Shown: positions 1-64,000 of the stretch, piece by piece
Layout of the letters: every line of letters begins with the position of its first letter
Numbering within the stretch: the first letter of the stretch is position 1
Source: Rhynchopus sp. YZ270_cl-10
Lineage: Eukaryota
DNA length: 64,000 bases
Direction: 5' to 3'
NCBI GenBank assembly: GCA_964035575.1
Contig: OZ037837.1
Location: forward strand, 1,798,001-1,862,000
Translations under genes and position numbers: made by a program
The notes under the pieces: generated by a model
Database searches by the model: none
What the model was told of the DNA's origin: nothing
What the model saw: only the letters and a program-made list of their open reading frames with translations

Positions 1-1
1 T

Positions 2-1219
2 GTGTTGTACCACGCACACAACATCGACCGCGTTGCGCACATCATTACATTCCACGTTGAGTCGGTTGCCTGGCTGCTGATTCTTCACCGTGCGACACAC
101 ATTGCGGTCATGCCTGTCGCAGTGCTGATTCTCTGTGCAATGATGGCTGATGGGACACGCTGTGTCCGCATGGCGTTTGTTGCGTTTGTGTACTGGAGTG
201 CTGCTGCGACTGCCGCTGTGTTGTGCCCATACTCTGCGACCGTGGCTGCTTTTTCCATTGTGTGCGGTGCGACCATTCGTTGCTTGGCCCACACCTGCGA
301 TGGACTTCCTCCGGGCATTATGTACGAAGGCGGCTTCGACAAGACCTTTTCCATCGCAAAGGAGCTGCTGAGCGACTGCTTCCACCCGCCGCGTTTGGTG
401 TCCAGGCTGTCCTGGACGCTCCTCTGCACCTTCTTCGGTGTCTGGGCAGAGATGTGGGCGGCGGTTCCGTTCCGCGCAACCAACCCTGGCCTCTACATAG
501 AAATGATTGTTCTGTTCCCTTCGATGAACACCTGCACCTCCGAGGAAGGTGAGCTGGAGACGATCCAATACTACCTCCAGCAGGCAGCCATCATCGAGCA
601 GGACGGCTTCATCGCCTCCGTCTGCAGCCGCGCAGCCTTTGAGGGAGTCGAATACAACGGCTACGAAGGTGACTCATGGACCCCTTCCCTCCCGAAGTGG
701 CTCCCCAACCCATGGTACTGGCTGTTCCTCGCGGAGCTTCCCATCTGCTTTGTGACAGTCCTGATGTGGATGGTCGACCCGGACACATTCCTGCAGGGGG
801 TGTACGGCATCGAAGCGCCGACCCCGGCAGAGCGTGCGCTGTTGAACCTTCCCGCGAACGTTGTCTTCTCTGCATACGTCTGGTTCTACGGACGTCTTCT
901 CCTTCAAGGGAACGACCCTGACATGAAATGCCTGAAGATGCTCCAGGAGGGAATGCTAATTGGCGACATCTGGGTCGTCGCTGCCTCAATCCGCACCGCC
1001 TTCGACGACCAGATCGTACCAGGAAACATGACAATGTTCTACTCTCAGATCGTGACCGCTGGCGCCTTTGGTCTGGCCCGTGTCGTATTTCTCTACAAAC
1101 ACCGTGTTGTCAAACCCGTTGAGACAAAAGACGGCGAAGAAATGGATGAGGACCTCCACCATCTGATCGATATGGACAAAATGAGCGGTATTTCCACATC
1201 GAAAGTTGTGATTGCATAG
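2..1219 (+). CDS. Hypothetical multipass membrane protein, 5'-partial (true start upstream of or near the window edge)
   Basis: 405-codon open frame in a GC-rich island with C-ending codon bias. Several hydrophobic segments, including about 4 TM helices in the C-terminal 150 aa. Composition drops abruptly to AT-rich after the TAG at 1217-1219. Confidence 0.75.
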   Translation: MLYHAHNIDRVAHIITFHVESVAWLLILHRATHIAVMPVAVLILCAMMADGTRCVRMAFVAFVYWSAAATAAVLCPYSATVAAFSIVCGATIRCLAHTCDGLPPGIMYEGGFDKTFSIAKELLSDCFHPPRLVSRLSWTLLCTFFGVWAEMWAAVPFRATNPGLYIEMIVLFPSMNTCTSEEGELETIQYYLQQAAIIEQDGFIASVCSRAAFEGVEYNGYEGDSWTPSLPKWLPNPWYWLFLAELPICFVTVLMWMVDPDTFLQGVYGIEAPTPAERALLNLPANVVFSAYVWFYGRLLLQGNDPDMKCLKMLQEGMLIGDIWVVAASIRTAFDDQIVPGNMTMFYSQIVTAGAFGLARVVFLYKHRVVKPVETKDGEEMDEDLHHLIDMDKMSGISTSKVVIA

Positions 1220-2359
1220 AAAAAATATATAAAAAAATCTCATAAAAAAAGTCAAAAAATAAAATTGACTTTTGACTTGGGTGTTGACTTACCCATACAA
1301 TTATTTCCACGCATTTTTTTTGTATTGTAGTAGGTGACTAAGCAACCGAAGCTTAGCATCCGGGTTTTTTTTTTCCGACATTTTTCATTTATTTCACTCA
1401 TAGACTGAGTACTCTTGGGTGGGGAAAGTGGCCCTTCCTCCCAAATTTTATGTGTATTCAAGGTGATACAAGCATGAGAGAGGCTTGAGGTCATCTTAGA
1501 AAAAAAAATTTTTTTTTTTTGATTTTTTTTTTTTTGGCCAAACCACCTTCTCCACTCCCCCTATATCTTTATATCCTCGTTTCCTCTCCAAAACCCCCCC
1601 TTTTCCCCCCAATTTTTTTTTGAAAAGTTGTGTGTTGCATCAGGCGCATCGCTTCTTGTCAAATAATCCATTTTTATTGATATTTTTTTTTTTACTATTT
1701 TACTCCCCTCCACTCCCCCGCGTTTTCTATACTCCCTCATCCCCGAAAAAAAGTATTTTTTTTGATTTTTTTTCCCCAAACCTCCAAAAAAAAAAAAGTT
1801 AAAAATCTTTCCATTCTTTCCTTCGCACCCCCACCCCTTCTCCTTATATCCCTACTAAGCGCAACTAAGAGTAAACTGTATCAGATTCTATAGCGACCAT
1901 AAAAGACATGCCTTTGTTCTCCCGATTTTAAATGACTAAATTCTGGTTCAATTGGCAAAGGTGTGTTATGGCCGTATTGTGTGGTACATTTTTTGTTTCT
2001 TCTTTTTTTTTTTAGAGCTTTAGTTGTCTGCGTGCTTTTTTTGTTTCTTCTTTTTTTTTTTTTTGAAATCATGTAAACGCATTCATTTTTATCTACGACT
2101 CGTTTTGTGGCGTAACGTTTCCTCTGCCTTTGTTCTGAGGTGACTTTCATCTATCAACAATTCTAACATCCAAAAAAAAAAAAAAAAAAGCAAGGGTACA
2201 TTTTTGGCACCCTCTTTGCCTTCTTTTCGTTCAGAAAAGAAAGTATATGAAGTAGGGAAAGGAAACCCGATGTCCTAATGCGTGTCTGCAAATAAAAAAA
2301 GAAATGTGTTTCTATGGTATCAGAGTTTCAGCTCCAATTGTAAAAGTAAATGTTGGAGT

Positions 2360-3234
2360 CAGTGGTCGCGCTAATTATGGGAAAAAATGGGGAAAAAATG
2401 GATTTCGGGTACGGAAAAACGTTCCTTGAAAAGGTTAGCTGGGGAGGCCCGGAAACCCCGTTTTGTGGCATTTCCGGGCCAATCCCGGCTTGTGGTGGGG
2501 TATATACGGAAAAATGGACAAAATTTTAGTGACTTAAATTTTCGCAAAATATGAACCCATACTCGTAAACAAGGGTCATTTTCAGGAAAATTCGGAAAAT
2601 TCCGAGATTTGGAAGCAATTTTTCTCCTGAAAATCAGTGGGTTTTCAGCCCCAAAACATACCGCGATTGGAATTTCCGGAATCCGTCCGCGCTGTGGTGG
2701 GGTCACTTTGCCGAAATGGCCAATTTTTTGGTTTTGGTCAAAATCCATGTGGGTAAAGAGGGCCAATGTAAATCCCACAACCAGATTTTCTCTCCCTGAT
2801 CCTGACGTCTTGCAACATGAAAATGCGCGAAAACACCGGCATTTGCATTTCCGGAATTCGTCCGTTCTGTGGTGGGGTCAATTTGCCGAAATGGACAAGT
2901 TCTTGGTTTTGGTCAAAACCCGTCAGTGTAAGGTAAAGGGGGCAAGTGTTTGCCTGTAGAAACTGGTAGGGAACAGGCAGCGCCGCAGGCGCACGGTACC
3001 CAACTTTTTTTTTTTTTTTCCTTTTCTTTTTTCTCCTCTTTCTTTTGACTTTCCGAGCCAATTGCGTTCCACGGCGGGGTCACATGTATATGCAAGTCCA
3101 CTATGTGGTGGTCTTACTCAACAATATTAGAACTTCTGGTTTCTTAATGAAATCCCCGTACTGCAAAAAAAAAACGTTCCTACCAAAACCCCCAAAAATC
3201 CCGGGATGAGGGATGGACTTTAGCGCGAGCTCTG
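2360..3234. mobile_element. Non-autonomous hAT-like element, 875 bp
   Basis: Imperfect TIR CAG(TGG/AGC)TCGCGCTAA; 8-bp TSD GTTGGAGT at 2352-2359 and 3235-3242. Confidence 0.85.
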
Positions 3235-4007
3235 GTTGGAGTTTGTTTTTTTTTTTTTTTTTTGCGAAAAGCAAGTTCTGAACTAAAAACCAAAAAATGG
3301 TTTTTTAAGGATGAATTTCATCCAGAACTTCACCAAAGTTTTCCTCTCCTTTTTTTTTTTTTTTTTTTTTGGAAAAAAAAAATGGGGGAAAGTGGGTTTT
3401 TGGCTTCTTCCCATCATTTTTTTTCTCAAAAAAAGTAAGTTTTTGGAACGAACAAAATTTGACTAAATAGTAAAACAGTATACTCCATCGGGAGGACAGA
3501 GTGGGGGACGTGTTTTTTTTTTTTGCAAAAATGCGAAAGCATTTTTTTTTTTTTGCCCCGTTCCCCTTCCTCCTCCGCAAGTAGAAATAGGACGAGAAAA
3601 AGTATATTTTACCAAGGATGGTGTTACCGAACACCTGTCGAGGACATGTCAATATGGGCCCTTTCGGTAACACCAAAGGATCGTGGTTCAATTTTTACAG
3701 TATCAAGGTGGGCAGTATTCTTTTTTCTGGGAGACTTTCGGGGATGAAATTTTTTTTTTTCAACTCTGCTCCCGAAATGTTCACCTCCACCTCGTGAGTT
3801 GTAATCGTACACCATAATTGGTGTGGCTGAAAAGGGGTGCTATTTTTTGTGCTACTTTCTGCTGTTTTGGGGTCGTCAGCCACACCAATAATAGTATCAA
3901 TATCAATTTTTTTTCTTCTTCTTATAGCTAGCTATGTAGTTGTGGTGTGATCTGGAGTGCGACGAAGCGATAAACCCCCCCCCTATTCTTGGTTTCTTTC
4001 TTGTATA

Positions 4008-4117
4008 CAGTTAGACAACAAACACCGGGTGGGGTAAAAAAAACTAAGGTGGGTTTTTTTGGAATTTTCAAAACTCTAAGGAAGGGTTTGTTTACCCCCA
4101 CCGATGTTGTCTTACTG
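4008..4117. mobile_element. Tc1/mariner-type MITE (second copy 39617-39715)
   Basis: TIR CAGT(T/A)AGACAACA..CGGTGGGG.TAAA flanked by TA; near-identical copy at 39617-39715 also TA-flanked. Confidence 0.8.
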
Positions 4118-4979
4118 TACTTATGAAGCGTAGCTTAAAGGAGAAATAGTTCCTTCGACACGTTCGCCAATCACCCCCCTCCAGGGTAATTGAGCGAGCA
4201 ACGAAAAGCAACCTTTTTCCCCTTTTTTTTTACCTATCAGAGTTACTATTTTGTATTTTTATTGCTTTCGAGAAGGCATATATCCCTGTATGCATTCCCT
4301 CAAGAAAATGATTGGATCAATGATGCATCGTTTCTTTCTTTTTTTTTTTTTTTTCAGAAATTCACTAACTCCAGTTGTTATATAGCCTAAATTTTTCTTT
4401 TGCTAGTGCCCCCATGCGTCCTCCGGTGGTGAGGCGTTTGCACTTCAAACATTCCTTTCTTGTTCTAATTCTGCCGCTTTCTTTTTATGCCTATTTTTTA
4501 TTGAATACATACATTCAAATACTTTTTTTCGCAGAAATTTTTTTTTCTTTTTCTTTTTTTCGAGCTGTTCGGATCGTCGTTATTCGTAATGCTCTCTGCT
4601 CTCTTCTTCTACAACTCACTGGTTTATTTTTTGCATTCATTTAAAGACTGGCATCGGGTCTGTCGAGGTGCATTAATAGCTTACATTTCCTTCAAGGTGA
4701 CTCAGCACGAGAGGCTTAGGTTCATCTTATAAACTTTTTTTTTCTTTTTTCACACCGTTGTTCATGGCTGTGTAACTTAAGCTAAAAAAAAAACTTAAGT
4801 TTTCTCCGAAATCCTCCGGAAAATTTAAGCGACTTAAGCTACTGAAAAAAAAAACTTAAATTAAAAAACTTAAGTTTTCGAGAAAAAAACTTAAGTTTTT
4901 TTAGAAAAAAAACGTAACTTAAGTTTTTTTTAAAAAAAAACAGCTTAAGTTACCAACTTAAGTCACTTAAGTTAGCTTA

Positions 4980-5718
4980 CTGGGGGGGGTCGAATAAAGC
5001 ACGTACGTGTTTTATTAGGCGTCCCTACACTTCAGATCCTGAGGTTTTAAAAAAAAAAAAGTTCGAAAAGGCGAATAAAGCACGTACGTGCTTTATTCGC
5101 CTTTTTGAACTTTTTGGAAAGTTTTTCCAGTCACAATTTTTTTTCGATTTTTTTTTCGCCCAAGAGGTGATTTTGCTGCATTTCCGAGCCAATCCCGGCT
5201 TGTGGTGGGGGATATACGGAAAAATGAACAAAATTTCAGCGACTTAAATTTTCACAAAATACGAACTACCTTGTCACAACACAGGAAAAGTTCAAAAAGT
5301 CGAATAAAACACGTACGTGCTTTATTCGACGCAAAAAAAAGCAAAAAACCCATTTTTCAAATGCGTGCTTTATTCGACGTACGTGCTTTATTCGCCTTTT
5401 TGAACTTTTTGGAAAGTTTTTCCAGTCACAATTTTTTTTCGATTTTTTTTTCGCCCAAGAGGTGATTTTGCTGCATTTCCGAGCCAATCCCGGCTTGTGG
5501 TGGGGGATATACGGAAAAATGAACAAAATTTCAGCGACTTAAATTTTCACAAAATACGAACTACCTTGTCACAACACAGGAAAAGTTCAAAAAGTCGAAT
5601 AAAACACGTACGTGCTTTATTCGACGCAAAAAAAAGCAAAAAACCCATTTTTCAAATGCGTGCTTTATTCGACGTACGTGCTTTATTCGAATTACCTCGT
5701 TTATTCGGCCCCCCCCAG
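4980..5718. mobile_element. Tc1/mariner-type non-autonomous element with internal 295-bp tandem duplication
   Basis: TIR CTGGGGGGGG..CGAATAA flanked by TA (4978-79, 5719-20). Internal direct repeat with 295-bp period (e.g. 5202 vs 5497). Repeated AATAAA(G/A)CACGTACGTG motif. Confidence 0.8.
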
Positions 5719-6220
5719 TAAGTTACAGTTTTTTTTGTTTTTTTTTTTTTTTTTTTGTTTTTGCTTGGACGATGAACTTCACTGAAGGGGCCGGATACCC
5801 GTAGTTTCCTGATGCAGCATCCCTACTGAAAATTCCAAATGAGGGTGACCACCCAATCAAATCGGACTTATCACTGCACCCGCGTGCGGTCAAGTGCACA
5901 CGTGTGGGGCGATTATTCGGAGTAGACATGACAGTGAAATATCGATGGTAAAATGGCTGGTACATGCCAGTCATTTTCCACTTTCCGAAACGTAAATATT
6001 TTGCAACGAAATATTATGATTGGCGTGGCTGCATAACCGATTACCCGTGTTTCTACCAGTTGTCACCCTCATAGGGGATACACGTGTTGGGGGAAAAATT
6101 TTTCGTCGGTGAAGCTTTTAAACGGCGGCATTTGCATTTCCGGAATCCGTCCGGCCAGTGGTGGGGTCAATTTGCCGAAACGTACAAGTTCTCGTTTTTG
6201 GTCAATTTCCGCACAGTACA

Positions 6221-6500
6221 CAGGTACACAGGTACACAGGTACACAGGTACACAGGTACACAGGTACACAGGTACACAGGTACACAGGTACACAGGTACA
6301 CAGGTACACAGGTACACAGGTACACAGGTACACAGGTACACAGGTACACAGGTACACAGGTACACAGGTACACAGGTACACAGGTACACAGGTACACAGG
6401 TACACAGGTACACAGGTACACAGGTACACAGGTACACAGGTACACAGGTACACAGGTACACAGGTACACAGGTACACAGGTACACAGGTACACAGGTACA
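6221..6500. repeat. Perfect minisatellite (CAGGTACA)x35
   Basis: 280 bp of exact 8-mer units; this explains the six spurious YTGTQVHR/CVPVYL ORFs. Confidence 0.97.
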
Positions 6501-6681
6501 TAATCTGTGGTGGTCAAAAGTGCAAAATTCTTTCGTCAATGCATTTTTTGAGGACCTGTTATACCTAGAGAATATGGTCAGATCACTCTTCGGACCACCT
6601 GAAGCTTCACACCCAAGCCAAGCAAAAGGGAAAAAAAAAAAAAAAAAAAAACGATGACTTAAGGTAACTTAAGCGACTTAA

Positions 6682-8088
6682 CCCTTTACGGACCACGACC
6701 GATTTTTTCGATTTGCTAGGATCTTCTCTCCCGTAGGTAAAATGTGATCTGATGCATATTTTTGATCGTACCTGGCCGCAATTGAAAGATTTTGAGCAGA
6801 TCTTTCAAATGGAGCAGAAATCGAAATAAAATGAGAAAAATGGAAAATGGAAAATTGAGGAGAGCTGATATTTTTTTCTGAAAATTTTGAAGAAAAAAAT
6901 TATTCCGGCTGCGCACCTGTTTTTTCGGTTTTCGAAAATGGCTTTATTTGAAAGATCGGTTCAAAATCTTTCAAAAGAAAAAAAAATCGATCAAAAAGTC
7001 CTAGTAGATAATGTCTCACTGCATGGAGAGAAGGTACCAACCAACTACATATACCGTAATTGTACAGAGGTTGGACAGTACAAAAGTTGGGGCTTTTGGG
7101 ACTTTTGGCCAACTTGGCATGGTGCTGAACAAAGGTGAACGCCGCATCCCACGCACATGTAATCTGTTTTCAGACGCCTGTTTCCCAAGCAAGAAGAAGT
7201 TGTCGACCAACACCCTCCTGCCAGTGTCTCTGTACCTTGACCGTGTTGATATAGATTTTGTACCCCTCCCTGTGGCTTTCCGTACCCTCCCGCCGAAATT
7301 TCGAAGGGACCCTCCGAAAAAAATTTTTTTGGTCGCGAAAATCGGTCCAAAAACGGTCTAGATTGCCCCATGCGTGGCATTCCGGGCAATTTGAGGGCAA
7401 TTTGGCGTGCAAGAGCCATGTGTGGGGCACCATGTGCCCCCATGCTGCACCCCTTATACAGGGTTTTTACAGGCAAAAAATGAAAAATGACAGTCGGGCA
7501 CAAAAAGCCACGGATCGGGGCACAAAGTTACATCCCACCCTCCCTTGGCCCTCGGGACTCCTTTCGGGAGGTCAGGGCTTCCCTCGGGCCTTCGGCCCTC
7601 GGGGAGCCCTGACCTCCCTCAAGGGTCCCTCGGGCTTTGGCGGGAGGGAGGGAAATAACCATTCTGTACAATGTTCCTCAAAAGACAAAATGCAATAAAT
7701 ACACGGAGAAGAGGCACATCCAGTTCAGGGTCAGGAACTGCAACTACGCGTGTTACTTTGCCCAGTCGCGGGTATTTTCCATTATTTTAGTTTCGTTCTG
7801 AAGACCGTACAAAATGGTTCCCTGCACACCAAAGTTTGAATCCTCTGATGACTCAAGCGCGTCAGAATGGTACATTATTCCCCAAAAATGACCCAAAATA
7901 CCCTATTATGTGATAATGCCGGGTGTGGATGAGAGGGGATGAGAGCGTCAAAAAAAATCGAATCTTGCGTCTTTTGAAAGATTTCGCACAAAATCTTCTC
8001 ATTTAAAAAAAAAATCTTCAAAAAGTCCTAGTGGAAGCCAATTTAGGTGGTTGCGTGGACATATATGTCCCCTCTGGTCCTTAAAGGG
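6682..8088. mobile_element. piggyBac-like non-autonomous element
   Basis: TTAA at 6678-81 and 8089-92; TIR CCCTTTA(C/A)GGACCA; shares GGACATATATGTCC and GATCGTACCTGGCCGCAATTGAAAGATTTT with the 30428-31798 element in the opposite orientation. Confidence 0.85.
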
Positions 8089-8566
8089 TTAAGTTTTTTT
8101 TTTAAAAAAAACTTAAGTCACTTAAGTTACACAGCCATGGTTGTTGGCCACAGGGTATTTTTTTTTTGTGCTTTCATCCGGATGGCTGGCGTGGGTCAGT
8201 CAAGGCATCTTCAATAACTCCCCCCCTTTTTTAAAATTTTTTGAGTATGCAATACGTCTAGTAATGAAAGACGCGTTTCTTCGCTTAAGTCTTGCTTGAC
8301 TCCGCCCATTCCCCTTTTGTGTTCCACACCCTCTCCGGGTTTTCGGCGTTTTTTGGGTCTTTTAAAAAAAAAGTACCCTTTTGCTTTACTGCATGCAAAG
8401 TAAGAAAATGAATTATTTTTTCTTTTTTTTTCTTTCAAAACTCCCTCTCTCCATAAGAGGCATTGCACCTCAAGAACCACCTTCTCTCCTCCCAATCTCC
8501 GCTATTAACTCAAGTTTTAATTTTGATGACGTGCAATGGGTGCAAGAAAGCACACAAAAAAAAAAC

Positions 8567-8630
8567 TTTTTGTTGTATCGACAATCACGTTATACCAGTA
8601 GGTATAACGTGATTGTCGATACAACAAAAA
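8567..8630. repeat. Perfect 30-bp-stem palindrome (loop AGTA)
   Basis: TTTTTGTTGTATCGACAATCACGTTATACC-AGTA-GGTATAACGTGATTGTCGATACAACAAAAA. Confidence 0.9.
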
Positions 8631-9761
8631 CAAAAAATGTAAAAGGGAGTTCGATTTACCTTACTCTTGAAAAAGTTCAGACTTTCCCTAAGTTTTTGCC
8701 CTAAAATAAGTTCAGACTTTTTCCTATTTTTTTTAAGGGCACGTCTCAGACTCTGAACTTATTTTAGGGAAACTCTGAATTTTTTTCTCAAAATAGTGTA
8801 AATCTGACTGTTCCTCAAAAATAAACACACACTGCGATTTGTATAACGTGGTATGCATCCTCTGAGGTGTGTACACGACGAACAAATACAAAAACAAAAA
8901 TCCCCTTTTTTTCTTTCTCCATTTTTTCTCTTTCTCTTTCCCCAAACCTAAGAAGTGTAGCTATTCTCGCCTTTCAAAAAGGGTGTAAGATTATTGCAAA
9001 ACCCGCCTTCTTCTTTGGTGGGGAATTGTCGTCACAAAAAAAAAATATTCTGGGACTAAGTCACAGGACGAGTCCAAAAATTTAAAAAAAAAAAACACAG
9101 GATATAAGAAACTGCCACACTACACCAAAACAAAATACGTCAGGTGTCCACACTAATACAAACCAAATTGTTACCTATCTCTCTCACAATGGAGTTAGAG
9201 GCGGCAAACACAAAGGTGCTCTGCGCCCTTTTTTTTTATCGGGTCCAAACAAAACAAAACAAAACAAAAAAACGAAAACTAAATAGTGCACCTCATCCTC
9301 GGGAGTCTATTACCTACTACTCAGTTTTAAAATAAAACGAAGCAACAATTCTCTGGGACAGGTCTGAAAGCAAAAAATTGAAAAACGAAAAAAAATCTGC
9401 CCTGTTTCCCAAAAGAGAGGACCATCCTCATTACTAAACACTACCGTTTTTTTTTTCTCTTTCGCCCCCCATTTTTCTCTTTTTCGACTGTTTTTCTTTC
9501 TGTTTCATAACTACATGTTTAACCACCGTTGTTTTTGTAAGAAGATTTTGATATCTTCTGCAGTCGATTGACCGCAACCCACATAAAAAAAGATAAATTG
9601 AACGCCAACCTGAAAGTACCATTTTAAAAACCTCCTTTTTAAAATGTACCTGTATGTGCAGAAGATTGCCTCCCATCTCTTAAAAGAACATTTTTTTTTA
9701 GCTAAAATAACTCTGGGGTTTTGATTCTGAGCAGAACGCGCTCTTTTTTTTTTTTTTTTTT

Positions 9762-9916
9762 ACGCACACTACTTTGTGAGCGGAAAGTGTCACGTCGTTC
9801 ACTCACCCAACCGTGCTCCGCAACACCACCACCCAACAGGTGATTTTTAGTGTGTGTGGAAGCGTCAACGCATCAAACAACTACAAGAAGGGGGGTGAGG
9901 GAACGACAAGTGACAC
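9762..9916 (-). mobile_element. 155-bp Helentron/Helitron2-like non-autonomous element, copy 1
   Basis: Identical to 28662-28816 and 47718-47872. Asymmetric IRs AAAGTGTCAC/GTGACACTTT (one terminal, one about 25 bp internal), terminal hairpin CGCACAC..GTGAGCG, inserted in T runs with no TSD. Confidence 0.75.
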
Positions 9917-12900
9917 TTTTATTTTCTTTCTTTTTACTGATGTAAGGGAGGGGGTTTTTTTTTGCCAATCACCTCCCCCCCCTTTCAGGAGAACTTCTCT
10001 ATTTTTTCTCCTTCCCCGCCGCTTTACTCGTATTTTCTTTCAGTGTCTGCGCCTGACTGAATAGTGAGGCGTTTGCACTTTCGACTTCTCTTTTCTTTTT
10101 AGACCGATGTGCAAAAAAAATAAAAAAAATATATAAATAACCAAAACATGTGTGCAATTACCGATTTAAACTTAGTGGCCTCAAGAGTGAGGCTCGTGAT
10201 CCTAAAGTCGAAACAAAAAAAAACAAAAAAAAAAAAAAAATCGTTTTCACCTCTCCCTTTTTTTTTCCCATTCAACACTTTTCTGTGCTGGTTTAGGGAG
10301 GGGTATTTTTAATAAAATGAAAAAAAACAAAAATTATTTCAACATTTTTTGCGAAATGAAATGAAAAAAAAAGGCTTTCACCCAAAGTGGGTCATTTTTT
10401 TTTATTGTAGACTTACAAGCATTCCCTATATAGTGGGACAAAAGCATCTGTTCAATGTTTGTGCAAGGAGGCATAATCATCTGTTACTAGTAAAAGGTTT
10501 ATTTTTAAATATTATCTGTTGTAATGCGTGGTTTATCACGCAAAATAGTTCAAGGTGACGTTTATTTTTTTATTTTATTTTTTGAATCTAGGTTGTACTC
10601 TGCTTCGGTAACCTCGGATTAGGTTCTTTTCTTTCACTATCAACTTCACTTTCTTTCTCCGAATCTCTTCTAAAAAAAAGCAAAAAAAAAAAAAAAAATG
10701 ATAATCTAAAATTCCCATTGAAAAATCCCCCCTGATCTTCCCCCCTCCTCCTCCCCCCTCCCCCCTCCTGTCTGTGTGTAAGCGTACATCACCCTTATCA
10801 GGATCTATGTTCATTTTGTTTGAACATTTTCATTATTTTATTATTTTTTTTTGACCCGTGTTACATCAACTCAAATCCATATTCATTTCCTCCCCCTCCT
10901 CCCCCCCGTTCCCTCCCCACACACACACTTTTTTTTTTTTTTTTTTTTTGCTCAGATTTTCTTTCCATTTTGCCCTCCCTCTGTTGATTTCTTAAAGAGT
11001 GTGAGGACTCCCCCACCCCCTCCCTTCCCGAGTCGGGGCCAGGCTCATCTTATTTTTAAAAAAAAGTTTTTATTTTGTCCACCAAAAAAAAAAAAAAACC
11101 ATCCACTCCTTTCATCCTTGACAACACATAGGAATTTGATTTTTTAGACCCCACCCCAAGCACAAAACAAACATAACAAAAACTTCATAAAAACCCATTC
11201 AAACACCCCAAGTTTGGTATTAAGGCTCTGCAAAGGTTTGCATGAGTTATTCTAGCTTTTTCTCTGTTTAAAAAAATGTTTTAGAGACCAATTTTCTCTT
11301 TTAATCGAATAGCAAACCCCAACCCAACCTTTAAAAACAAATATTGGAAAAATTCAGTTCTACTAAAATTTTTTTTTCAAAGAACAAAAACTAATACAAA
11401 TTTTCATATTGCCCCCAACCCCCCAATAAAACTCCCTCAACAAAACCCCCCAAAAATATTATTTCTTCTAAAAAAAATATCTCTCATTTCTCTCTGTTGG
11501 AGAAAGACAACAACTCCATTTTTTCTCTTTTCAAAAAAAAAAAAAAGAACATAAAATACATGTCTTGATCAGTTTCTCTCTTATTTTGGAGAGTACTTTC
11601 TATAGGGTCCAAAAACTCATGTTCGTTTTACTGACTCTCTTTTTCTTCTTGTATTTCAGATATTTTTTTTTTTGTGGAAAAAAAAAAAAAAACAAAAACG
11701 GTACTACTTCTTCATCGTTTATGCCCGAATGGTATTATTGAAATCAGCACTTCTCTCTCTCGCTGTAAAAAGGATATCTCATCTCGGATATCTCCAATAA
11801 TACAAAACCAGTTTTTTTAAATAAATTACAAAGACTTCAAACTCATAAGCCGCTTTTTTTGTTATCTATCTCTTCCTCTTCCTAGCCTAAACAAAAGCAA
11901 AATTTCCAGAATTTTTTTTTTGGCAATTTGGCGGCTTTTTTAGACTCTCATTTAGGAGTACTTTTCTTTTACATTTTTCTTTTTATTATCATGATGTAAA
12001 CCACGAAATGTAGGACTGCATGGTTGGGGTGTCCACCCCCCAACCATGCCAAGAATGGAGACTCTTGGCTTCGTTGATGGCAAACTAATTTCTTTTTTAT
12101 GCATAATGTCAACATCGAAATAGAAAAAGGACTGCATGGTTTTGGGGAGGGGTCAACCCCGGTGTACTCAAGGTACACTGTGTCATTGTATTTCAAGTAA
12201 ATTTTCTTTTTTTTTTTTTTTTTTTCTCTTTTTTAAAAAAATGCTGTGCGAGGCCAACACATTCATCTAAATCAGGTGAGAAAAAGGTGACTAAGCAAAA
12301 ACGAGAAGAGGCTTAGGTTCATCTACTATAATTTTCTAATTTTCTTTTTTTCTTCCTCTTCATCTGGGGATGCGTTCCCTTACCCGTTAGTGAGATATTT
12401 TTTTTTTTCTTCAAAATTGTTGACGCGTTTGCGTCAACAATTTTTTTCAACTCTTTCTTCTTTTTGAGATATAGAGATGTGTGCCCGAGAGTGCACATTC
12501 ATCTTCAAAAATAAATAGTTTCTTCTTTTTTTTAAAAATTCCTTTCTATCGCAAGAATGCGCCCATTCTTTTCTAATTTATTTTTAAAATGATGTGCGCC
12601 AATGAGAAGCACATTCATTTCTTCGAGTTTCCCTCTTTTTTCAATTTTTTTTTATTTAAATTTTTCTTTGATTTCACCTGAAAACGGTCAGCTACCGTTA
12701 CTTTTTTTTTTTCTTTTTGAGGAATTTGGAAAGCCTTTCAAAAAAAAAGGTTTATATTTCCACTTTTTTGCTGTTTATTGTGCGATGTTTAACCTATATT
12801 GCGCGGAATACTTTATGTATACACGGCAGCCCAACTCAACACCGGATTTTTTTAGGCTATTTAGCCTTCCGGTGCAGCATACAGGACTTTCCTGAAAAGC

Positions 12901-13683
12901 AGAAGAAAGGAATTTTTTTTTTTTTGAAAACTTTTTTTTACCATTTTTAGGGAACGGAGCATGTTACGGTCCTGGAAGCTCCAAGAAAATGGAGTCGGTG
13001 GGCTTAATAGGAAGTTGCCTTCCTAAGCGTGCACACACAACTGGCAAAAGGGGAGGTGTCGTCACCTCACCTATCAATGAAATACCATTGCTTCCCAATG
13101 GTACACTCCAATATTGTTGCCCCTTTTTTTGATATTTTTTTTTTATGTGTATTTCCCCAAAACGAGATGGTTGTGGGGAGACGAATGTCTCGGTTTTGAA
13201 CGTCCTTTTTGTGTACTTTTTCTTTTTGAATTAGAAAGTGTACTTAATCCATCTGCTTTTTACCCCCGCGAATAGGCCACGTACAAGGGCGCGTTTTCGG
13301 TCCTGTACGTGGGGTAAAAATCAGGTGGTTAATCATGAAATTTGATTTTTTCTTTCTTATTTTTTTCGCACCCTCTTTGCCTTCTTTTCGTTTTAGAAAA
13401 GAAAGTATATGAAATAATTTCTTTCTCTTTTCAGCACCACCGTTCGCTTTGGGTATTGGATAGATATATGCGCTCACATTTTATGGCGCAACAAATGTTT
13501 ACCCACCGGTCCCTTCCTTTTCTGTGGGGGGCCGCAAACCAAACCATTTTTTTTTGCTTTGCAGAGGACTTAAGCAGGCTTAGAGAATCTCCTTTTATTT
13601 CTTTCTACAAAAAAAAAACAAATATTGTGCATGCCTCTGACCGGGTTTTTGCGCTCTTACGACTTTTACTTCATATTGTTTTT

Positions 13684-13781
13684 CACGGGGTTGCCTACGG
13701 TCGTAGTATATTTTACGATCGTAACGATCGTTTTTGGGTATGATCGTAAAATATTGCACCACGACGATATGGTAAGCCATG
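13684..13781. mobile_element. Degenerate palindromic MITE (CA(C/T)GG ends)
   Basis: Imperfect inverted arms CACGG...ATATTTTACGATC / GATCGTAAAATAT...GCCATG. Confidence 0.5.
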
Positions 13782-15081
13782 TTTTTTAAAAGAATTTTCA
13801 AATTTTTTTTGCATTCCATAGAAAGGGTAACACCAAAAAACAAAAAATCATATAGTGGAGCACACTCTAGGGTGTCTACACTAATACAACCAAGTTTTCA
13901 AAAAAAAAATAAAGTGCAGCCTAGTAGGCCCTACCCCCAAGATTCTTTTTTTTCTTTCTTCACAAAAAGCCTTCAGTGGGGGTTAAGGACAGCACTTTAT
14001 CTCCACCTTAGTATGTATAAAAGTAGTGCACACTCTCGGGTGGCTACACTATTACAACCAAGTTATTAAAAAAGAAAAAAATCAAGAGTTGGGCCAACAT
14101 TAAGTGACCCTAGGTTTTCCCAGTGCTTAGGTGATTGTCGACAACAACAGTCGTGAAGATGCAATGAGAAGATAGACACTAAAAAAAAAATTATTAGTGG
14201 AGCCCCTCCTCGGGGTGTCTACACTGATACAAAAAAAAAAAAAAACCAAAGTTTTTCGAAAAGAAATATTTTGGGGTAAGGCTTCGGCATTACGTATAGA
14301 CGATGGGATAGATGGTGTACAGTGATTGTCGATACAAAAAAAAACTAGCATAGATACGACACATTGAATTTCTTCGGAACAGAATGACCTAAGATCAGAG
14401 AGCTTTTTTTTTGTGAACTTTTTGGAAAGAGTGGAGAAATGGAACGCTTCCGCTTTTACCTGAAAAGAGAATTTGAGGAAAAAGTGCACTTCTCTCTATA
14501 CTTGGCGGTTCACGTACAAGCCTAGGCTGTCCTGTTGCAAAGATTTGATGATAGTTGTATTATCCTATCACCAAAACTCTTTCTAGATAGGTGTCGATGT
14601 ATCTTTGGTTTGTTGTTAATAAGAAGGCGCTCATCAGGCCCTTGGAATTAGTCGACACAATTTTTTTTTTAAATATTTTTTAGCTAAACTCTCAACGGAT
14701 ACGGGTAAGATGACTAACACAACAATGCAGACACGGCGCGCTGTTTCTTTTTGTGGTGTGGTCGAGTCATCCCAAAAAAGGATGACAAAATAAAATGCGT
14801 TTGTCTCGTTTTCCCTCTTTTTTTGTGCCATGTAAAGGCGGCTTTTGACCCGGCTTTGCTTTGCCAAAAAAAAAAACCCCCCCTTTTTTTCTCCCCTTTT
14901 TTCATATTGATGAAACTTATATTTTCTTTTTCTCCACCTCACAACGTATCAAGGCGTGCTTCTGCACCCTATAGACTTCTTGTACATTATTGTACACAGA
15001 AACCGTCTTTTTTTTTTATCATGAAGAATATTGACGACGAGGCAGATTCTTCACGATTATCATGTTTTTTTTTGACAAGAA

Positions 15082-15216
15082 TGGTGCTTTCGGAAGTCGG
15101 TCAACGACCTGTCAGCGACGTGTCACGACCTGTCGGTGACCTGTCAATATCAGGGGGAGTGTGTAAAAAGTCCCCGTGTCAGCGACCTGTCAATATCGAC
15201 CCCTCCCAGAGCACCA
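15082..15216. mobile_element. Small MITE with TGGTGCT/AGCACCA ends and CGACCTGTCA internal repeats (second copy about 35006-35077)
   Basis: Shared sequence GGTCAACGACCTGTCAG...TGTCAATATCGACCCCTCCC.GAGCACC in both copies. Confidence 0.6.
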
Positions 15217-15578
15217 AATATTTTTTTTTCTTGAAATAACAAACACAGCGAAAAGATCACGCTCATTTTTTTTTTTTTTTTTTTGTTTTTTTTTTTTTTT
15301 TTTTTTAAACTTTTTACCAAGCCCCTCCCCATCCTAGGTTGCACCTGAGTGAACCACTGTCCCCAACTATTTGATACACGACATATTTTTTTGCAAAAGA
15401 GGAACATACTTTTGTGCATTTCTCTATAATATTTTTTTTTAAGGGTGACTAATCATTCATCCTTTTAACTTTCTTTATTATCGAGACAACGATAGTGGTA
15501 AGATGTGCACGAGAAGCACGCTCATCTTTTTTTTTTTTTTTTGACATGATTTTTTTGGCCTGTTCTGACCAAAATAAC

Positions 15579-16241
15579 CAGGGATTACGCTCCACGTGTG
15601 GAACGTATGGAAATCCATACGTGAATTGTTTTTGAAAAGGTGGAATCCATACGTGTCCATACGTGTCCATACGTAGGTAATTTGGGTTTTGGATTGGGGC
15701 TGGGGTGGGGTAGGTGAGGAGTGGGGCTCCGCCCCCACCTCTCACCTACCCCCTACAGAATTCTATTTGTAGGAGACAATTTTCTATTTTACCGGAAAAG
15801 GAGCATGCAGCATGGCGAAAGAAAAAAGTAGCGTACCGTGCGCCTGCGGCGCTAGATTGCAATACACCCTTCCCATGACATAATAGGCAATTTTAAGCGC
15901 AATTTTTAGAAATGTTGCGTACCGTGGCTTCGCCAGAAACTTTCGTTTTAGCAAAATATGGAAGTAAAGTTTACGGAACTGGACCATAGTTACCAACGAA
16001 AGTGCCATTTTATGTCAAGATTTTTTAAAAATGTTGCGTACCGTGGCTTCGCCAGGAACATTTGGATACCATGACTGATGATTTCTCCAGTTCTTCGAAC
16101 TTTCACAACCCTTCTCAACCAACTTTGCCAGGGAGAGCGCGCGCGAAGCGCGCGCGGTTTTTAATTGTTTTTGCTTAGAATTGTACGTGTTGAAAATCCA
16201 TACGTACTTTTTTTATTTTTGGGGGAGCTGCGTAATCCCTG
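15579..16241. mobile_element. Non-autonomous hAT-like element, 663 bp
   Basis: TIR CAGGGATTACGC; 8-bp TSD AAAATAAC (15571-78, 16242-49); left part repeated at about 25701-25836. Confidence 0.88.
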
Positions 16242-18038
16242 AAAATAACATTTGGACAAATACCCAGTCTTTTCTTTCTTGGGGGGTTTTCCTTATCACG
16301 GGGTTCCTCAAGTTTAAAAGAAGAAAAGGGTGTGGGTAGTGCCATTTGTGCAAGGAAGCTTTTCATTTTTTGACAACTCGTGGGGGGGGAAGCGGATGAC
16401 TCCCTCCTCCATAACCCACTCTGCAAAAATCGGGAGGAAACAAAAGTGCATTTTTTTTTGGGAATAAAATAACCAAATTTCAGGAAAAACAGATTTTTTT
16501 TTTTTTGAAAAAATCCCAGTTTTAATGTCTTAGACTCTAGACACCCCTTCCTCCCCCTGATTCATTTTTTAAAGACCACCAAAACAAAAAATTTTAAAAA
16601 GAGCACAAAAACAACAACTTTCATTAACTTTCAAAATCTTCCCTGATTCATAACATTGATCTCAATAGTATCTCCCCGACCCAAAACCCCACCTTTTTTT
16701 TTTTTCATGCATTTTTCCTTTTTTGTTTGCGATAACTCTATCTTACTCTACTCTTAAGTCCATCTTTTAAAAAAAAATGTTCTTAAGTTCATCGTTCACA
16801 ACTCTTTTTGCCCTGTCCATTACATTCCTCCCCAAATAAAACAGAAAAGAAAAAAAAATGTGCTGTCAGACAGTCTGTAAGGATACTTGCCTTTGAAAAG
16901 GCGGCCAGTAGTACATAATCTTAATTTTTTTAGAAAATGGGGGAAATGAGTAGGAGGGGGGGATATTGTCGTGCATACTAACCCCCTTTTTTTTTTGGGT
17001 GATATTTTAGGACAGAGCCCATCTTGGTGGCGGTGATTTGTCTCTAGAATTATAAAAGAAGTAAAAACTTAGTGTTTAGTGGAGAGCACACTCTAGGCTA
17101 CACTAATACAAAATTTTCAAAAAAAACAAAAAAAAAAAAAAAAAATCTTTCTCTCAACCACACAACTCCCTCATCTCATACCAGCTTCCTTTTTTTTTAG
17201 TGTAAAGCCCACAGCAGGAATTATTTTTCTCTAGCAAAAGTTTCCGCTGTGAGGGTGGATTTACACCAAAATATTTAAAAAAAAAACGTTTTTGGGGGAG
17301 AGACTGAGTAAAATACGCGGGTAGGATTTTTGGTCGACCTCAAAAACACAAAAAAAAACAAAAAAAAATATTGAGTGCAAGAACCCAGATACCGCCCCTT
17401 GGCGGGGCGATTGTTAAATACAAAAACCAAAACAACCAAAACAACATCCTTTCTTCCATCAAGTGAAATACAATTGCCCTCCCTTTAGTCTCATTCGTAT
17501 TTTGCTTCACGTACTTCATTTAGAACCACACCAACCCCCCACCCACTTTTTTGTGCCTACAGCACGTGTTCGCTCCAGCAGGTGCTGGGGAAAAAAAAGA
17601 AAAGAAAAGAAAAACATAAAAAAAGGGAGGTATAAAAAAAAAAGTAAATGCAATACGGCCACGGGTAGCGCGTATTCTGTATTTTTTTTCTCCTTTATTT
17701 CTTCTTTAGTTGCTATTTTTTGGATAGGGTCTTCCCCCTTTTTTTGACATTTTTTTTTTTTTTTGATTTTTGTTTCCCCCTGTTCTCGTGTGGGTACGAT
17801 GACCCCACGGAAGAATCGGTGCTTCTGCCTGATTTTCAGAGGCGTTTTTCTTTTTTGCTCTGTCAAAAACTATACTAATTGTACACTACAGAATAAATCC
17901 CCCTTTTTTTGTATATTTTTTTTTTGTCAGTTTTTGATAGTGAACACTATTTGAGGGTTCAATTTCAATCTGATTTTTCTCTCTTTTTTCACACAGTGTT
18001 CGAGTGGAATTGTGGTAAATCGTCAAAAAAAAAAAAAA

Positions 18039-18202
18039 AAGTGTCATTTTTCATTTTGCCGTTCCCTCAGCCTTTCTTGTAGTTGTTTAATGTGCTGGGG
18101 ATTCCACACACACTGTCTCTCACCTGCAGGGTGATGGTGATGACGAGTGTGGTTGGGTGAGTGGATGACATGACACTTTTCGCTCACAAAGTAGTGAGCG
18201 TT
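18039..18202 (+). mobile_element. Diverged, oppositely oriented copy of the 155-bp Helentron-like element
   Basis: Reverse-complement similarity to 9762-9916, including AAAGTGTCA, TTCTTGTAGTTGTTT, GGTTGGGTGAGTG and CGCTCACAAAGTAGTGAGCG. Confidence 0.7.
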
Positions 18203-18821
18203 CTAAAGAACATTTTTTTTTGAAAAATTTTTAAAAAAAAATTAACCGGGCTTAAAACCAGCCCACCCCTCGAGTTTCTTCCCTACTCAGTTACTCTCAT
18301 AAGAAAATGGAGAGTGAGGGACTCTTTCGCTCAAAAAAATGGTGCAAAAAAAAGGCAAAAAAAAAACTCAAATCTCAACATTTTTCAAGAATGAATTGAA
18401 AAAAATAATATTGGTGTTCTGCACTAAACGGACCCCACACTGTGCGAGGAGGGTTTCGACAATTGTGCAGAGTGCAAGAAAGATTTTTTTAAAAAAGCCC
18501 AACACTCATCCAAGGAAGGAAATAGGGGAACCCTTGCTTCTTCTTGGACTTGATGTGTATACAAAATCTTAGACACATAACATAAGATCAGCAAAAATAA
18601 AAAAATAGCAAAAAAAAAAAAACAACTTCATAAAACCAATCGAATTCCCCCGCCCTTCTCCCCTCATACATCCTTTAAATTTTTTTTTTGATAAAAACGC
18701 TTTCACTTACTCTCACAAGGGGTGCGGCACCTAACAGCCGTACCTAACAGAGTGTTAGCATTTTTATTTAGTCATTATTTAGTTTTATAGTTCTTTAGTT
18801 CTGTATTTAAAAAAATGCAAA

Positions 18822-18855
<34 letters not shown>

Positions 18856-19271
18856 GGAGCAGTGATGCAAGGTGGGTATTTTGGGGATTTTCTGTGGGGA
18901 TTTTCTCGACGGCTCCCGGTTCATTGTTTTATTTATTTTAGTTTAGTGCTTCTTTAGAATTTTACATGGTGAGCAAAAAAAAAAAAACGAGAGTTTTTTT
19001 TCTTTCTTTCATATTTTCGTATTTTTCATATTTTCAAAGTTCTCTCTCTCTTTATTATTTACTACCTCCTCTCTCTTTGTCCCCTATCCACTATCCCTCC
19101 ACCAAAAAAAGGCTTTTTTTTTCCGCCACTCAGTGACTGTTTTGGTTCGTCCAATACTATAAAATAGGACGTAAAACAGCCCACAGTTTTTCTTTTTTCA
19201 TGTGCCAGTAGTGGCATTTCCAATTTGGACCTCATTTTTCTCATTTCAAACGTCTTTAAAAAAAAAAAAAA

Positions 19272-19360
19272 TGGAAGCGTATAACTAACAAACTCTCCCC
19301 CTATTTCGTTTCCCGTTTTTCCTGTGTGGGCGAAGATAGTTATTGACACCGTAGTATTTT
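19272..19360 (+). repeat. About 85-bp dispersed repeat F (also 37018-37098 and 53380-53460 inside the NAGLU intron)
   Basis: TGGAAGCGTA.AACTAA(C)A.ACTCTCCC..TTTCGTTTCCCGTTTTTCCTGTG..GAAGATA..TATTGACACC in three co-oriented copies. Confidence 0.85.
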
Positions 19361-19729
19361 TTGGGATTTGTTACCCAGAATTGCGATTCTTTCGAGAGTC
19401 AAAAACCACTTCGCCAAAATACACAAAAAAAAATTCTGTTGTGGGACAAAAAAATTATCCTTTTCATGTACACAAAAAAAATACTCGCCTCACGGGCAGG
19501 TATTCATTGATGTACAGAGCCTCGCCTACCCTCTTTAAAGAGATTGTTTTTTGTCCTATCAGCAAGAATTGTATTTAACAACATTGGCTTTGTGCGCAGA
19601 AGTGTTTTCGTGTCCACTGGATTATAACAAATTCTTTGACCGTCCTAACGTTCGAACTTTTCAGAATTTTTTTTTTCTGGAAGTTCGACCTTTTTTACGG
19701 TCGATTATTTTTTTTGTACGAATCCAGTA

Positions 19730-20381
19730 CAGGGTATTAGGGTGAAAATCCAAAATCCCGGAAAAAACTGGTTTTTCTGGTTTTCTCTCCTGGGTGGCGA
19801 AAACTAGTTTTTCCGGCGAAAACCTCCACCGTTGACGGACACAGTCACCTTTTTCGGGTTTTTCGGGGGTGGGGTCCGTGTCTTATCCAGGAATCCAGAT
19901 TGGGGAGGTCAGCTTGTTTTTTGCTCAAAATATTTTTCGGCGCTGCTGACCATTGGGAACATAGGGACAGTATTTTTTTTTGCGGAGCAAAAAAATAATA
20001 TAAAATGGCGCCGCAGGCGAAAAATTTTGAGGGTACGGTGTAAAAATGTAGCTTTTTACACCACAGAGCCACTCAACGAACCCTTTTTTGCGGAGCAAAA
20101 AATGAAAAATGGCGCCGCAGGCAAAAAAAAAAATCAAGGAACAGCCATTTCACAAAGGCACTCCCGTGGTTCAACCACGGTTCTACCAGGCGGGGAAAAA
20201 ATGCAGGGGAAAAAATCGAGTCTGCCCTAATCTGGGGACGACATTTACAGAAAGGCCTGGTGAAAAGTGTCGGTTTTTTTTTTCCCCTCCAGATTTCTCT
20301 GTTTTTTTTTTTTTTTTTGAAAACCAGTTTTTGGAAAAACTGGTTTTCAAAACCAGTTTTTTTAACCACCCTAATACCCTG
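19730..20381. mobile_element. Non-autonomous hAT-like element, 652 bp, inserted at the end of a small MITE (about 19617-19727)
   Basis: TIR CAGGGTATTAGGGTG; 8-bp TSD ATCCAGTA (19722-29, 20382-89). Confidence 0.88.
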
Positions 20382-21339
20382 ATCCAGTATACTATTATTC
20401 TGTTTTTAATACTGGCACGAGTCTACGTCGAGAGGCATATTTTTATGTTTTGCTTTTCTATCTAGTGTATGACGATACTAGCACGTCGACAACGGAGGAC
20501 AAAGTAAAACAAATAGGACCAAAAGAACGTCAATAAATGCCTTGTATTAAAAGGATTCAAATAAATCGGAAAGCGTGGTTCCAAAGAAATAGTACTAACT
20601 TTAAGTACTAAAAAATTGTGGAAATCCGAATTCAAAAATGTGCAATGACCTGTATGTCTGTATTTTCGTGTATTTTCGGGTAGGTTCGCCCATTTCCCAC
20701 AAAAGCTGCATGCTGCGGTATTGAAACTCTTTTATACAATACGACCACTGTCAAAGCACATTATTTAATACTATAAAAGGGAGGGGGAGAAAAAAAAAAC
20801 AAGTAATTGCTATCGGAAAAAAAACGGCGTGTGCTGTGGAACTCCACCCTGTAGAAGTAACCTACAACACACCCAGCACTCTGCTCTTCTGCAGGTATGA
20901 TAACGCTCTTCGTACGCTGCCAGACCCACTGGGACGCCTGCATCTGAAACGTTCAAGAAGGGGGGCTGTCCTCTTCATCCAGCACCATCTGATCGATAGC
21001 GTCGTTGGACGTAGTCTCGGCAGGCTCGGCGTGTTCCAGATCGTTTTTGTCCACAGGGTCCCACGCAGTGTCGTCGTCGTTGGAGCAGTGCGGAAGAAGC
21101 ACAGAATGCACAGACGACAACACGTCGATCACACCAGGCACATCAGCACCTCCAGCAAATCGCTAGGATGCTACGGTGGTTTCGAAAACCACGCGGGGTT
21201 TTCCACAGCACACCCCGTTTTTTCCTTAGCAATTAGTTGTTCTTGTTGTTATTGTAATTTTCAACCACCTTCCTTCAACCCTTGTAGGATCAGTTCTAAT
21301 TTTTTTTCGCGAAAACTTGAAATGACACATTTCAAGAGA

Positions 21340-21876
21340 ACAAATTAAAAAGGGTCCTTATTTGCATTTTTGGGCTCTGCCCGTGCAGTGGTGGGGTCAA
21401 TCTCGAAAATTGGACAATTTTTTGACCACTTAAATTTTGAGAAATATGAGCCCGGTTGCTAATACGTGGGGCCCATTTTCGGCTAAAATTTTCCTCAAAA
21501 TCTGGTTTTGTAAAATTGACCCTTTACTCCCCCCCCACATCGATTTCAATACTATACCTTACTTCACCTACGGTTACCCTTACAGGGGGGTGAAGGAAGG
21601 TATGTTGACAAATTAAAAAGGGTCCTTATTTGCATTTTTGGGCTCTGCCCGTGCAGTGGTGGGGTCAATCTCGAAAATTGGACAATTTTTTGACCACTTA
21701 AATTTTGAGAAATATGAGCCCGGTTGCTAATACGTGGGGCCCATTTTCGGCTAAAATTTTCCTCAAAATCTGGTTTTGTAAAATTGACCCTTTACTCCCC
21801 CCCCACATCGATTTCAATACTATACCTTACTTCACCTACGGTTACCCTTACAGGGGGGTGAAGGAAGGTATGTTGA
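21340..21876. repeat. Tandem duplication, 268-bp period, two copies
   Basis: CAAATTAAAAAGGGTCCTTA at 21341 and 21609, with identical downstream sequence through GGTATGTTGA. Confidence 0.9.
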
Positions 21877-23493
21877 AAACGATAACAAAAAACTGCACAA
21901 AAGAAGTGAAAAAAAAATCCCCCTTCACCCAGGCTACTGCAAACCAAGTTTTTCAAACTGACAGTAACAGAGGGGGGAAAGAAAAACTATGGAGCTCATC
22001 CTCGGATGTCTGCACTTCTACAACCAAGTTTTTCAAAAAAAAATAATCAAAAAACGTATTTTTTTTTGAAGGATAATGCTTTACGCACTTTTGTTAAAAG
22101 ATTGGGATCAAATAATGTATCCCCCCATATTTTTTTATCCTTTTTTCGTTTTCTATATTTTAGAGGTGACCAATGTGCAAATAATGCCTTCGTCCCTAAA
22201 CCATTTTTTTCTTTGCTCTTTAACGTTTCTTCTCTCTCTCTTTTTTGCTCTACCCCCCAACCCCCCCCACCCACTGCCTCCTGATCAACCGAAGATGGTT
22301 GAATTTTCTTTTACCCCTGAAATCTCTATTCACACTCACTCTGTGGATAAACACTGAACGCCAGTAGTGGCAGTCAGCCAAAACAACCAACCCAAAAAAA
22401 AAAAAAAACCCTTAGATTGAGCTCATAGGGAGCTCCGTTTTGTCATCTTCTCCAAGTTGTGTAACCATTTGTGGGATTTGTTGGGTCTTTTTTTTTTTGT
22501 GAAAAATTTTTTTTTGTGAATTTTTCCTGAGAAAAAAAGACCCCAAATCACCCCAATTTTTTTGTGCTTCTTTTTAGCGTGTACGTTCATGCTATTTGTC
22601 GTGTGTCTGTTAGAGGTGACTATGCATGTCGGTCATATCCCTCCTTATTTTCTTTCTTTTTTATTTCTTCGCAGATGGATGTGCACCGAGAAGCGCACCG
22701 CTCTTTATTGTATTTTTGGAAAGACTGCAAAGATTGTTTTTTTTTTTGTACTATTATCATTATCTTTTTTTTTTTACGGAATTAGAAGAATTTAGAGAGA
22801 AAAAAGAAAAATACTTCATTGGCTCCAAACCAATGAGTTCCTCCCCCCCTCCAGAAAGGGAAAGGGTTCTACACATTATTTTCAAAAAAAAAAAGAACTG
22901 ATTTCTCTCCTGGGGGCGTGGGGGACTGTCGAAAAAGCAAAAAAAAAAAAAATTATAAAATATTCCTGCAAAAAAAAAAATCTCGCCCCCTCAAAACCCC
23001 CCAAAAGAGAGAATACTTTTACTCACCTCCTGCATAATGATATCGTAATAATCTTTCTCCCAGAACTAACGTTACCAACCCCCATAAGAAAATAAAAAAA
23101 AATATTTTCAAAACCCCCAGAAGAAAAGCAATCAAGAAGAAGTACAAAGCAGCATTTTTTTTTTAAAAAACCCATTCTACCCATCCTCTAAACCCACTAA
23201 TTCCACTCCCCAAAAACAACAACAAAAAAAAAAAATTGGAAGAAAAGAAACGAAAAGAAAATAAAATAAAAAAAACATCCACTCCAGTTCCACGATGATA
23301 AGTAATGTAAATCAGATCCATTGCCCTTTCGTGGTTATTCCACAACCCAACACCCCTTATTTTTTTATTTATTTTTATCTCAGAAATACCCGACAAGCGT
23401 GGGACCAAATGTCATAATTATTAAATATTATATTTATTTCAAGCTGAACAGTGAGAGGCTGAAGGTCATCTAAAAAGAACTTTTCTTTGTTTA

Positions 23494-23601
23494 CCGTACT
23501 CGTACAAAAAATTATCGGCCGTAAAAAAGGTCGAACTTCCAAAATAAAAATCCTGAAAAGGTCGAACATCATTACGGTCGAGAATTTGTACAATACTACG
23601 G
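23494..23601. mobile_element. Tc1/pogo-type MITE (related copies about 32314-32407 and, inverted, about 19617-19727)
   Basis: CCGTA..GTACAAA / TTTGTAC..TACGG ends flanked by TA; conserved CGGCCGTAAAAAAGGTCGAACTTCC...CCTGAAAAGGTCGAACAT core. Confidence 0.75.
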
Positions 23602-25543
23602 TATTTTTTTTTGTCAGTGACTGCGTCTCAGAGACTTCTGCACTTATCAACTTCACTTTTGGGAAAGATGTAATGGACGTCAGCTGAGATACATTTTTCC
23701 AAACACTTTTATTTTGTTTCTTACGGATGACGTACTAAGTAACAGTACATAGTGCACCCTTTGCTGCTGATTGAGGCACTCTCACAGTATGTAGATGAAT
23801 TTCTTATTAATATTGTGCTTCCCGGGAGAGGAATTTGTGAAATGCATACCCCCGGGTAGTACCGAATTATGACTGGCTAAACACGCAGTACAACGAGTAT
23901 TTTCTCTCTGCACGGTAAGGTAAATAACCTGACTTATGGTTTTATTTGTGGTTTCACCGTTGTAAGCTAACGGTGCAAGCCATAAGTAAAAATCAAATAT
24001 CACGTCATTTTGCTTCGTGTGAAATATCCCAATACCCCCCGCCCTGAATACTTTCCTCAAACCCCGAAAAAAAAATAGTAAAAATTTTTAAAAAAGAAAA
24101 AAATATTGAACAACGGTCTTCCCTCGGGGCAACCAAACAAATAGAAATGTAAAAAAAAAACAAAACATAACAAAAATGTGCGACAGTCTGTCGGAGGAAT
24201 GTGGTCGATTTTTTTTTTTTCAGAAGGTGAACACCGTTTTGCCCGTGGTAGAGAGTTCTTTTCCTGCGTGTATAGGCGACGAAACTGTTGGTTATTTATA
24301 AGTGGGATACAAAAGAATGGAAGAGGCTCGACCTGTAACTTTATATTATTTGCCTTATTTCTTTGGACAAATGCACGGTGACACCTCATGTTACGGTTCA
24401 GGGGTTTCTCCTGTGTTTTTTTCTTCTAATTATGGTGCTTTCTCTTTTTTTGTCCTGGTTATTTTTGTAGGGCCTTCCACATTCTAATGTTTCACATTTG
24501 TGCAGATTCTGTTTATTGAGGGGGAAAAAAAAGATTGGTTTATGGAAATTACCCCCTTTTTTTTAAAAAAAAAGTTTTGGGACTGTCCCCGACTCCTCAC
24601 GCTGAAGCATATCATTGCGTTCATTCAGAAAAAAAATAATTACTGCCCCCATGTGCTCCCCATATTTCTGTTTTTTTTTTTGATTCCCTCCCTCTCCCTG
24701 ACCCCGGGGTGGTAAATAAATCTTGCGGGCCACAGAAATCTCTCCTTTCCTTGACTCACCTCAGCGGTCACGCAAAATAAAATAAATACAAAAAAAATTC
24801 CCCGTTTTTTTAAACCAGATTTCCCGTTTTTTTTTTTTTCATCTTAGTTCATCCCCATTTCCACTCCCCCAGCGTGTATTTATTTTTGCATGATTTGCGA
24901 AAATTTAAAAGGTAAATTTTATTTGATTTTTTGTTGAAGAAAAAAAAACTTGAAAGATGTGTCTTTTCCGATGTCATCTTTCAATTTTTTTTTTTAGAGG
25001 GTCAGCTGACAGCTGACAGCTGAAAAAAAAAAAACTGTATTTCCCCCAATGGTGAGGTGGCACGGGGGAGCGGGGCGTACGTTTTTTTTTGTGACGTCTT
25101 CCCCCCCCCCCCCTCGATAAAACGGTTTTGTGAATGAAAAATAAAAAGTAGACTGCATTTTTGCAGCCAAGCATCTTCGCGCATAAAATTACAAGCGAAA
25201 TTCTCGAGAAAGTGAGAGGCGTCAACGCAACATACGGGACGTCAATAGTTTGGACGAAAGTTGATTAATGGACAAATTCTACTATTGTATTTTTTTCCAT
25301 GTACACAGTGATTTTTTTTTTGTTTTGACAAAAGGTGACTAAGAACGAGAGGCTTAGGACCATCTCATAAAAAATTTCTTTCATTTTAACGGTCCTTGTG
25401 TGCTTTTCTCTACGAATGGAAAGATTATGAAATTGACTTTTTTTTTGTATGTGCAGATGTCGCGCTTTCATGCACATGATACACATTCATCTATCTTCTT
25501 CTCCTTCGCTTCTCTGCAAAATTTTACAGATGAGTTTTATGTA

Positions 25544-26162
25544 AAGGGACGGTGGACCTATTATCCACCCTAAAACAATTTCAGATTTTCGTTTTCAGAC
25601 CAAATTTTAAGTCGATTAAAAATTGTTATTATCCCGCTGCTATCCCGGTCACTCTTTCCCCCCCCCCTTTTTATCCTTAAACATGCACTATCCTGTGAAC
25701 CAGAGCTTACGCTCCACGTGAGGAACGTATGGAGATCCATACGTGAATTGTTTTTGAAAAGGTGGAATCCATACGTGTCCATACGGAGGTAATTTGGGTT
25801 TTGGATTGGGGCTGGGGTGGGGGGGTAGGTGAGGGGCGGACTCTGAGGTGATGGAGATAGATGCCCCAGCAGCAGAAGTACAAGTAGCCCAACCTGCCCA
25901 ACCAGCCCCACCATCATCCTCAACACCCTCTACCCCAGCTGCAACGCCAGGAAGGAAGATGGCCTTGCTGCAGCCTGTGCCGGCAAAACCGGCATGAAAG
26001 CGAGCACGCAAACTGGCCGAACGCCAGAATCCCACCCCAAATTTTTAATAAAATTTTTTTTACCATCCCAAAAGTTAAAAAGTTAAAATTTAACTCCAAA
26101 ACAGGGGGACCTATTATCCTAGGGATAATAGGTCTACCCGGATAATAGGTCCACCCCCCCTT
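25544..26162. mobile_element. Non-autonomous TIR element (TA-flanked AAGGG ends; a Kolobok TTAA reading is also possible) carrying a hAT fragment and a coding-like fragment
   Basis: TIR AAGGG..GGTGGACCTATTATCC; internal match to 15579-15720; Pro/Ala-rich coding-like stretch at about 25850-26000. Confidence 0.7.
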
Positions 26163-37704: not shown

Positions 37705-39872
37705 AAAAAAGGGGGCAATAAAATCAAAACATCGCAAATATGAATTTTTCGGAGCGATCTGAAGAAATTGTATTGGGTCGGACATATTTTTTTTTAGTGG
37801 AGTTTAAGCCAGTACCCACACTCGTTTTCATGATCCTCATCTCCAACCCAACTGCTCCCGCTTCGCGACTGTGAAGCAGCGAACAGACACTGATTTCTTC
37901 AGCTCCGGGAAACCCACAAACCATCAAAACCCAACAAAAAGAAAGAAAAAAACAGTTAGTGGAGCACACTCTAGCCTAGACCTAGGGTGGCCACACTAAT
38001 ACAACCAAGTTTTCAAAAAAAACATACTTGCAAAAAATACCCACCTTGCATCACTGCTCCCTCTCTCTCTCTCTTTCTCTCTCTCTCTCCCCCTTCCCCT
38101 TTTTGTTGTTCATCGATGTTATATCGATAATGGCCCCTCTGTGTTCAGGGGGCCTCACTTCCCCTCCCTCTCTCTCCCCCCCACGAGAATATTTTGTGCT
38201 TTCATCCAGATGACTGGCATCGTACACAGTCGACCAGTCGGAAACGGGGCATTGGGGTGTACCATTTGATAAGCAATGGTATTTCAAGTATAGGTGAGGT
38301 CACGACACCTTCCCCCCTTTTTTTTTCCCAGTTGTATGTGCACGTTTTAAGGAACCTTTTTTAGGTCCCCACTTATGAAGTCAGGCCAGTGTCCTTAGAG
38401 GGACTCCTAAACGGTACTGCCACACCCTGAGGGGGAGGTGTGCTGTCTGTATACTATGTGGCAACAACGGGGAGGTGACCTCCGTATGTCGGCAATCCGT
38501 GAGTAGTAGACGTGGGAAATGGCACCAACCGGGACACAGTCCTGGGTTTACTCTAGATTGAATATGAAAAAAAAAAAAAAAAAAAACAAGCAGCCACACT
38601 GCGACAACAACGCTAAGGTGACGAGAGGCGAACATCAAAGCATTTTTTTTTAAACCCACAACAACATACAAATCACAACAAAATATCACCAACTTCATAT
38701 TCACCCCATTCACACCCCCTTTGCTGTGCCTGTACCTTAAGGGGGCACCAACACAAGGGTATTGTATTAACCAGTGCCTGCGTCCACCGGTGTACGGTGA
38801 GGCGTTTGCACTTTCTCTTTCGCTCCCCCCCCTCCACACACAGTAAGCGTTTAGTGCAACTATACTAAACGCGATGCATGAGCACATTCACCCTTAGAAC
38901 GGTGAGGTGTTTGCACTTTCCCTTTTTTTTTCGAGAAGCATTTTTTTCTTCTTGCAGCTCATCACCCCGTACTAAACTCTTCTCCGAAGCTATTTGTTTT
39001 TTCACAGAAAGCCACATATCCAGGAATTTTTTTTTTTTGAAGAAAGAAGGAGTTGGTCCACCAGCAACTCCTCTTTGGTTTGTTTTTTTTTTGTGGCAAA
39101 AAAGGAAACAAATACTAATAAAAAGTGGAGATTTGCACAACTGTGGCAACACAACCGAGGCAACTACACTACAACAATTTATCAACAAAAAAAAAAAAAG
39201 CAAAATTCAAGACTGTCAAAAAAAGGCAGCTACACTAATACAACAAACAGGCATATTACTCAGTCACCATATTTGGGAAGAAAGCGATACGGCGAAAGCA
39301 CATCACTTTAAAGTGGCTCCAAAAAAACGGGCATATTGTAGCTGATCTATGCAATGTTATATGGGTGAATCATTTATGCTAAGGTGACTAAGCACGAGAG
39401 GCTTAGGATCATCTTATAAACTTTTCTTTATTTTTAGTGTCACGTGAGACGATTCTTTGTAGCCTCTCTCTTTTATTTTCTCTCCGTCCCCACCCCCCCC
39501 TAAAGCAAGAAGCCTGATCTAAAGGTGGCTGCCATTACTTTAAAGTGACAGTCTGTCTGTGTGACTTGCTGGTGCACGCCCTTGTGTCCCCCCCTTAGCG
39601 TGGCAAATACAATGTACAGTAATACAACAAACGGTGGGGTAAAAAACTAAGGTGTATTTTTGGTTTTTCAAAACTCTGAGGAGAGGTTTTTACCCCCACC
39701 GATGTTGTCTTACTGTACATTTAGGGTACTGTCCATGGCACGTCAACTGAAACCTCAACTCGCCATGCGCATACCAGAAGGGACACGTGGCAGCAATCAA
39801 CTTTTTCCACAGCGACTTTGTATTTTTTTTGGCTACATTCTTGTTCGCCTTTCTCTCTCTTTTTTATTTCTC

Positions 39873-42751
39873 CATGGGTAGTATCTGGATCCAGTTCCAG
39901 GTGATTCCAGGTTTCTCAGATTTTTCGTGAAATTCCAGGTTTTTTCCAGGTATTCCAGGTGATTCCAGGTCAATTCCAGGTAATTCCAGGTGGGTTTAAG
40001 CAGAAATCTGCACGCAACACAAACACACATTCCGATCTGGAAGTGTGGACGATGACAAAACACTCGGTTTTTTACACTGCTGCTTCCACTGCTGAGGGTG
40101 CTGTCGCTGCCACTGACACTGGAACTGCTGCCGCTGGAACTGCTGCTGCTGTTGTCTACCCTCTTCCTTTTCTGTTCCCTCTGTTTCACCGCAATCTTTT
40201 TCACTTGCGTGATCATTGCGTTTGGTTTCCTCCCCATGGTTTTTGTTGTTCTCTCTACACAGTGTACTGAATAGGAAGAGAACTCGGGGATAGAGGGGAG
40301 TGAGCGCTTCAGCGACAATGGCAAAGACTAAAAAACGAAAGGTTTTTGGGGTAAGGACATTCTGGTACCCCCAAGTTTGACTTTTGGACAATTCAGACCC
40401 ACAAGGTTTCGATAAAGACAATTCAGACCCACAAGGTTTACGATAAAGACAGTTCAAACCCACAAGGTTTACGATAAAGACACTTCAGAACCACAAGGTT
40501 TGCATTTTGGACAGTTCAACCCCACAAGGTTTGCACTTTGGACAGTTCAGACCTTGTGGGTCTGAACTGTCCAAAATGCAAACCTTGTGGGTCTGAAGTG
40601 TCCAAAATTCAAACCTTGTGGTCTGAAGTGTCCAAAATACAAACCTTGTGGTTCTGAACTGTCCAAAAGTCAAACCTTGTTGTTCTGAACTGTCCAAAAG
40701 TCAAACCTTGTACGTGTTTTCTTCTTCTAAGGTGCTTGCTCTCCATACCTAGACCCTCGAATTTTTTTTCTTGACCCCATACATATGGGTGCATTTCGAC
40801 GATTTGAGGCCATTCAAAGCAAAAGTTGGCACTTTTGAGCATCTGCGGGGGTCTAAAGCACGGTTTTGCGTACACCACGCTGGATGATAGGGGTCACATG
40901 ATAGGTCACATCATGTGGCCATATATCAAGTTACACCGCAAAAATCTACCAGACCCTGTCTTCGTACAACGCCGCAGACAGGCCAAACATGCGTTGGACT
41001 CAGAGGAATGCCTGCTGTGCAGGTATCAAACATGAGAACCAACTCCCAGCAACAAGGGGCGCCTTTTGGCAGGCGTTGTTGAGGGTGTTTGGGGTGCAAA
41101 GTTTTCCACAATTTTGATGCGCGGGTACAGAAGCGTTGTCTTGTTCTTTCATCTCTAGGAAGTTAAATGTTCAATCGCGTTTAACTACCACTAGTCTAGG
41201 GCTTGTTCAGTGAACCCACGAGGGGTCGAAGGGGGTTGGTTATCCCATATCTATCAAAGGTTGTGTCGACCAGGCGAATCCACTATGTTACGCTGTACGT
41301 TGTTAAATCCGAAGAAATAACAACAGTGCATATGGCAGCGTCCGCAAACCACCCCCCCTTAAAGGTTATTATCAACTGCAGGAAGTTTGTTAAAAAGAGT
41401 GCCTCACGCTACACAAACCACCACCCGCGATTGACTTAGATGATAACTAGAGAATTCAGAACAAAACAACACCCTGCCCCATACACACTAAATTGTCATG
41501 CTCAAGAGCATGCCTGGGCCAAAATTACTGTGACACAAAAGGCAACAATACTACCCACAAGGAGTGTGAAATGTGCACTGGTTTTCTGGGGGAACGCAAT
41601 ATTTTATTGTGCCTCGTCCTCCGCGAGCAGAGGACAGACTTTCCGGAAAGTTTCCAAAGGTCGAATTTCTTGCACTAGCCATGCTCCCTGGGTTAAATGG
41701 CAATAGCAGTGACTGACTTCTGAGAGAAACAGGGCACTTGAAACCCAATTTTCATTATTTTGGTGTAATCCTGTGAGGGATGGGTGGGGAGGTGTGGGTG
41801 TGGGTGGGTGAAAAAAGGTGCACGAAGACAGGGTCTGGTAGATTTTTGCGGTGTAACTTGATATATGGCCACATGATGTGACCTATCATGTGACCCCTAT
41901 CATCCAGCGTGGTGTACGCAAAACCGTGCTTTAGACCCCCGCAGATGCTCAAAAGTGCCAACTTTTGCTTTGAATGGCCTCAAATCGTCGAAATGCACCC
42001 ATATGTATGGGGTCAAGAAAAAAAATTCGAGGGTCTAGGTATGGAGAGCAAGCACCTTAGAAGAAGAAAACACGTACAAGGTTTGACTTTTGGACAGTTC
42101 AGAACAACAAGGTTTGACTTTTGGACAGTTCAGAACCACAAGGTTTGTATTTTGGACACTTCAGACCACAAGGTTTGAATTTTGGACACTTCAGACCCAC
42201 AAGGTTTGCATTTTGGACAGTTCAGACCCACAAGGTCTGAACTGTCCAAAGTGCAAACCTTGTGGGGTTGAACTGTCCAAAATGCAAACCTTGTGGTTCT
42301 GAAGTGTCTTTATCGTAAACCTTGTGGGTTTGAACTGTCTTTATCGTAAACCTTGTGGGTCTGAATTGTCTTTATCGAAACCTTGTGGGTCTGAATTGTC
42401 CAAAAGTCAAACTTGGGGGTACCAGAATGTCCTTACCCCAAGGTTTTTTAGAATTTCCATCACATGGTGTTCCGGAGGGGGCCAAGATTGACATGTCCTT
42501 GACAGTGGGGGTCCACTTTATAATTTGTGCGGGTTATTTTGGCCGGGAAATGTGCATCTTCCAAAAACACCGGCATTTGCATTTTTGGAATCTGTCTGTC
42601 CAGTAGTGGGGTCACTTTGCCAAAATGGACAAATTCTTGGTACATACGTGAAGACACCAGTAAAAAAGCCTAATTCCAGAAAAAATCCAGATCTGGAATA
42701 CCTGGAATTTTTCTGGAATTACCTGGAATCTGGATCCAGATACTACCCATG
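39873..42751. mobile_element. CATGG-ended non-autonomous DNA transposon with 6-bp TSD, host of the foldback element
   Basis: TIR CATGGGTAGTATCTGGATCCAG; TTTCTC at 39867-72 and 42752-57; subterminal TTCCAGG repeats. Confidence 0.85.
40348..42439. mobile_element. Foldback/Mutator-type (MULE) element, 2092 bp, with 618-bp TIRs
   Basis: Arms 40348-40965 and 41822-42439 appear to be exact inverted copies, starting GGGGTAAGGACATT; 9-bp TSD AAGGTTTTT (40339-47, 42440-48); arms contain about 29-30-bp tandem units (TTTGGACAGTTCAGACCCACAAGGTTTG) in both orientations. Confidence 0.92.
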
Positions 42752-42976
42752 TTTCTCTTTTTTCTTCCCACTTTTTCTCTCTCCGTACAAAACAAACCAT
42801 ACTTTTTTTTGAATTGATGTTGTTTGAAGGTGCCCACTTACACGGTATTATATTAACTATTGTGATCAAAGATGACTATAAGCAACGGGTGGCTAAGGTT
42901 CTCATAACCCTTTCTTTGTTTTTTGCCTTTTTGTTTGCACTTTCAACTTCTCTTTTTTTTTTTGTACCCCCCCGAC

Positions 42977-43616
42977 CAGGGTAGTAGCTTGAAAGGTGCA
43001 CTTTTCAAGTGTTGCTGGTTTGCTGGTTTAGAAAAAAATTTTCCCCGGTTGAAAGCGGTCGTCGCGCGCTTCGCGCGCGCCTCCCTGCCAACCACTGAGT
43101 GGAGAGGCAAAGGGTAAATTTTGCGAGACAACAAAGAAAATGGAATATAATCCTGTGTTTACGGCGCTTGGTCTTGCACCTTCCACTAACTGTACAAAGT
43201 CAATACGTCTTCCAGAAGCAGGGCTGTTGCAACGGTGGGTCATTTTGAAAAAATGGTCAACTTTTTGCAGCTTTGGTCAAGTTGCATTTGCGGCTGCAAA
43301 ATACAAGGGGATTCCCTGAGACATTGTAAACTCTATTTTTTGCGGAGCAAAAAATTAATATAAAGTGGCGCCGCAGGCGAAAAAAAAATTAGGGCATAAT
43401 GCAAAACATGCAGCTTTTTACACCACAGAGTCACTTAATGAACCCTTTTTAGGGGTTCGCTTACGTGTGAGGCTTTCTTCTGTGAGTGGGAAAGTGGTGC
43501 GGGGGAGGCGAAAAACTGAATCCCGAATCCCACTTTTTTTTTTTATTTTTCCCCAAACCAGTAAACCAGCTCGTTCTGGTTTTGAAACCAGCAAAAGTAC
43601 CCAAGCTATTTCCCTG
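42977..43616. mobile_element. Non-autonomous hAT-like element, 640 bp
   Basis: TIR CAGGG(TAG/AAA)TAGCTTG; 8-bp TSD CCCCCGAC (42969-76, 43617-24); internal module shared with 19730-20381. Confidence 0.88.
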
Positions 43617-43691
43617 CCCCCGACCCCATTTGCCATCACACACTATTTCACTCTCCCCACACAACAATCCGTCGAAAGAATAAATAAAAAT

Positions 43692-43989
43692 CAGGCACTC
43701 CGCTAGGTACTAAAGTTCTGTTGATTGTCAACAGAACTTTTTGAAAATGGGGAAAAAAAGAAGAAAAAAAAAAGTTCTGCTAAGTGGTTCAGACCCGTTC
43801 TACCTGTCAAAAAAGCTCAGGAGAAGAAGATATGGAGAGGTGAGTGCTCAAACGTCCCAAAAAAGTCAAAATCGGGCGTTGGTAAAAAAAAAAGTTGCGT
43901 ACCGTGCGCCTGCGGCGCAAGCATGTACCCCACCAACGTGGACCATCAACAGAATATTTTCAAAATCGAAAATCCTAGCGGAGAGCCTG
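43692..43989. mobile_element. CAGG-ended MITE, 298 bp, 9-bp TSD
   Basis: TIR CAGGC(A/T)CTCCGCTAGG; AATAAAAAT at 43683-91 and 43990-98. Confidence 0.8.
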
Positions 43990-44832
43990 AATAAAAATGG
44001 CAAAAAAAAAAAAAAAATATGTGCACACATCCTCTTATGTGCCTATATTCTCTCCCCGGTGTTTACATTACTGAATGTAGGTTGTATTAGTATTTTTTGG
44101 TTCAAGGTTCCAAATTCCCCCAGGAGGAACTGTTCACCAAGATGTTCTTTTAATCCCGTACTGTTCGGACCACAAATACCAAAAAATATTTTTTTTTGAG
44201 TTTCTTTTTTACGTACAAAACATGTGTTGTAGTCCACCAGAACGGATCATTTTTTTTTGCAACTGACGCGCTGGAGAGGCCCTGGCCAAACATGGCGTGT
44301 TAGGGGAAATATATTCGTCGCACAGATTAGATCAGAGACCCCACCCGATATGTTTTTCATTTTACCTCTTTTGTGCTCCGCCACCGACACTCCCATTTTC
44401 TGTACTTCAGGCAATAATCATATACCATCACACACTGACATAGTCCGCGTGTGCTGGAAACAATCAATTTTTTCAAAAAAAAAAAAAGTGGAAGCGTGCA
44501 ATGCAACAAACGGTCGAGATCTGATCAAGCGAAACGGATATATTTTTTGTGACAACCCAGTTGCCTAAGAAAATACCAATGACTGCTATTTTGGCTTTGA
44601 AATGAATTTTTGCTTTGTTAACAGGGCATTCGCAACAGGGCTTACATAACAGCCCCCCCTTTTTTTTTTTGTGATTTTCAAAAAAAAATACTGGGGCAAC
44701 TCGGTAAAATTTGGAAAAATATCAGAAAAATGCGAGCGCACCTTTTAATTATTCAAAAGCATTTCATTTGGACTTGCGAGGTACTTGCGAATTTATTTAT
44801 TTTGTTTGTGATAGTTAGCTGTAGACTTACCC

Positions 44833-46140
44833 CAGGGGTCCTAAGAGTGGTAACTTTTACCACTTCTGAAGTGACCTTTTTTATTTTTTTGAAATCCGAA
44901 GGTCACTTCGAAGTGACCTTCGAAAAGTGCCCTAAAAAGTGACCTTCCCCTTTTTTATTTTTTGAAATCCGGTGTCACTTCGTGACCTCGGATGCTTAAC
45001 ATACACGGGAACACGTTGGATCTTGTTCTTTGCGAATCTTATTTGAGCATGATTCGGGTCCGGGAATTTTTTTTCTTTTTTTGCCAAGATCAGGGGTTAA
45101 GTTAGCTTTTTTTTTTCTCGCTGAGTCGGGTTTTCTGGGTTTTTTTCGGTTTTTCTGGATTTTGCGAAAAATAACCCATTCCCTCCGCGAGCGCAGCGAG
45201 CGGGAAAATTTTTAAGGTGCACCTCCGCGAGCGTAGCGAGCGGAAAAAAAATTCCGCAATTTTTGGGCAAAGTTCAAAAATCCCACCAAAAAATGGGGGG
45301 ACCCTGGGGATTTTTGGATTTGTCCTAACAATTTTGGAGCATAAATTTGAAGAACAGGACTGGTGTACCCCTCACCAACCTCAGTTCCCACTTCCTGCCT
45401 CATCCGCACTCTCGCAACACCAGTACTGAACCCGAAGTTCGCCAGAGATCCCTGTTGCCTCTTCGTATGAATAATTCCCAGTTCTGACGGGGGGTTTGTT
45501 TGGGTCGGGAGGATATTTTTTTTTCTTAGAGGGTGGGGCGGGAGGGGGCTCCGCCCCCACCCCTACCCCACCTTCCCAGCCTACACCACCCAAAAATTTG
45601 GATTCTTTTTTTTTCTTTTCAGATTCCAATTTTTTTTTTTTTTTTTGAAAAACCCGAAAACCGGGTTTTGAAAACCCAGAAACCCGCCCTAACTTAACCC
45701 CTGGCCAAGATCAGTGGTCTGCAGGGCTTGCCACAATGTATAATTTTCGCGCAATTTTTGAAATGTTGCGTACCGTGGCTTCGCCAGGAACCTTTGGGTG
45801 CTGTAACCGCCGTTTATTTTATAAATGCACTGAGGTTACTGATACGAAGGCTGACACCCACTACGGCTTGTGGATCACCAGTGGCTACCAAGCTATTAAG
45901 GCTGCAGAGGAGGGGAGACCTGGGGGAGACCAGGCTTTCCGCAGGTTGGTCTGATGATACGGCGATAACCAACGGCTTCCCAGTGTGTATGTCCGAGGAT
46001 TTGCACCTTTGCAACGACACTTTTTTTGTTGTTACCATACCGCCTCTGAGGGGGGAAATTTTTTTTTTCCCCTCAAAAAACGAAAAGTGACCTTGAAGTT
46101 ACCATTTTTATTATTTTTGAGAACAGCGTTAGGACCCCTG
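44833..46140. mobile_element. Non-autonomous hAT-like element containing nested element 45091-45703
   Basis: TIR CAGGGGTCCTAA; 8-bp TSD ACTTACCC (44825-32, 46141-48); AAGTGACCTT subterminal repeats. Confidence 0.87.
45091..45703. mobile_element. Non-autonomous hAT-like element, 613 bp
   Basis: TIR CAGGGGTTAAGTTAG; 8-bp TSD GCCAAGAT (45083-90, 45704-11). Confidence 0.9.
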
Positions 46141-47717
46141 ACTTACCCTCCCCCTTTTTTTTTTATCACTTCATTTTTCCTGAAATTTTTGTGGGGTTTG
46201 GGTTTAAATGCCACCTAATACCACAGAAAAAATTCCACAAAATTCCACAAAATTCCACAAAATGTCAGGCAAAGTCAGGTGGTGTTTTCTTTTGTGTACT
46301 TGAACTTTGAATACAACAAATATATACAGATCCTAAGGGATACTGGGAGATTTTGTTTTGTTCTCCTGCATTGTAGTAAAGGTGAATGCACCAGGTGCAG
46401 GAAGAAAAAAAAAAACGGTACGCATTTTTATATTTTTCAAACTTTTCTCTCTTTCTTGCAGTGCTCCACGCGCGTGTTTGTTGTAGAGCTGTGCTCTATC
46501 ATAAGTAATGTCTTTATGTTAGTGTGTGACAGCACATTTTTATATTGTGATTTTTTCCCCGTGGATGTGCCAGTGCCTGCATCCCAGAGGTTTGCACTAT
46601 CAACTTCAACAGGTCAGTGCAATGACTATCATACGGTAGCTGGCTTGAGGTGAAACCCCAACCAGGCAAGCCCGACATATGCACTTTTTTTTATAACTCC
46701 ATCTTTCGAAAATATTATCTTAATCTTTGTATACGTTATCCTCATGACGTCATTGAGTCATGGATGGAAACCATGCTTTTTTTGTTCGCTGTGGACCTGT
46801 ACACCTTCTATGTCGTTCTCCGACCGACCGTGTGCATGCCAATGAAGTGCTCTCTGGGTTTGATCTCCCGCTGAGAGTTGTCTTGTTTATGAACTGTGCA
46901 AGGCGTTTTACACTTTCAGCAAAAGTCCCAACTAAACAAAAGATGAACGGAGTTTTTAATATTTTTTTGTAGAAATGCAGTTCCTATGTCCCCGCCGCTT
47001 GAACGGTGAGGAGGTTTGCAATTTCTTATTGAACTGTGCAGATATCCTTTTTTTCGTGTTGCTTCTTTTTTCCTTTTCGGTTTCTTTTGTTTACTTCAAG
47101 TGTCCTTTTTTTGATGAAGTTTTGCGATGATGGAAAAATGGAAAAGGGTTTAAAATAAAATACTGCGAACGAGACCCATAAAAACAGACATTACGTTTCA
47201 CATGTGGTACGAGGGGATTCTCTGTGATTAAATTTGAGATTTATTTGAGTTTATTTTGGGGCTTATTTTCGAAGATTTTCTTTTTGAATACTTTTTTCGC
47301 CGTTTCCATCAATACCGCAGACCAATGGATTCATTTCATTTCCTTGGATCCCCCCGATGAATGTTTCATCCCTCCTTTTTTTTTTTATGTTAGAGTTCAA
47401 ACGCAGTTGACAGGGGAAATGCTACGGTCGCTCTAACTGTTTTCATGTCCTCCTTTCTCACACGTCCCTTTTTCTTCTTCTTTTGCTGCCCTTTTTTTTT
47501 TCGCGTTTTTTTGAAACAAATAGAAAAGGATCTGTGTGTATCTCAATAGATCATACTTTGTGCTTTCTCTTCTTTGATTTGAAAGTATATGAAATCTATT
47601 TCTGTTTATGTTATTTCCCTTTTTCAATAAAAGCTCTCTCTTTTTCTTTGCGTACAATCGGAAAATAAGATTGTGCGCATTTTGCGGTAAAACTTTAGTG
47701 GCATGTTTAAAATTTTT

Positions 47718-47872
47718 ACGCACACTACTTTGTGAGCGGAAAGTGTCACGTCGTTCACTCACCCAACCGTGCTCCGCAACACCACCACCCAACAGGTGAT
47801 TTTTAGTGTGTGTGGAAGCGTCAACGCATCAAACAACTACAAGAAGGGGGGTGAGGGAACGACAAGTGACAC
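47718..47872 (-). mobile_element. 155-bp Helentron-like element, copy 3
   Basis: Identical to 9762-9916; T-run insertion site. Confidence 0.75.
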
Positions 47873-49464
47873 TTTTTTAAAAAAAAAGTAACGGTAAGTC
47901 TTCTCTAGACCTCAAAGCAAAAAAATACCCTTTTTTTGTCTCCTACGTGAGAGTGTTTTCTTGGGTTGCGGACCAACTTAACAACAAAAAAAACGGGGGC
48001 CTGGTATTCTATCTTCTAATTAAGAGAATTTATCTAGTTTGCGGACGTCCCTTAGCTGCATCGGCTCTGTCGACCGGAGGTATTTCCCTCGGAAAACCTA
48101 CTGCAGTTAGAGGTAAGACCAGTAAGAGAAAGTCGCAGTCTGTCGATTCACGACTCTGTGTGCTGCATAAGATGACGTCCCATGGTGTGAAGCTGTTGAA
48201 CATTAGAAAAATATGCGAAAAACGTATTGAGCAAAAAGCCGTTCGAAAGGCATGTGTAGCTCTATGTACTGCAAAAGTATTATGAAAACCGATACTTTTT
48301 TTTTTAATCACTCACAGCAAAAAAAATAACAACCAGAACCAGAACCAGAAAAACAGCTCGTTCCATCGCTAGAGATACAGTCCAACAATAAGTTGGTATT
48401 CCAAATGAGTTTTAGGAGTTTCTTTTTTGGGGCAATTTGGCGTCATTGTTGGGACTCCAAAACATATTTGGACTACTGTATGAGATGTACCTTAGTCTTA
48501 CAATTTTGCTTTTTATTTTTTTGTCCGTTTTTATTTTCTCTTTTCGTTTAAACTCTTTTTCTTTGTGCATATGCGTGTGCTTGTCGTCTCTTTTAGTGCA
48601 CACATTTTACGTGCAATCATTTTTGAACTCCGAATACGCAGGCATAAATGCTGGAACTTTACAAAAGTACTAAGTTGTTGCAAAAAATGGAACAGTCCAA
48701 CATTTTTTGCGTGTATGGTATCTTAGTTAGGACAGGTGTGTGCTCCCTTATTCATCCGCCCGTTTTTTTTTCTTCTTCTTTCAGTGCCTGCGTCCACAGA
48801 GCTTACACCTTCCATTTTGTTTGTTTTACTTAGTAGTGTCGTATCCAGGAATCCAGATTTCAAGGAAACGCTTCAAAAAAAAGCTAGCTGAACATCTGGG
48901 GTCGGGGGTCATTGACCCCCGACCCTCCTGGAAGACGCTGCTTGGTATTGTTCTTTTTTGCTCTGCTGAAGCAGTGGCTGCGCGTCTTGGCCTGTTGGGA
49001 CTATCCTGACCTTGGTCCCGGTTGGTGCCTTTTTTTTTTACTCCACATCAAGTGTACCAGTGCCCCTGATGTTGTTGGGACAGTGTATTTACTTATTTTT
49101 AAAGGGACACAAACGGTATGGACACCACTCCTGAGCAGAGAGGGGGCACAGGCAGCACACCTTTCCCCGGGGTGTGCGCAGTGACCCCTGTTTGGTTGGG
49201 TTACTGGTCTTACTTTTGGTCCTGGGCAAGGCCCTTAGAGGTTTTCCACTGGGTTTTTATTGACGCAAATTACCATTCCCTGTATGTGCAAGAAAAAAAA
49301 GGTTTCCCCTTTCCCCTCCATATCTTGTTTGTATTAAAATAATCCGATATTGAAAAAGCCGCAACAGCTTGAGGAGCGTTGAACGGACCCTTATTTCTTT
49401 AACCAAAAACACCCAACCCCTTCCAGACACCCCTGCACCCCCCCACCTCTTCGAAACACACAAT

Positions 49465-51384
49465 ATGGTGTCTGACACGCAGCCCACCGCACCACAGATG
49501 CCGAGCTGTGAGAACTGTGGCGTGCCTGCACAACTGCAGTGCGGGATCTGCACGGAGCTGTTCTTGTGCGACAAGCCTGCGTGCTACGAAGTGTTCCACT
49601 CATCTTTATCAAGGCCACGTGACCGTGAGACACATCGCGCTTCTGTGACTCCGTACGGGACGTCGTCGAAGTGTGCACAGCACCCAGGTCAAGAGCTGTC
49701 CCTCGTCTGTGAAGATCCTGCGTGTGGAGACGCGTTGATCTGCTTGCGTTGTGCGTACGTCGGACACACGGGACACAAGACAGTTGACATCACGGACTAC
49801 ATGAAACGCCAGCGTGACACCCTCTGCTCACACGTAGCAGACCTGACATCACAGCGGACTGCTGCAGAGGAGAAGTGCCGTGTGCTTGAGGCACTCCCAC
49901 CCACGGAGGACAGGTACAAAGACTTTCTCCTGCAGACACACGTCGGGCACCTCGTGATGCGTGAGGATGTGTCGCGCAGCGAAGTCGTGTGTGGAGGAGG
50001 TGGCACGGAGCTTCCTCACACAGGCACTCAGTCGTGAAGGGGAGGTGTGTGCGCTGAAGACGTTTGTTGCGAAGGCAGGACGCATGATTGCTGAGTGTGA
50101 GGCAGTGTGCCAGCTTGGGGACGACCAGGTGCTGCGTGCGGTCACAGAGTCGCAGGCCGTTGTGCGGAGCATCAACAGCATAGCAGCGAGTGGAGACCGC
50201 CATCGCCTTGTGGGTGCTGCAGACCCACACGCAATGTTTTCCCTGAAGCTGCCTGTTTCGAACGTGCACGACATCCTTGCCCAGCGGTCTGCCCTTGTTG
50301 TGCCTGTCCTTGTGCAAGGGTTGGATGGAGCGGAACACGAGATTGAGGTGGGTGTGGATGACACGGGCAGGGACTTGCGTCAGAAGGTGGCATCTGCAGT
50401 CGGGTTGCCTGAAGACACCTTTCACATGAGTTTCAGAGATGAAGTGATTGCAGTAGGAGAGGACGTGGTGCAGCTGAGGGGTCACAGGGTTGTTGTAACG
50501 CAGACCAAGACAGAGAGGACGAAGCAGGATGCCATTGCAGCACTTCGTGCGTTGGGTGAGACAACACTTACAGCACAACGGTTGGAGCAGGTGACTGATC
50601 CGAAGATGTTTGGCTTCAATATGGCGACTGATTATCCGAAGGTGGCTTGCTTGCTCCTGCAGGCAGGAGCTGCGACTGCGATTCCATCCAACTTCTTCTC
50701 GAGAACTACAGTGACGTGCATTGATATCAGTTACGCGTCTGCATTGGTTGTGATTGAAGGCAACTTTCTTAAGGAATGCACGGCTTTGACCACACTCGAC
50801 CTGAGTGGATTACAAGGTGTCACCAGGATTGAGCACTCGTTCCTGAGCGGGTGCACTTCATTGTCGACAGTTCGTCTGAGTGGATTGCGAGGTGTCACCT
50901 CGATTGGGGACTGGTTCCTCTCCGAGTGCACATCATTGACGACAGTTAATATGAGTGGATTACAAAGTGTCACCTCGATCGGGCACTCGTTCCTGAGCGG
51001 GTGCACTTCATTGCTGACAGTTGATCTGAGTGGATTACGAGCTGTCATCGGGATTGAGAACTGGTTCCTCTACGAGTGCACATCATTGTCGACAGTTAAT
51101 CTGAGTGGATACAAAGTGTCACCAGGATTGAGGACTCGTTCCTCTGCGGGTGCACTTCATTGTCGACAGTTGATCTGAGAGGATTACAACTTGTCACCAC
51201 GGTTGGGAACTCGTTCCTCCGTGGGTGCACTTCTTTGTCCACAGTTGATGTGAGTGGATTTCAGGGGGCGATCTTCATCGGAACCTTCTTCTTTGCTGAG
51301 TGCCCAGCGTTGAAGACCTTTCATGGAAAGGGCAAGTGTAACCGTGCTGTCCTCAGGATGCTGCCTAAACACCTACACAATTGA
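49465..51384 (+). pseudogene. B-box zinc fingers + coiled coil + ubiquitin-like segment + BspA-like LRRs; two frameshifts (about 49990 and 51110), so pseudogene or assembly error
   Basis: CENC..CGIC..LC..C..H..H and CAQH..C..C..ICLRC..H..H B-boxes; 24-aa LRRs (LSGLQGVTRIEHSFLSGCTSLSTV); reading passes through ORFs 49369, 49961 and 51160. The second shift is GGAT-ACAA where other repeats read GGATTACAA. Confidence 0.8.
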
Positions 51385-51898
51385 GAAGCCAGAAAGCGTC
51401 CACTTTGCGACTTATGTCCACCGCCAACTGACAACACCATTGCTGTTGCTGGAGAGAACGACGACACTAGCAAAAAGAGTGGGGAAGAAAAGAAGGAGTG
51501 ACGCACACAAGGGGGTTTTGTCTTTTTGGGAGGGAGTGACAGAGTGAGGTGGTGGGGTTTGTTGGGATGAGTTGGATCAAATACAATTGGGAGGATTTGA
51601 GAGGGTTGGCTGGGTGTGTGTATATTTTTTTGCGGTGCAGCAGCAGGGTTTTTAGTCCCTTGTTCGACGCGAATTTTCCTGCAGTCAACGCAGGGAAAGT
51701 CTTTTCAAAGAATAATCGACGATGTTTCAGTTATTCCACAGAACACACAGAGTTTTATTTTTTTGGGCTATCATGGTACACTGCTGCCTGTCCTCCTCCT
51801 TCTCCCCTCCTCCGCACCCCCAGAACCAACTCTTCAAAACCCCTAATCAGTCTACACACATTTCAAGACCAGAAAAAGGTATTTTAAACTAAAATAAA

Positions 51899-54384
51899 AT
51901 GTTCGCCATCAAGGCCATGCTCCTGCTTCCGATGTTAGGATCTGCGTTTGGTTCTTCTCCTTCTTCTTCCTCCCAAGACCAGACGGATCCTGCATCTGCC
52001 GCTAGAGAACTGCTTCGCAGAGTGCTTCCTTCTGGGCGTGATGCGGAGTTTGATGTTGTGATTCTTCCGATGTCTTCGTCGTCTTCTTCTTCTCCCTCCC
52101 CCGACCACTTCCGCATCAGCAACGGAGACGGGGCGCGCATCACCCTGACAGGGCACAACGCCGTCGGTGTTGCCTCGGCACTGAATTGGTATCTCAAATA
52201 CGTGAGCCACAACCAGGTCTCCTGGAACGGAGACCAGCTGCACCTTGCCCAACCCCTCCCCCGCCTCGAGTCTGACATCGTACGCAACCGTAGTACCACA
52301 TTTTCATATTATTTGAATGTTTGTACCCTAGGTTATTCCGCACCCTGGTGGGATTGGGCACGGTGGGAAAGGGAACTCGATTGGATGGCGCTGAATGGGG
52401 TGAACCTGCCCCTCGCCTTCACCGGGCAGGAGCTGGTCTGGCAACGTACCTTTCGTGCATTCAATTTAACTGATTCAGATTTGAACGCCTTTTTCTCGGG
52501 CGCAGCCTTCCTACCTTGGCAACGTATGGGGAATATTCGAGGCTGGGGCGGGCCGCTTCCACAATATTACATCGAAACCCAATCCGCATTACAAACCAAA
52601 ATCCTCTCCCGGCTTCGATCTCTTGGAATGACCGCAGTACTACCTGCGTTTGGGGGCCACATTCCGGAGGCATTAATACAGAAATACCCGAGCATGAAAT
52701 ACACCAGATCCAAAGCCTGGAGCCGCTTCGATGAGCAATACACACAAGATTATTATGTGGCAAATGAGGACCCGATGTTTGCGAAGGTAGGCGAGGAGTT
52801 CCTCCACCAGCAGACCCTGCTCTATGGTACCGACCACTTCTATTGCGCAGATCAATACAACGAAATGCAGCCCGCCTCTGCAGACCCGACACTCATCACC
52901 GCGGCGTCCGCCGCGATGATTGGGTACATGGTGGCAGCCGATCCCAAGGCAACCTGGGTAATGCAATCCTGGATGTGGAATGGCCAAGAACCCTTTTGGA
53001 CACCAGAGCTGATCCAAGCCTACCTCTCAGGGGTACCTAAAGAGAGGCACATAGTGCTAGACCTAGGGTGCGATCAATGCCCGGTGTACTCACGGACAGA
53101 GTCATTTTACGGCCATTCGTACGTCTGGAATATGATTCAAAACTATGGCGGCAACCCTGCACTGTACGGCAAGCTGCAGAGTATCAACACTATACCATAT
53201 GAAGCTATGGTGAACACAACCATTGTAGGTATGCAATAAACAACGTTGTCTGTTTTTATTCTGTTTTTTGAGATCATTCTAATAAACGCTTTGTTTATCT
53301 TGTTGAGGGGTTTTTTTTCGGTGTCTTTTGTTTCAAAAAAAGCTTTGATTTGCGGTGATACAAGAACCCTACCACATGGTGGAAGCGTACAACTAAACTC
53401 TCCCTGTTTCGTTTCCCGTTTTTCCTGTGGTGAAGATATCTATTGACACCGTAATATTTCAGTGATCCAAAAAACCTTACATCAATTCTCAAAGGTATCG
53501 GAGCTGCCCCTGAAGGGGTTGGTGCGAATTACATTATGTTCGACTTGATGCTCGAGACTGCCTGGCGTGACGCACCTGCAGACCTCGATGTGTGGCTTGC
53601 GTCGTACGTCCACCGGCGGTACGGCAGCTCCGATGCTTCACTTCTCTCTGCTTGGACCACCTTTGCTAATACCTTCTACACGGGCGAGAAGTCTTCCACC
53701 TTTGGACCGTGGGGTGGAGTCCTTGAGAAGCGTCCCAACATGGAGATGAGTGATGGCATATTCTATTCGCAGGACGATGCTGTGGATGGTCTCAAAACTC
53801 TACTCTCCGCTTCACACCTGGTAGGGGATACCGACACTTACCAGTACGACGTTGTGGACGTGACGCGACAGCTCCTCGTCAATTTGATGTGCACATTCAA
53901 TACCAACCACACCACAGCCTTCAACACAATGAACAGCACCGCCATGAACCTCGCGGCACAACAAATTCGTGAAATTCTAGCAGACCTGCAAACTCTGTTG
54001 CAGACCAACGCATACTTCATGTTAGGTCCTTGGGTTGAGGATGCCTCGAAGTGGGGTGAATCCGACGAAGAAAAAGAAGTAATGATCTTCAACGGAAAAA
54101 ACATTCTTACTCTGTGGGGTCCTAAAGCGGAGAATGGAGACTACGCGGCAAAGCATTGGGCAGGGCTTGTGGACACGTATTATGCGCATAGATGGGAGTT
54201 GTTCTTGGAAGCAGCGGCAGCGGACCTTGCAAAGGGTGTTCCCTTCAATGCAACGGCGTTTGACCAAGAGGCGCTTGTGTTTGAGCAGTCGTGGCAGACA
54301 GCGCATCACGAATACACAACCGTGCCGATTGGGGACAGTATCGCAGTGGCAAAAGAGATGGTGCAGAAGTATTTTTCGGGGTAA
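51899..54384 (+). CDS. NAGLU: Alpha-N-acetylglucosaminidase (GH89), exons 51899-53228 and 53495-54384, 739 aa, signal peptide
   Basis: Motifs YYLNVCTLGYS..WWDW.RWERELDWMALNGVN, FLPWQRMGN..GWGGPLP, DQYNEMQP, YQYDVVDVTRQ, TLWGP and DYAAKHWAGLV. Splicing GT(53229)..AG(53494) restores TIVGIGAAPEGV in frame. Confidence 0.95.
53229..53494 (+). other. Canonical GT-AG intron, 266 nt, phase 1
   Basis: GTATGC donor and CAAAG acceptor; removal joins the two GH89 ORFs without a gap. Confidence 0.9.
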
Positions 54385-55440
54385 GAAAGGCTGAGAGGCG
54401 CTTTGGCGAAGAATAATATTATAAAAGCAAAAAGTGTAGGGGAGAGATAGGGAGAGAGAGAGAAGGAGGGTGTGCTGCAAGTGGAGTCTCAGTTCTCGAT
54501 GTGTGGTTCGCGAAAAAGGGTTGTTTTTTTTGTACACAACACACGTAGCGGTACGCGCACGGTTGTTAGGAAATAATACAGACCGAAATGTTTGGGCGTC
54601 TTCGGTTCGAATGATTGGAATGGGGATGCGTCCAATGAAAATCACTTAGTATAGAAGAGCTCAAGAATGTAGGTTTTATTATTTTTGTATTTTTTTTGAG
54701 CAGAAAAAAGAATGAACAAAAAGGTGTTATTTGTCCCGTTCAGCCAAACACCCCCCCTTTTGGATTCCTGCACCTTCTCTCCACCGTTTACACGTGTGGG
54801 TGTGTGGGTGTCATTGGAATTCCACACCACAACCATTTTAATACGATTGTGCAGGTCCTTCTGTTATGCGAGCTTTACCTTTTGGGTAAGGGAATCTTCT
54901 ACAGGGGAAGACACCAAAAAGGTAGCTTCGCAAAGCAACGGTCTCATATTGCTTTTGTTTTTTTTATCCCTCATGTGTTCCCTTCCCCTGCTGGGAAGGG
55001 TGCGATCGTTTGTATATTATATTGACTCCTTTGTCTACACAGTGTGCTGGAGGTGACAACCGTTCAACGTCTTCCCAATTTACCATTCGCCCCCCGTTTT
55101 TAGAAATCAACAGAGTGTGTACGTCAAGTTTTCTTTGCATGAGCTTGACCGAGCACTTGATTGAGATGCGTTTTCGAACTTTTCAATTTCTCCCACCTTT
55201 TACCGTGCGATTTTACCTCCCTTCCCCCCGTTTTGTAGAATCAACTGTCCCAAGGACGAGGTGTCCCCGCCAAGCAGATACGCAGGCAGTTGTTCTGGCC
55301 ACCAAGTTTCACCGTTCCGTCTTCTTGTCTACTTCCGCCCATGTGTTCTTCATGTATTCTCGATCAGCAGATCTGTGCAGATCTCCTCCACAATGCGTAC
55401 CTCCCACAACCATCCCAGGACTTTCCCCCTAAACCTAACA

Positions 55441-57714
55441 ATGGACACAACAGAGCAAAGTGCAAGTGTGTTGGGACGTGCCTCTGTGTGGGCAAGACGC
55501 CACCTCGTCGCACGCAAGGCGGCGCACTGTGCGCACTGCAGCACGACGTTCGCGACGCTGTACACACCCCTGCAGCCGTGGCGGCAGCACTGCGCAACGT
55601 GCAAGCACACCTTCTGTGCGGTGTGCTGCCGACGTGCGTCCGAGACGCTTGTGTGCTGCGAATGCTGCACGGACACAGACCCGCTCCGCCTTCTGCCCAC
55701 AGACGTCGCACTGCTGATGTTCAGCTACCTCCCTGCAGACGATGTCGTGCGCATGCAGCTTGTGTGTCGTTCCTGGACGCACGGCCTCCTCGCACCCTCG
55801 CACATAGCCCTGTGGACACTGCTGCTGCAACGTGACGTGCACGACGAGGTGATGGTCCTGCACGACGCGCTGCTCGGCACGCACACACACACTGCAGCAA
55901 AGCTGCTTGCGACGCGCACGCCATACGACGTCTACATGATGGCCGCCACAGGCTGCTGGCGGCGGGAGGTGCGCCTCACCCTCCGCACGGCGGTGCTGGG
56001 CGCCTTGTGTGCACCGTTCGTGTTTGCATACTACGCACCGTCGCTTCTGGTGCGGGGCAGCAAGGGCCTGCTTGAGGACGTGTTGCTCCCTGCGTTTGGG
56101 GCTGCTGTAGACGATGTTCTCGCACCGCTGCTGGTCTTCGCCTTTGAGACACTGCCGCACTGTGTGCAGGCGCATGTGCTCGTGCCCCTGTACACAAACC
56201 TCGTTGCGTTGTGCCGCACCCTCTACCCCGTTGCTGAGGCAGCATGGCGCACGGCAGTGCGAGTCTTCATCACGATCCCGCAGCACGTCGTGCGCACCTA
56301 CGTGCTGCCGGCGTGCCGCCTCATATGCAATACGGTGTGCGACGTGTTCGATAATGTGTGCGTGCGTCTGCCGTCGTATATCTACCGCAGGGCTGTGGTG
56401 CCTGCAGCAGAGTGGCTTGCAGATGTGCTTACGCGCTGCGTGGTGGCAGTGTGTGTCACATATCCGAAGAACGTCTTCCACCACGTGCTCCTGCCGCTGT
56501 GGGGTGTCGTCCAGCGCTGTGCCTCAGCCCTGCATACAGCCGTGCTCACCCCTATGTGGCGCGCGTGCCTGCACGTACGTGACGTGCTGTGCCGTGCAGC
56601 GTCTGCAGTGTGCACGACGTTCCTCAACCCCGCACTGCACTTCTGTGTGCGCTGTGTGCGCAGAGCGGCAGCACTGCTCGCAACCATTCCGGCCCACGTG
56701 CGGCACGCCTGTCAAGCCTGTGTGAATGCAGTGGCCGAGTACATTGTGCATCCCGTCCACGTGTGGGTGGTGCTGCCTGCCTTGGAGGCGCTGGTCAGGG
56801 GTGCGTACGCTGCGGCAGACGTTGCGCTCTGGGGCTTCGATCACGTGCTCCTGCCTCTGGTAGAGCTTTTGGGGCGTGTGTCGCGTGGTGCCGTCAGGTG
56901 TGTTGTTGAGGTGCTGCGCTTCTGCTTTGTGACCGCACCTTGCACAGCGGCGGATGCCTTCGTGATGGGTGTGCTGACGGCGAAGCGCTACCTCTACGAC
57001 CCTGCAGCATGGGCACTGTGCTCTGTGGCCCGTGGAGTCCTCTTCTGCATTGTCGCTTCTGGGCGGGCAGCCAGGAGGTACGTGTGCGCACCTGCTGCTG
57101 CAGTCGCGCGCGTCATGTGGGCAGGCGTCGTCGTGGGAGCAGGTGTCGCGAAGAAGTACCTCTACGACCCCTTCAAGGCAGCTGTGCTGTGTGTCGGGCG
57201 GTGCGTGTTTGTGTCTGTCCCGCGCGCTGTGTACGTGCACGCACTGCGCCCTGCTGCGTGTGGTGCGTTGTGGTGCACGGTCACCCTCGCGCGTTCAGGG
57301 GCTGCTGCAGTGGGGTGTGCTGCAACACTTGCACGCGACTGTGTCGTGTCCCCAATGCACGCTGCACTGATGAGCTCATGGCACTGCTCCGTTGCTGGCG
57401 CGAGCTGGTGTGCGGCAGCAGGCACGTCTGCTGTGCACACGCTGTGTGCGGTGTGCCGTGCCGCTCTCGTGCCGTGCTGCTGTGCTGCACAGGACTACGT
57501 CATTCGCCCTGTGCAGACGCTCGCTCACGACGTATCTGCTTCTGTGCGGCGTGCAGGGGTCTTACTGCGCGACGACGTTGTGCGTCCCTTGCACAGCGAG
57601 GCACAGCTCTGTGCAGCAGCGTCGTCACAGCATGTCGCACGCACGTTCCGCGAGGCACGTGACGCATGCACCACAGGGTGGCAGGCAGCTACCCGCATGT
57701 TCACTGGTGTTTGA
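55441..57714 (+). CDS. FYVE-like zinc finger + F-box protein with a long hydrophobic/amphipathic Pro-punctuated repeat region, 757 aa
   Basis: CAHC..F..WRQHCATCKHTFCAVCC..VCCECC; F-box LLPTDVALLMFSYLPADDVVRMQLVCRSW; recurring (Y/H)V(L/V)xP helices. The ATG at 55441 coincides with the compositional shift. Confidence 0.85.
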   Translation: MDTTEQSASVLGRASVWARRHLVARKAAHCAHCSTTFATLYTPLQPWRQHCATCKHTFCAVCCRRASETLVCCECCTDTDPLRLLPTDVALLMFSYLPADDVVRMQLVCRSWTHGLLAPSHIALWTLLLQRDVHDEVMVLHDALLGTHTHTAAKLLATRTPYDVYMMAATGCWRREVRLTLRTAVLGALCAPFVFAYYAPSLLVRGSKGLLEDVLLPAFGAAVDDVLAPLLVFAFETLPHCVQAHVLVPLYTNLVALCRTLYPVAEAAWRTAVRVFITIPQHVVRTYVLPACRLICNTVCDVFDNVCVRLPSYIYRRAVVPAAEWLADVLTRCVVAVCVTYPKNVFHHVLLPLWGVVQRCASALHTAVLTPMWRACLHVRDVLCRAASAVCTTFLNPALHFCVRCVRRAAALLATIPAHVRHACQACVNAVAEYIVHPVHVWVVLPALEALVRGAYAAADVALWGFDHVLLPLVELLGRVSRGAVRCVVEVLRFCFVTAPCTAADAFVMGVLTAKRYLYDPAAWALCSVARGVLFCIVASGRAARRYVCAPAAAVARVMWAGVVVGAGVAKKYLYDPFKAAVLCVGRCVFVSVPRAVYVHALRPAACGALWCTVTLARSGAAAVGCAATLARDCVVSPMHAALMSSWHCSVAGASWCAAAGTSAVHTLCAVCRAALVPCCCAAQDYVIRPVQTLAHDVSASVRRAGVLLRDDVVRPLHSEAQLCAAASSQHVARTFREARDACTTGWQAATRMFTGV

Positions 57715-58106
57715 CGCGAGACGACAACACTGTCGCCATCGAGCATCTTCAGGACGGGTGAGGATGTGCACTGAAGCAGCAAATGGCCGACATACGCTCT
57801 ATGGTGTTGTTATTTCTTAAATCAAACGGCGTGCACAGAGATCTGTTTCGTTGTGTCTTTTTCTATGACTGTCCTCCACACATATGACACCGCCTTTGCC
57901 GGAACCACGCTAGCCGTTCTGGTAAAGCCGCTTCTGAGATATTAATTGGAAATGTTTTTTTATGTTTAGTTTTCTTGGGCAAACCCTGGGACAGAGACTT
58001 TCTTGTTATCTACGTGCCCCATCCGTATTCTGGTGCAGTGAGAGGATAGTGGTGGATGTATTGCGATACTTGCCTATCACAATACACAATACAGCTGTAT
58101 TGTGAT

Positions 58107-58753
58107 CAGGCCCTTAGGGTGGTACTTTTTGCTGGTCAGCGGACCAGCAACCCTAGGTATTGCTGGTCCGGGTCTAAAAAAAAAAAATAACAATAGATTT
58201 TTTTTGAGATTTTTTTTTGAGAATCCCACCAGAACAGTCGGGTGTGTCACAGATGCAGAGACCCTGGGGGCTCAAGGGCCCACCGTGGGAGACCAGAACG
58301 CGACTCAATTGGTCAAACGCCGAAGGAAAAGGAAGCATGCAGCATGGCGAAATAAAAAAAGTAGCGTACCGTGCGCCTGCGGCGCAATCTTGCCAACCCA
58401 CCTTCCTATGACATAGTTTGGCAGTTAAAATGTGCCATTTTAAGGGAATTTTTTTGAAATGTTGCGTACCGTGGCTTCGCCTGGAACCTTTGGGTGCCAT
58501 GACCGCCGCTTCTTTTATAGATGTACTGAGGTTACTGATACGAAGGCTGACACCCACTACGGCTTGTGGTTCACCCTCCCCACCCGCCTTTCACGATTTT
58601 GTGCATCAGAGGGGAGAAAGCGCGTCACCTCCCTGCAGTGGCAGGGAGTCTTTTTTTACCACTGTGTGCTTTTCACCTGTTTTTTGCATTGACCAGCAAA
58701 CCGGGTTTGGACCAGCAGTTGGCGGCTACCCCCCCGACCACCCTAAGGCCCTG
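58107..58753. mobile_element. Non-autonomous hAT-like element, 647 bp
   Basis: TIR CAGG(C/G)CCTTAGGGTGGT; 8-bp TSD ATTGTGAT (58099-106, 58754-61); GACCAGCA subterminal repeats. Confidence 0.9.
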
Positions 58754-59510
58754 ATTGTGATGCATTATAACATAATAATATGATGAGCAATTATCACAAT
58801 ACAGCTCCCATATGGATGGGTCTTGTAGATAAGTTAGTTGTCCGTGTGCATACCACAGTGACCACCTGCCCCTCCTCAGTAGGTATGACGTTATTAAACG
58901 TGCTGATGTGGTTCACGGCGTCTGTGATGTCTTTTGTCGTCAAAGTGAAGAGAGGTGCTGCTTTGATATTTCTGTTTCCTTTGCACTTCAGCTACCATTT
59001 TTATTGCGTTTTTATTGTGTTTTTTTTGTGTTTTTTAGTGGTATTGTTTGCCACATCCTTCACCTCTAACCCTTTACAATCGCGCTAAGCGTTTGCCACC
59101 GTTCCTTTTTTTGTGACTGAGCATGATATGCTTACTAGTAAGTTCAACAAAAACATTTCTTTTTTTGCTCTTTTCTCCCTAACTTTCTTTTTTCTCGGAA
59201 GCATCCCCATCGGAAAGCAACCTTGCACCTGAGGCAGCAAGACTGACTCACGGCTGTTGTACGGTAGTGCATCATGATCGGTTCACTCTCACAACAGCTT
59301 TCTTTTCTTCTATTCCATTTGCTTTCCTGTTTGCCATATTCGGAGGCAGCGTCAGCAAATCTTTTTCTCCTCTCGAAAAACACGACCTCTTTTGATGGAA
59401 TCATATTTTACAATAATAAATTCCCAAACCCAGAACCCCACCTTCCTCAAAACAAGAACACCACACCACAACAGGAACCCTACACGTGACGGGAGCGGCT
59501 GTGTGGTGGG

Positions 59511-61704
59511 ATGCAATGTCTCAATGCAGTGCTGTCGATGGACGGGACACTCAGCAGCAAGGCCAGAGAGAGGCGCACCAGGTTTTTTATATTTGCCAAT
59601 GCTGGTTTGTTAGCTCTTTTGGTGACCTTTGCAATTTCGTTTTCGATGCAGGTGAAGACTCCAATCTATCTGGCTGCGACTGTGTTCTGCCTTATTGGAT
59701 TTAGCATTGCTGTTTGTGCAGTGCTGTGCAGGTTTCGGCTGAACACACATCTGGTGGTAGGTGCACTGTACTTGGTATCGGCTGGCTTTCTGCTCTATGA
59801 CTTTACAGCCCATACAATGTCGACATCACAATGGCCGTTGCTTGTGCTCGTAATCGACATGTTGCTTGTGATGCAGGTGCCTGCACGGTACAGCTTGGGA
59901 CTCGTCTGTTTCATAGTCATATGGCTTATCCTGCTTGGTGTTGAGGAGAGCTTCAGGTTTGGTTTGTTTGACCTGCCAGGGCTGCCAGCACAGGAGGGTG
60001 AGTACGGGCGGCAGTATTTTCATGACATGCGTTACGACTGTGCCACTCTGCCGTGTCCAGTGAAGTTTCCTTCTTCATCCCTGTTGGGATCGCTGACGGT
60101 CTTTGTCATTGACTTCATCGTGACTCGAGGCTTCGCACACGAAGTGCTGAAGGAGCAGGCATCAATGGAGCGGACGATCAACACTGTGCAGGAGATTGCC
60201 TCACTCCTGGCTTCCTACGACGTGGAGAAGGTGGCAGAGCTGCTGGAGGCACACAGAGACGAGCTGCCTGAGGGGATGAGTGCGGCACTGCGTGCGTTGG
60301 AGAAGAACCTGCGGAAGTACCGTCCGTACCTGCCTGCTGCGCTGTTTGAGGTGGATGAGGACGGTGTGCAGCAGCCGACTGTGGCACCGCCTGGGCTTGA
60401 CAGCGAGACAGCAACGATTGTGTTCACAGACATCCGTGCGTCAACGTCGATCTGGGAGAACGCACCTGAGGGGATGCGTGCTGGACTGCAGATCCACAAT
60501 GCTGTGATGCGTGATGTGATGCGGATGTGTGGTGGGTACGAGGTGAAGACCATTGGCGACGCATTCATGATTGCCTTTGCATCCACTTACGACGGTGTGG
60601 CGTTTGGGTTGCGTGTGCAGGAACGTCTTTTCGAAGCAGACTGGCCTGCGTCTCTGCTTGAGGATGCACCCATCTGTTCTCGTCAGGGGTCGCTGTGGGG
60701 TGGTCTGACTGTGCGTATTGGTGTGAACACTGGCCCTGTGACTGTGGAGCAGAACACACTGACGGGACGGACAGACTACTTCGGACACACATCACGCCTT
60801 GAGAGCACATGCACACCTGGTGCTGTGGCTGTTCCCTCTGACCTGTGGACGTCTGTCTCTGGGTCGTGCAGTGCTGTTGCTGGTGTGCCAGAGGCAGTTC
60901 ACTTGAAGGGTGTGTCTGGGAGCACGTTGGTGTGCTGTGTGTGGCCTGTCTCACTTGGGGGACGCAGGGAAACACCACTTTGCGAGTCTTCTCCACCGCC
61001 TGCGAATCTGACAATGAGTCTTTCCACATCCGCGCCGTCTGTTTCACACACAACCTCTGTGAGGACCAGAGGACGAATGGAAACCACACCTTGCGAGTCT
61101 TCACTTTGCGAGTCTTCTTCGCAAAGTGCCAAACCGCATACGAGTCTTTCCATATGTGCGTCGTCTGTTTCAACCAGAAGCAACCTTGCAGTCTCCACAC
61201 GTCAGACCTCCGGCACACTGGGAGTTGCACAGCTTCCAGTTGGTGACATGGGAAAAAACATAGTCTTTCACCAGATGAGCTCACGACTCACGACACTGAC
61301 GACGGCACTGGAGCAGAGTGGAGGGAGTCTGGTGACGCTGCTTGGGAACTGTGTGTGTGTTGGGTGGAACGTGTCGCGTTCTGCATCTGCACACATGGAG
61401 AACGCGATACGGTTTGCGCATGTCTGTGAAGTCTACACTGAACGGGGCTGGTCTTGCAAGCGGTCCTGTGCAGCACGGGGATGTTGGTGCACGGAGCCAG
61501 CGCTTTGTGACTGTGATGGGGGATGTTGTGCGTCGGAGTTGGGCGCTGTGCGAGGAGGCTGTGCGTGACGGGGTTGTGTGTCTGTACGAGCCTCCTGAAG
61601 GGACAACACTGCCATCTGCACTTGAAGACGTTCTTGTGCAACACAAGGGTTGTTACCGGGTGCTTGAGGTACAGGACAACAGGGAACGCGACAATGTGTT
61701 TTAG
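59511..61704 (+). pseudogene. Membrane-anchored class III adenylate/guanylate cyclase with a degenerate second cyclase domain; probably pseudogenised
   Basis: N-terminal TM helices; TIVFTDIRAST..W, GGYEVKTIGDAFM and VRIGVN.G. DYFGHT-SRLES lacks the VNxA residues; a frameshift near 61420 leads into ORF 61342-61704 (GLASGPVQHGDVG..RFVTVMG). Confidence 0.82.
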
Positions 61705-62319
61705 TTGTTCTCTTTCAACTGTTGCTTCTGTACGGTTGCAAGCTCTCACATGGCGCAAAGTGAGTGAGTTTTTGACAACGTTTTCTTCACACGCTTTAGT
61801 TGCTCACCAGACGTTCTTTACAGGACGGACGGTCCTTCTCAGGTGTGAGGGGAACGTACAGGGTGTGGCTTTTACGGAGCTTCTTCGGGATGGCGTTAAG
61901 ACAAAATATTTAGCTCAGAATATTGTACTCGGATCCGAATATAGGGCGTATGTGTCAGAAAAAGAGAATATAGAGTAGCTAGCACTAAAGTGTCTCCGGT
62001 CTGTGAAGTTTTAAAACAAAAGCAAAAGTGGAGTGCATCCTCGGGTGTCTACACTAATACACTAATAAAACTACGTTTTTAAAACATGACAGGTGTCCCC
62101 TCAAGTGGACAGAGTGTTCGCACTTCAACTTTTATTTTAATGGAAATTGGAAAAGTGTTGAACAACAATCATTGAACAATGAAAACAAAAGTAATTTTTT
62201 CACGATGCAGGTGTGCATTATGCCACCACTCTCTTCACCTTTGCTTTTTTGTATTTTCTCGTGATTTTTTTGTTAAGTAAGAGAAAACCGAATGGAGTGG
62301 GAACGCTAGTGAGAGCGCA

Positions 62320-62650
62320 GCGGAAACGATAGTGGGAACGCAACGAGCTTTTTTCATAATGTTTTATTCTTCCCCACAAAATATCACGCGCAGAGAAACA
62401 CTCGTTTTTCACACAGCGCGTCCGTTTGTTTGTTTTTCTCAAACGACACCTTTTTTCAAAAATTTTCCCCCGGTATCACATATGATACTGATTTCCATGG
62501 ATACACATGAAAAGGAGTTCCGTGCTATTCACAGAACTCGATAGGCGATTGAGCTTATCTAACAACAACCAAAACAAAAGAAAGTACAAAGAAGAGAATA
62601 AAAAATGCAGGAAAAATAGACAAAGAGAAAAACAAAGAGATTTTGACAAA
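62320..62650 (+). repeat. Second copy of repeat K
   Basis: Collinear with 37386-37704. Confidence 0.85.
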
Positions 62651-63454
62651 GTGAACAATAAAATTCCTTTGTCAGTGATTCCTTGTTTTCAAAATAAAAA
62701 TGTGTGACTGAGTGTGGGGATGCGTTCAAGAATTAAACTCTTCCCCCAAACCCCTTTTCGTCTTTAGTTTTTATGATTACATGCAATGCTAAAAGGAAAT
62801 TGAACACCGTACCCTACTCCCATCCTTTTTCCATTTTTCTAATCCGGGGCGGTTGGAGTAGAGCCACATTTCACCGACAGGTCGAGGTGTGTGCGTTTCA
62901 CCACAACCTCTCCTTTTGTCTTTATTGTCTTTATTGCTTTATTGTTAGTGGGGGTGGGGGAAAAACATAAAAAGGAAAAGTAGGGTGCGGTTTCAATTTC
63001 TTTATCCAAACGTCGAGTGAATGCGTAATAATTTTTGAGGTACCCTGTCACGAGTGGGCTTTGTATATTTCGAAGTGTCTCAACTGTGTCAAAACTTTTC
63101 ACAAAAACCCCTTTTCAAAAAAGCTGTCCGCTTTTGCCAGTTGTGTATGCACGTTTAGGAAGGCAACTTCCTCTTTAGCCCACCGACTCCATTTTTTAGG
63201 AATAGAATGGTGTGATTCAAGGGGTACGGGGAACCCACGGGAGAACCACGGAGGAACCTCGGAGAACTGCTAGGGGGTATACTTTTTTTTTGTTGTTCTC
63301 GGTTTCTGTCACAAGGAGAAAACGACCACAAATTTGACTGAGAGAGGTCACCACGGGTTTGTATTGGTTGAAATCTGAAACGTGCCAAAAATGGCATTTT
63401 CGCGCGAAAATAACGGAAAAAATCCCTTGAAAAAAAATAAACCGCCCGTATATA

Positions 63455-63868
63455 GTGTATACTGTGTATACTGTGTATACTGTGTATACTGTGTATACTG
63501 TGTATACTGTGTATACTGTGTATACTGTGTATACTGTGTATACTGTGTATACTGTGTATACTGTGTATACTGTGTATACTGTGTATACTGTGTATACTGT
63601 GTATACTGTGTATACTGTGTATACTGTGTATACTGTGTATACTGTGTATACTGTGTATACTGTGTATACTGTGTATACTGTGTATACTGTGTATACTGTG
63701 TATACTGTGTATACTGTGTATACTGTGTATACTGTGTATACTGTGTATACTGTGTATACTGTGTATACTGTGTATACTGTGTATACTGTGTATACTGTGT
63801 ATACTGTGTATACTGTGTATACTGTGTATACTGTGTATACTGTGTATACTGTGTATACTGTGTATACT
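63455..63868. repeat. Perfect minisatellite (GTGTATACT)x46
   Basis: 414 bp of exact 9-mer units; source of the IHS/YTV/TQY/VYC spurious ORFs. Confidence 0.97.
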
Positions 63869-64000
63869 GTGTGCAATACGCAACTGTATATCCCATGGCC
63901 GCCTCCAGTGTTTGTGGCACCTGCGTGCGGTGGTGGTGCATCACATTCCCTTTCCTCCGGGTCGCGGTGTCTGACTGCACAGCCAAGTAGTGCCCCACGT

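Follow-up and report, generated by a model that had tools for sequence, protein, structure and literature searches.

Co-oriented families of short hairpin repeats, possibly retroposon-like, in a 64-kb window of the Rhynchopus sp. YZ270_cl-10 genome

The window analysed here, a 64,000-nucleotide stretch of contig OZ037837.1, holds six genes, all on the + strand. A pyrimidine tract and AG precede the start codon in two of them (FAH and NAGLU), NAGLU contains a GT-AG intron, and a 93-nt piece of 28S rRNA lies at 35729-35821. The Diplonema papillatum genome paper describes one-direction gene clusters, intergenic regions longer than 10 kb, LINE-type reverse transcriptases and some 3,600 fragments of 28S at scattered sites. 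Dispersed over our window are short hairpins (Table 1), which the initial annotation had counted at more than 30 and sorted into four families. Both figures are borne out by nhmmer scans of both strands of the window, using profiles made from the copies in the window itself, which returned 7, 13, 8 and 6 matches at E<0.05 for families A, B, D and E respectively.

Table 1. Hairpin repeat copies and fragments in the window
Feature	Position	Strand	Support
A family, partial (3' arm degraded, 5' arm and loop present)	1332..1356	+	nhmmer E=0.1, model 5-29
A family unit with CAAGC/GCTTG as inner stem	1458..1504	+	nhmmer E=1.5e-9; cmsearch 51.4 bits
A family unit	4692..4739	+	nhmmer E=1.2e-15; cmsearch 62.9 bits
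A family unit, loop enlarged	12283..12337	+	nhmmer E=5.9e-12; cmsearch 48.1 bits
A family unit, stem decayed	23439..23479	+	cmsearch 46 bits; nhmmer E=4.5e-4
A family unit	25331..25377	+	nhmmer E=1.4e-13
A-like, inner stem shortened (weak)	34275..34308	+	nhmmer E=0.002; cmsearch E=0.34
A family unit, 50 nt; ends set by contig loose ends	39380..39429	+	nhmmer, cmsearch, contig depth
A-like; matching ends and tail, different inner hairpin	32812..32845	-	cmsearch 21.2 bits, E=0.0065
E family unit	12237..12269	+	nhmmer E=8.6e-5
E family unit	12473..12506	+	nhmmer E=1.1e-7; folding
E family unit	12588..12622	+	nhmmer E=7.9e-6
E family unit	15497..15530	+	nhmmer E=2.3e-7
E-like unit, 3' arm conserved	25455..25494	+	nhmmer E=0.11
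E family unit	32651..32685	+	nhmmer E=8.5e-8
E-like hairpin	33406..33430	+	nhmmer E=0.0027
E-like hairpin	22673..22706	ambiguous	profile favours -; loop like + copies
B family, 5'-truncated	9141..9172	+	nhmmer E=0.0016, model 17-47
B family unit, diverged	9285..9332	+	cmsearch 46.5 bits
B-type tail behind different hairpin	11782..11816	+	nhmmer E=0.034, model 14-47
B family unit carrying an A-run	13853..13906	+	cmsearch 71.5 bits
B family unit	14022..14073	+	cmsearch 61.1 bits
B family unit, tail with A15 insertion	14195..14262	+	cmsearch 49.8 bits
B family unit, then interrupted A-run of 27 bases	17078..17124	+	cmsearch 44.2 bits
B tail-only fragment near the following unit	21942-21957		
B family unit	21990..22040	+	cmsearch and nhmmer
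B family unit	29437..29490	+	cmsearch 64.9 bits
B family unit	29607..29660	+	cmsearch 68.1 bits
B family unit	34019..34072	+	cmsearch 72.9 bits
B family unit, 11-nt loop insertion	37957..38021	+	cmsearch 60.1 bits
B2 variant: hairpin base as in B, loop long, own tail, A-run	39123..39185	+	cmsearch E=0.14
B family unit, 460 nt 3' of adenylate cyclase gene	62027..62084	+	cmsearch 55.5 bits
D family unit	4405..4461	+	nhmmer E=6.4e-14
D family unit	10041..10096	+	nhmmer E=1.8e-14
D family unit	32867..32924	+	nhmmer E=4.6e-18
D family unit	38772..38825	+	nhmmer; contig depth
D family, 5'-truncated, behind E-like 3' arm	38894..38926	+	nhmmer E=4.6e-6, model 18-50
D family, reduced to the 3' end	42933..42955	+	nhmmer E=0.0074, model 33-55
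D family, internal deletion	46571..46607	+	nhmmer E=0.021
D family, truncated	46991..47026	+	nhmmer E=0.0071, model 8-45

The conserved unit is larger than the 27-50 nt hairpin first described, consisting of a hairpin of 27-40 nt and a 3' tail of 10-20 nt, which together span about 47-60 nt. Alignments that included 100-150 nt of flanking DNA confine conservation between copies to approximately 50-60 nt, and the flanks are unrelated. The hairpins are imperfect, and each of the four families has a 1-2 nt bulge in its 3' arm. A and E have a common stem base (AGRTG...TTCATCT) and a GAGA-containing loop, while their inner stems are wholly different in sequence, with pairing kept in both. Several features of placement noted in the initial annotation were also recovered. 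The copies are clustered, in the intervals it had listed among others (nearest neighbours lie a median of 216 nt apart, versus 481 nt when placement is random; P=0.008), and they sit in A- or T-rich surroundings, the flanks of B being rich in A (51% and 50%) and those of A, D and E in T (41-57%). Matched flanks are no more alike than mismatched ones (permutation P of 0.47, 0.53, 0.38 and 0.93 for B, A, D and E), so that, as had been claimed, no target site duplication (TSD) is detectable above the low-complexity background.

The most prominent property of these repeats is their orientation. All 34 family matches at E<0.05 lie on the + strand and none on the - strand. Covariance models, which the initial annotation had called for together with a scan of both strands, agree with this for families A and B within the window. 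With filters off, the B model gave 13 matches on +, 11 of them strong and 2 weak, and none below E=1 on -, while the A model gave 6 strong and 1 weak match on + and a single weak one on - (Table 1). Adding an E-like copy that scores best on - yet has a loop resembling those of + copies, the ratio is ~34-35 on + to 1-2 doubtful copies on -, in one window whose genes are all on +. The earlier statement that there is no clear reverse-strand copy therefore stands for the nhmmer counts, but not as a strict zero. Among BLAST pairs in the window, hairpin families gave 36 direct and 0 inverted, whereas other repeats gave 64 direct and 31 inverted, upholding the contrast originally drawn with repeats of mixed orientation.

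Other features say less about strand. The AG...CT closure, described as common to these hairpins, is its own reverse complement and so holds no strand information, and it is unenriched among all local hairpins folding at -9 kcal/mol or lower (29 of 625 on +, 31 of 645 on -). The longer AGTG...CACT closure is enriched (16 hairpins, when a 4-mer closure has 4.1 on average), and B or D copies account for 10 of these 16. The proposal that G-T pairs mark the + strand applies to A, B and D, in which + folds better for 6 of 7, 11 of 11 and 5 of 5 copies, but not to E (+ better in 3 of 7, - in 4 of 7). As G-T positions are inherited within a family, this amounts to three of four families rather than 22 independent cases.

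The better folding of + in A, B and D, owing to G-T pairs, would be expected of functional RNA hairpins in polycistronic or intergenic transcripts, original or adopted after spread, with selection keeping sense copies only. Such hairpins could serve as protein-binding, cleavage, decay or splice-acceptor-masking signals. The strong sense bias, the retention of pairing in the divergent inner stems of A and E, and the AG with which A, D and E begin after T-rich DNA are also consistent with this possibility, and SIDER2 retroposons acting as 3'UTR decay signals in Leishmania, as described in the literature, provide a precedent. However, we consider this explanation quite unlikely. Of the six gene 3' flanks of 600 nt just two carry a unit, the five upstream regions of 200 nt that were inspected carry none, most copies fall in a 48-kb stretch holding one gene, and E folds the wrong way in the majority of its copies. 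Covariation, proposed earlier as a test, shows no excess over shuffles within either family analysed (paired cells 84.1% versus 84.3% shuffled in B, 83.5% versus 82.6% in A); the one compensatory pair seen was equalled in 88 of 500 shuffles, and within-family variation looks like decay. Tandem arrays and copy numbers of 10^3-10^4 would in turn suit selfish spread. The cis-acting RNA half of the original proposal gains no support from these results, and most likely the units are not signals needed by each gene.

The abundance and arrangement of the units can be seen in contigs of four public sequencing runs (X1-X4), of which 8,397-14,594 per run align to the 1.4-kb region 38100-39500. Summed contig depth over the three units in this region is ~10^3-10^4 times that of neighbouring single-copy DNA: unique bins have depths of ~95-400, compared to 200,133-755,656 for the D unit (~1,600-2,100 times the unique bins), 1,023,990-3,932,137 for B2 (~7,600-11,400 times) and 777,375-2,339,277 for the A unit (~5,500-22,600 times). 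The ends of the A unit are sharp, with contig loose ends before 39380-39382 and behind 39429/39435. Elsewhere in the genome, A units are joined head to tail with a step back of 50 nt (4-9 contigs per run, sides 27-49 nt), and mixed head-to-tail joints (D to A, A to D, B2 to A and D to B2) occur at other loci. All 15 of the joints listed are same-strand, out of a larger set with 147 more, with the caveat that most joints have short sides (18-31 nt) and derive from contigs.

Arrays of A units with a period of 50, together with a B spacing of ~170 nt in two places (13853/14022/14195; 29437/29607) and the wealth of other tandem and segmental repeats in the window, could indicate dispersed monomers of short satellite-like tandem repeats. 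These would have spread without a dedicated transposition enzyme, via extrachromosomal circles, unequal exchange or gene conversion, and would owe their orientation to local duplication. We regard this as highly unlikely: single units always share phase and ends, which is not expected from scattered array fragments, and the flanks between copies cannot be aligned, so that local duplication cannot explain ~15 separate clusters, all on +.

The mobile-element half of the original proposal is supported by the discrete units, unrelated flanks, high depth and head-to-tail joints, though the units need not have moved by the single-stranded DNA route that was envisaged. On that route, the units would be minimal hairpin elements of the HUH type (Helitron-, Helentron- or IS200/REP-like), whose bulged hairpin is recognised on one DNA strand by a Rep/Y1 or RepHel protein encoded elsewhere. 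Insertion into A or T tracts would occur without duplication, rolling-circle copying would generate head-to-tail arrays, and orientation would follow the replication fork, which tends to run with transcription in euglenozoans. The imperfect hairpins with their 3'-arm bulge, the lack of a detectable TSD, the near-uniform orientation, the A arrays of exactly 50 nt with same-strand mixed joints, and the homopolymer tracts around the units all agree with such a mechanism, and Helitron-like ORFs are reported for Diplonema papillatum in PMC10161547. Nevertheless it appears unlikely, given that the mapped ends lack a 5' TC and, shortly past the hairpin, a 3' CTRR, that no Rep gene is found among 73 ORFs of at least 100 aa between 1.2 and 49.5 kb, and that IS200/REP systems are prokaryotic. 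The variable A-tails of B and the partial copies that retain the 3' end also fit reverse transcription better, pointing to an RNA-mediated route instead.

We lean, tentatively, towards reading the hairpins as four families of discrete interspersed repeats that are ultra-short, non-coding, retroposon-like mobile elements. B copies terminate in A-runs of 7 to 27 bases, the genome-wide loose-end consensus 3' of B2 is the B2 tail followed by at least 16 A (agreement 0.72-0.74), and each of the 5 partial copies with E<0.05 lacks the 5' part but retains 3' positions (B 9141 and 11782; D 38894, 42933 and 46991). In such a scheme, read-through transcripts would supply the RNA of the element, the genome probably being transcribed in long one-direction units, and a reverse transcriptase from another locus, initiating at the tail, would copy the element into A-tracts (B) or T-tracts (A, D, E). 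New copies would often land beside an earlier one, copying would sometimes halt early, and sense copies would persist or seed new ones, as is the case for Leishmania SIDERs. The role of the stem would be at the level of RNA, either as a handle for the enzyme or as a processing point.

Some observations run against the retroposon reading. In A, D and E the DNA behind the unit is T-rich and A-tails are lacking. Target-primed reverse transcription alone does not produce a single orientation, and since runs of at least 8 bases are common on + for both A (131) and T (168), target supply does not account for the absence of reversed B copies from T-runs. The units also show no detectable TSD, the same 73 ORFs include no remnant of a reverse transcriptase or other transposon protein, and a Pol III-type head is missing, there being no tRNA-, 7SL- or 5S-like head or Rfam match at any unit.

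The initial annotation recognised no described class in these hairpins. As to kind this was too strict, as sense-biased degenerate retroposons (SIDERs) are known in kinetoplastids, although we found no published description of these particular 50-nt units. Bacterial REP/BIME sequences with RAYT, and PATEs derived from IS200/IS605, are 30-40 nt imperfect bulged hairpins with a conserved 5' end that lie outside genes in very large numbers and have their strand specificity in the DNA. Our units resemble them in these respects, but those systems are prokaryotic whereas the intron and 28S fragment mark this window as eukaryotic, and REPs usually alternate in orientation within BIMEs while these units are co-oriented and tailed. 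Non-autonomous Helitrons and Helentrons (DINE-1/HINE) likewise share a hairpin (near one end), lack of TSD, insertion at A/T-rich dinucleotides or tracts, a tendency to head-to-tail arrays and strand-specific structure; the present units are much shorter, lack the terminal 5' TC and 3' CTRR and, in B, carry an A-tail. SINEs and other target-primed non-autonomous elements parallel B in variable A-tail, A-rich sites, 5'-truncated copies and same-direction neighbours, but SINEs are longer, and our units differ in having no tRNA/7SL/5S head, no detectable TSD and, in A, D and E, no A-tails. SIDER1 and SIDER2 of Leishmania, which are several hundred bases long, are similarly non-coding, high-copy, intergenic or located in 3'UTRs, sense-biased and found amid one-direction gene clusters, in contrast to units here of 47-60 nt made of one bulged hairpin and a tail. 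The literature gives SIDERs a 79-nt trypanosomatid retroposon signature, and PMC2689281 reports sense copies to be ~4-fold commoner than antisense in Leishmania. The ~35 to 1 bias in this window far exceeds that 4 to 1, which itself weighs against the retroposon reading; if these repeats are retroposon-like, their sense bias is stronger than that of the Leishmania SIDERs.

Profile HMMs built from the window copies of the four repeat families (A, B, D and E), and used to search both strands at a cut-off of E<0.05, returned 7, 13, 8 and 6 matches respectively, all 34 of them on the + strand. The window-wide set of co-oriented hairpins described in the initial annotation is thus confirmed, with corrections. 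Where the bare hairpin had been taken as the element, the conserved unit, 47-60 nt long, consists of a hairpin and a 3' tail specific to each family, and in alignments carrying 100-150 nt of flanking DNA similarity vanishes outside it. The statement that no clear reverse-strand copy exists holds for the profile search (0 on the - strand) but needs amending elsewhere: the covariance model of A recovered, besides its own 6 members, a weak + match and also a - match (32812-32845, 21.2 bits, E=0.0065) whose ends and tail are those of A but whose inner hairpin is not, while an E-like copy at 22673 is doubtful, scoring best on the - strand yet having a loop that resembles those of + copies. The B covariance model, run with filters off, found its own 11 members and two weak + matches, with no match below E=1 on the - strand of the window. 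Overall, ~34-35 copies are + versus 1-2 doubtful - copies, a ratio that describes one window in which every gene is on the + strand. BLAST pairs give the same picture, with 36 direct and 0 inverted for the hairpin families versus 64 direct and 31 inverted for non-hairpin repeats. Copies are also clustered, their median neighbour distance being 216 nt versus 481 nt at random (P=0.008).

Two further arguments about strand fared unevenly. The AG...CT closure noted for every stem is its own reverse complement and so cannot mark a strand, nor is it enriched among all hairpins (29/625 on +, 31/645 on -); the sequence common to the four families is AG(R)TG...CA(Y)CT, and AGTG...CACT closures are enriched (16 versus a mean of 4.1 per closure). 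The argument from G-T positions on the + strand stands for A (6/7), B (11/11) and D (5/5) and fails for E, in which 4/7 fold better on the - strand; since such positions are inherited by copies, it counts as three families of four.

Contigs from four public sequencing runs (X1-X4) aligned to 38100-39500 allow abundance to be gauged. Unique bins of this stretch have summed depths of ~135 (X1), 95 (X2), 400 (X3) and 140 (X4), and those within D, A and B2 (a variant of B with a long loop, its own tail and an A-run) have far greater ones (see table), though the fold values are orders of magnitude only because summed depth is not copy number. A further hairpin nearby, whose summed depth across these runs is ~1,100x single-copy (again an order of magnitude), is probably a fifth high-copy family. 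Loose contig ends place the boundaries of the A unit at 39380/39382 and 39429/39435. At other loci, 4-9 contigs per run join A to A, stepping by exactly 50 and with sides of at most 49 nt, and mixed D-to-A, A-to-D, B2-to-A and D-to-B2 joints occur as well; among the joints listed, 15 of 15 are same-strand (the full set has 147 others outside this listing), and most have short sides. Taken together, depth, ends and joints indicate that the units are very abundant discrete modules, often arranged head-to-tail in one direction. The contigs of X1-X4 break at the repeats and none spans the stretch; among the gaps listed, none is unit-sized. Pattern scans of metagenome contigs with the B core and the A core gave 0 matches each, as did A core scans of genome contigs and of viral contigs.

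Several observations bear on how the units spread. Window B copies terminate in runs of 7-27 A; the consensus of 77-123 contigs behind B2 has the B2 tail and then 16 A or more; and all five partial matches at E<0.05, a small number, lack the 5' part and keep the 3' end. B is flanked on both sides by A-rich DNA, a setting that A/T-tract-primed insertion would predict, and new copies adjoin old ones. These features suggest an RNA template that was copied starting at its 3' end. The initial annotation had suggested a strand-specific single-stranded DNA mobile element; a mobile element it appears to be, but the A-runs and the 3'-retaining partial copies favour an RNA-mediated route over a single-stranded DNA one. 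Several features nonetheless point against a textbook SINE. DNA downstream of A, D and E units is T-rich and has no A-tails. The longest words shared between flanks, our test for target-site duplications (TSDs), were not longer than in mismatched flanks (P=0.38-0.93), a comparison of poor power in low-complexity flanks such as these, in which single candidates do occur (e.g. a 10-nt word around 62027). A Pol III promoter head of tRNA, 7SL or 5S type was not found: ARAGORN reported no tRNA in the window, and Rfam matched none of the units, whether its gathering thresholds or a limit of E=1 was applied. The only gathering-threshold match in the window is an LSU rRNA fragment (35729-35821), and relaxing the limit to E=1 adds only sub-threshold matches to miRNA models on long palindromes away from the units. 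No reverse transcriptase remnant was found within the window.

We regard the orientation bias as the most interesting feature of the units. Homopolymer runs of at least 8 bases are common on the + strand both as A (131) and as T (168), so the supply of targets fails to explain the absence of reversed B copies in T-runs. As ~15 separate clusters all point the same way, some directional process must be at work. By analogy with the short interspersed degenerate retroposons of Leishmania (SIDERs), sense copies may be the ones retained in one-way transcription units; alternatively, only sense copies might be transcribed and hence be the sole sources of new copies, or orientation could be coupled to the direction of the replication fork. 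These candidates are weighed here on a single window with all genes on the + strand.

The units could instead be functional RNA hairpins acting on long transcripts, the other reading put forward initially together with a call for covariation analysis. Neither A nor B shows an excess over shuffles: paired cells amount to 84.1% versus 84.3% in shuffles for B and 83.5% versus 82.6% for A, whose one compensatory pair was equalled by 88/500 shuffles. Stem variation within families is mostly decay instead of co-variation, and RNAalifold gives B a weak consensus of 5 pairs. On the other side, A and E agree in their stem base, in a loop that contains GAGA and in ending on TTCATCT, while their inner stems are wholly different and both pair; this case is suggestive, since a hairpin needed for its shape, in RNA or in single-stranded DNA, would look this way. 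As gene signals, the units do badly: one lies within 600 nt past the stop codon in 2/6 genes only, the first gene being followed by A copies (1332, 1458) and the cyclase gene by a B copy (62027), and none lies in the 200-nt upstream regions of five genes (0/5). From the sequence, then, the cis-RNA reading appears unsupported.

The window DNA is eukaryotic, as seen from the GT...AG intron of the NAGLU gene and a piece of 28S rRNA. All six recognised genes are on the + strand, and in two of them (the fatty-acid hydroxylase and NAGLU genes) a pyrimidine tract and AG precede the start codon. Among 73 ORFs of at least 100 aa between 1.2 and 49.5 kb, Pfam found no significant family, which leaves this part with a single gene and no transposon protein remnant. 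The gene-poor part contains 191 stable local hairpins (-15 kcal/mol or better) versus 105-124 in block-wise dinucleotide shuffles. A search for relatives at the protein level yielded a single protein at 51% identity, and the Atlas yielded NAGLU clusters only.

Other repeats are present as well (see table). The inverted 623-bp copies consist of 31-nt tandem units that fold into very long palindromes (-45 to -48 kcal/mol); in appearance they resemble a foldback or the two termini of a large TIR element. The ~180-nt repeat appears to be an element of a different kind that was active recently.

Features of the window, with summed depths in sequencing runs X1-X4 where available (fold values over unique bins are orders of magnitude)
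Feature	Position	Strand	Details
ORF without name	2-1219	+	
Fatty-acid hydroxylase gene	35952-36812	+	
BspA-type LRR protein gene	49967-51178	+	
LRR-coding repeat	50801-51324		75 nt; runs beyond the BspA-type gene's stop codon (51178) into the 3' flank
NAGLU gene	51899-54384	+	GT...AG intron at ~53229-53496
F-box protein gene	55393-57714	+	
Adenylate cyclase gene	59511-61568	+	
D bin	38758-38804		X1 211,943; X2 200,133; X3 755,656; X4 274,374; ~1,600-2,100x unique
B2 bin	39134-39180		X1 1,023,990; X2 1,085,558; X3 3,932,137; X4 1,374,498; ~7,600-11,400x unique
A bin	39369-39415		X1 2,137,897; X2 2,149,460; X3 2,339,277; X4 777,375; ~5,500-22,600x unique
Further hairpin	~38194-38240		AGATGACTGG...CCAGTC
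28S rRNA fragment	35729-35821	+	93 nt, isolated; Rfam LSU model positions 2885-2984, 84.5 bits; 130 nt upstream of fatty-acid hydroxylase gene; flanked by repeats of ACCGTAGCA-like word
Inverted 623-bp copies	40346-40968; 41819-42441		99.8% identical
~90-110 nt non-hairpin repeat	53379-53466; 37003-37104; 19257-19368	+	NAGLU intron; hydroxylase 3' flank; gene-poor part
GATTGTCGAYA motif, then A-rich run	8611; 14133; 14324; 26845; 28005; 29377	+	palindrome 8567-8630; family twice 20-60 nt upstream of a B unit
GATTGTCGAYA motif, then A-rich run	37126	-	
~180-nt repeat	9739-9932; 28639-28831; 47713-47887	+	97-100% identical
~180-nt repeat, older copy	18025-18210	-	~76%
Tandem array	63455-63872		GTGTATACT x46; spurious long ORFs on both strands at window end
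Tandem array	6212-6500		CACAGGTA x36
Tandem arrays	5082-5689; 21340-21876		295-nt and 268-nt units, x2

If the organism is a diplonemid or a relative, few sequences would be commoner than these units in its large, repeat-rich genome, whose non-coding repeats are uncharacterised. A 50-nt unit with a near-absolute bias offers a clean system for asking how direction-dependent insertion or retention arises in genomes transcribed one way, be it through transcription, replication or selection against antisense signals. For annotation, the units break short-read contigs, and unit starts with AG behind pyrimidines could mimic splice acceptors.

Comparison with known elements led us to reject several identities. 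MITEs do not fit, the units being asymmetric with a one-sided tail, having no fixed TSD in their immediate flanks and showing ~35:1 orientation; for Tc1, hAT or CACTA-type MITEs, end motifs are only loosely alike, again with no TSD and a tail on one side. A tRNA, 7SL or snoRNA origin is without Rfam or ARAGORN support, and a group II domain-5-like hairpin was rejected because its bulge would sit at a different position. Helitrons and Helentrons begin with TC and end with CTRR, with a hairpin a few bases before the 3' end; these termini are absent from the mapped ends of the units (A begins TAAGG and finishes CTTT, and the D and B ends were also read), and no RepHel gene was found within the window. 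The units could also be the counterpart of the REP/IS200 hairpin elements of bacteria. Single bulged hairpins of ~50 nt would then be complete eukaryotic mobile modules, inserting head-to-tail without duplication, keeping one orientation relative to transcription or replication genome-wide and reaching >10^4 copies, some of them co-opted in polycistronic RNA to mask, or serve as handles for, splice-acceptor AGs or cleavage sites; as a joint claim we consider this improbable.

Leishmania SIDERs, in which sense copies are ~4-fold commoner than antisense ones (PMC2689281), resemble the units in that these too show a sense excess in a directional gene cluster, seen here in one window, whereas the 79-nt trypanosomatid retroposon signature at the SIDER 5' end exceeds the whole length of a 47-60 nt unit. 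We found no description of the units in full-text searches or in the Diplonema papillatum genome paper (PMC10161547) outside its main supplement on repeats; its other supplements make no mention of hairpins, stem-loops, palindromes, inverted repeats, SINEs or MITEs, and in the parts of the paper covered here the majority of dispersed repeat motifs are left without explanation. The same parts describe unidirectional gene clusters, spacers >10 kb, ~3,600 scattered 28S pieces and a GH89 expansion (PMC10161547). To the extent of that account, the window, with its one-direction genes, pyrimidine tracts and AG before two start codons, very long repeat-rich spacers, stray 28S piece and GH89 gene, is alike and probably comes from a diplonemid-like euglenozoan; its isolated 28S fragment matches the scattered pieces, and the LRR repeat extending past the stop codon of the BspA-type gene recalls the repeat-bounded gene structures of Diplonema.

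Follow-up and report, generated by a model that had tools for sequence, protein, structure and literature searches.

The window, which is the whole stretch of 64,000 nucleotides that was analysed, comes from the nucleus of a diplonemid, a marine protist. All seven long ORFs taken as genes in the window are on the + strand, and its sole intron is a canonical GT-AG intron. A 34.7-kb stretch contains no convincing coding segment. No tRNA genes were found in the window, and no HUH or TnpA-REP gene was found among the 16 window ORFs scanned. A Helentron-like element is also present in the window, with three identical copies and with orientations of three + and one −. Diplonemid genes are organized in unidirectional polycistronic clusters, with approximately 2500 retrotransposon gene models, and diplonemid 3′ UTRs are long, with a median of ~800 bp (PMC10161547, UTRs in section 7).

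Two sister subfamilies of short hairpin repeats, A and E, were identified between these genes, and the copy-level analysis covers nine A and eight E copies from this one window. None of these copies lies inside a coding segment, and most are within the 34.7-kb stretch, many kb from any gene. The copies at 1331 and 1460 are located 112 and 241 nt 3′ of the stop codon of a + strand ORF ending at 1219, and none of either family was detected 3′ of the NAGLU, LRR or cyclase genes in the window. Public contigs aligned on the best copy show that family A is a stand-alone unit of 50–55 bp, composed of a hairpin and a pyrimidine tail, with a sharp 5′ end and T-rich flanks. The best copy (39381..39429, + strand, 71 bits, boundaries from the aligned contigs) has a 7-bp closing helix with one G-U pair, a 2-nt 3′ bulge, a 6-bp inner stem, a GAGA-type loop, and a 14-nt pyrimidine tail. 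The conserved 3′ tail, absent from the earlier description, is part of the unit, which extends ~15 nt beyond the 3′ arm of the inverted repeat in the aligned contigs. The other A copies, also on the + strand, are 4694..4742 (one broken inner pair), 25332..25380 (three broken pairs), 12284..12339 (loop longer by 7 nt), 1460..1511 (two compensatory pairs), 23441..23486 (degenerate, one compensatory pair by eye), 42869..42917 (degenerate, 5′ end E-like), 1331..1373 (inner stem intact, loop and base altered), and 34277..34317 (5′ arm of the inner stem deleted). The + strand folds better than the − strand in eight of nine A copies, and it is also the better-folding strand with DNA parameters in 26 of 35 copies.

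Family E is represented on the + strand by 12475..12504, 12589..12620 (degenerate), 15501..15527, 22673..22706 (broken 3′ base), 25455..25492 (with insertions), 33401..33430 (broken base), a variant at 32651..32682, and a remnant at 38871..38893 in which the loop is mostly gone. The + strand folds better in only two of these eight copies, so family E shows no + strand advantage. A shortened A/E-like copy with an intact base was found at 32818..32842 (+ strand), and further A/E-like remnants at 2138, 12256, 15443, 22614, 27143, 28921, 38615, and 59113; these remnants are weak and below model significance.

A recognisable relative of the motif is present at all 17 positions named by the sequence-only reading. 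The hairpin family is real and far above chance. The strict base AG[AG]TG...TCATCT occurs ten times on the + strand and once on the − strand between 1220 and 49000, whereas locally matched third-order Markov sequences gave means of 0.98 and 0.6 and a maximum of 4 in 100 runs. The lone − strand match is the palindromic copy 32818 read in reverse. The two families are less uniform than described, however: the full A pattern occurs at 39382 alone (1/8) and the full E pattern at 15501 alone (1/7), which is thus the sole exact match to the earlier E pattern. The supposedly common loop and base are shared in part, with ACGAGA at 6/17 sites and TCATCT at 10/17. Pairs are broken at 25333 and 42870, the loop is different and the base broken at 1332, the 5′ inner arm is lost at 34278, and most of the loop is lost at 38871. 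The stem swap reported at 1461 is genuine and consists of two compensatory pairs. The third stem reported at 32651 turned out to be an E stem in which a single pair has changed in a compensatory way, from GTGC/GCAC to GTGT/ACAC. The middle stem does differ between A and E, but this is a single event between two subfamilies and not repeated covariation.

Two further hairpin-plus-tail families, B and C, have the closing helix in common with A and E. Family B is closed by AGTG/CACT and followed by a tail, with A-rich flanks (13853..13899, + strand); other copies are at 8848, 9284, 14021, 14195, 17077, 21987, 29436, 29607, 34019, 37957, and 62026. Family C is closed by AGTGC/GCACT, with a 2-nt 3′ bulge and a pyrimidine tail (32868..32922, + strand); other copies or parts are at 4407, 10042, 23615, 38773, 38892, 42929, 46572, 46992, and 48783.

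The genome-wide data concern family A and come from public contigs aligned on one 256-bp stretch containing its best copy. A total of 8609 contigs from run X1 and 5516 from run X4 were aligned. Summed depth over A and over its flank was 4.4 million versus 167 (~26,600×) and 1.5 million versus 64 (~23,200×); these depth ratios are not copy numbers, and X1 or X4 is possibly the window's own source. Very roughly, the genome contains 10^4 copies of family A, and this very high copy number points to a copied repeat. Loose contig ends cluster at 39380–39382 and 39425–39435. The contig flanks of A are unrelated and T-rich (agreement 0.37–0.47 in X1 and X4), and head-to-tail joints with a 50-base unit were found in 4 and 8 contigs. 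A-like contigs were also aligned from runs X6 and X7 at a depth of ~2 (365 and 28 contigs), but as these contigs could stem from trace amounts of that organism itself, no cross-species conservation is claimed. In the window, the flanks of A and E are 44–51% T against a background of 33%. Direct repeats in the flanks were compared with those between unrelated copies (A, 5.33 versus 5.22; E, 4.75 versus 5.16), with no apparent target-site duplication beyond background for the A/E copies of the window, which are old and have low-complexity flanks. Scans of other organisms with a gapped A pattern retrieved seven viral loci (three distinct sequences) and one metagenome locus, all of which were rejected, being close to a rough estimate of the chance number and mostly without the full inner stem. 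Exact A cores were found in no prokaryote genomes and no viral contigs, and the B core in no prokaryote genomes.

Every confident copy of A, B, C, and E is on the + strand, the direction of the genes in this one window. Pyrimidine tracts of at least 20 nt are also biased when the elements are masked, with 33 on the + strand versus 8 on the − strand. Beyond this target bias, the orientation of the A, E, and C copies (27/27 on +) has P ~0.002 and that of the B copies (12/12) P ~0.008, if copies are independent. Target bias does not account for so strict an orientation, so there must be a contribution from selection or from a step coupled to transcription.

The sequence-only reading had suggested that the hairpins are structures under selection and recognised by a protein, and not neutrally decaying repeats. 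Of the 16 altered stem pairs in family A, 14 no longer pair, and the share that still does is not above that of a neutral simulation (P = 0.94). The two compensatory pairs in this test both come from one copy (P = 0.06). The loop, described as conserved, has substitutions at 8/53 positions (15%) versus 20/200 (10%) in the stem (P = 0.32). Pair breaking at the chance rate and a loop no better conserved than the stem are the two outcomes set in advance as refuting selection, and both were observed in the nine copies. In a MAFFT alignment, substitutions are fewer in stems (10%) than in loop (29%) and tail (28%) (P < 0.001), a stem excess that may reflect misalignment plus ascertainment and could be purifying selection on stems. 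The loop CpG reads TpG at 5/17 sites. A shuffle of the covariation score gave 1/500, which we discount: a single copy supplies both compensatory cells, and the slid controls reached 0.049 and 0.051 versus 0.056. Across A and E there are three or four compensatory pairs in total. If copies simply decay, host selection cannot be read from stems swapped between repeat subfamilies. A and E differ in the middle stem but agree in the loop, the innermost two G-C pairs and the closing helix; with the + strand fold of A, this pattern suggests a recogniser of the source copies. Selection on the scattered copies is unsupported.

With about even confidence, we favour the reading that A/E is a ~50-bp repeat of T-rich tracts in gene-sense orientation, likely selfish, non-autonomous and copied through RNA, with a fold that would be constrained in only a few source copies. 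On the RNA route, polycistronic read-through would transcribe sense copies, which would need no promoter of their own. Recognition of the bulged closing helix may then fall to a retrotransposon reverse transcriptase working in trans, and the U-rich tail may anneal to the A-rich strand, once nicked, at a T-rich target. Such annealing would make the flanks T-rich and the 3′ end ragged, let a new copy insert into the tail of an older one, and orient copies with the pyrimidine-rich sense strand. A common frame around a swapped stem would then record the needs of the copying enzyme and not a host function of each copy. Target-primed insertion normally leaves a target-site duplication, and the lack of any beyond background is a point against this route.

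That lack would be accounted for if the repeat were a selfish element, REP/PATE-like or Helentron-derived, that an HUH-type nuclease mobilises as single-stranded DNA, a scenario that we consider rather unlikely. The nuclease would read the bulged hairpin on one strand and insert it without duplication into T-rich single-stranded DNA exposed by transcription or replication. The size, the one-strand fold with its conserved bulge, the T-rich flanks and the tandem dimers parallel REPs and HINEs, the + strand advantage persists with DNA parameters, and the Helentron-like element with its identical copies lies in the same window. However, GTAG/GGAG at the foot and CTRR near the 3′ end each occur in only 2/17 copies, there are no subterminal inverted repeats apart from the hairpin and no inverted REP-iREP pairs, and the Helentron-like element, with copies on both strands, does not share the single orientation of A, B, C, and E.

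The strict sense orientation, beyond target bias, could also be expected of host-selected RNA elements in 3′ UTRs or polycistronic precursors, bound by a protein via loop and closing helix in a SIDER-like manner, an account that we likewise find doubtful. The length of diplonemid 3′ UTRs, the position of copies 1331 and 1460 after a stop codon, a conservation of stems no lower than that of loop and tail, and the few compensatory pairs of A and E agree with it. The chance-rate breaking of pairs, a loop no better conserved than the stem, the several copies lacking an arm or a loop, the distance of most copies from any gene, and the absence of A and E copies after the NAGLU, LRR and cyclase genes argue against it.

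An origin of A/E from the sarcin-ricin fragment of 28S rRNA, with the 3′ strand rewritten as the perfect complement of the 5′ strand before amplification, is compatible with the selfish-repeat explanation and in itself improbable. The sarcin-ricin loop is a conserved 12-mer, AGUACGAGAGGA, with a GAGA tetraloop (PMC12737465). Family A keeps 10 of the 12 bases, including the C-G-closed GAGA, with the U and A altered, and does not qualify as a sarcin-ricin loop. These two altered bases are those that form the bulged-G motif. The copy at 39382 matches the Rfam-confirmed eukaryotic 28S loop L010 at 13/15 bases in loop-to-loop register, the E copy at 32651 matches eight consecutive bases of the same loop, and a 28S fragment in the window ends ~20 model positions before that helix. 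In addition, approximately 3600 scattered 28S pieces are reported from the Diplonema papillatum genome (PMC10161547), and 28S-derived SINEs exist (PMC4994717). Against this, a 12/14 match anywhere in the whole LSU is expected 0.24 times, local alignment of A with L010 is best at another place than the loop, and no copy has an Rfam rRNA match down to E = 5. The bulged-G motif has not survived, the C-G pair that closes the tetraloop is missing from most E copies, and the comparison is post hoc with a non-diplonemid 28S reference.

That the copies arose by chance, or from a single intergenic block duplicated locally in tandem, is hardly credible: duplication would explain the shared orientation and A/E copies cluster weakly (median distance 876 versus 2504; uncorrected P = 0.038 in one of six tests), but the copy flanks do not align, A occurs in thousands of contigs whose flanks are unrelated, and the Markov null excludes chance. 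Several other identities were rejected. The inferred trans-splice acceptors before two genes have C-rich tracts and lack a hairpin. A tiny GT-AG intron inside A is absent from E, B, and C and is not in exons. For SECIS, H/ACA and C/D RNAs, the hairpins lack both the boxes and an Rfam match, and the unrelated copy flanks argue against parts of one larger element. At Rfam gathering and E-value thresholds the hairpins are unmatched, save for one weak overlap with a miRNA model (E = 4.2).

Gene regulation in diplonemids is mostly post-transcriptional, and we know of no elements within their long 3′ UTRs. At least four families of strictly sense, ~50-base hairpins are candidate 3′ UTR elements or unusually small mobile DNA; if the copies are simply decaying, they are a modest addition to repeat biology. 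A bolder and quite improbable reading is that they may be undescribed promoter-less 50-base micro-retroelements living on the polycistronic transcript, with an AG...CT handle and a top family built from sarcin-ricin and presenting GAGA. If true, several unrelated stems would share the AG...CT closing helix as an enzyme handle, tens of thousands of copies would all be oriented with transcription, and the GAGA tetraloop, carried in 3′ UTRs and spacer RNA, could be a genome-wide regulatory or decoy element.

By their sequence features, A/E appear to fit none of the definitions of SINE, MITE, Helitron, Helentron, and REP. SINEs have an internal Pol III promoter from a tRNA, 5S or 7SL-type head, a target-site duplication and a simple 3′ tail. 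SINE28 is 28S-derived and Pol III dependent (PMC4994717). A/E are similarly short, non-coding, high-copy and presumably non-autonomous, with a simple-sequence tail and possibly an rRNA-derived core. They differ in their ~50-bp length, in a tail that is T-rich and not A-rich on the folding strand, and in the apparent lack of target-site duplication; with consensus box sequences, a B box was found within 60 nt of 0/17 copies and an A box on the + strand in 0/17. MITEs have terminal inverted repeats at both ends and a target-site duplication, whereas the A unit runs ~15 nt past the 3′ inverted-repeat arm and shows no duplication beyond background. The canonical Helitron criteria are a 5′ TC, a 3′ CTRR ~11 bp after a 16–20 nt palindrome, and insertion between A and T; TC stands just before the AAG start in 3/9 A copies, CTRR is found in 2/17 copies, and C is the commonest letter preceding the A start in the aligned contigs. 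Helentron, HINE and DINE-1 elements have 12–15 bp subTIRs and a separate 3′ palindrome, and HINEs show T-rich targets, variable terminal T runs, no duplication, a stem-loop and tandem copies (PMC4067079). The T-rich target, variable terminal Ts and apparent lack of duplication recur in A, E, and C, while B flanks are A-rich; in A/E, however, the 7-bp inverted ends form the closing helix of the hairpin and the unit is ~50 bp. REP/BIME sequences are imperfect palindromes of 20–50 nt with a bulge, preceded by a GTAG-type tetranucleotide and associated with TnpA-REP; only one strand is active, intergenic copies number in the hundreds to thousands, a single genome can hold several types of stem, and copies also stand in tandem (PMC8266576). 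A/E resemble them as bulged imperfect palindromes of that size that are high-copy, intergenic, tandem and folded on one strand, and differ by residing in a eukaryotic nucleus, by a GTAG-type foot in 2/17 copies, by the lack of inverted pairs and by the 3′ tail. Euglenozoan non-canonical introns, which interrupt exons, have base-paired ends and are spliced out (PMC12621601), were rejected as an identity, given that no A/E copy is in a coding segment and the lone window intron is canonical; some copies could conceivably be UTR introns.

SIDERs are domesticated, ~10 times longer than A/E, and derived from ingi-type retroposons, which carry a 79-bp signature. Leishmania has ~1850–2000 SIDERs per genome, with a sense excess in gene clusters (PMC2689281). 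Like them, A/E are dispersed, degenerate, non-coding intergenic repeats of a euglenozoan host with unidirectional clusters and a sense excess, the latter for A/E in one window. Unlike them, A/E are ~50-bp hairpins without a known parent, shorter than the 79-bp signature, and their regulatory role is only putative. Diplonema papillatum belongs to the same protist group as the present host; the main text of its genome report describes neither a hairpin micro-repeat nor an orientation bias, and gives an assembly with 52% repeats and nearly 10,000 motifs, the commonest occurring ~6000 times and many having no obvious origin (PMC10161547).

Families A and E, two sets of short hairpin repeats whose copies are named here by start coordinate, represent a very abundant, sharply bounded and strand-polar micro-repeat that lies in T-rich tracts, forms dimers and is decaying. 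A relative of the motif was found at all 17 sites listed by the sequence-only reading. That observation was confirmed in part: the full patterns given there are present only at 39382 (the best A copy) and 15501 (family E) and do not hold elsewhere, and six of the 17 sites have the loop hexamer. Ten matches to the strict closing helix were found on the + strand and one on the - strand, compared with null means of 0.98 and 0.6, respectively. A covariance model derived from the nine A copies regained these copies, as expected by construction, all on the + strand (E < 1e-4), and a scan of both strands of the window gave no further match below E = 0.058. A and E have the closing helix, both innermost G-C pairs and the loop in common, whereas the middle stem is CTAA/TTAG in A and TGT/ACA in E. 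The supposed third stem at 32651 proved to be a family E stem carrying a single compensatory pair.

The window is eukaryotic nuclear DNA, and all long ORFs taken as genes are on its + strand, among them genes encoding a fatty-acid hydroxylase, LRR protein, NAGLU, F-box-like protein, and nucleotide cyclase. Among named sequences, NAGLU is closest to those of Diplonema japonicum and Flectonema neradi (53–54% identity), and its four closest relatives are proteins of 721–722 aa with all three domains present. The single, canonical NAGLU intron (53229–53494, 266 nt) starts with G/GTATG, the Diplonemidae consensus in the part of PMC12621601 used here. Based on these relatives and this intron start, the host was treated as a diplonemid. 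Diplonemid genes form unidirectional polycistronic clusters with repeat-rich spacers, according to sections of PMC10161547. An 80-bp dispersed repeat lies inside the NAGLU intron, with further copies at 19272 and 37018. Apparent frame changes in the B-box/ubiquitin-like/LRR gene (49466–51384) and the nucleotide cyclase gene (59511–61704) appear to reflect pseudogenes or assembly errors.

All assigned A and E sites are in non-coding DNA (1220–35950 and 36813–49400, 47.3 kb in total), in which only weak coding-like segments were detected. A GC-rich, weakly coding-like segment without Pfam match is located in the long spacer at 20824–21213. Other repeats were also identified in the window. A 159-bp element is present at 9762–9920, 28662–28820 and 47718–47876 (+) and at 18025–18201 (-); three copies are 100% identical and one is at 77–80%. 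A hairpin adjoins one of its two 17–19 nt subterminal inverted repeats, T runs occur at both ends, and the element is Helentron/HINE-like and seems to have been mobile recently. The region 40346–42441 is a young foldback/MULE-like insertion, with perfect 623-bp terminal inverted repeats (31-bp subrepeats), an 850-bp core and a flanking 9-bp direct repeat. Perfect microsatellite arrays of an 8-mer and a 9-mer, both of GTA/TAC-CA type, occupy 6152–6500 and 63450–63870.

Contigs of four public sequencing runs were aligned to 39225–39480, around the best A copy. Runs X1 and X4 come from two studies, one of them possibly the window's own source, and yielded 8609 and 5516 aligned contigs, respectively. 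In X1, summed depth climbs from 167 to 4.4 million, and in X4 from 64 to 1.5 million, in both cases only within approximately 39378–39440. The depth ratios, about 26,600 (X1) and 23,200 (X4), are not copy numbers and give the abundance of family A only to the order of 10^4. Nine confident A copies in 47 kb would imply a similar order, given a genome of at least 100 Mb. Loose contig ends cluster at 39380–39382 and 39425–39435, delimiting a unit of 50–55 bp that comprises the hairpin and an approximately 15-nt tail. On either side, the loose flanks are rich in T and agree only at about 0.4, indicating that A is a stand-alone unit. Head-to-tail dimers joining 39429 to 39380 were found in four (X1) and eight (X4) contigs; in other dimers the copies are separated by short T-rich spacers.

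In the MAFFT alignment of A (9 copies, 13 pairs, 98 cells), 82 pair cells are unchanged, 14 broken, none kept with a one-sided change and two kept with two-sided changes, both in copy 1461. Under neutral simulation, 13.7 cells would be broken, 4.8 kept with a one-sided change and 0.42 with a two-sided change; the two-sided count has P = 0.06 and the kept fraction P = 0.94. Copy 23441 has one extra compensatory pair by eye, which MAFFT placed in the loop. Family E has one compensatory cell across four pairs, with an unfavourable covariation term, and no compensatory cell was found in the alignment of the sister family B. Substitutions affect 8/53 loop and 20/200 stem positions in pairwise alignments (P = 0.32) and 18/63 and 22/215 in the MAFFT alignment (P = 0.0008), so the loop is better conserved than the stem in neither. 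The latter difference could reflect protection of stems, although loop misalignment and the stem-based finding of copies inflate it. Pairs are broken as often as expected by chance and there is no excess of loop conservation, the two outcomes that were to refute the earlier proposal of a structure under selection; in this small sample (9 A copies), selection on the scattered copies is not upheld, and the proposal as a whole is supported only in part. Hairpins can also self-correct through template switching, which yields paired changes without selection. The loop CpG reads as TpG at 5 of 17 sites and 5mC enzymes are present in diplonemids; however, this signal is weak because no depletion of CpG is seen here (0.81 vs. 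0.86).

The sister families B (n = 12 analysed) and C (n = 10) are likewise hairpin-plus-tail units of about 50 bp, with AG...CT closure. All matches in the window are on the + strand (B, 14/14 at E ≤ 0.13; C, 8/8 at E ≤ 0.08). The flanks contain 44–51% T in A and E and 38–43% in C (background 33%), and those of B contain 52–54% A (background 28%). With elements masked, there are 33 long pyrimidine tracts on the + strand vs. 8 on the - strand, and 49 vs. 24 A/C tracts of at least 16 nt. Assuming independent copies, the all-plus orientation under such target bias has a probability of 0.8^27 = 0.002 for A, E and C and 0.67^12 = 0.008 for B. Target bias thus accounts for much, not all, of the orientation. 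Unlike A, B, C and E with their strict orientation, the short motif of family D, with an A-rich tail, occurs in both orientations, including one inverted pair (8567–8630, 14130, 14319, 26840, 28000, 29579 and 37116–37135).

A few source copies may have been amplified in trans, and the frame shared by A and E would be a requirement of the copying enzyme. Sense RNA could come from read-through transcription, with no promoter needed, and priming by a U-rich tail would give the T-rich flanks, ragged 3' end, dimers and co-orientation. Sections of PMC10161547 report ~2500 retrotransposon gene models in the model diplonemid genome. Three points speak against this RNA route: target-site duplication is undetectable at the window copies, no partner enzyme is known, and the copies are more strictly oriented than target bias would make them. 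We give this whole statement, with the RNA route favoured, about an even chance. The + strand folds better in 25/35 copies as RNA (A 8/9, B 10/12, C 5/6, E only 2/8) and in 26/35 as DNA. Transposition of single-stranded DNA by an HUH enzyme seems unlikely. A SIDER-like RNA element under host selection is equally doubtful, with stem pairs of A changing as under neutrality.

An origin from the 28S sarcin-ricin loop is a still fainter prospect. With the loops in register, family A shares 13 of 15 bases with the sarcin-ricin loop of an Rfam-confirmed eukaryotic 28S sequence, and its 5' and 3' strands are Watson-Crick complements. However, 0.24 matches of 12/14 are expected anywhere in an LSU, local alignment with this 28S sequence does not single out the loop, and the bulged-G motif is lost in A. 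A 28S rRNA fragment at 35729–35840 (Rfam model positions about 2885–3003) lies ~90 nt ahead of the probable splice acceptor of the gene for the fatty-acid hydroxylase and ends ~20 model positions before the sarcin-ricin helix; about 3600 such pieces are reported for D. papillatum in sections of PMC10161547. Self-comparison of the window gave no homology past the unit boundaries, and local duplication or chance deserves almost no credence.

Collectively, these repeats form a real micro-repeat superfamily that is most likely selfish. No such hairpin micro-repeat is described in the diplonemid literature searched, mostly at title level, and the words "hairpin" and "palindrome" are absent from seven supplements of PMC10161547, whose Additional file 1 repeat section, outside this scope, may bear on novelty. 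Within reach of these searches, the superfamily is undescribed. Under definitions in parts of PMC4067079 and PMC8266576 (HINE, REP and Helitron) and PMC4994717 (SINE), A and E depart in a defining feature from each of SINE, MITE, Helitron, HINE and REP. They are alike in form to REP and HINE and in placement to SIDER.
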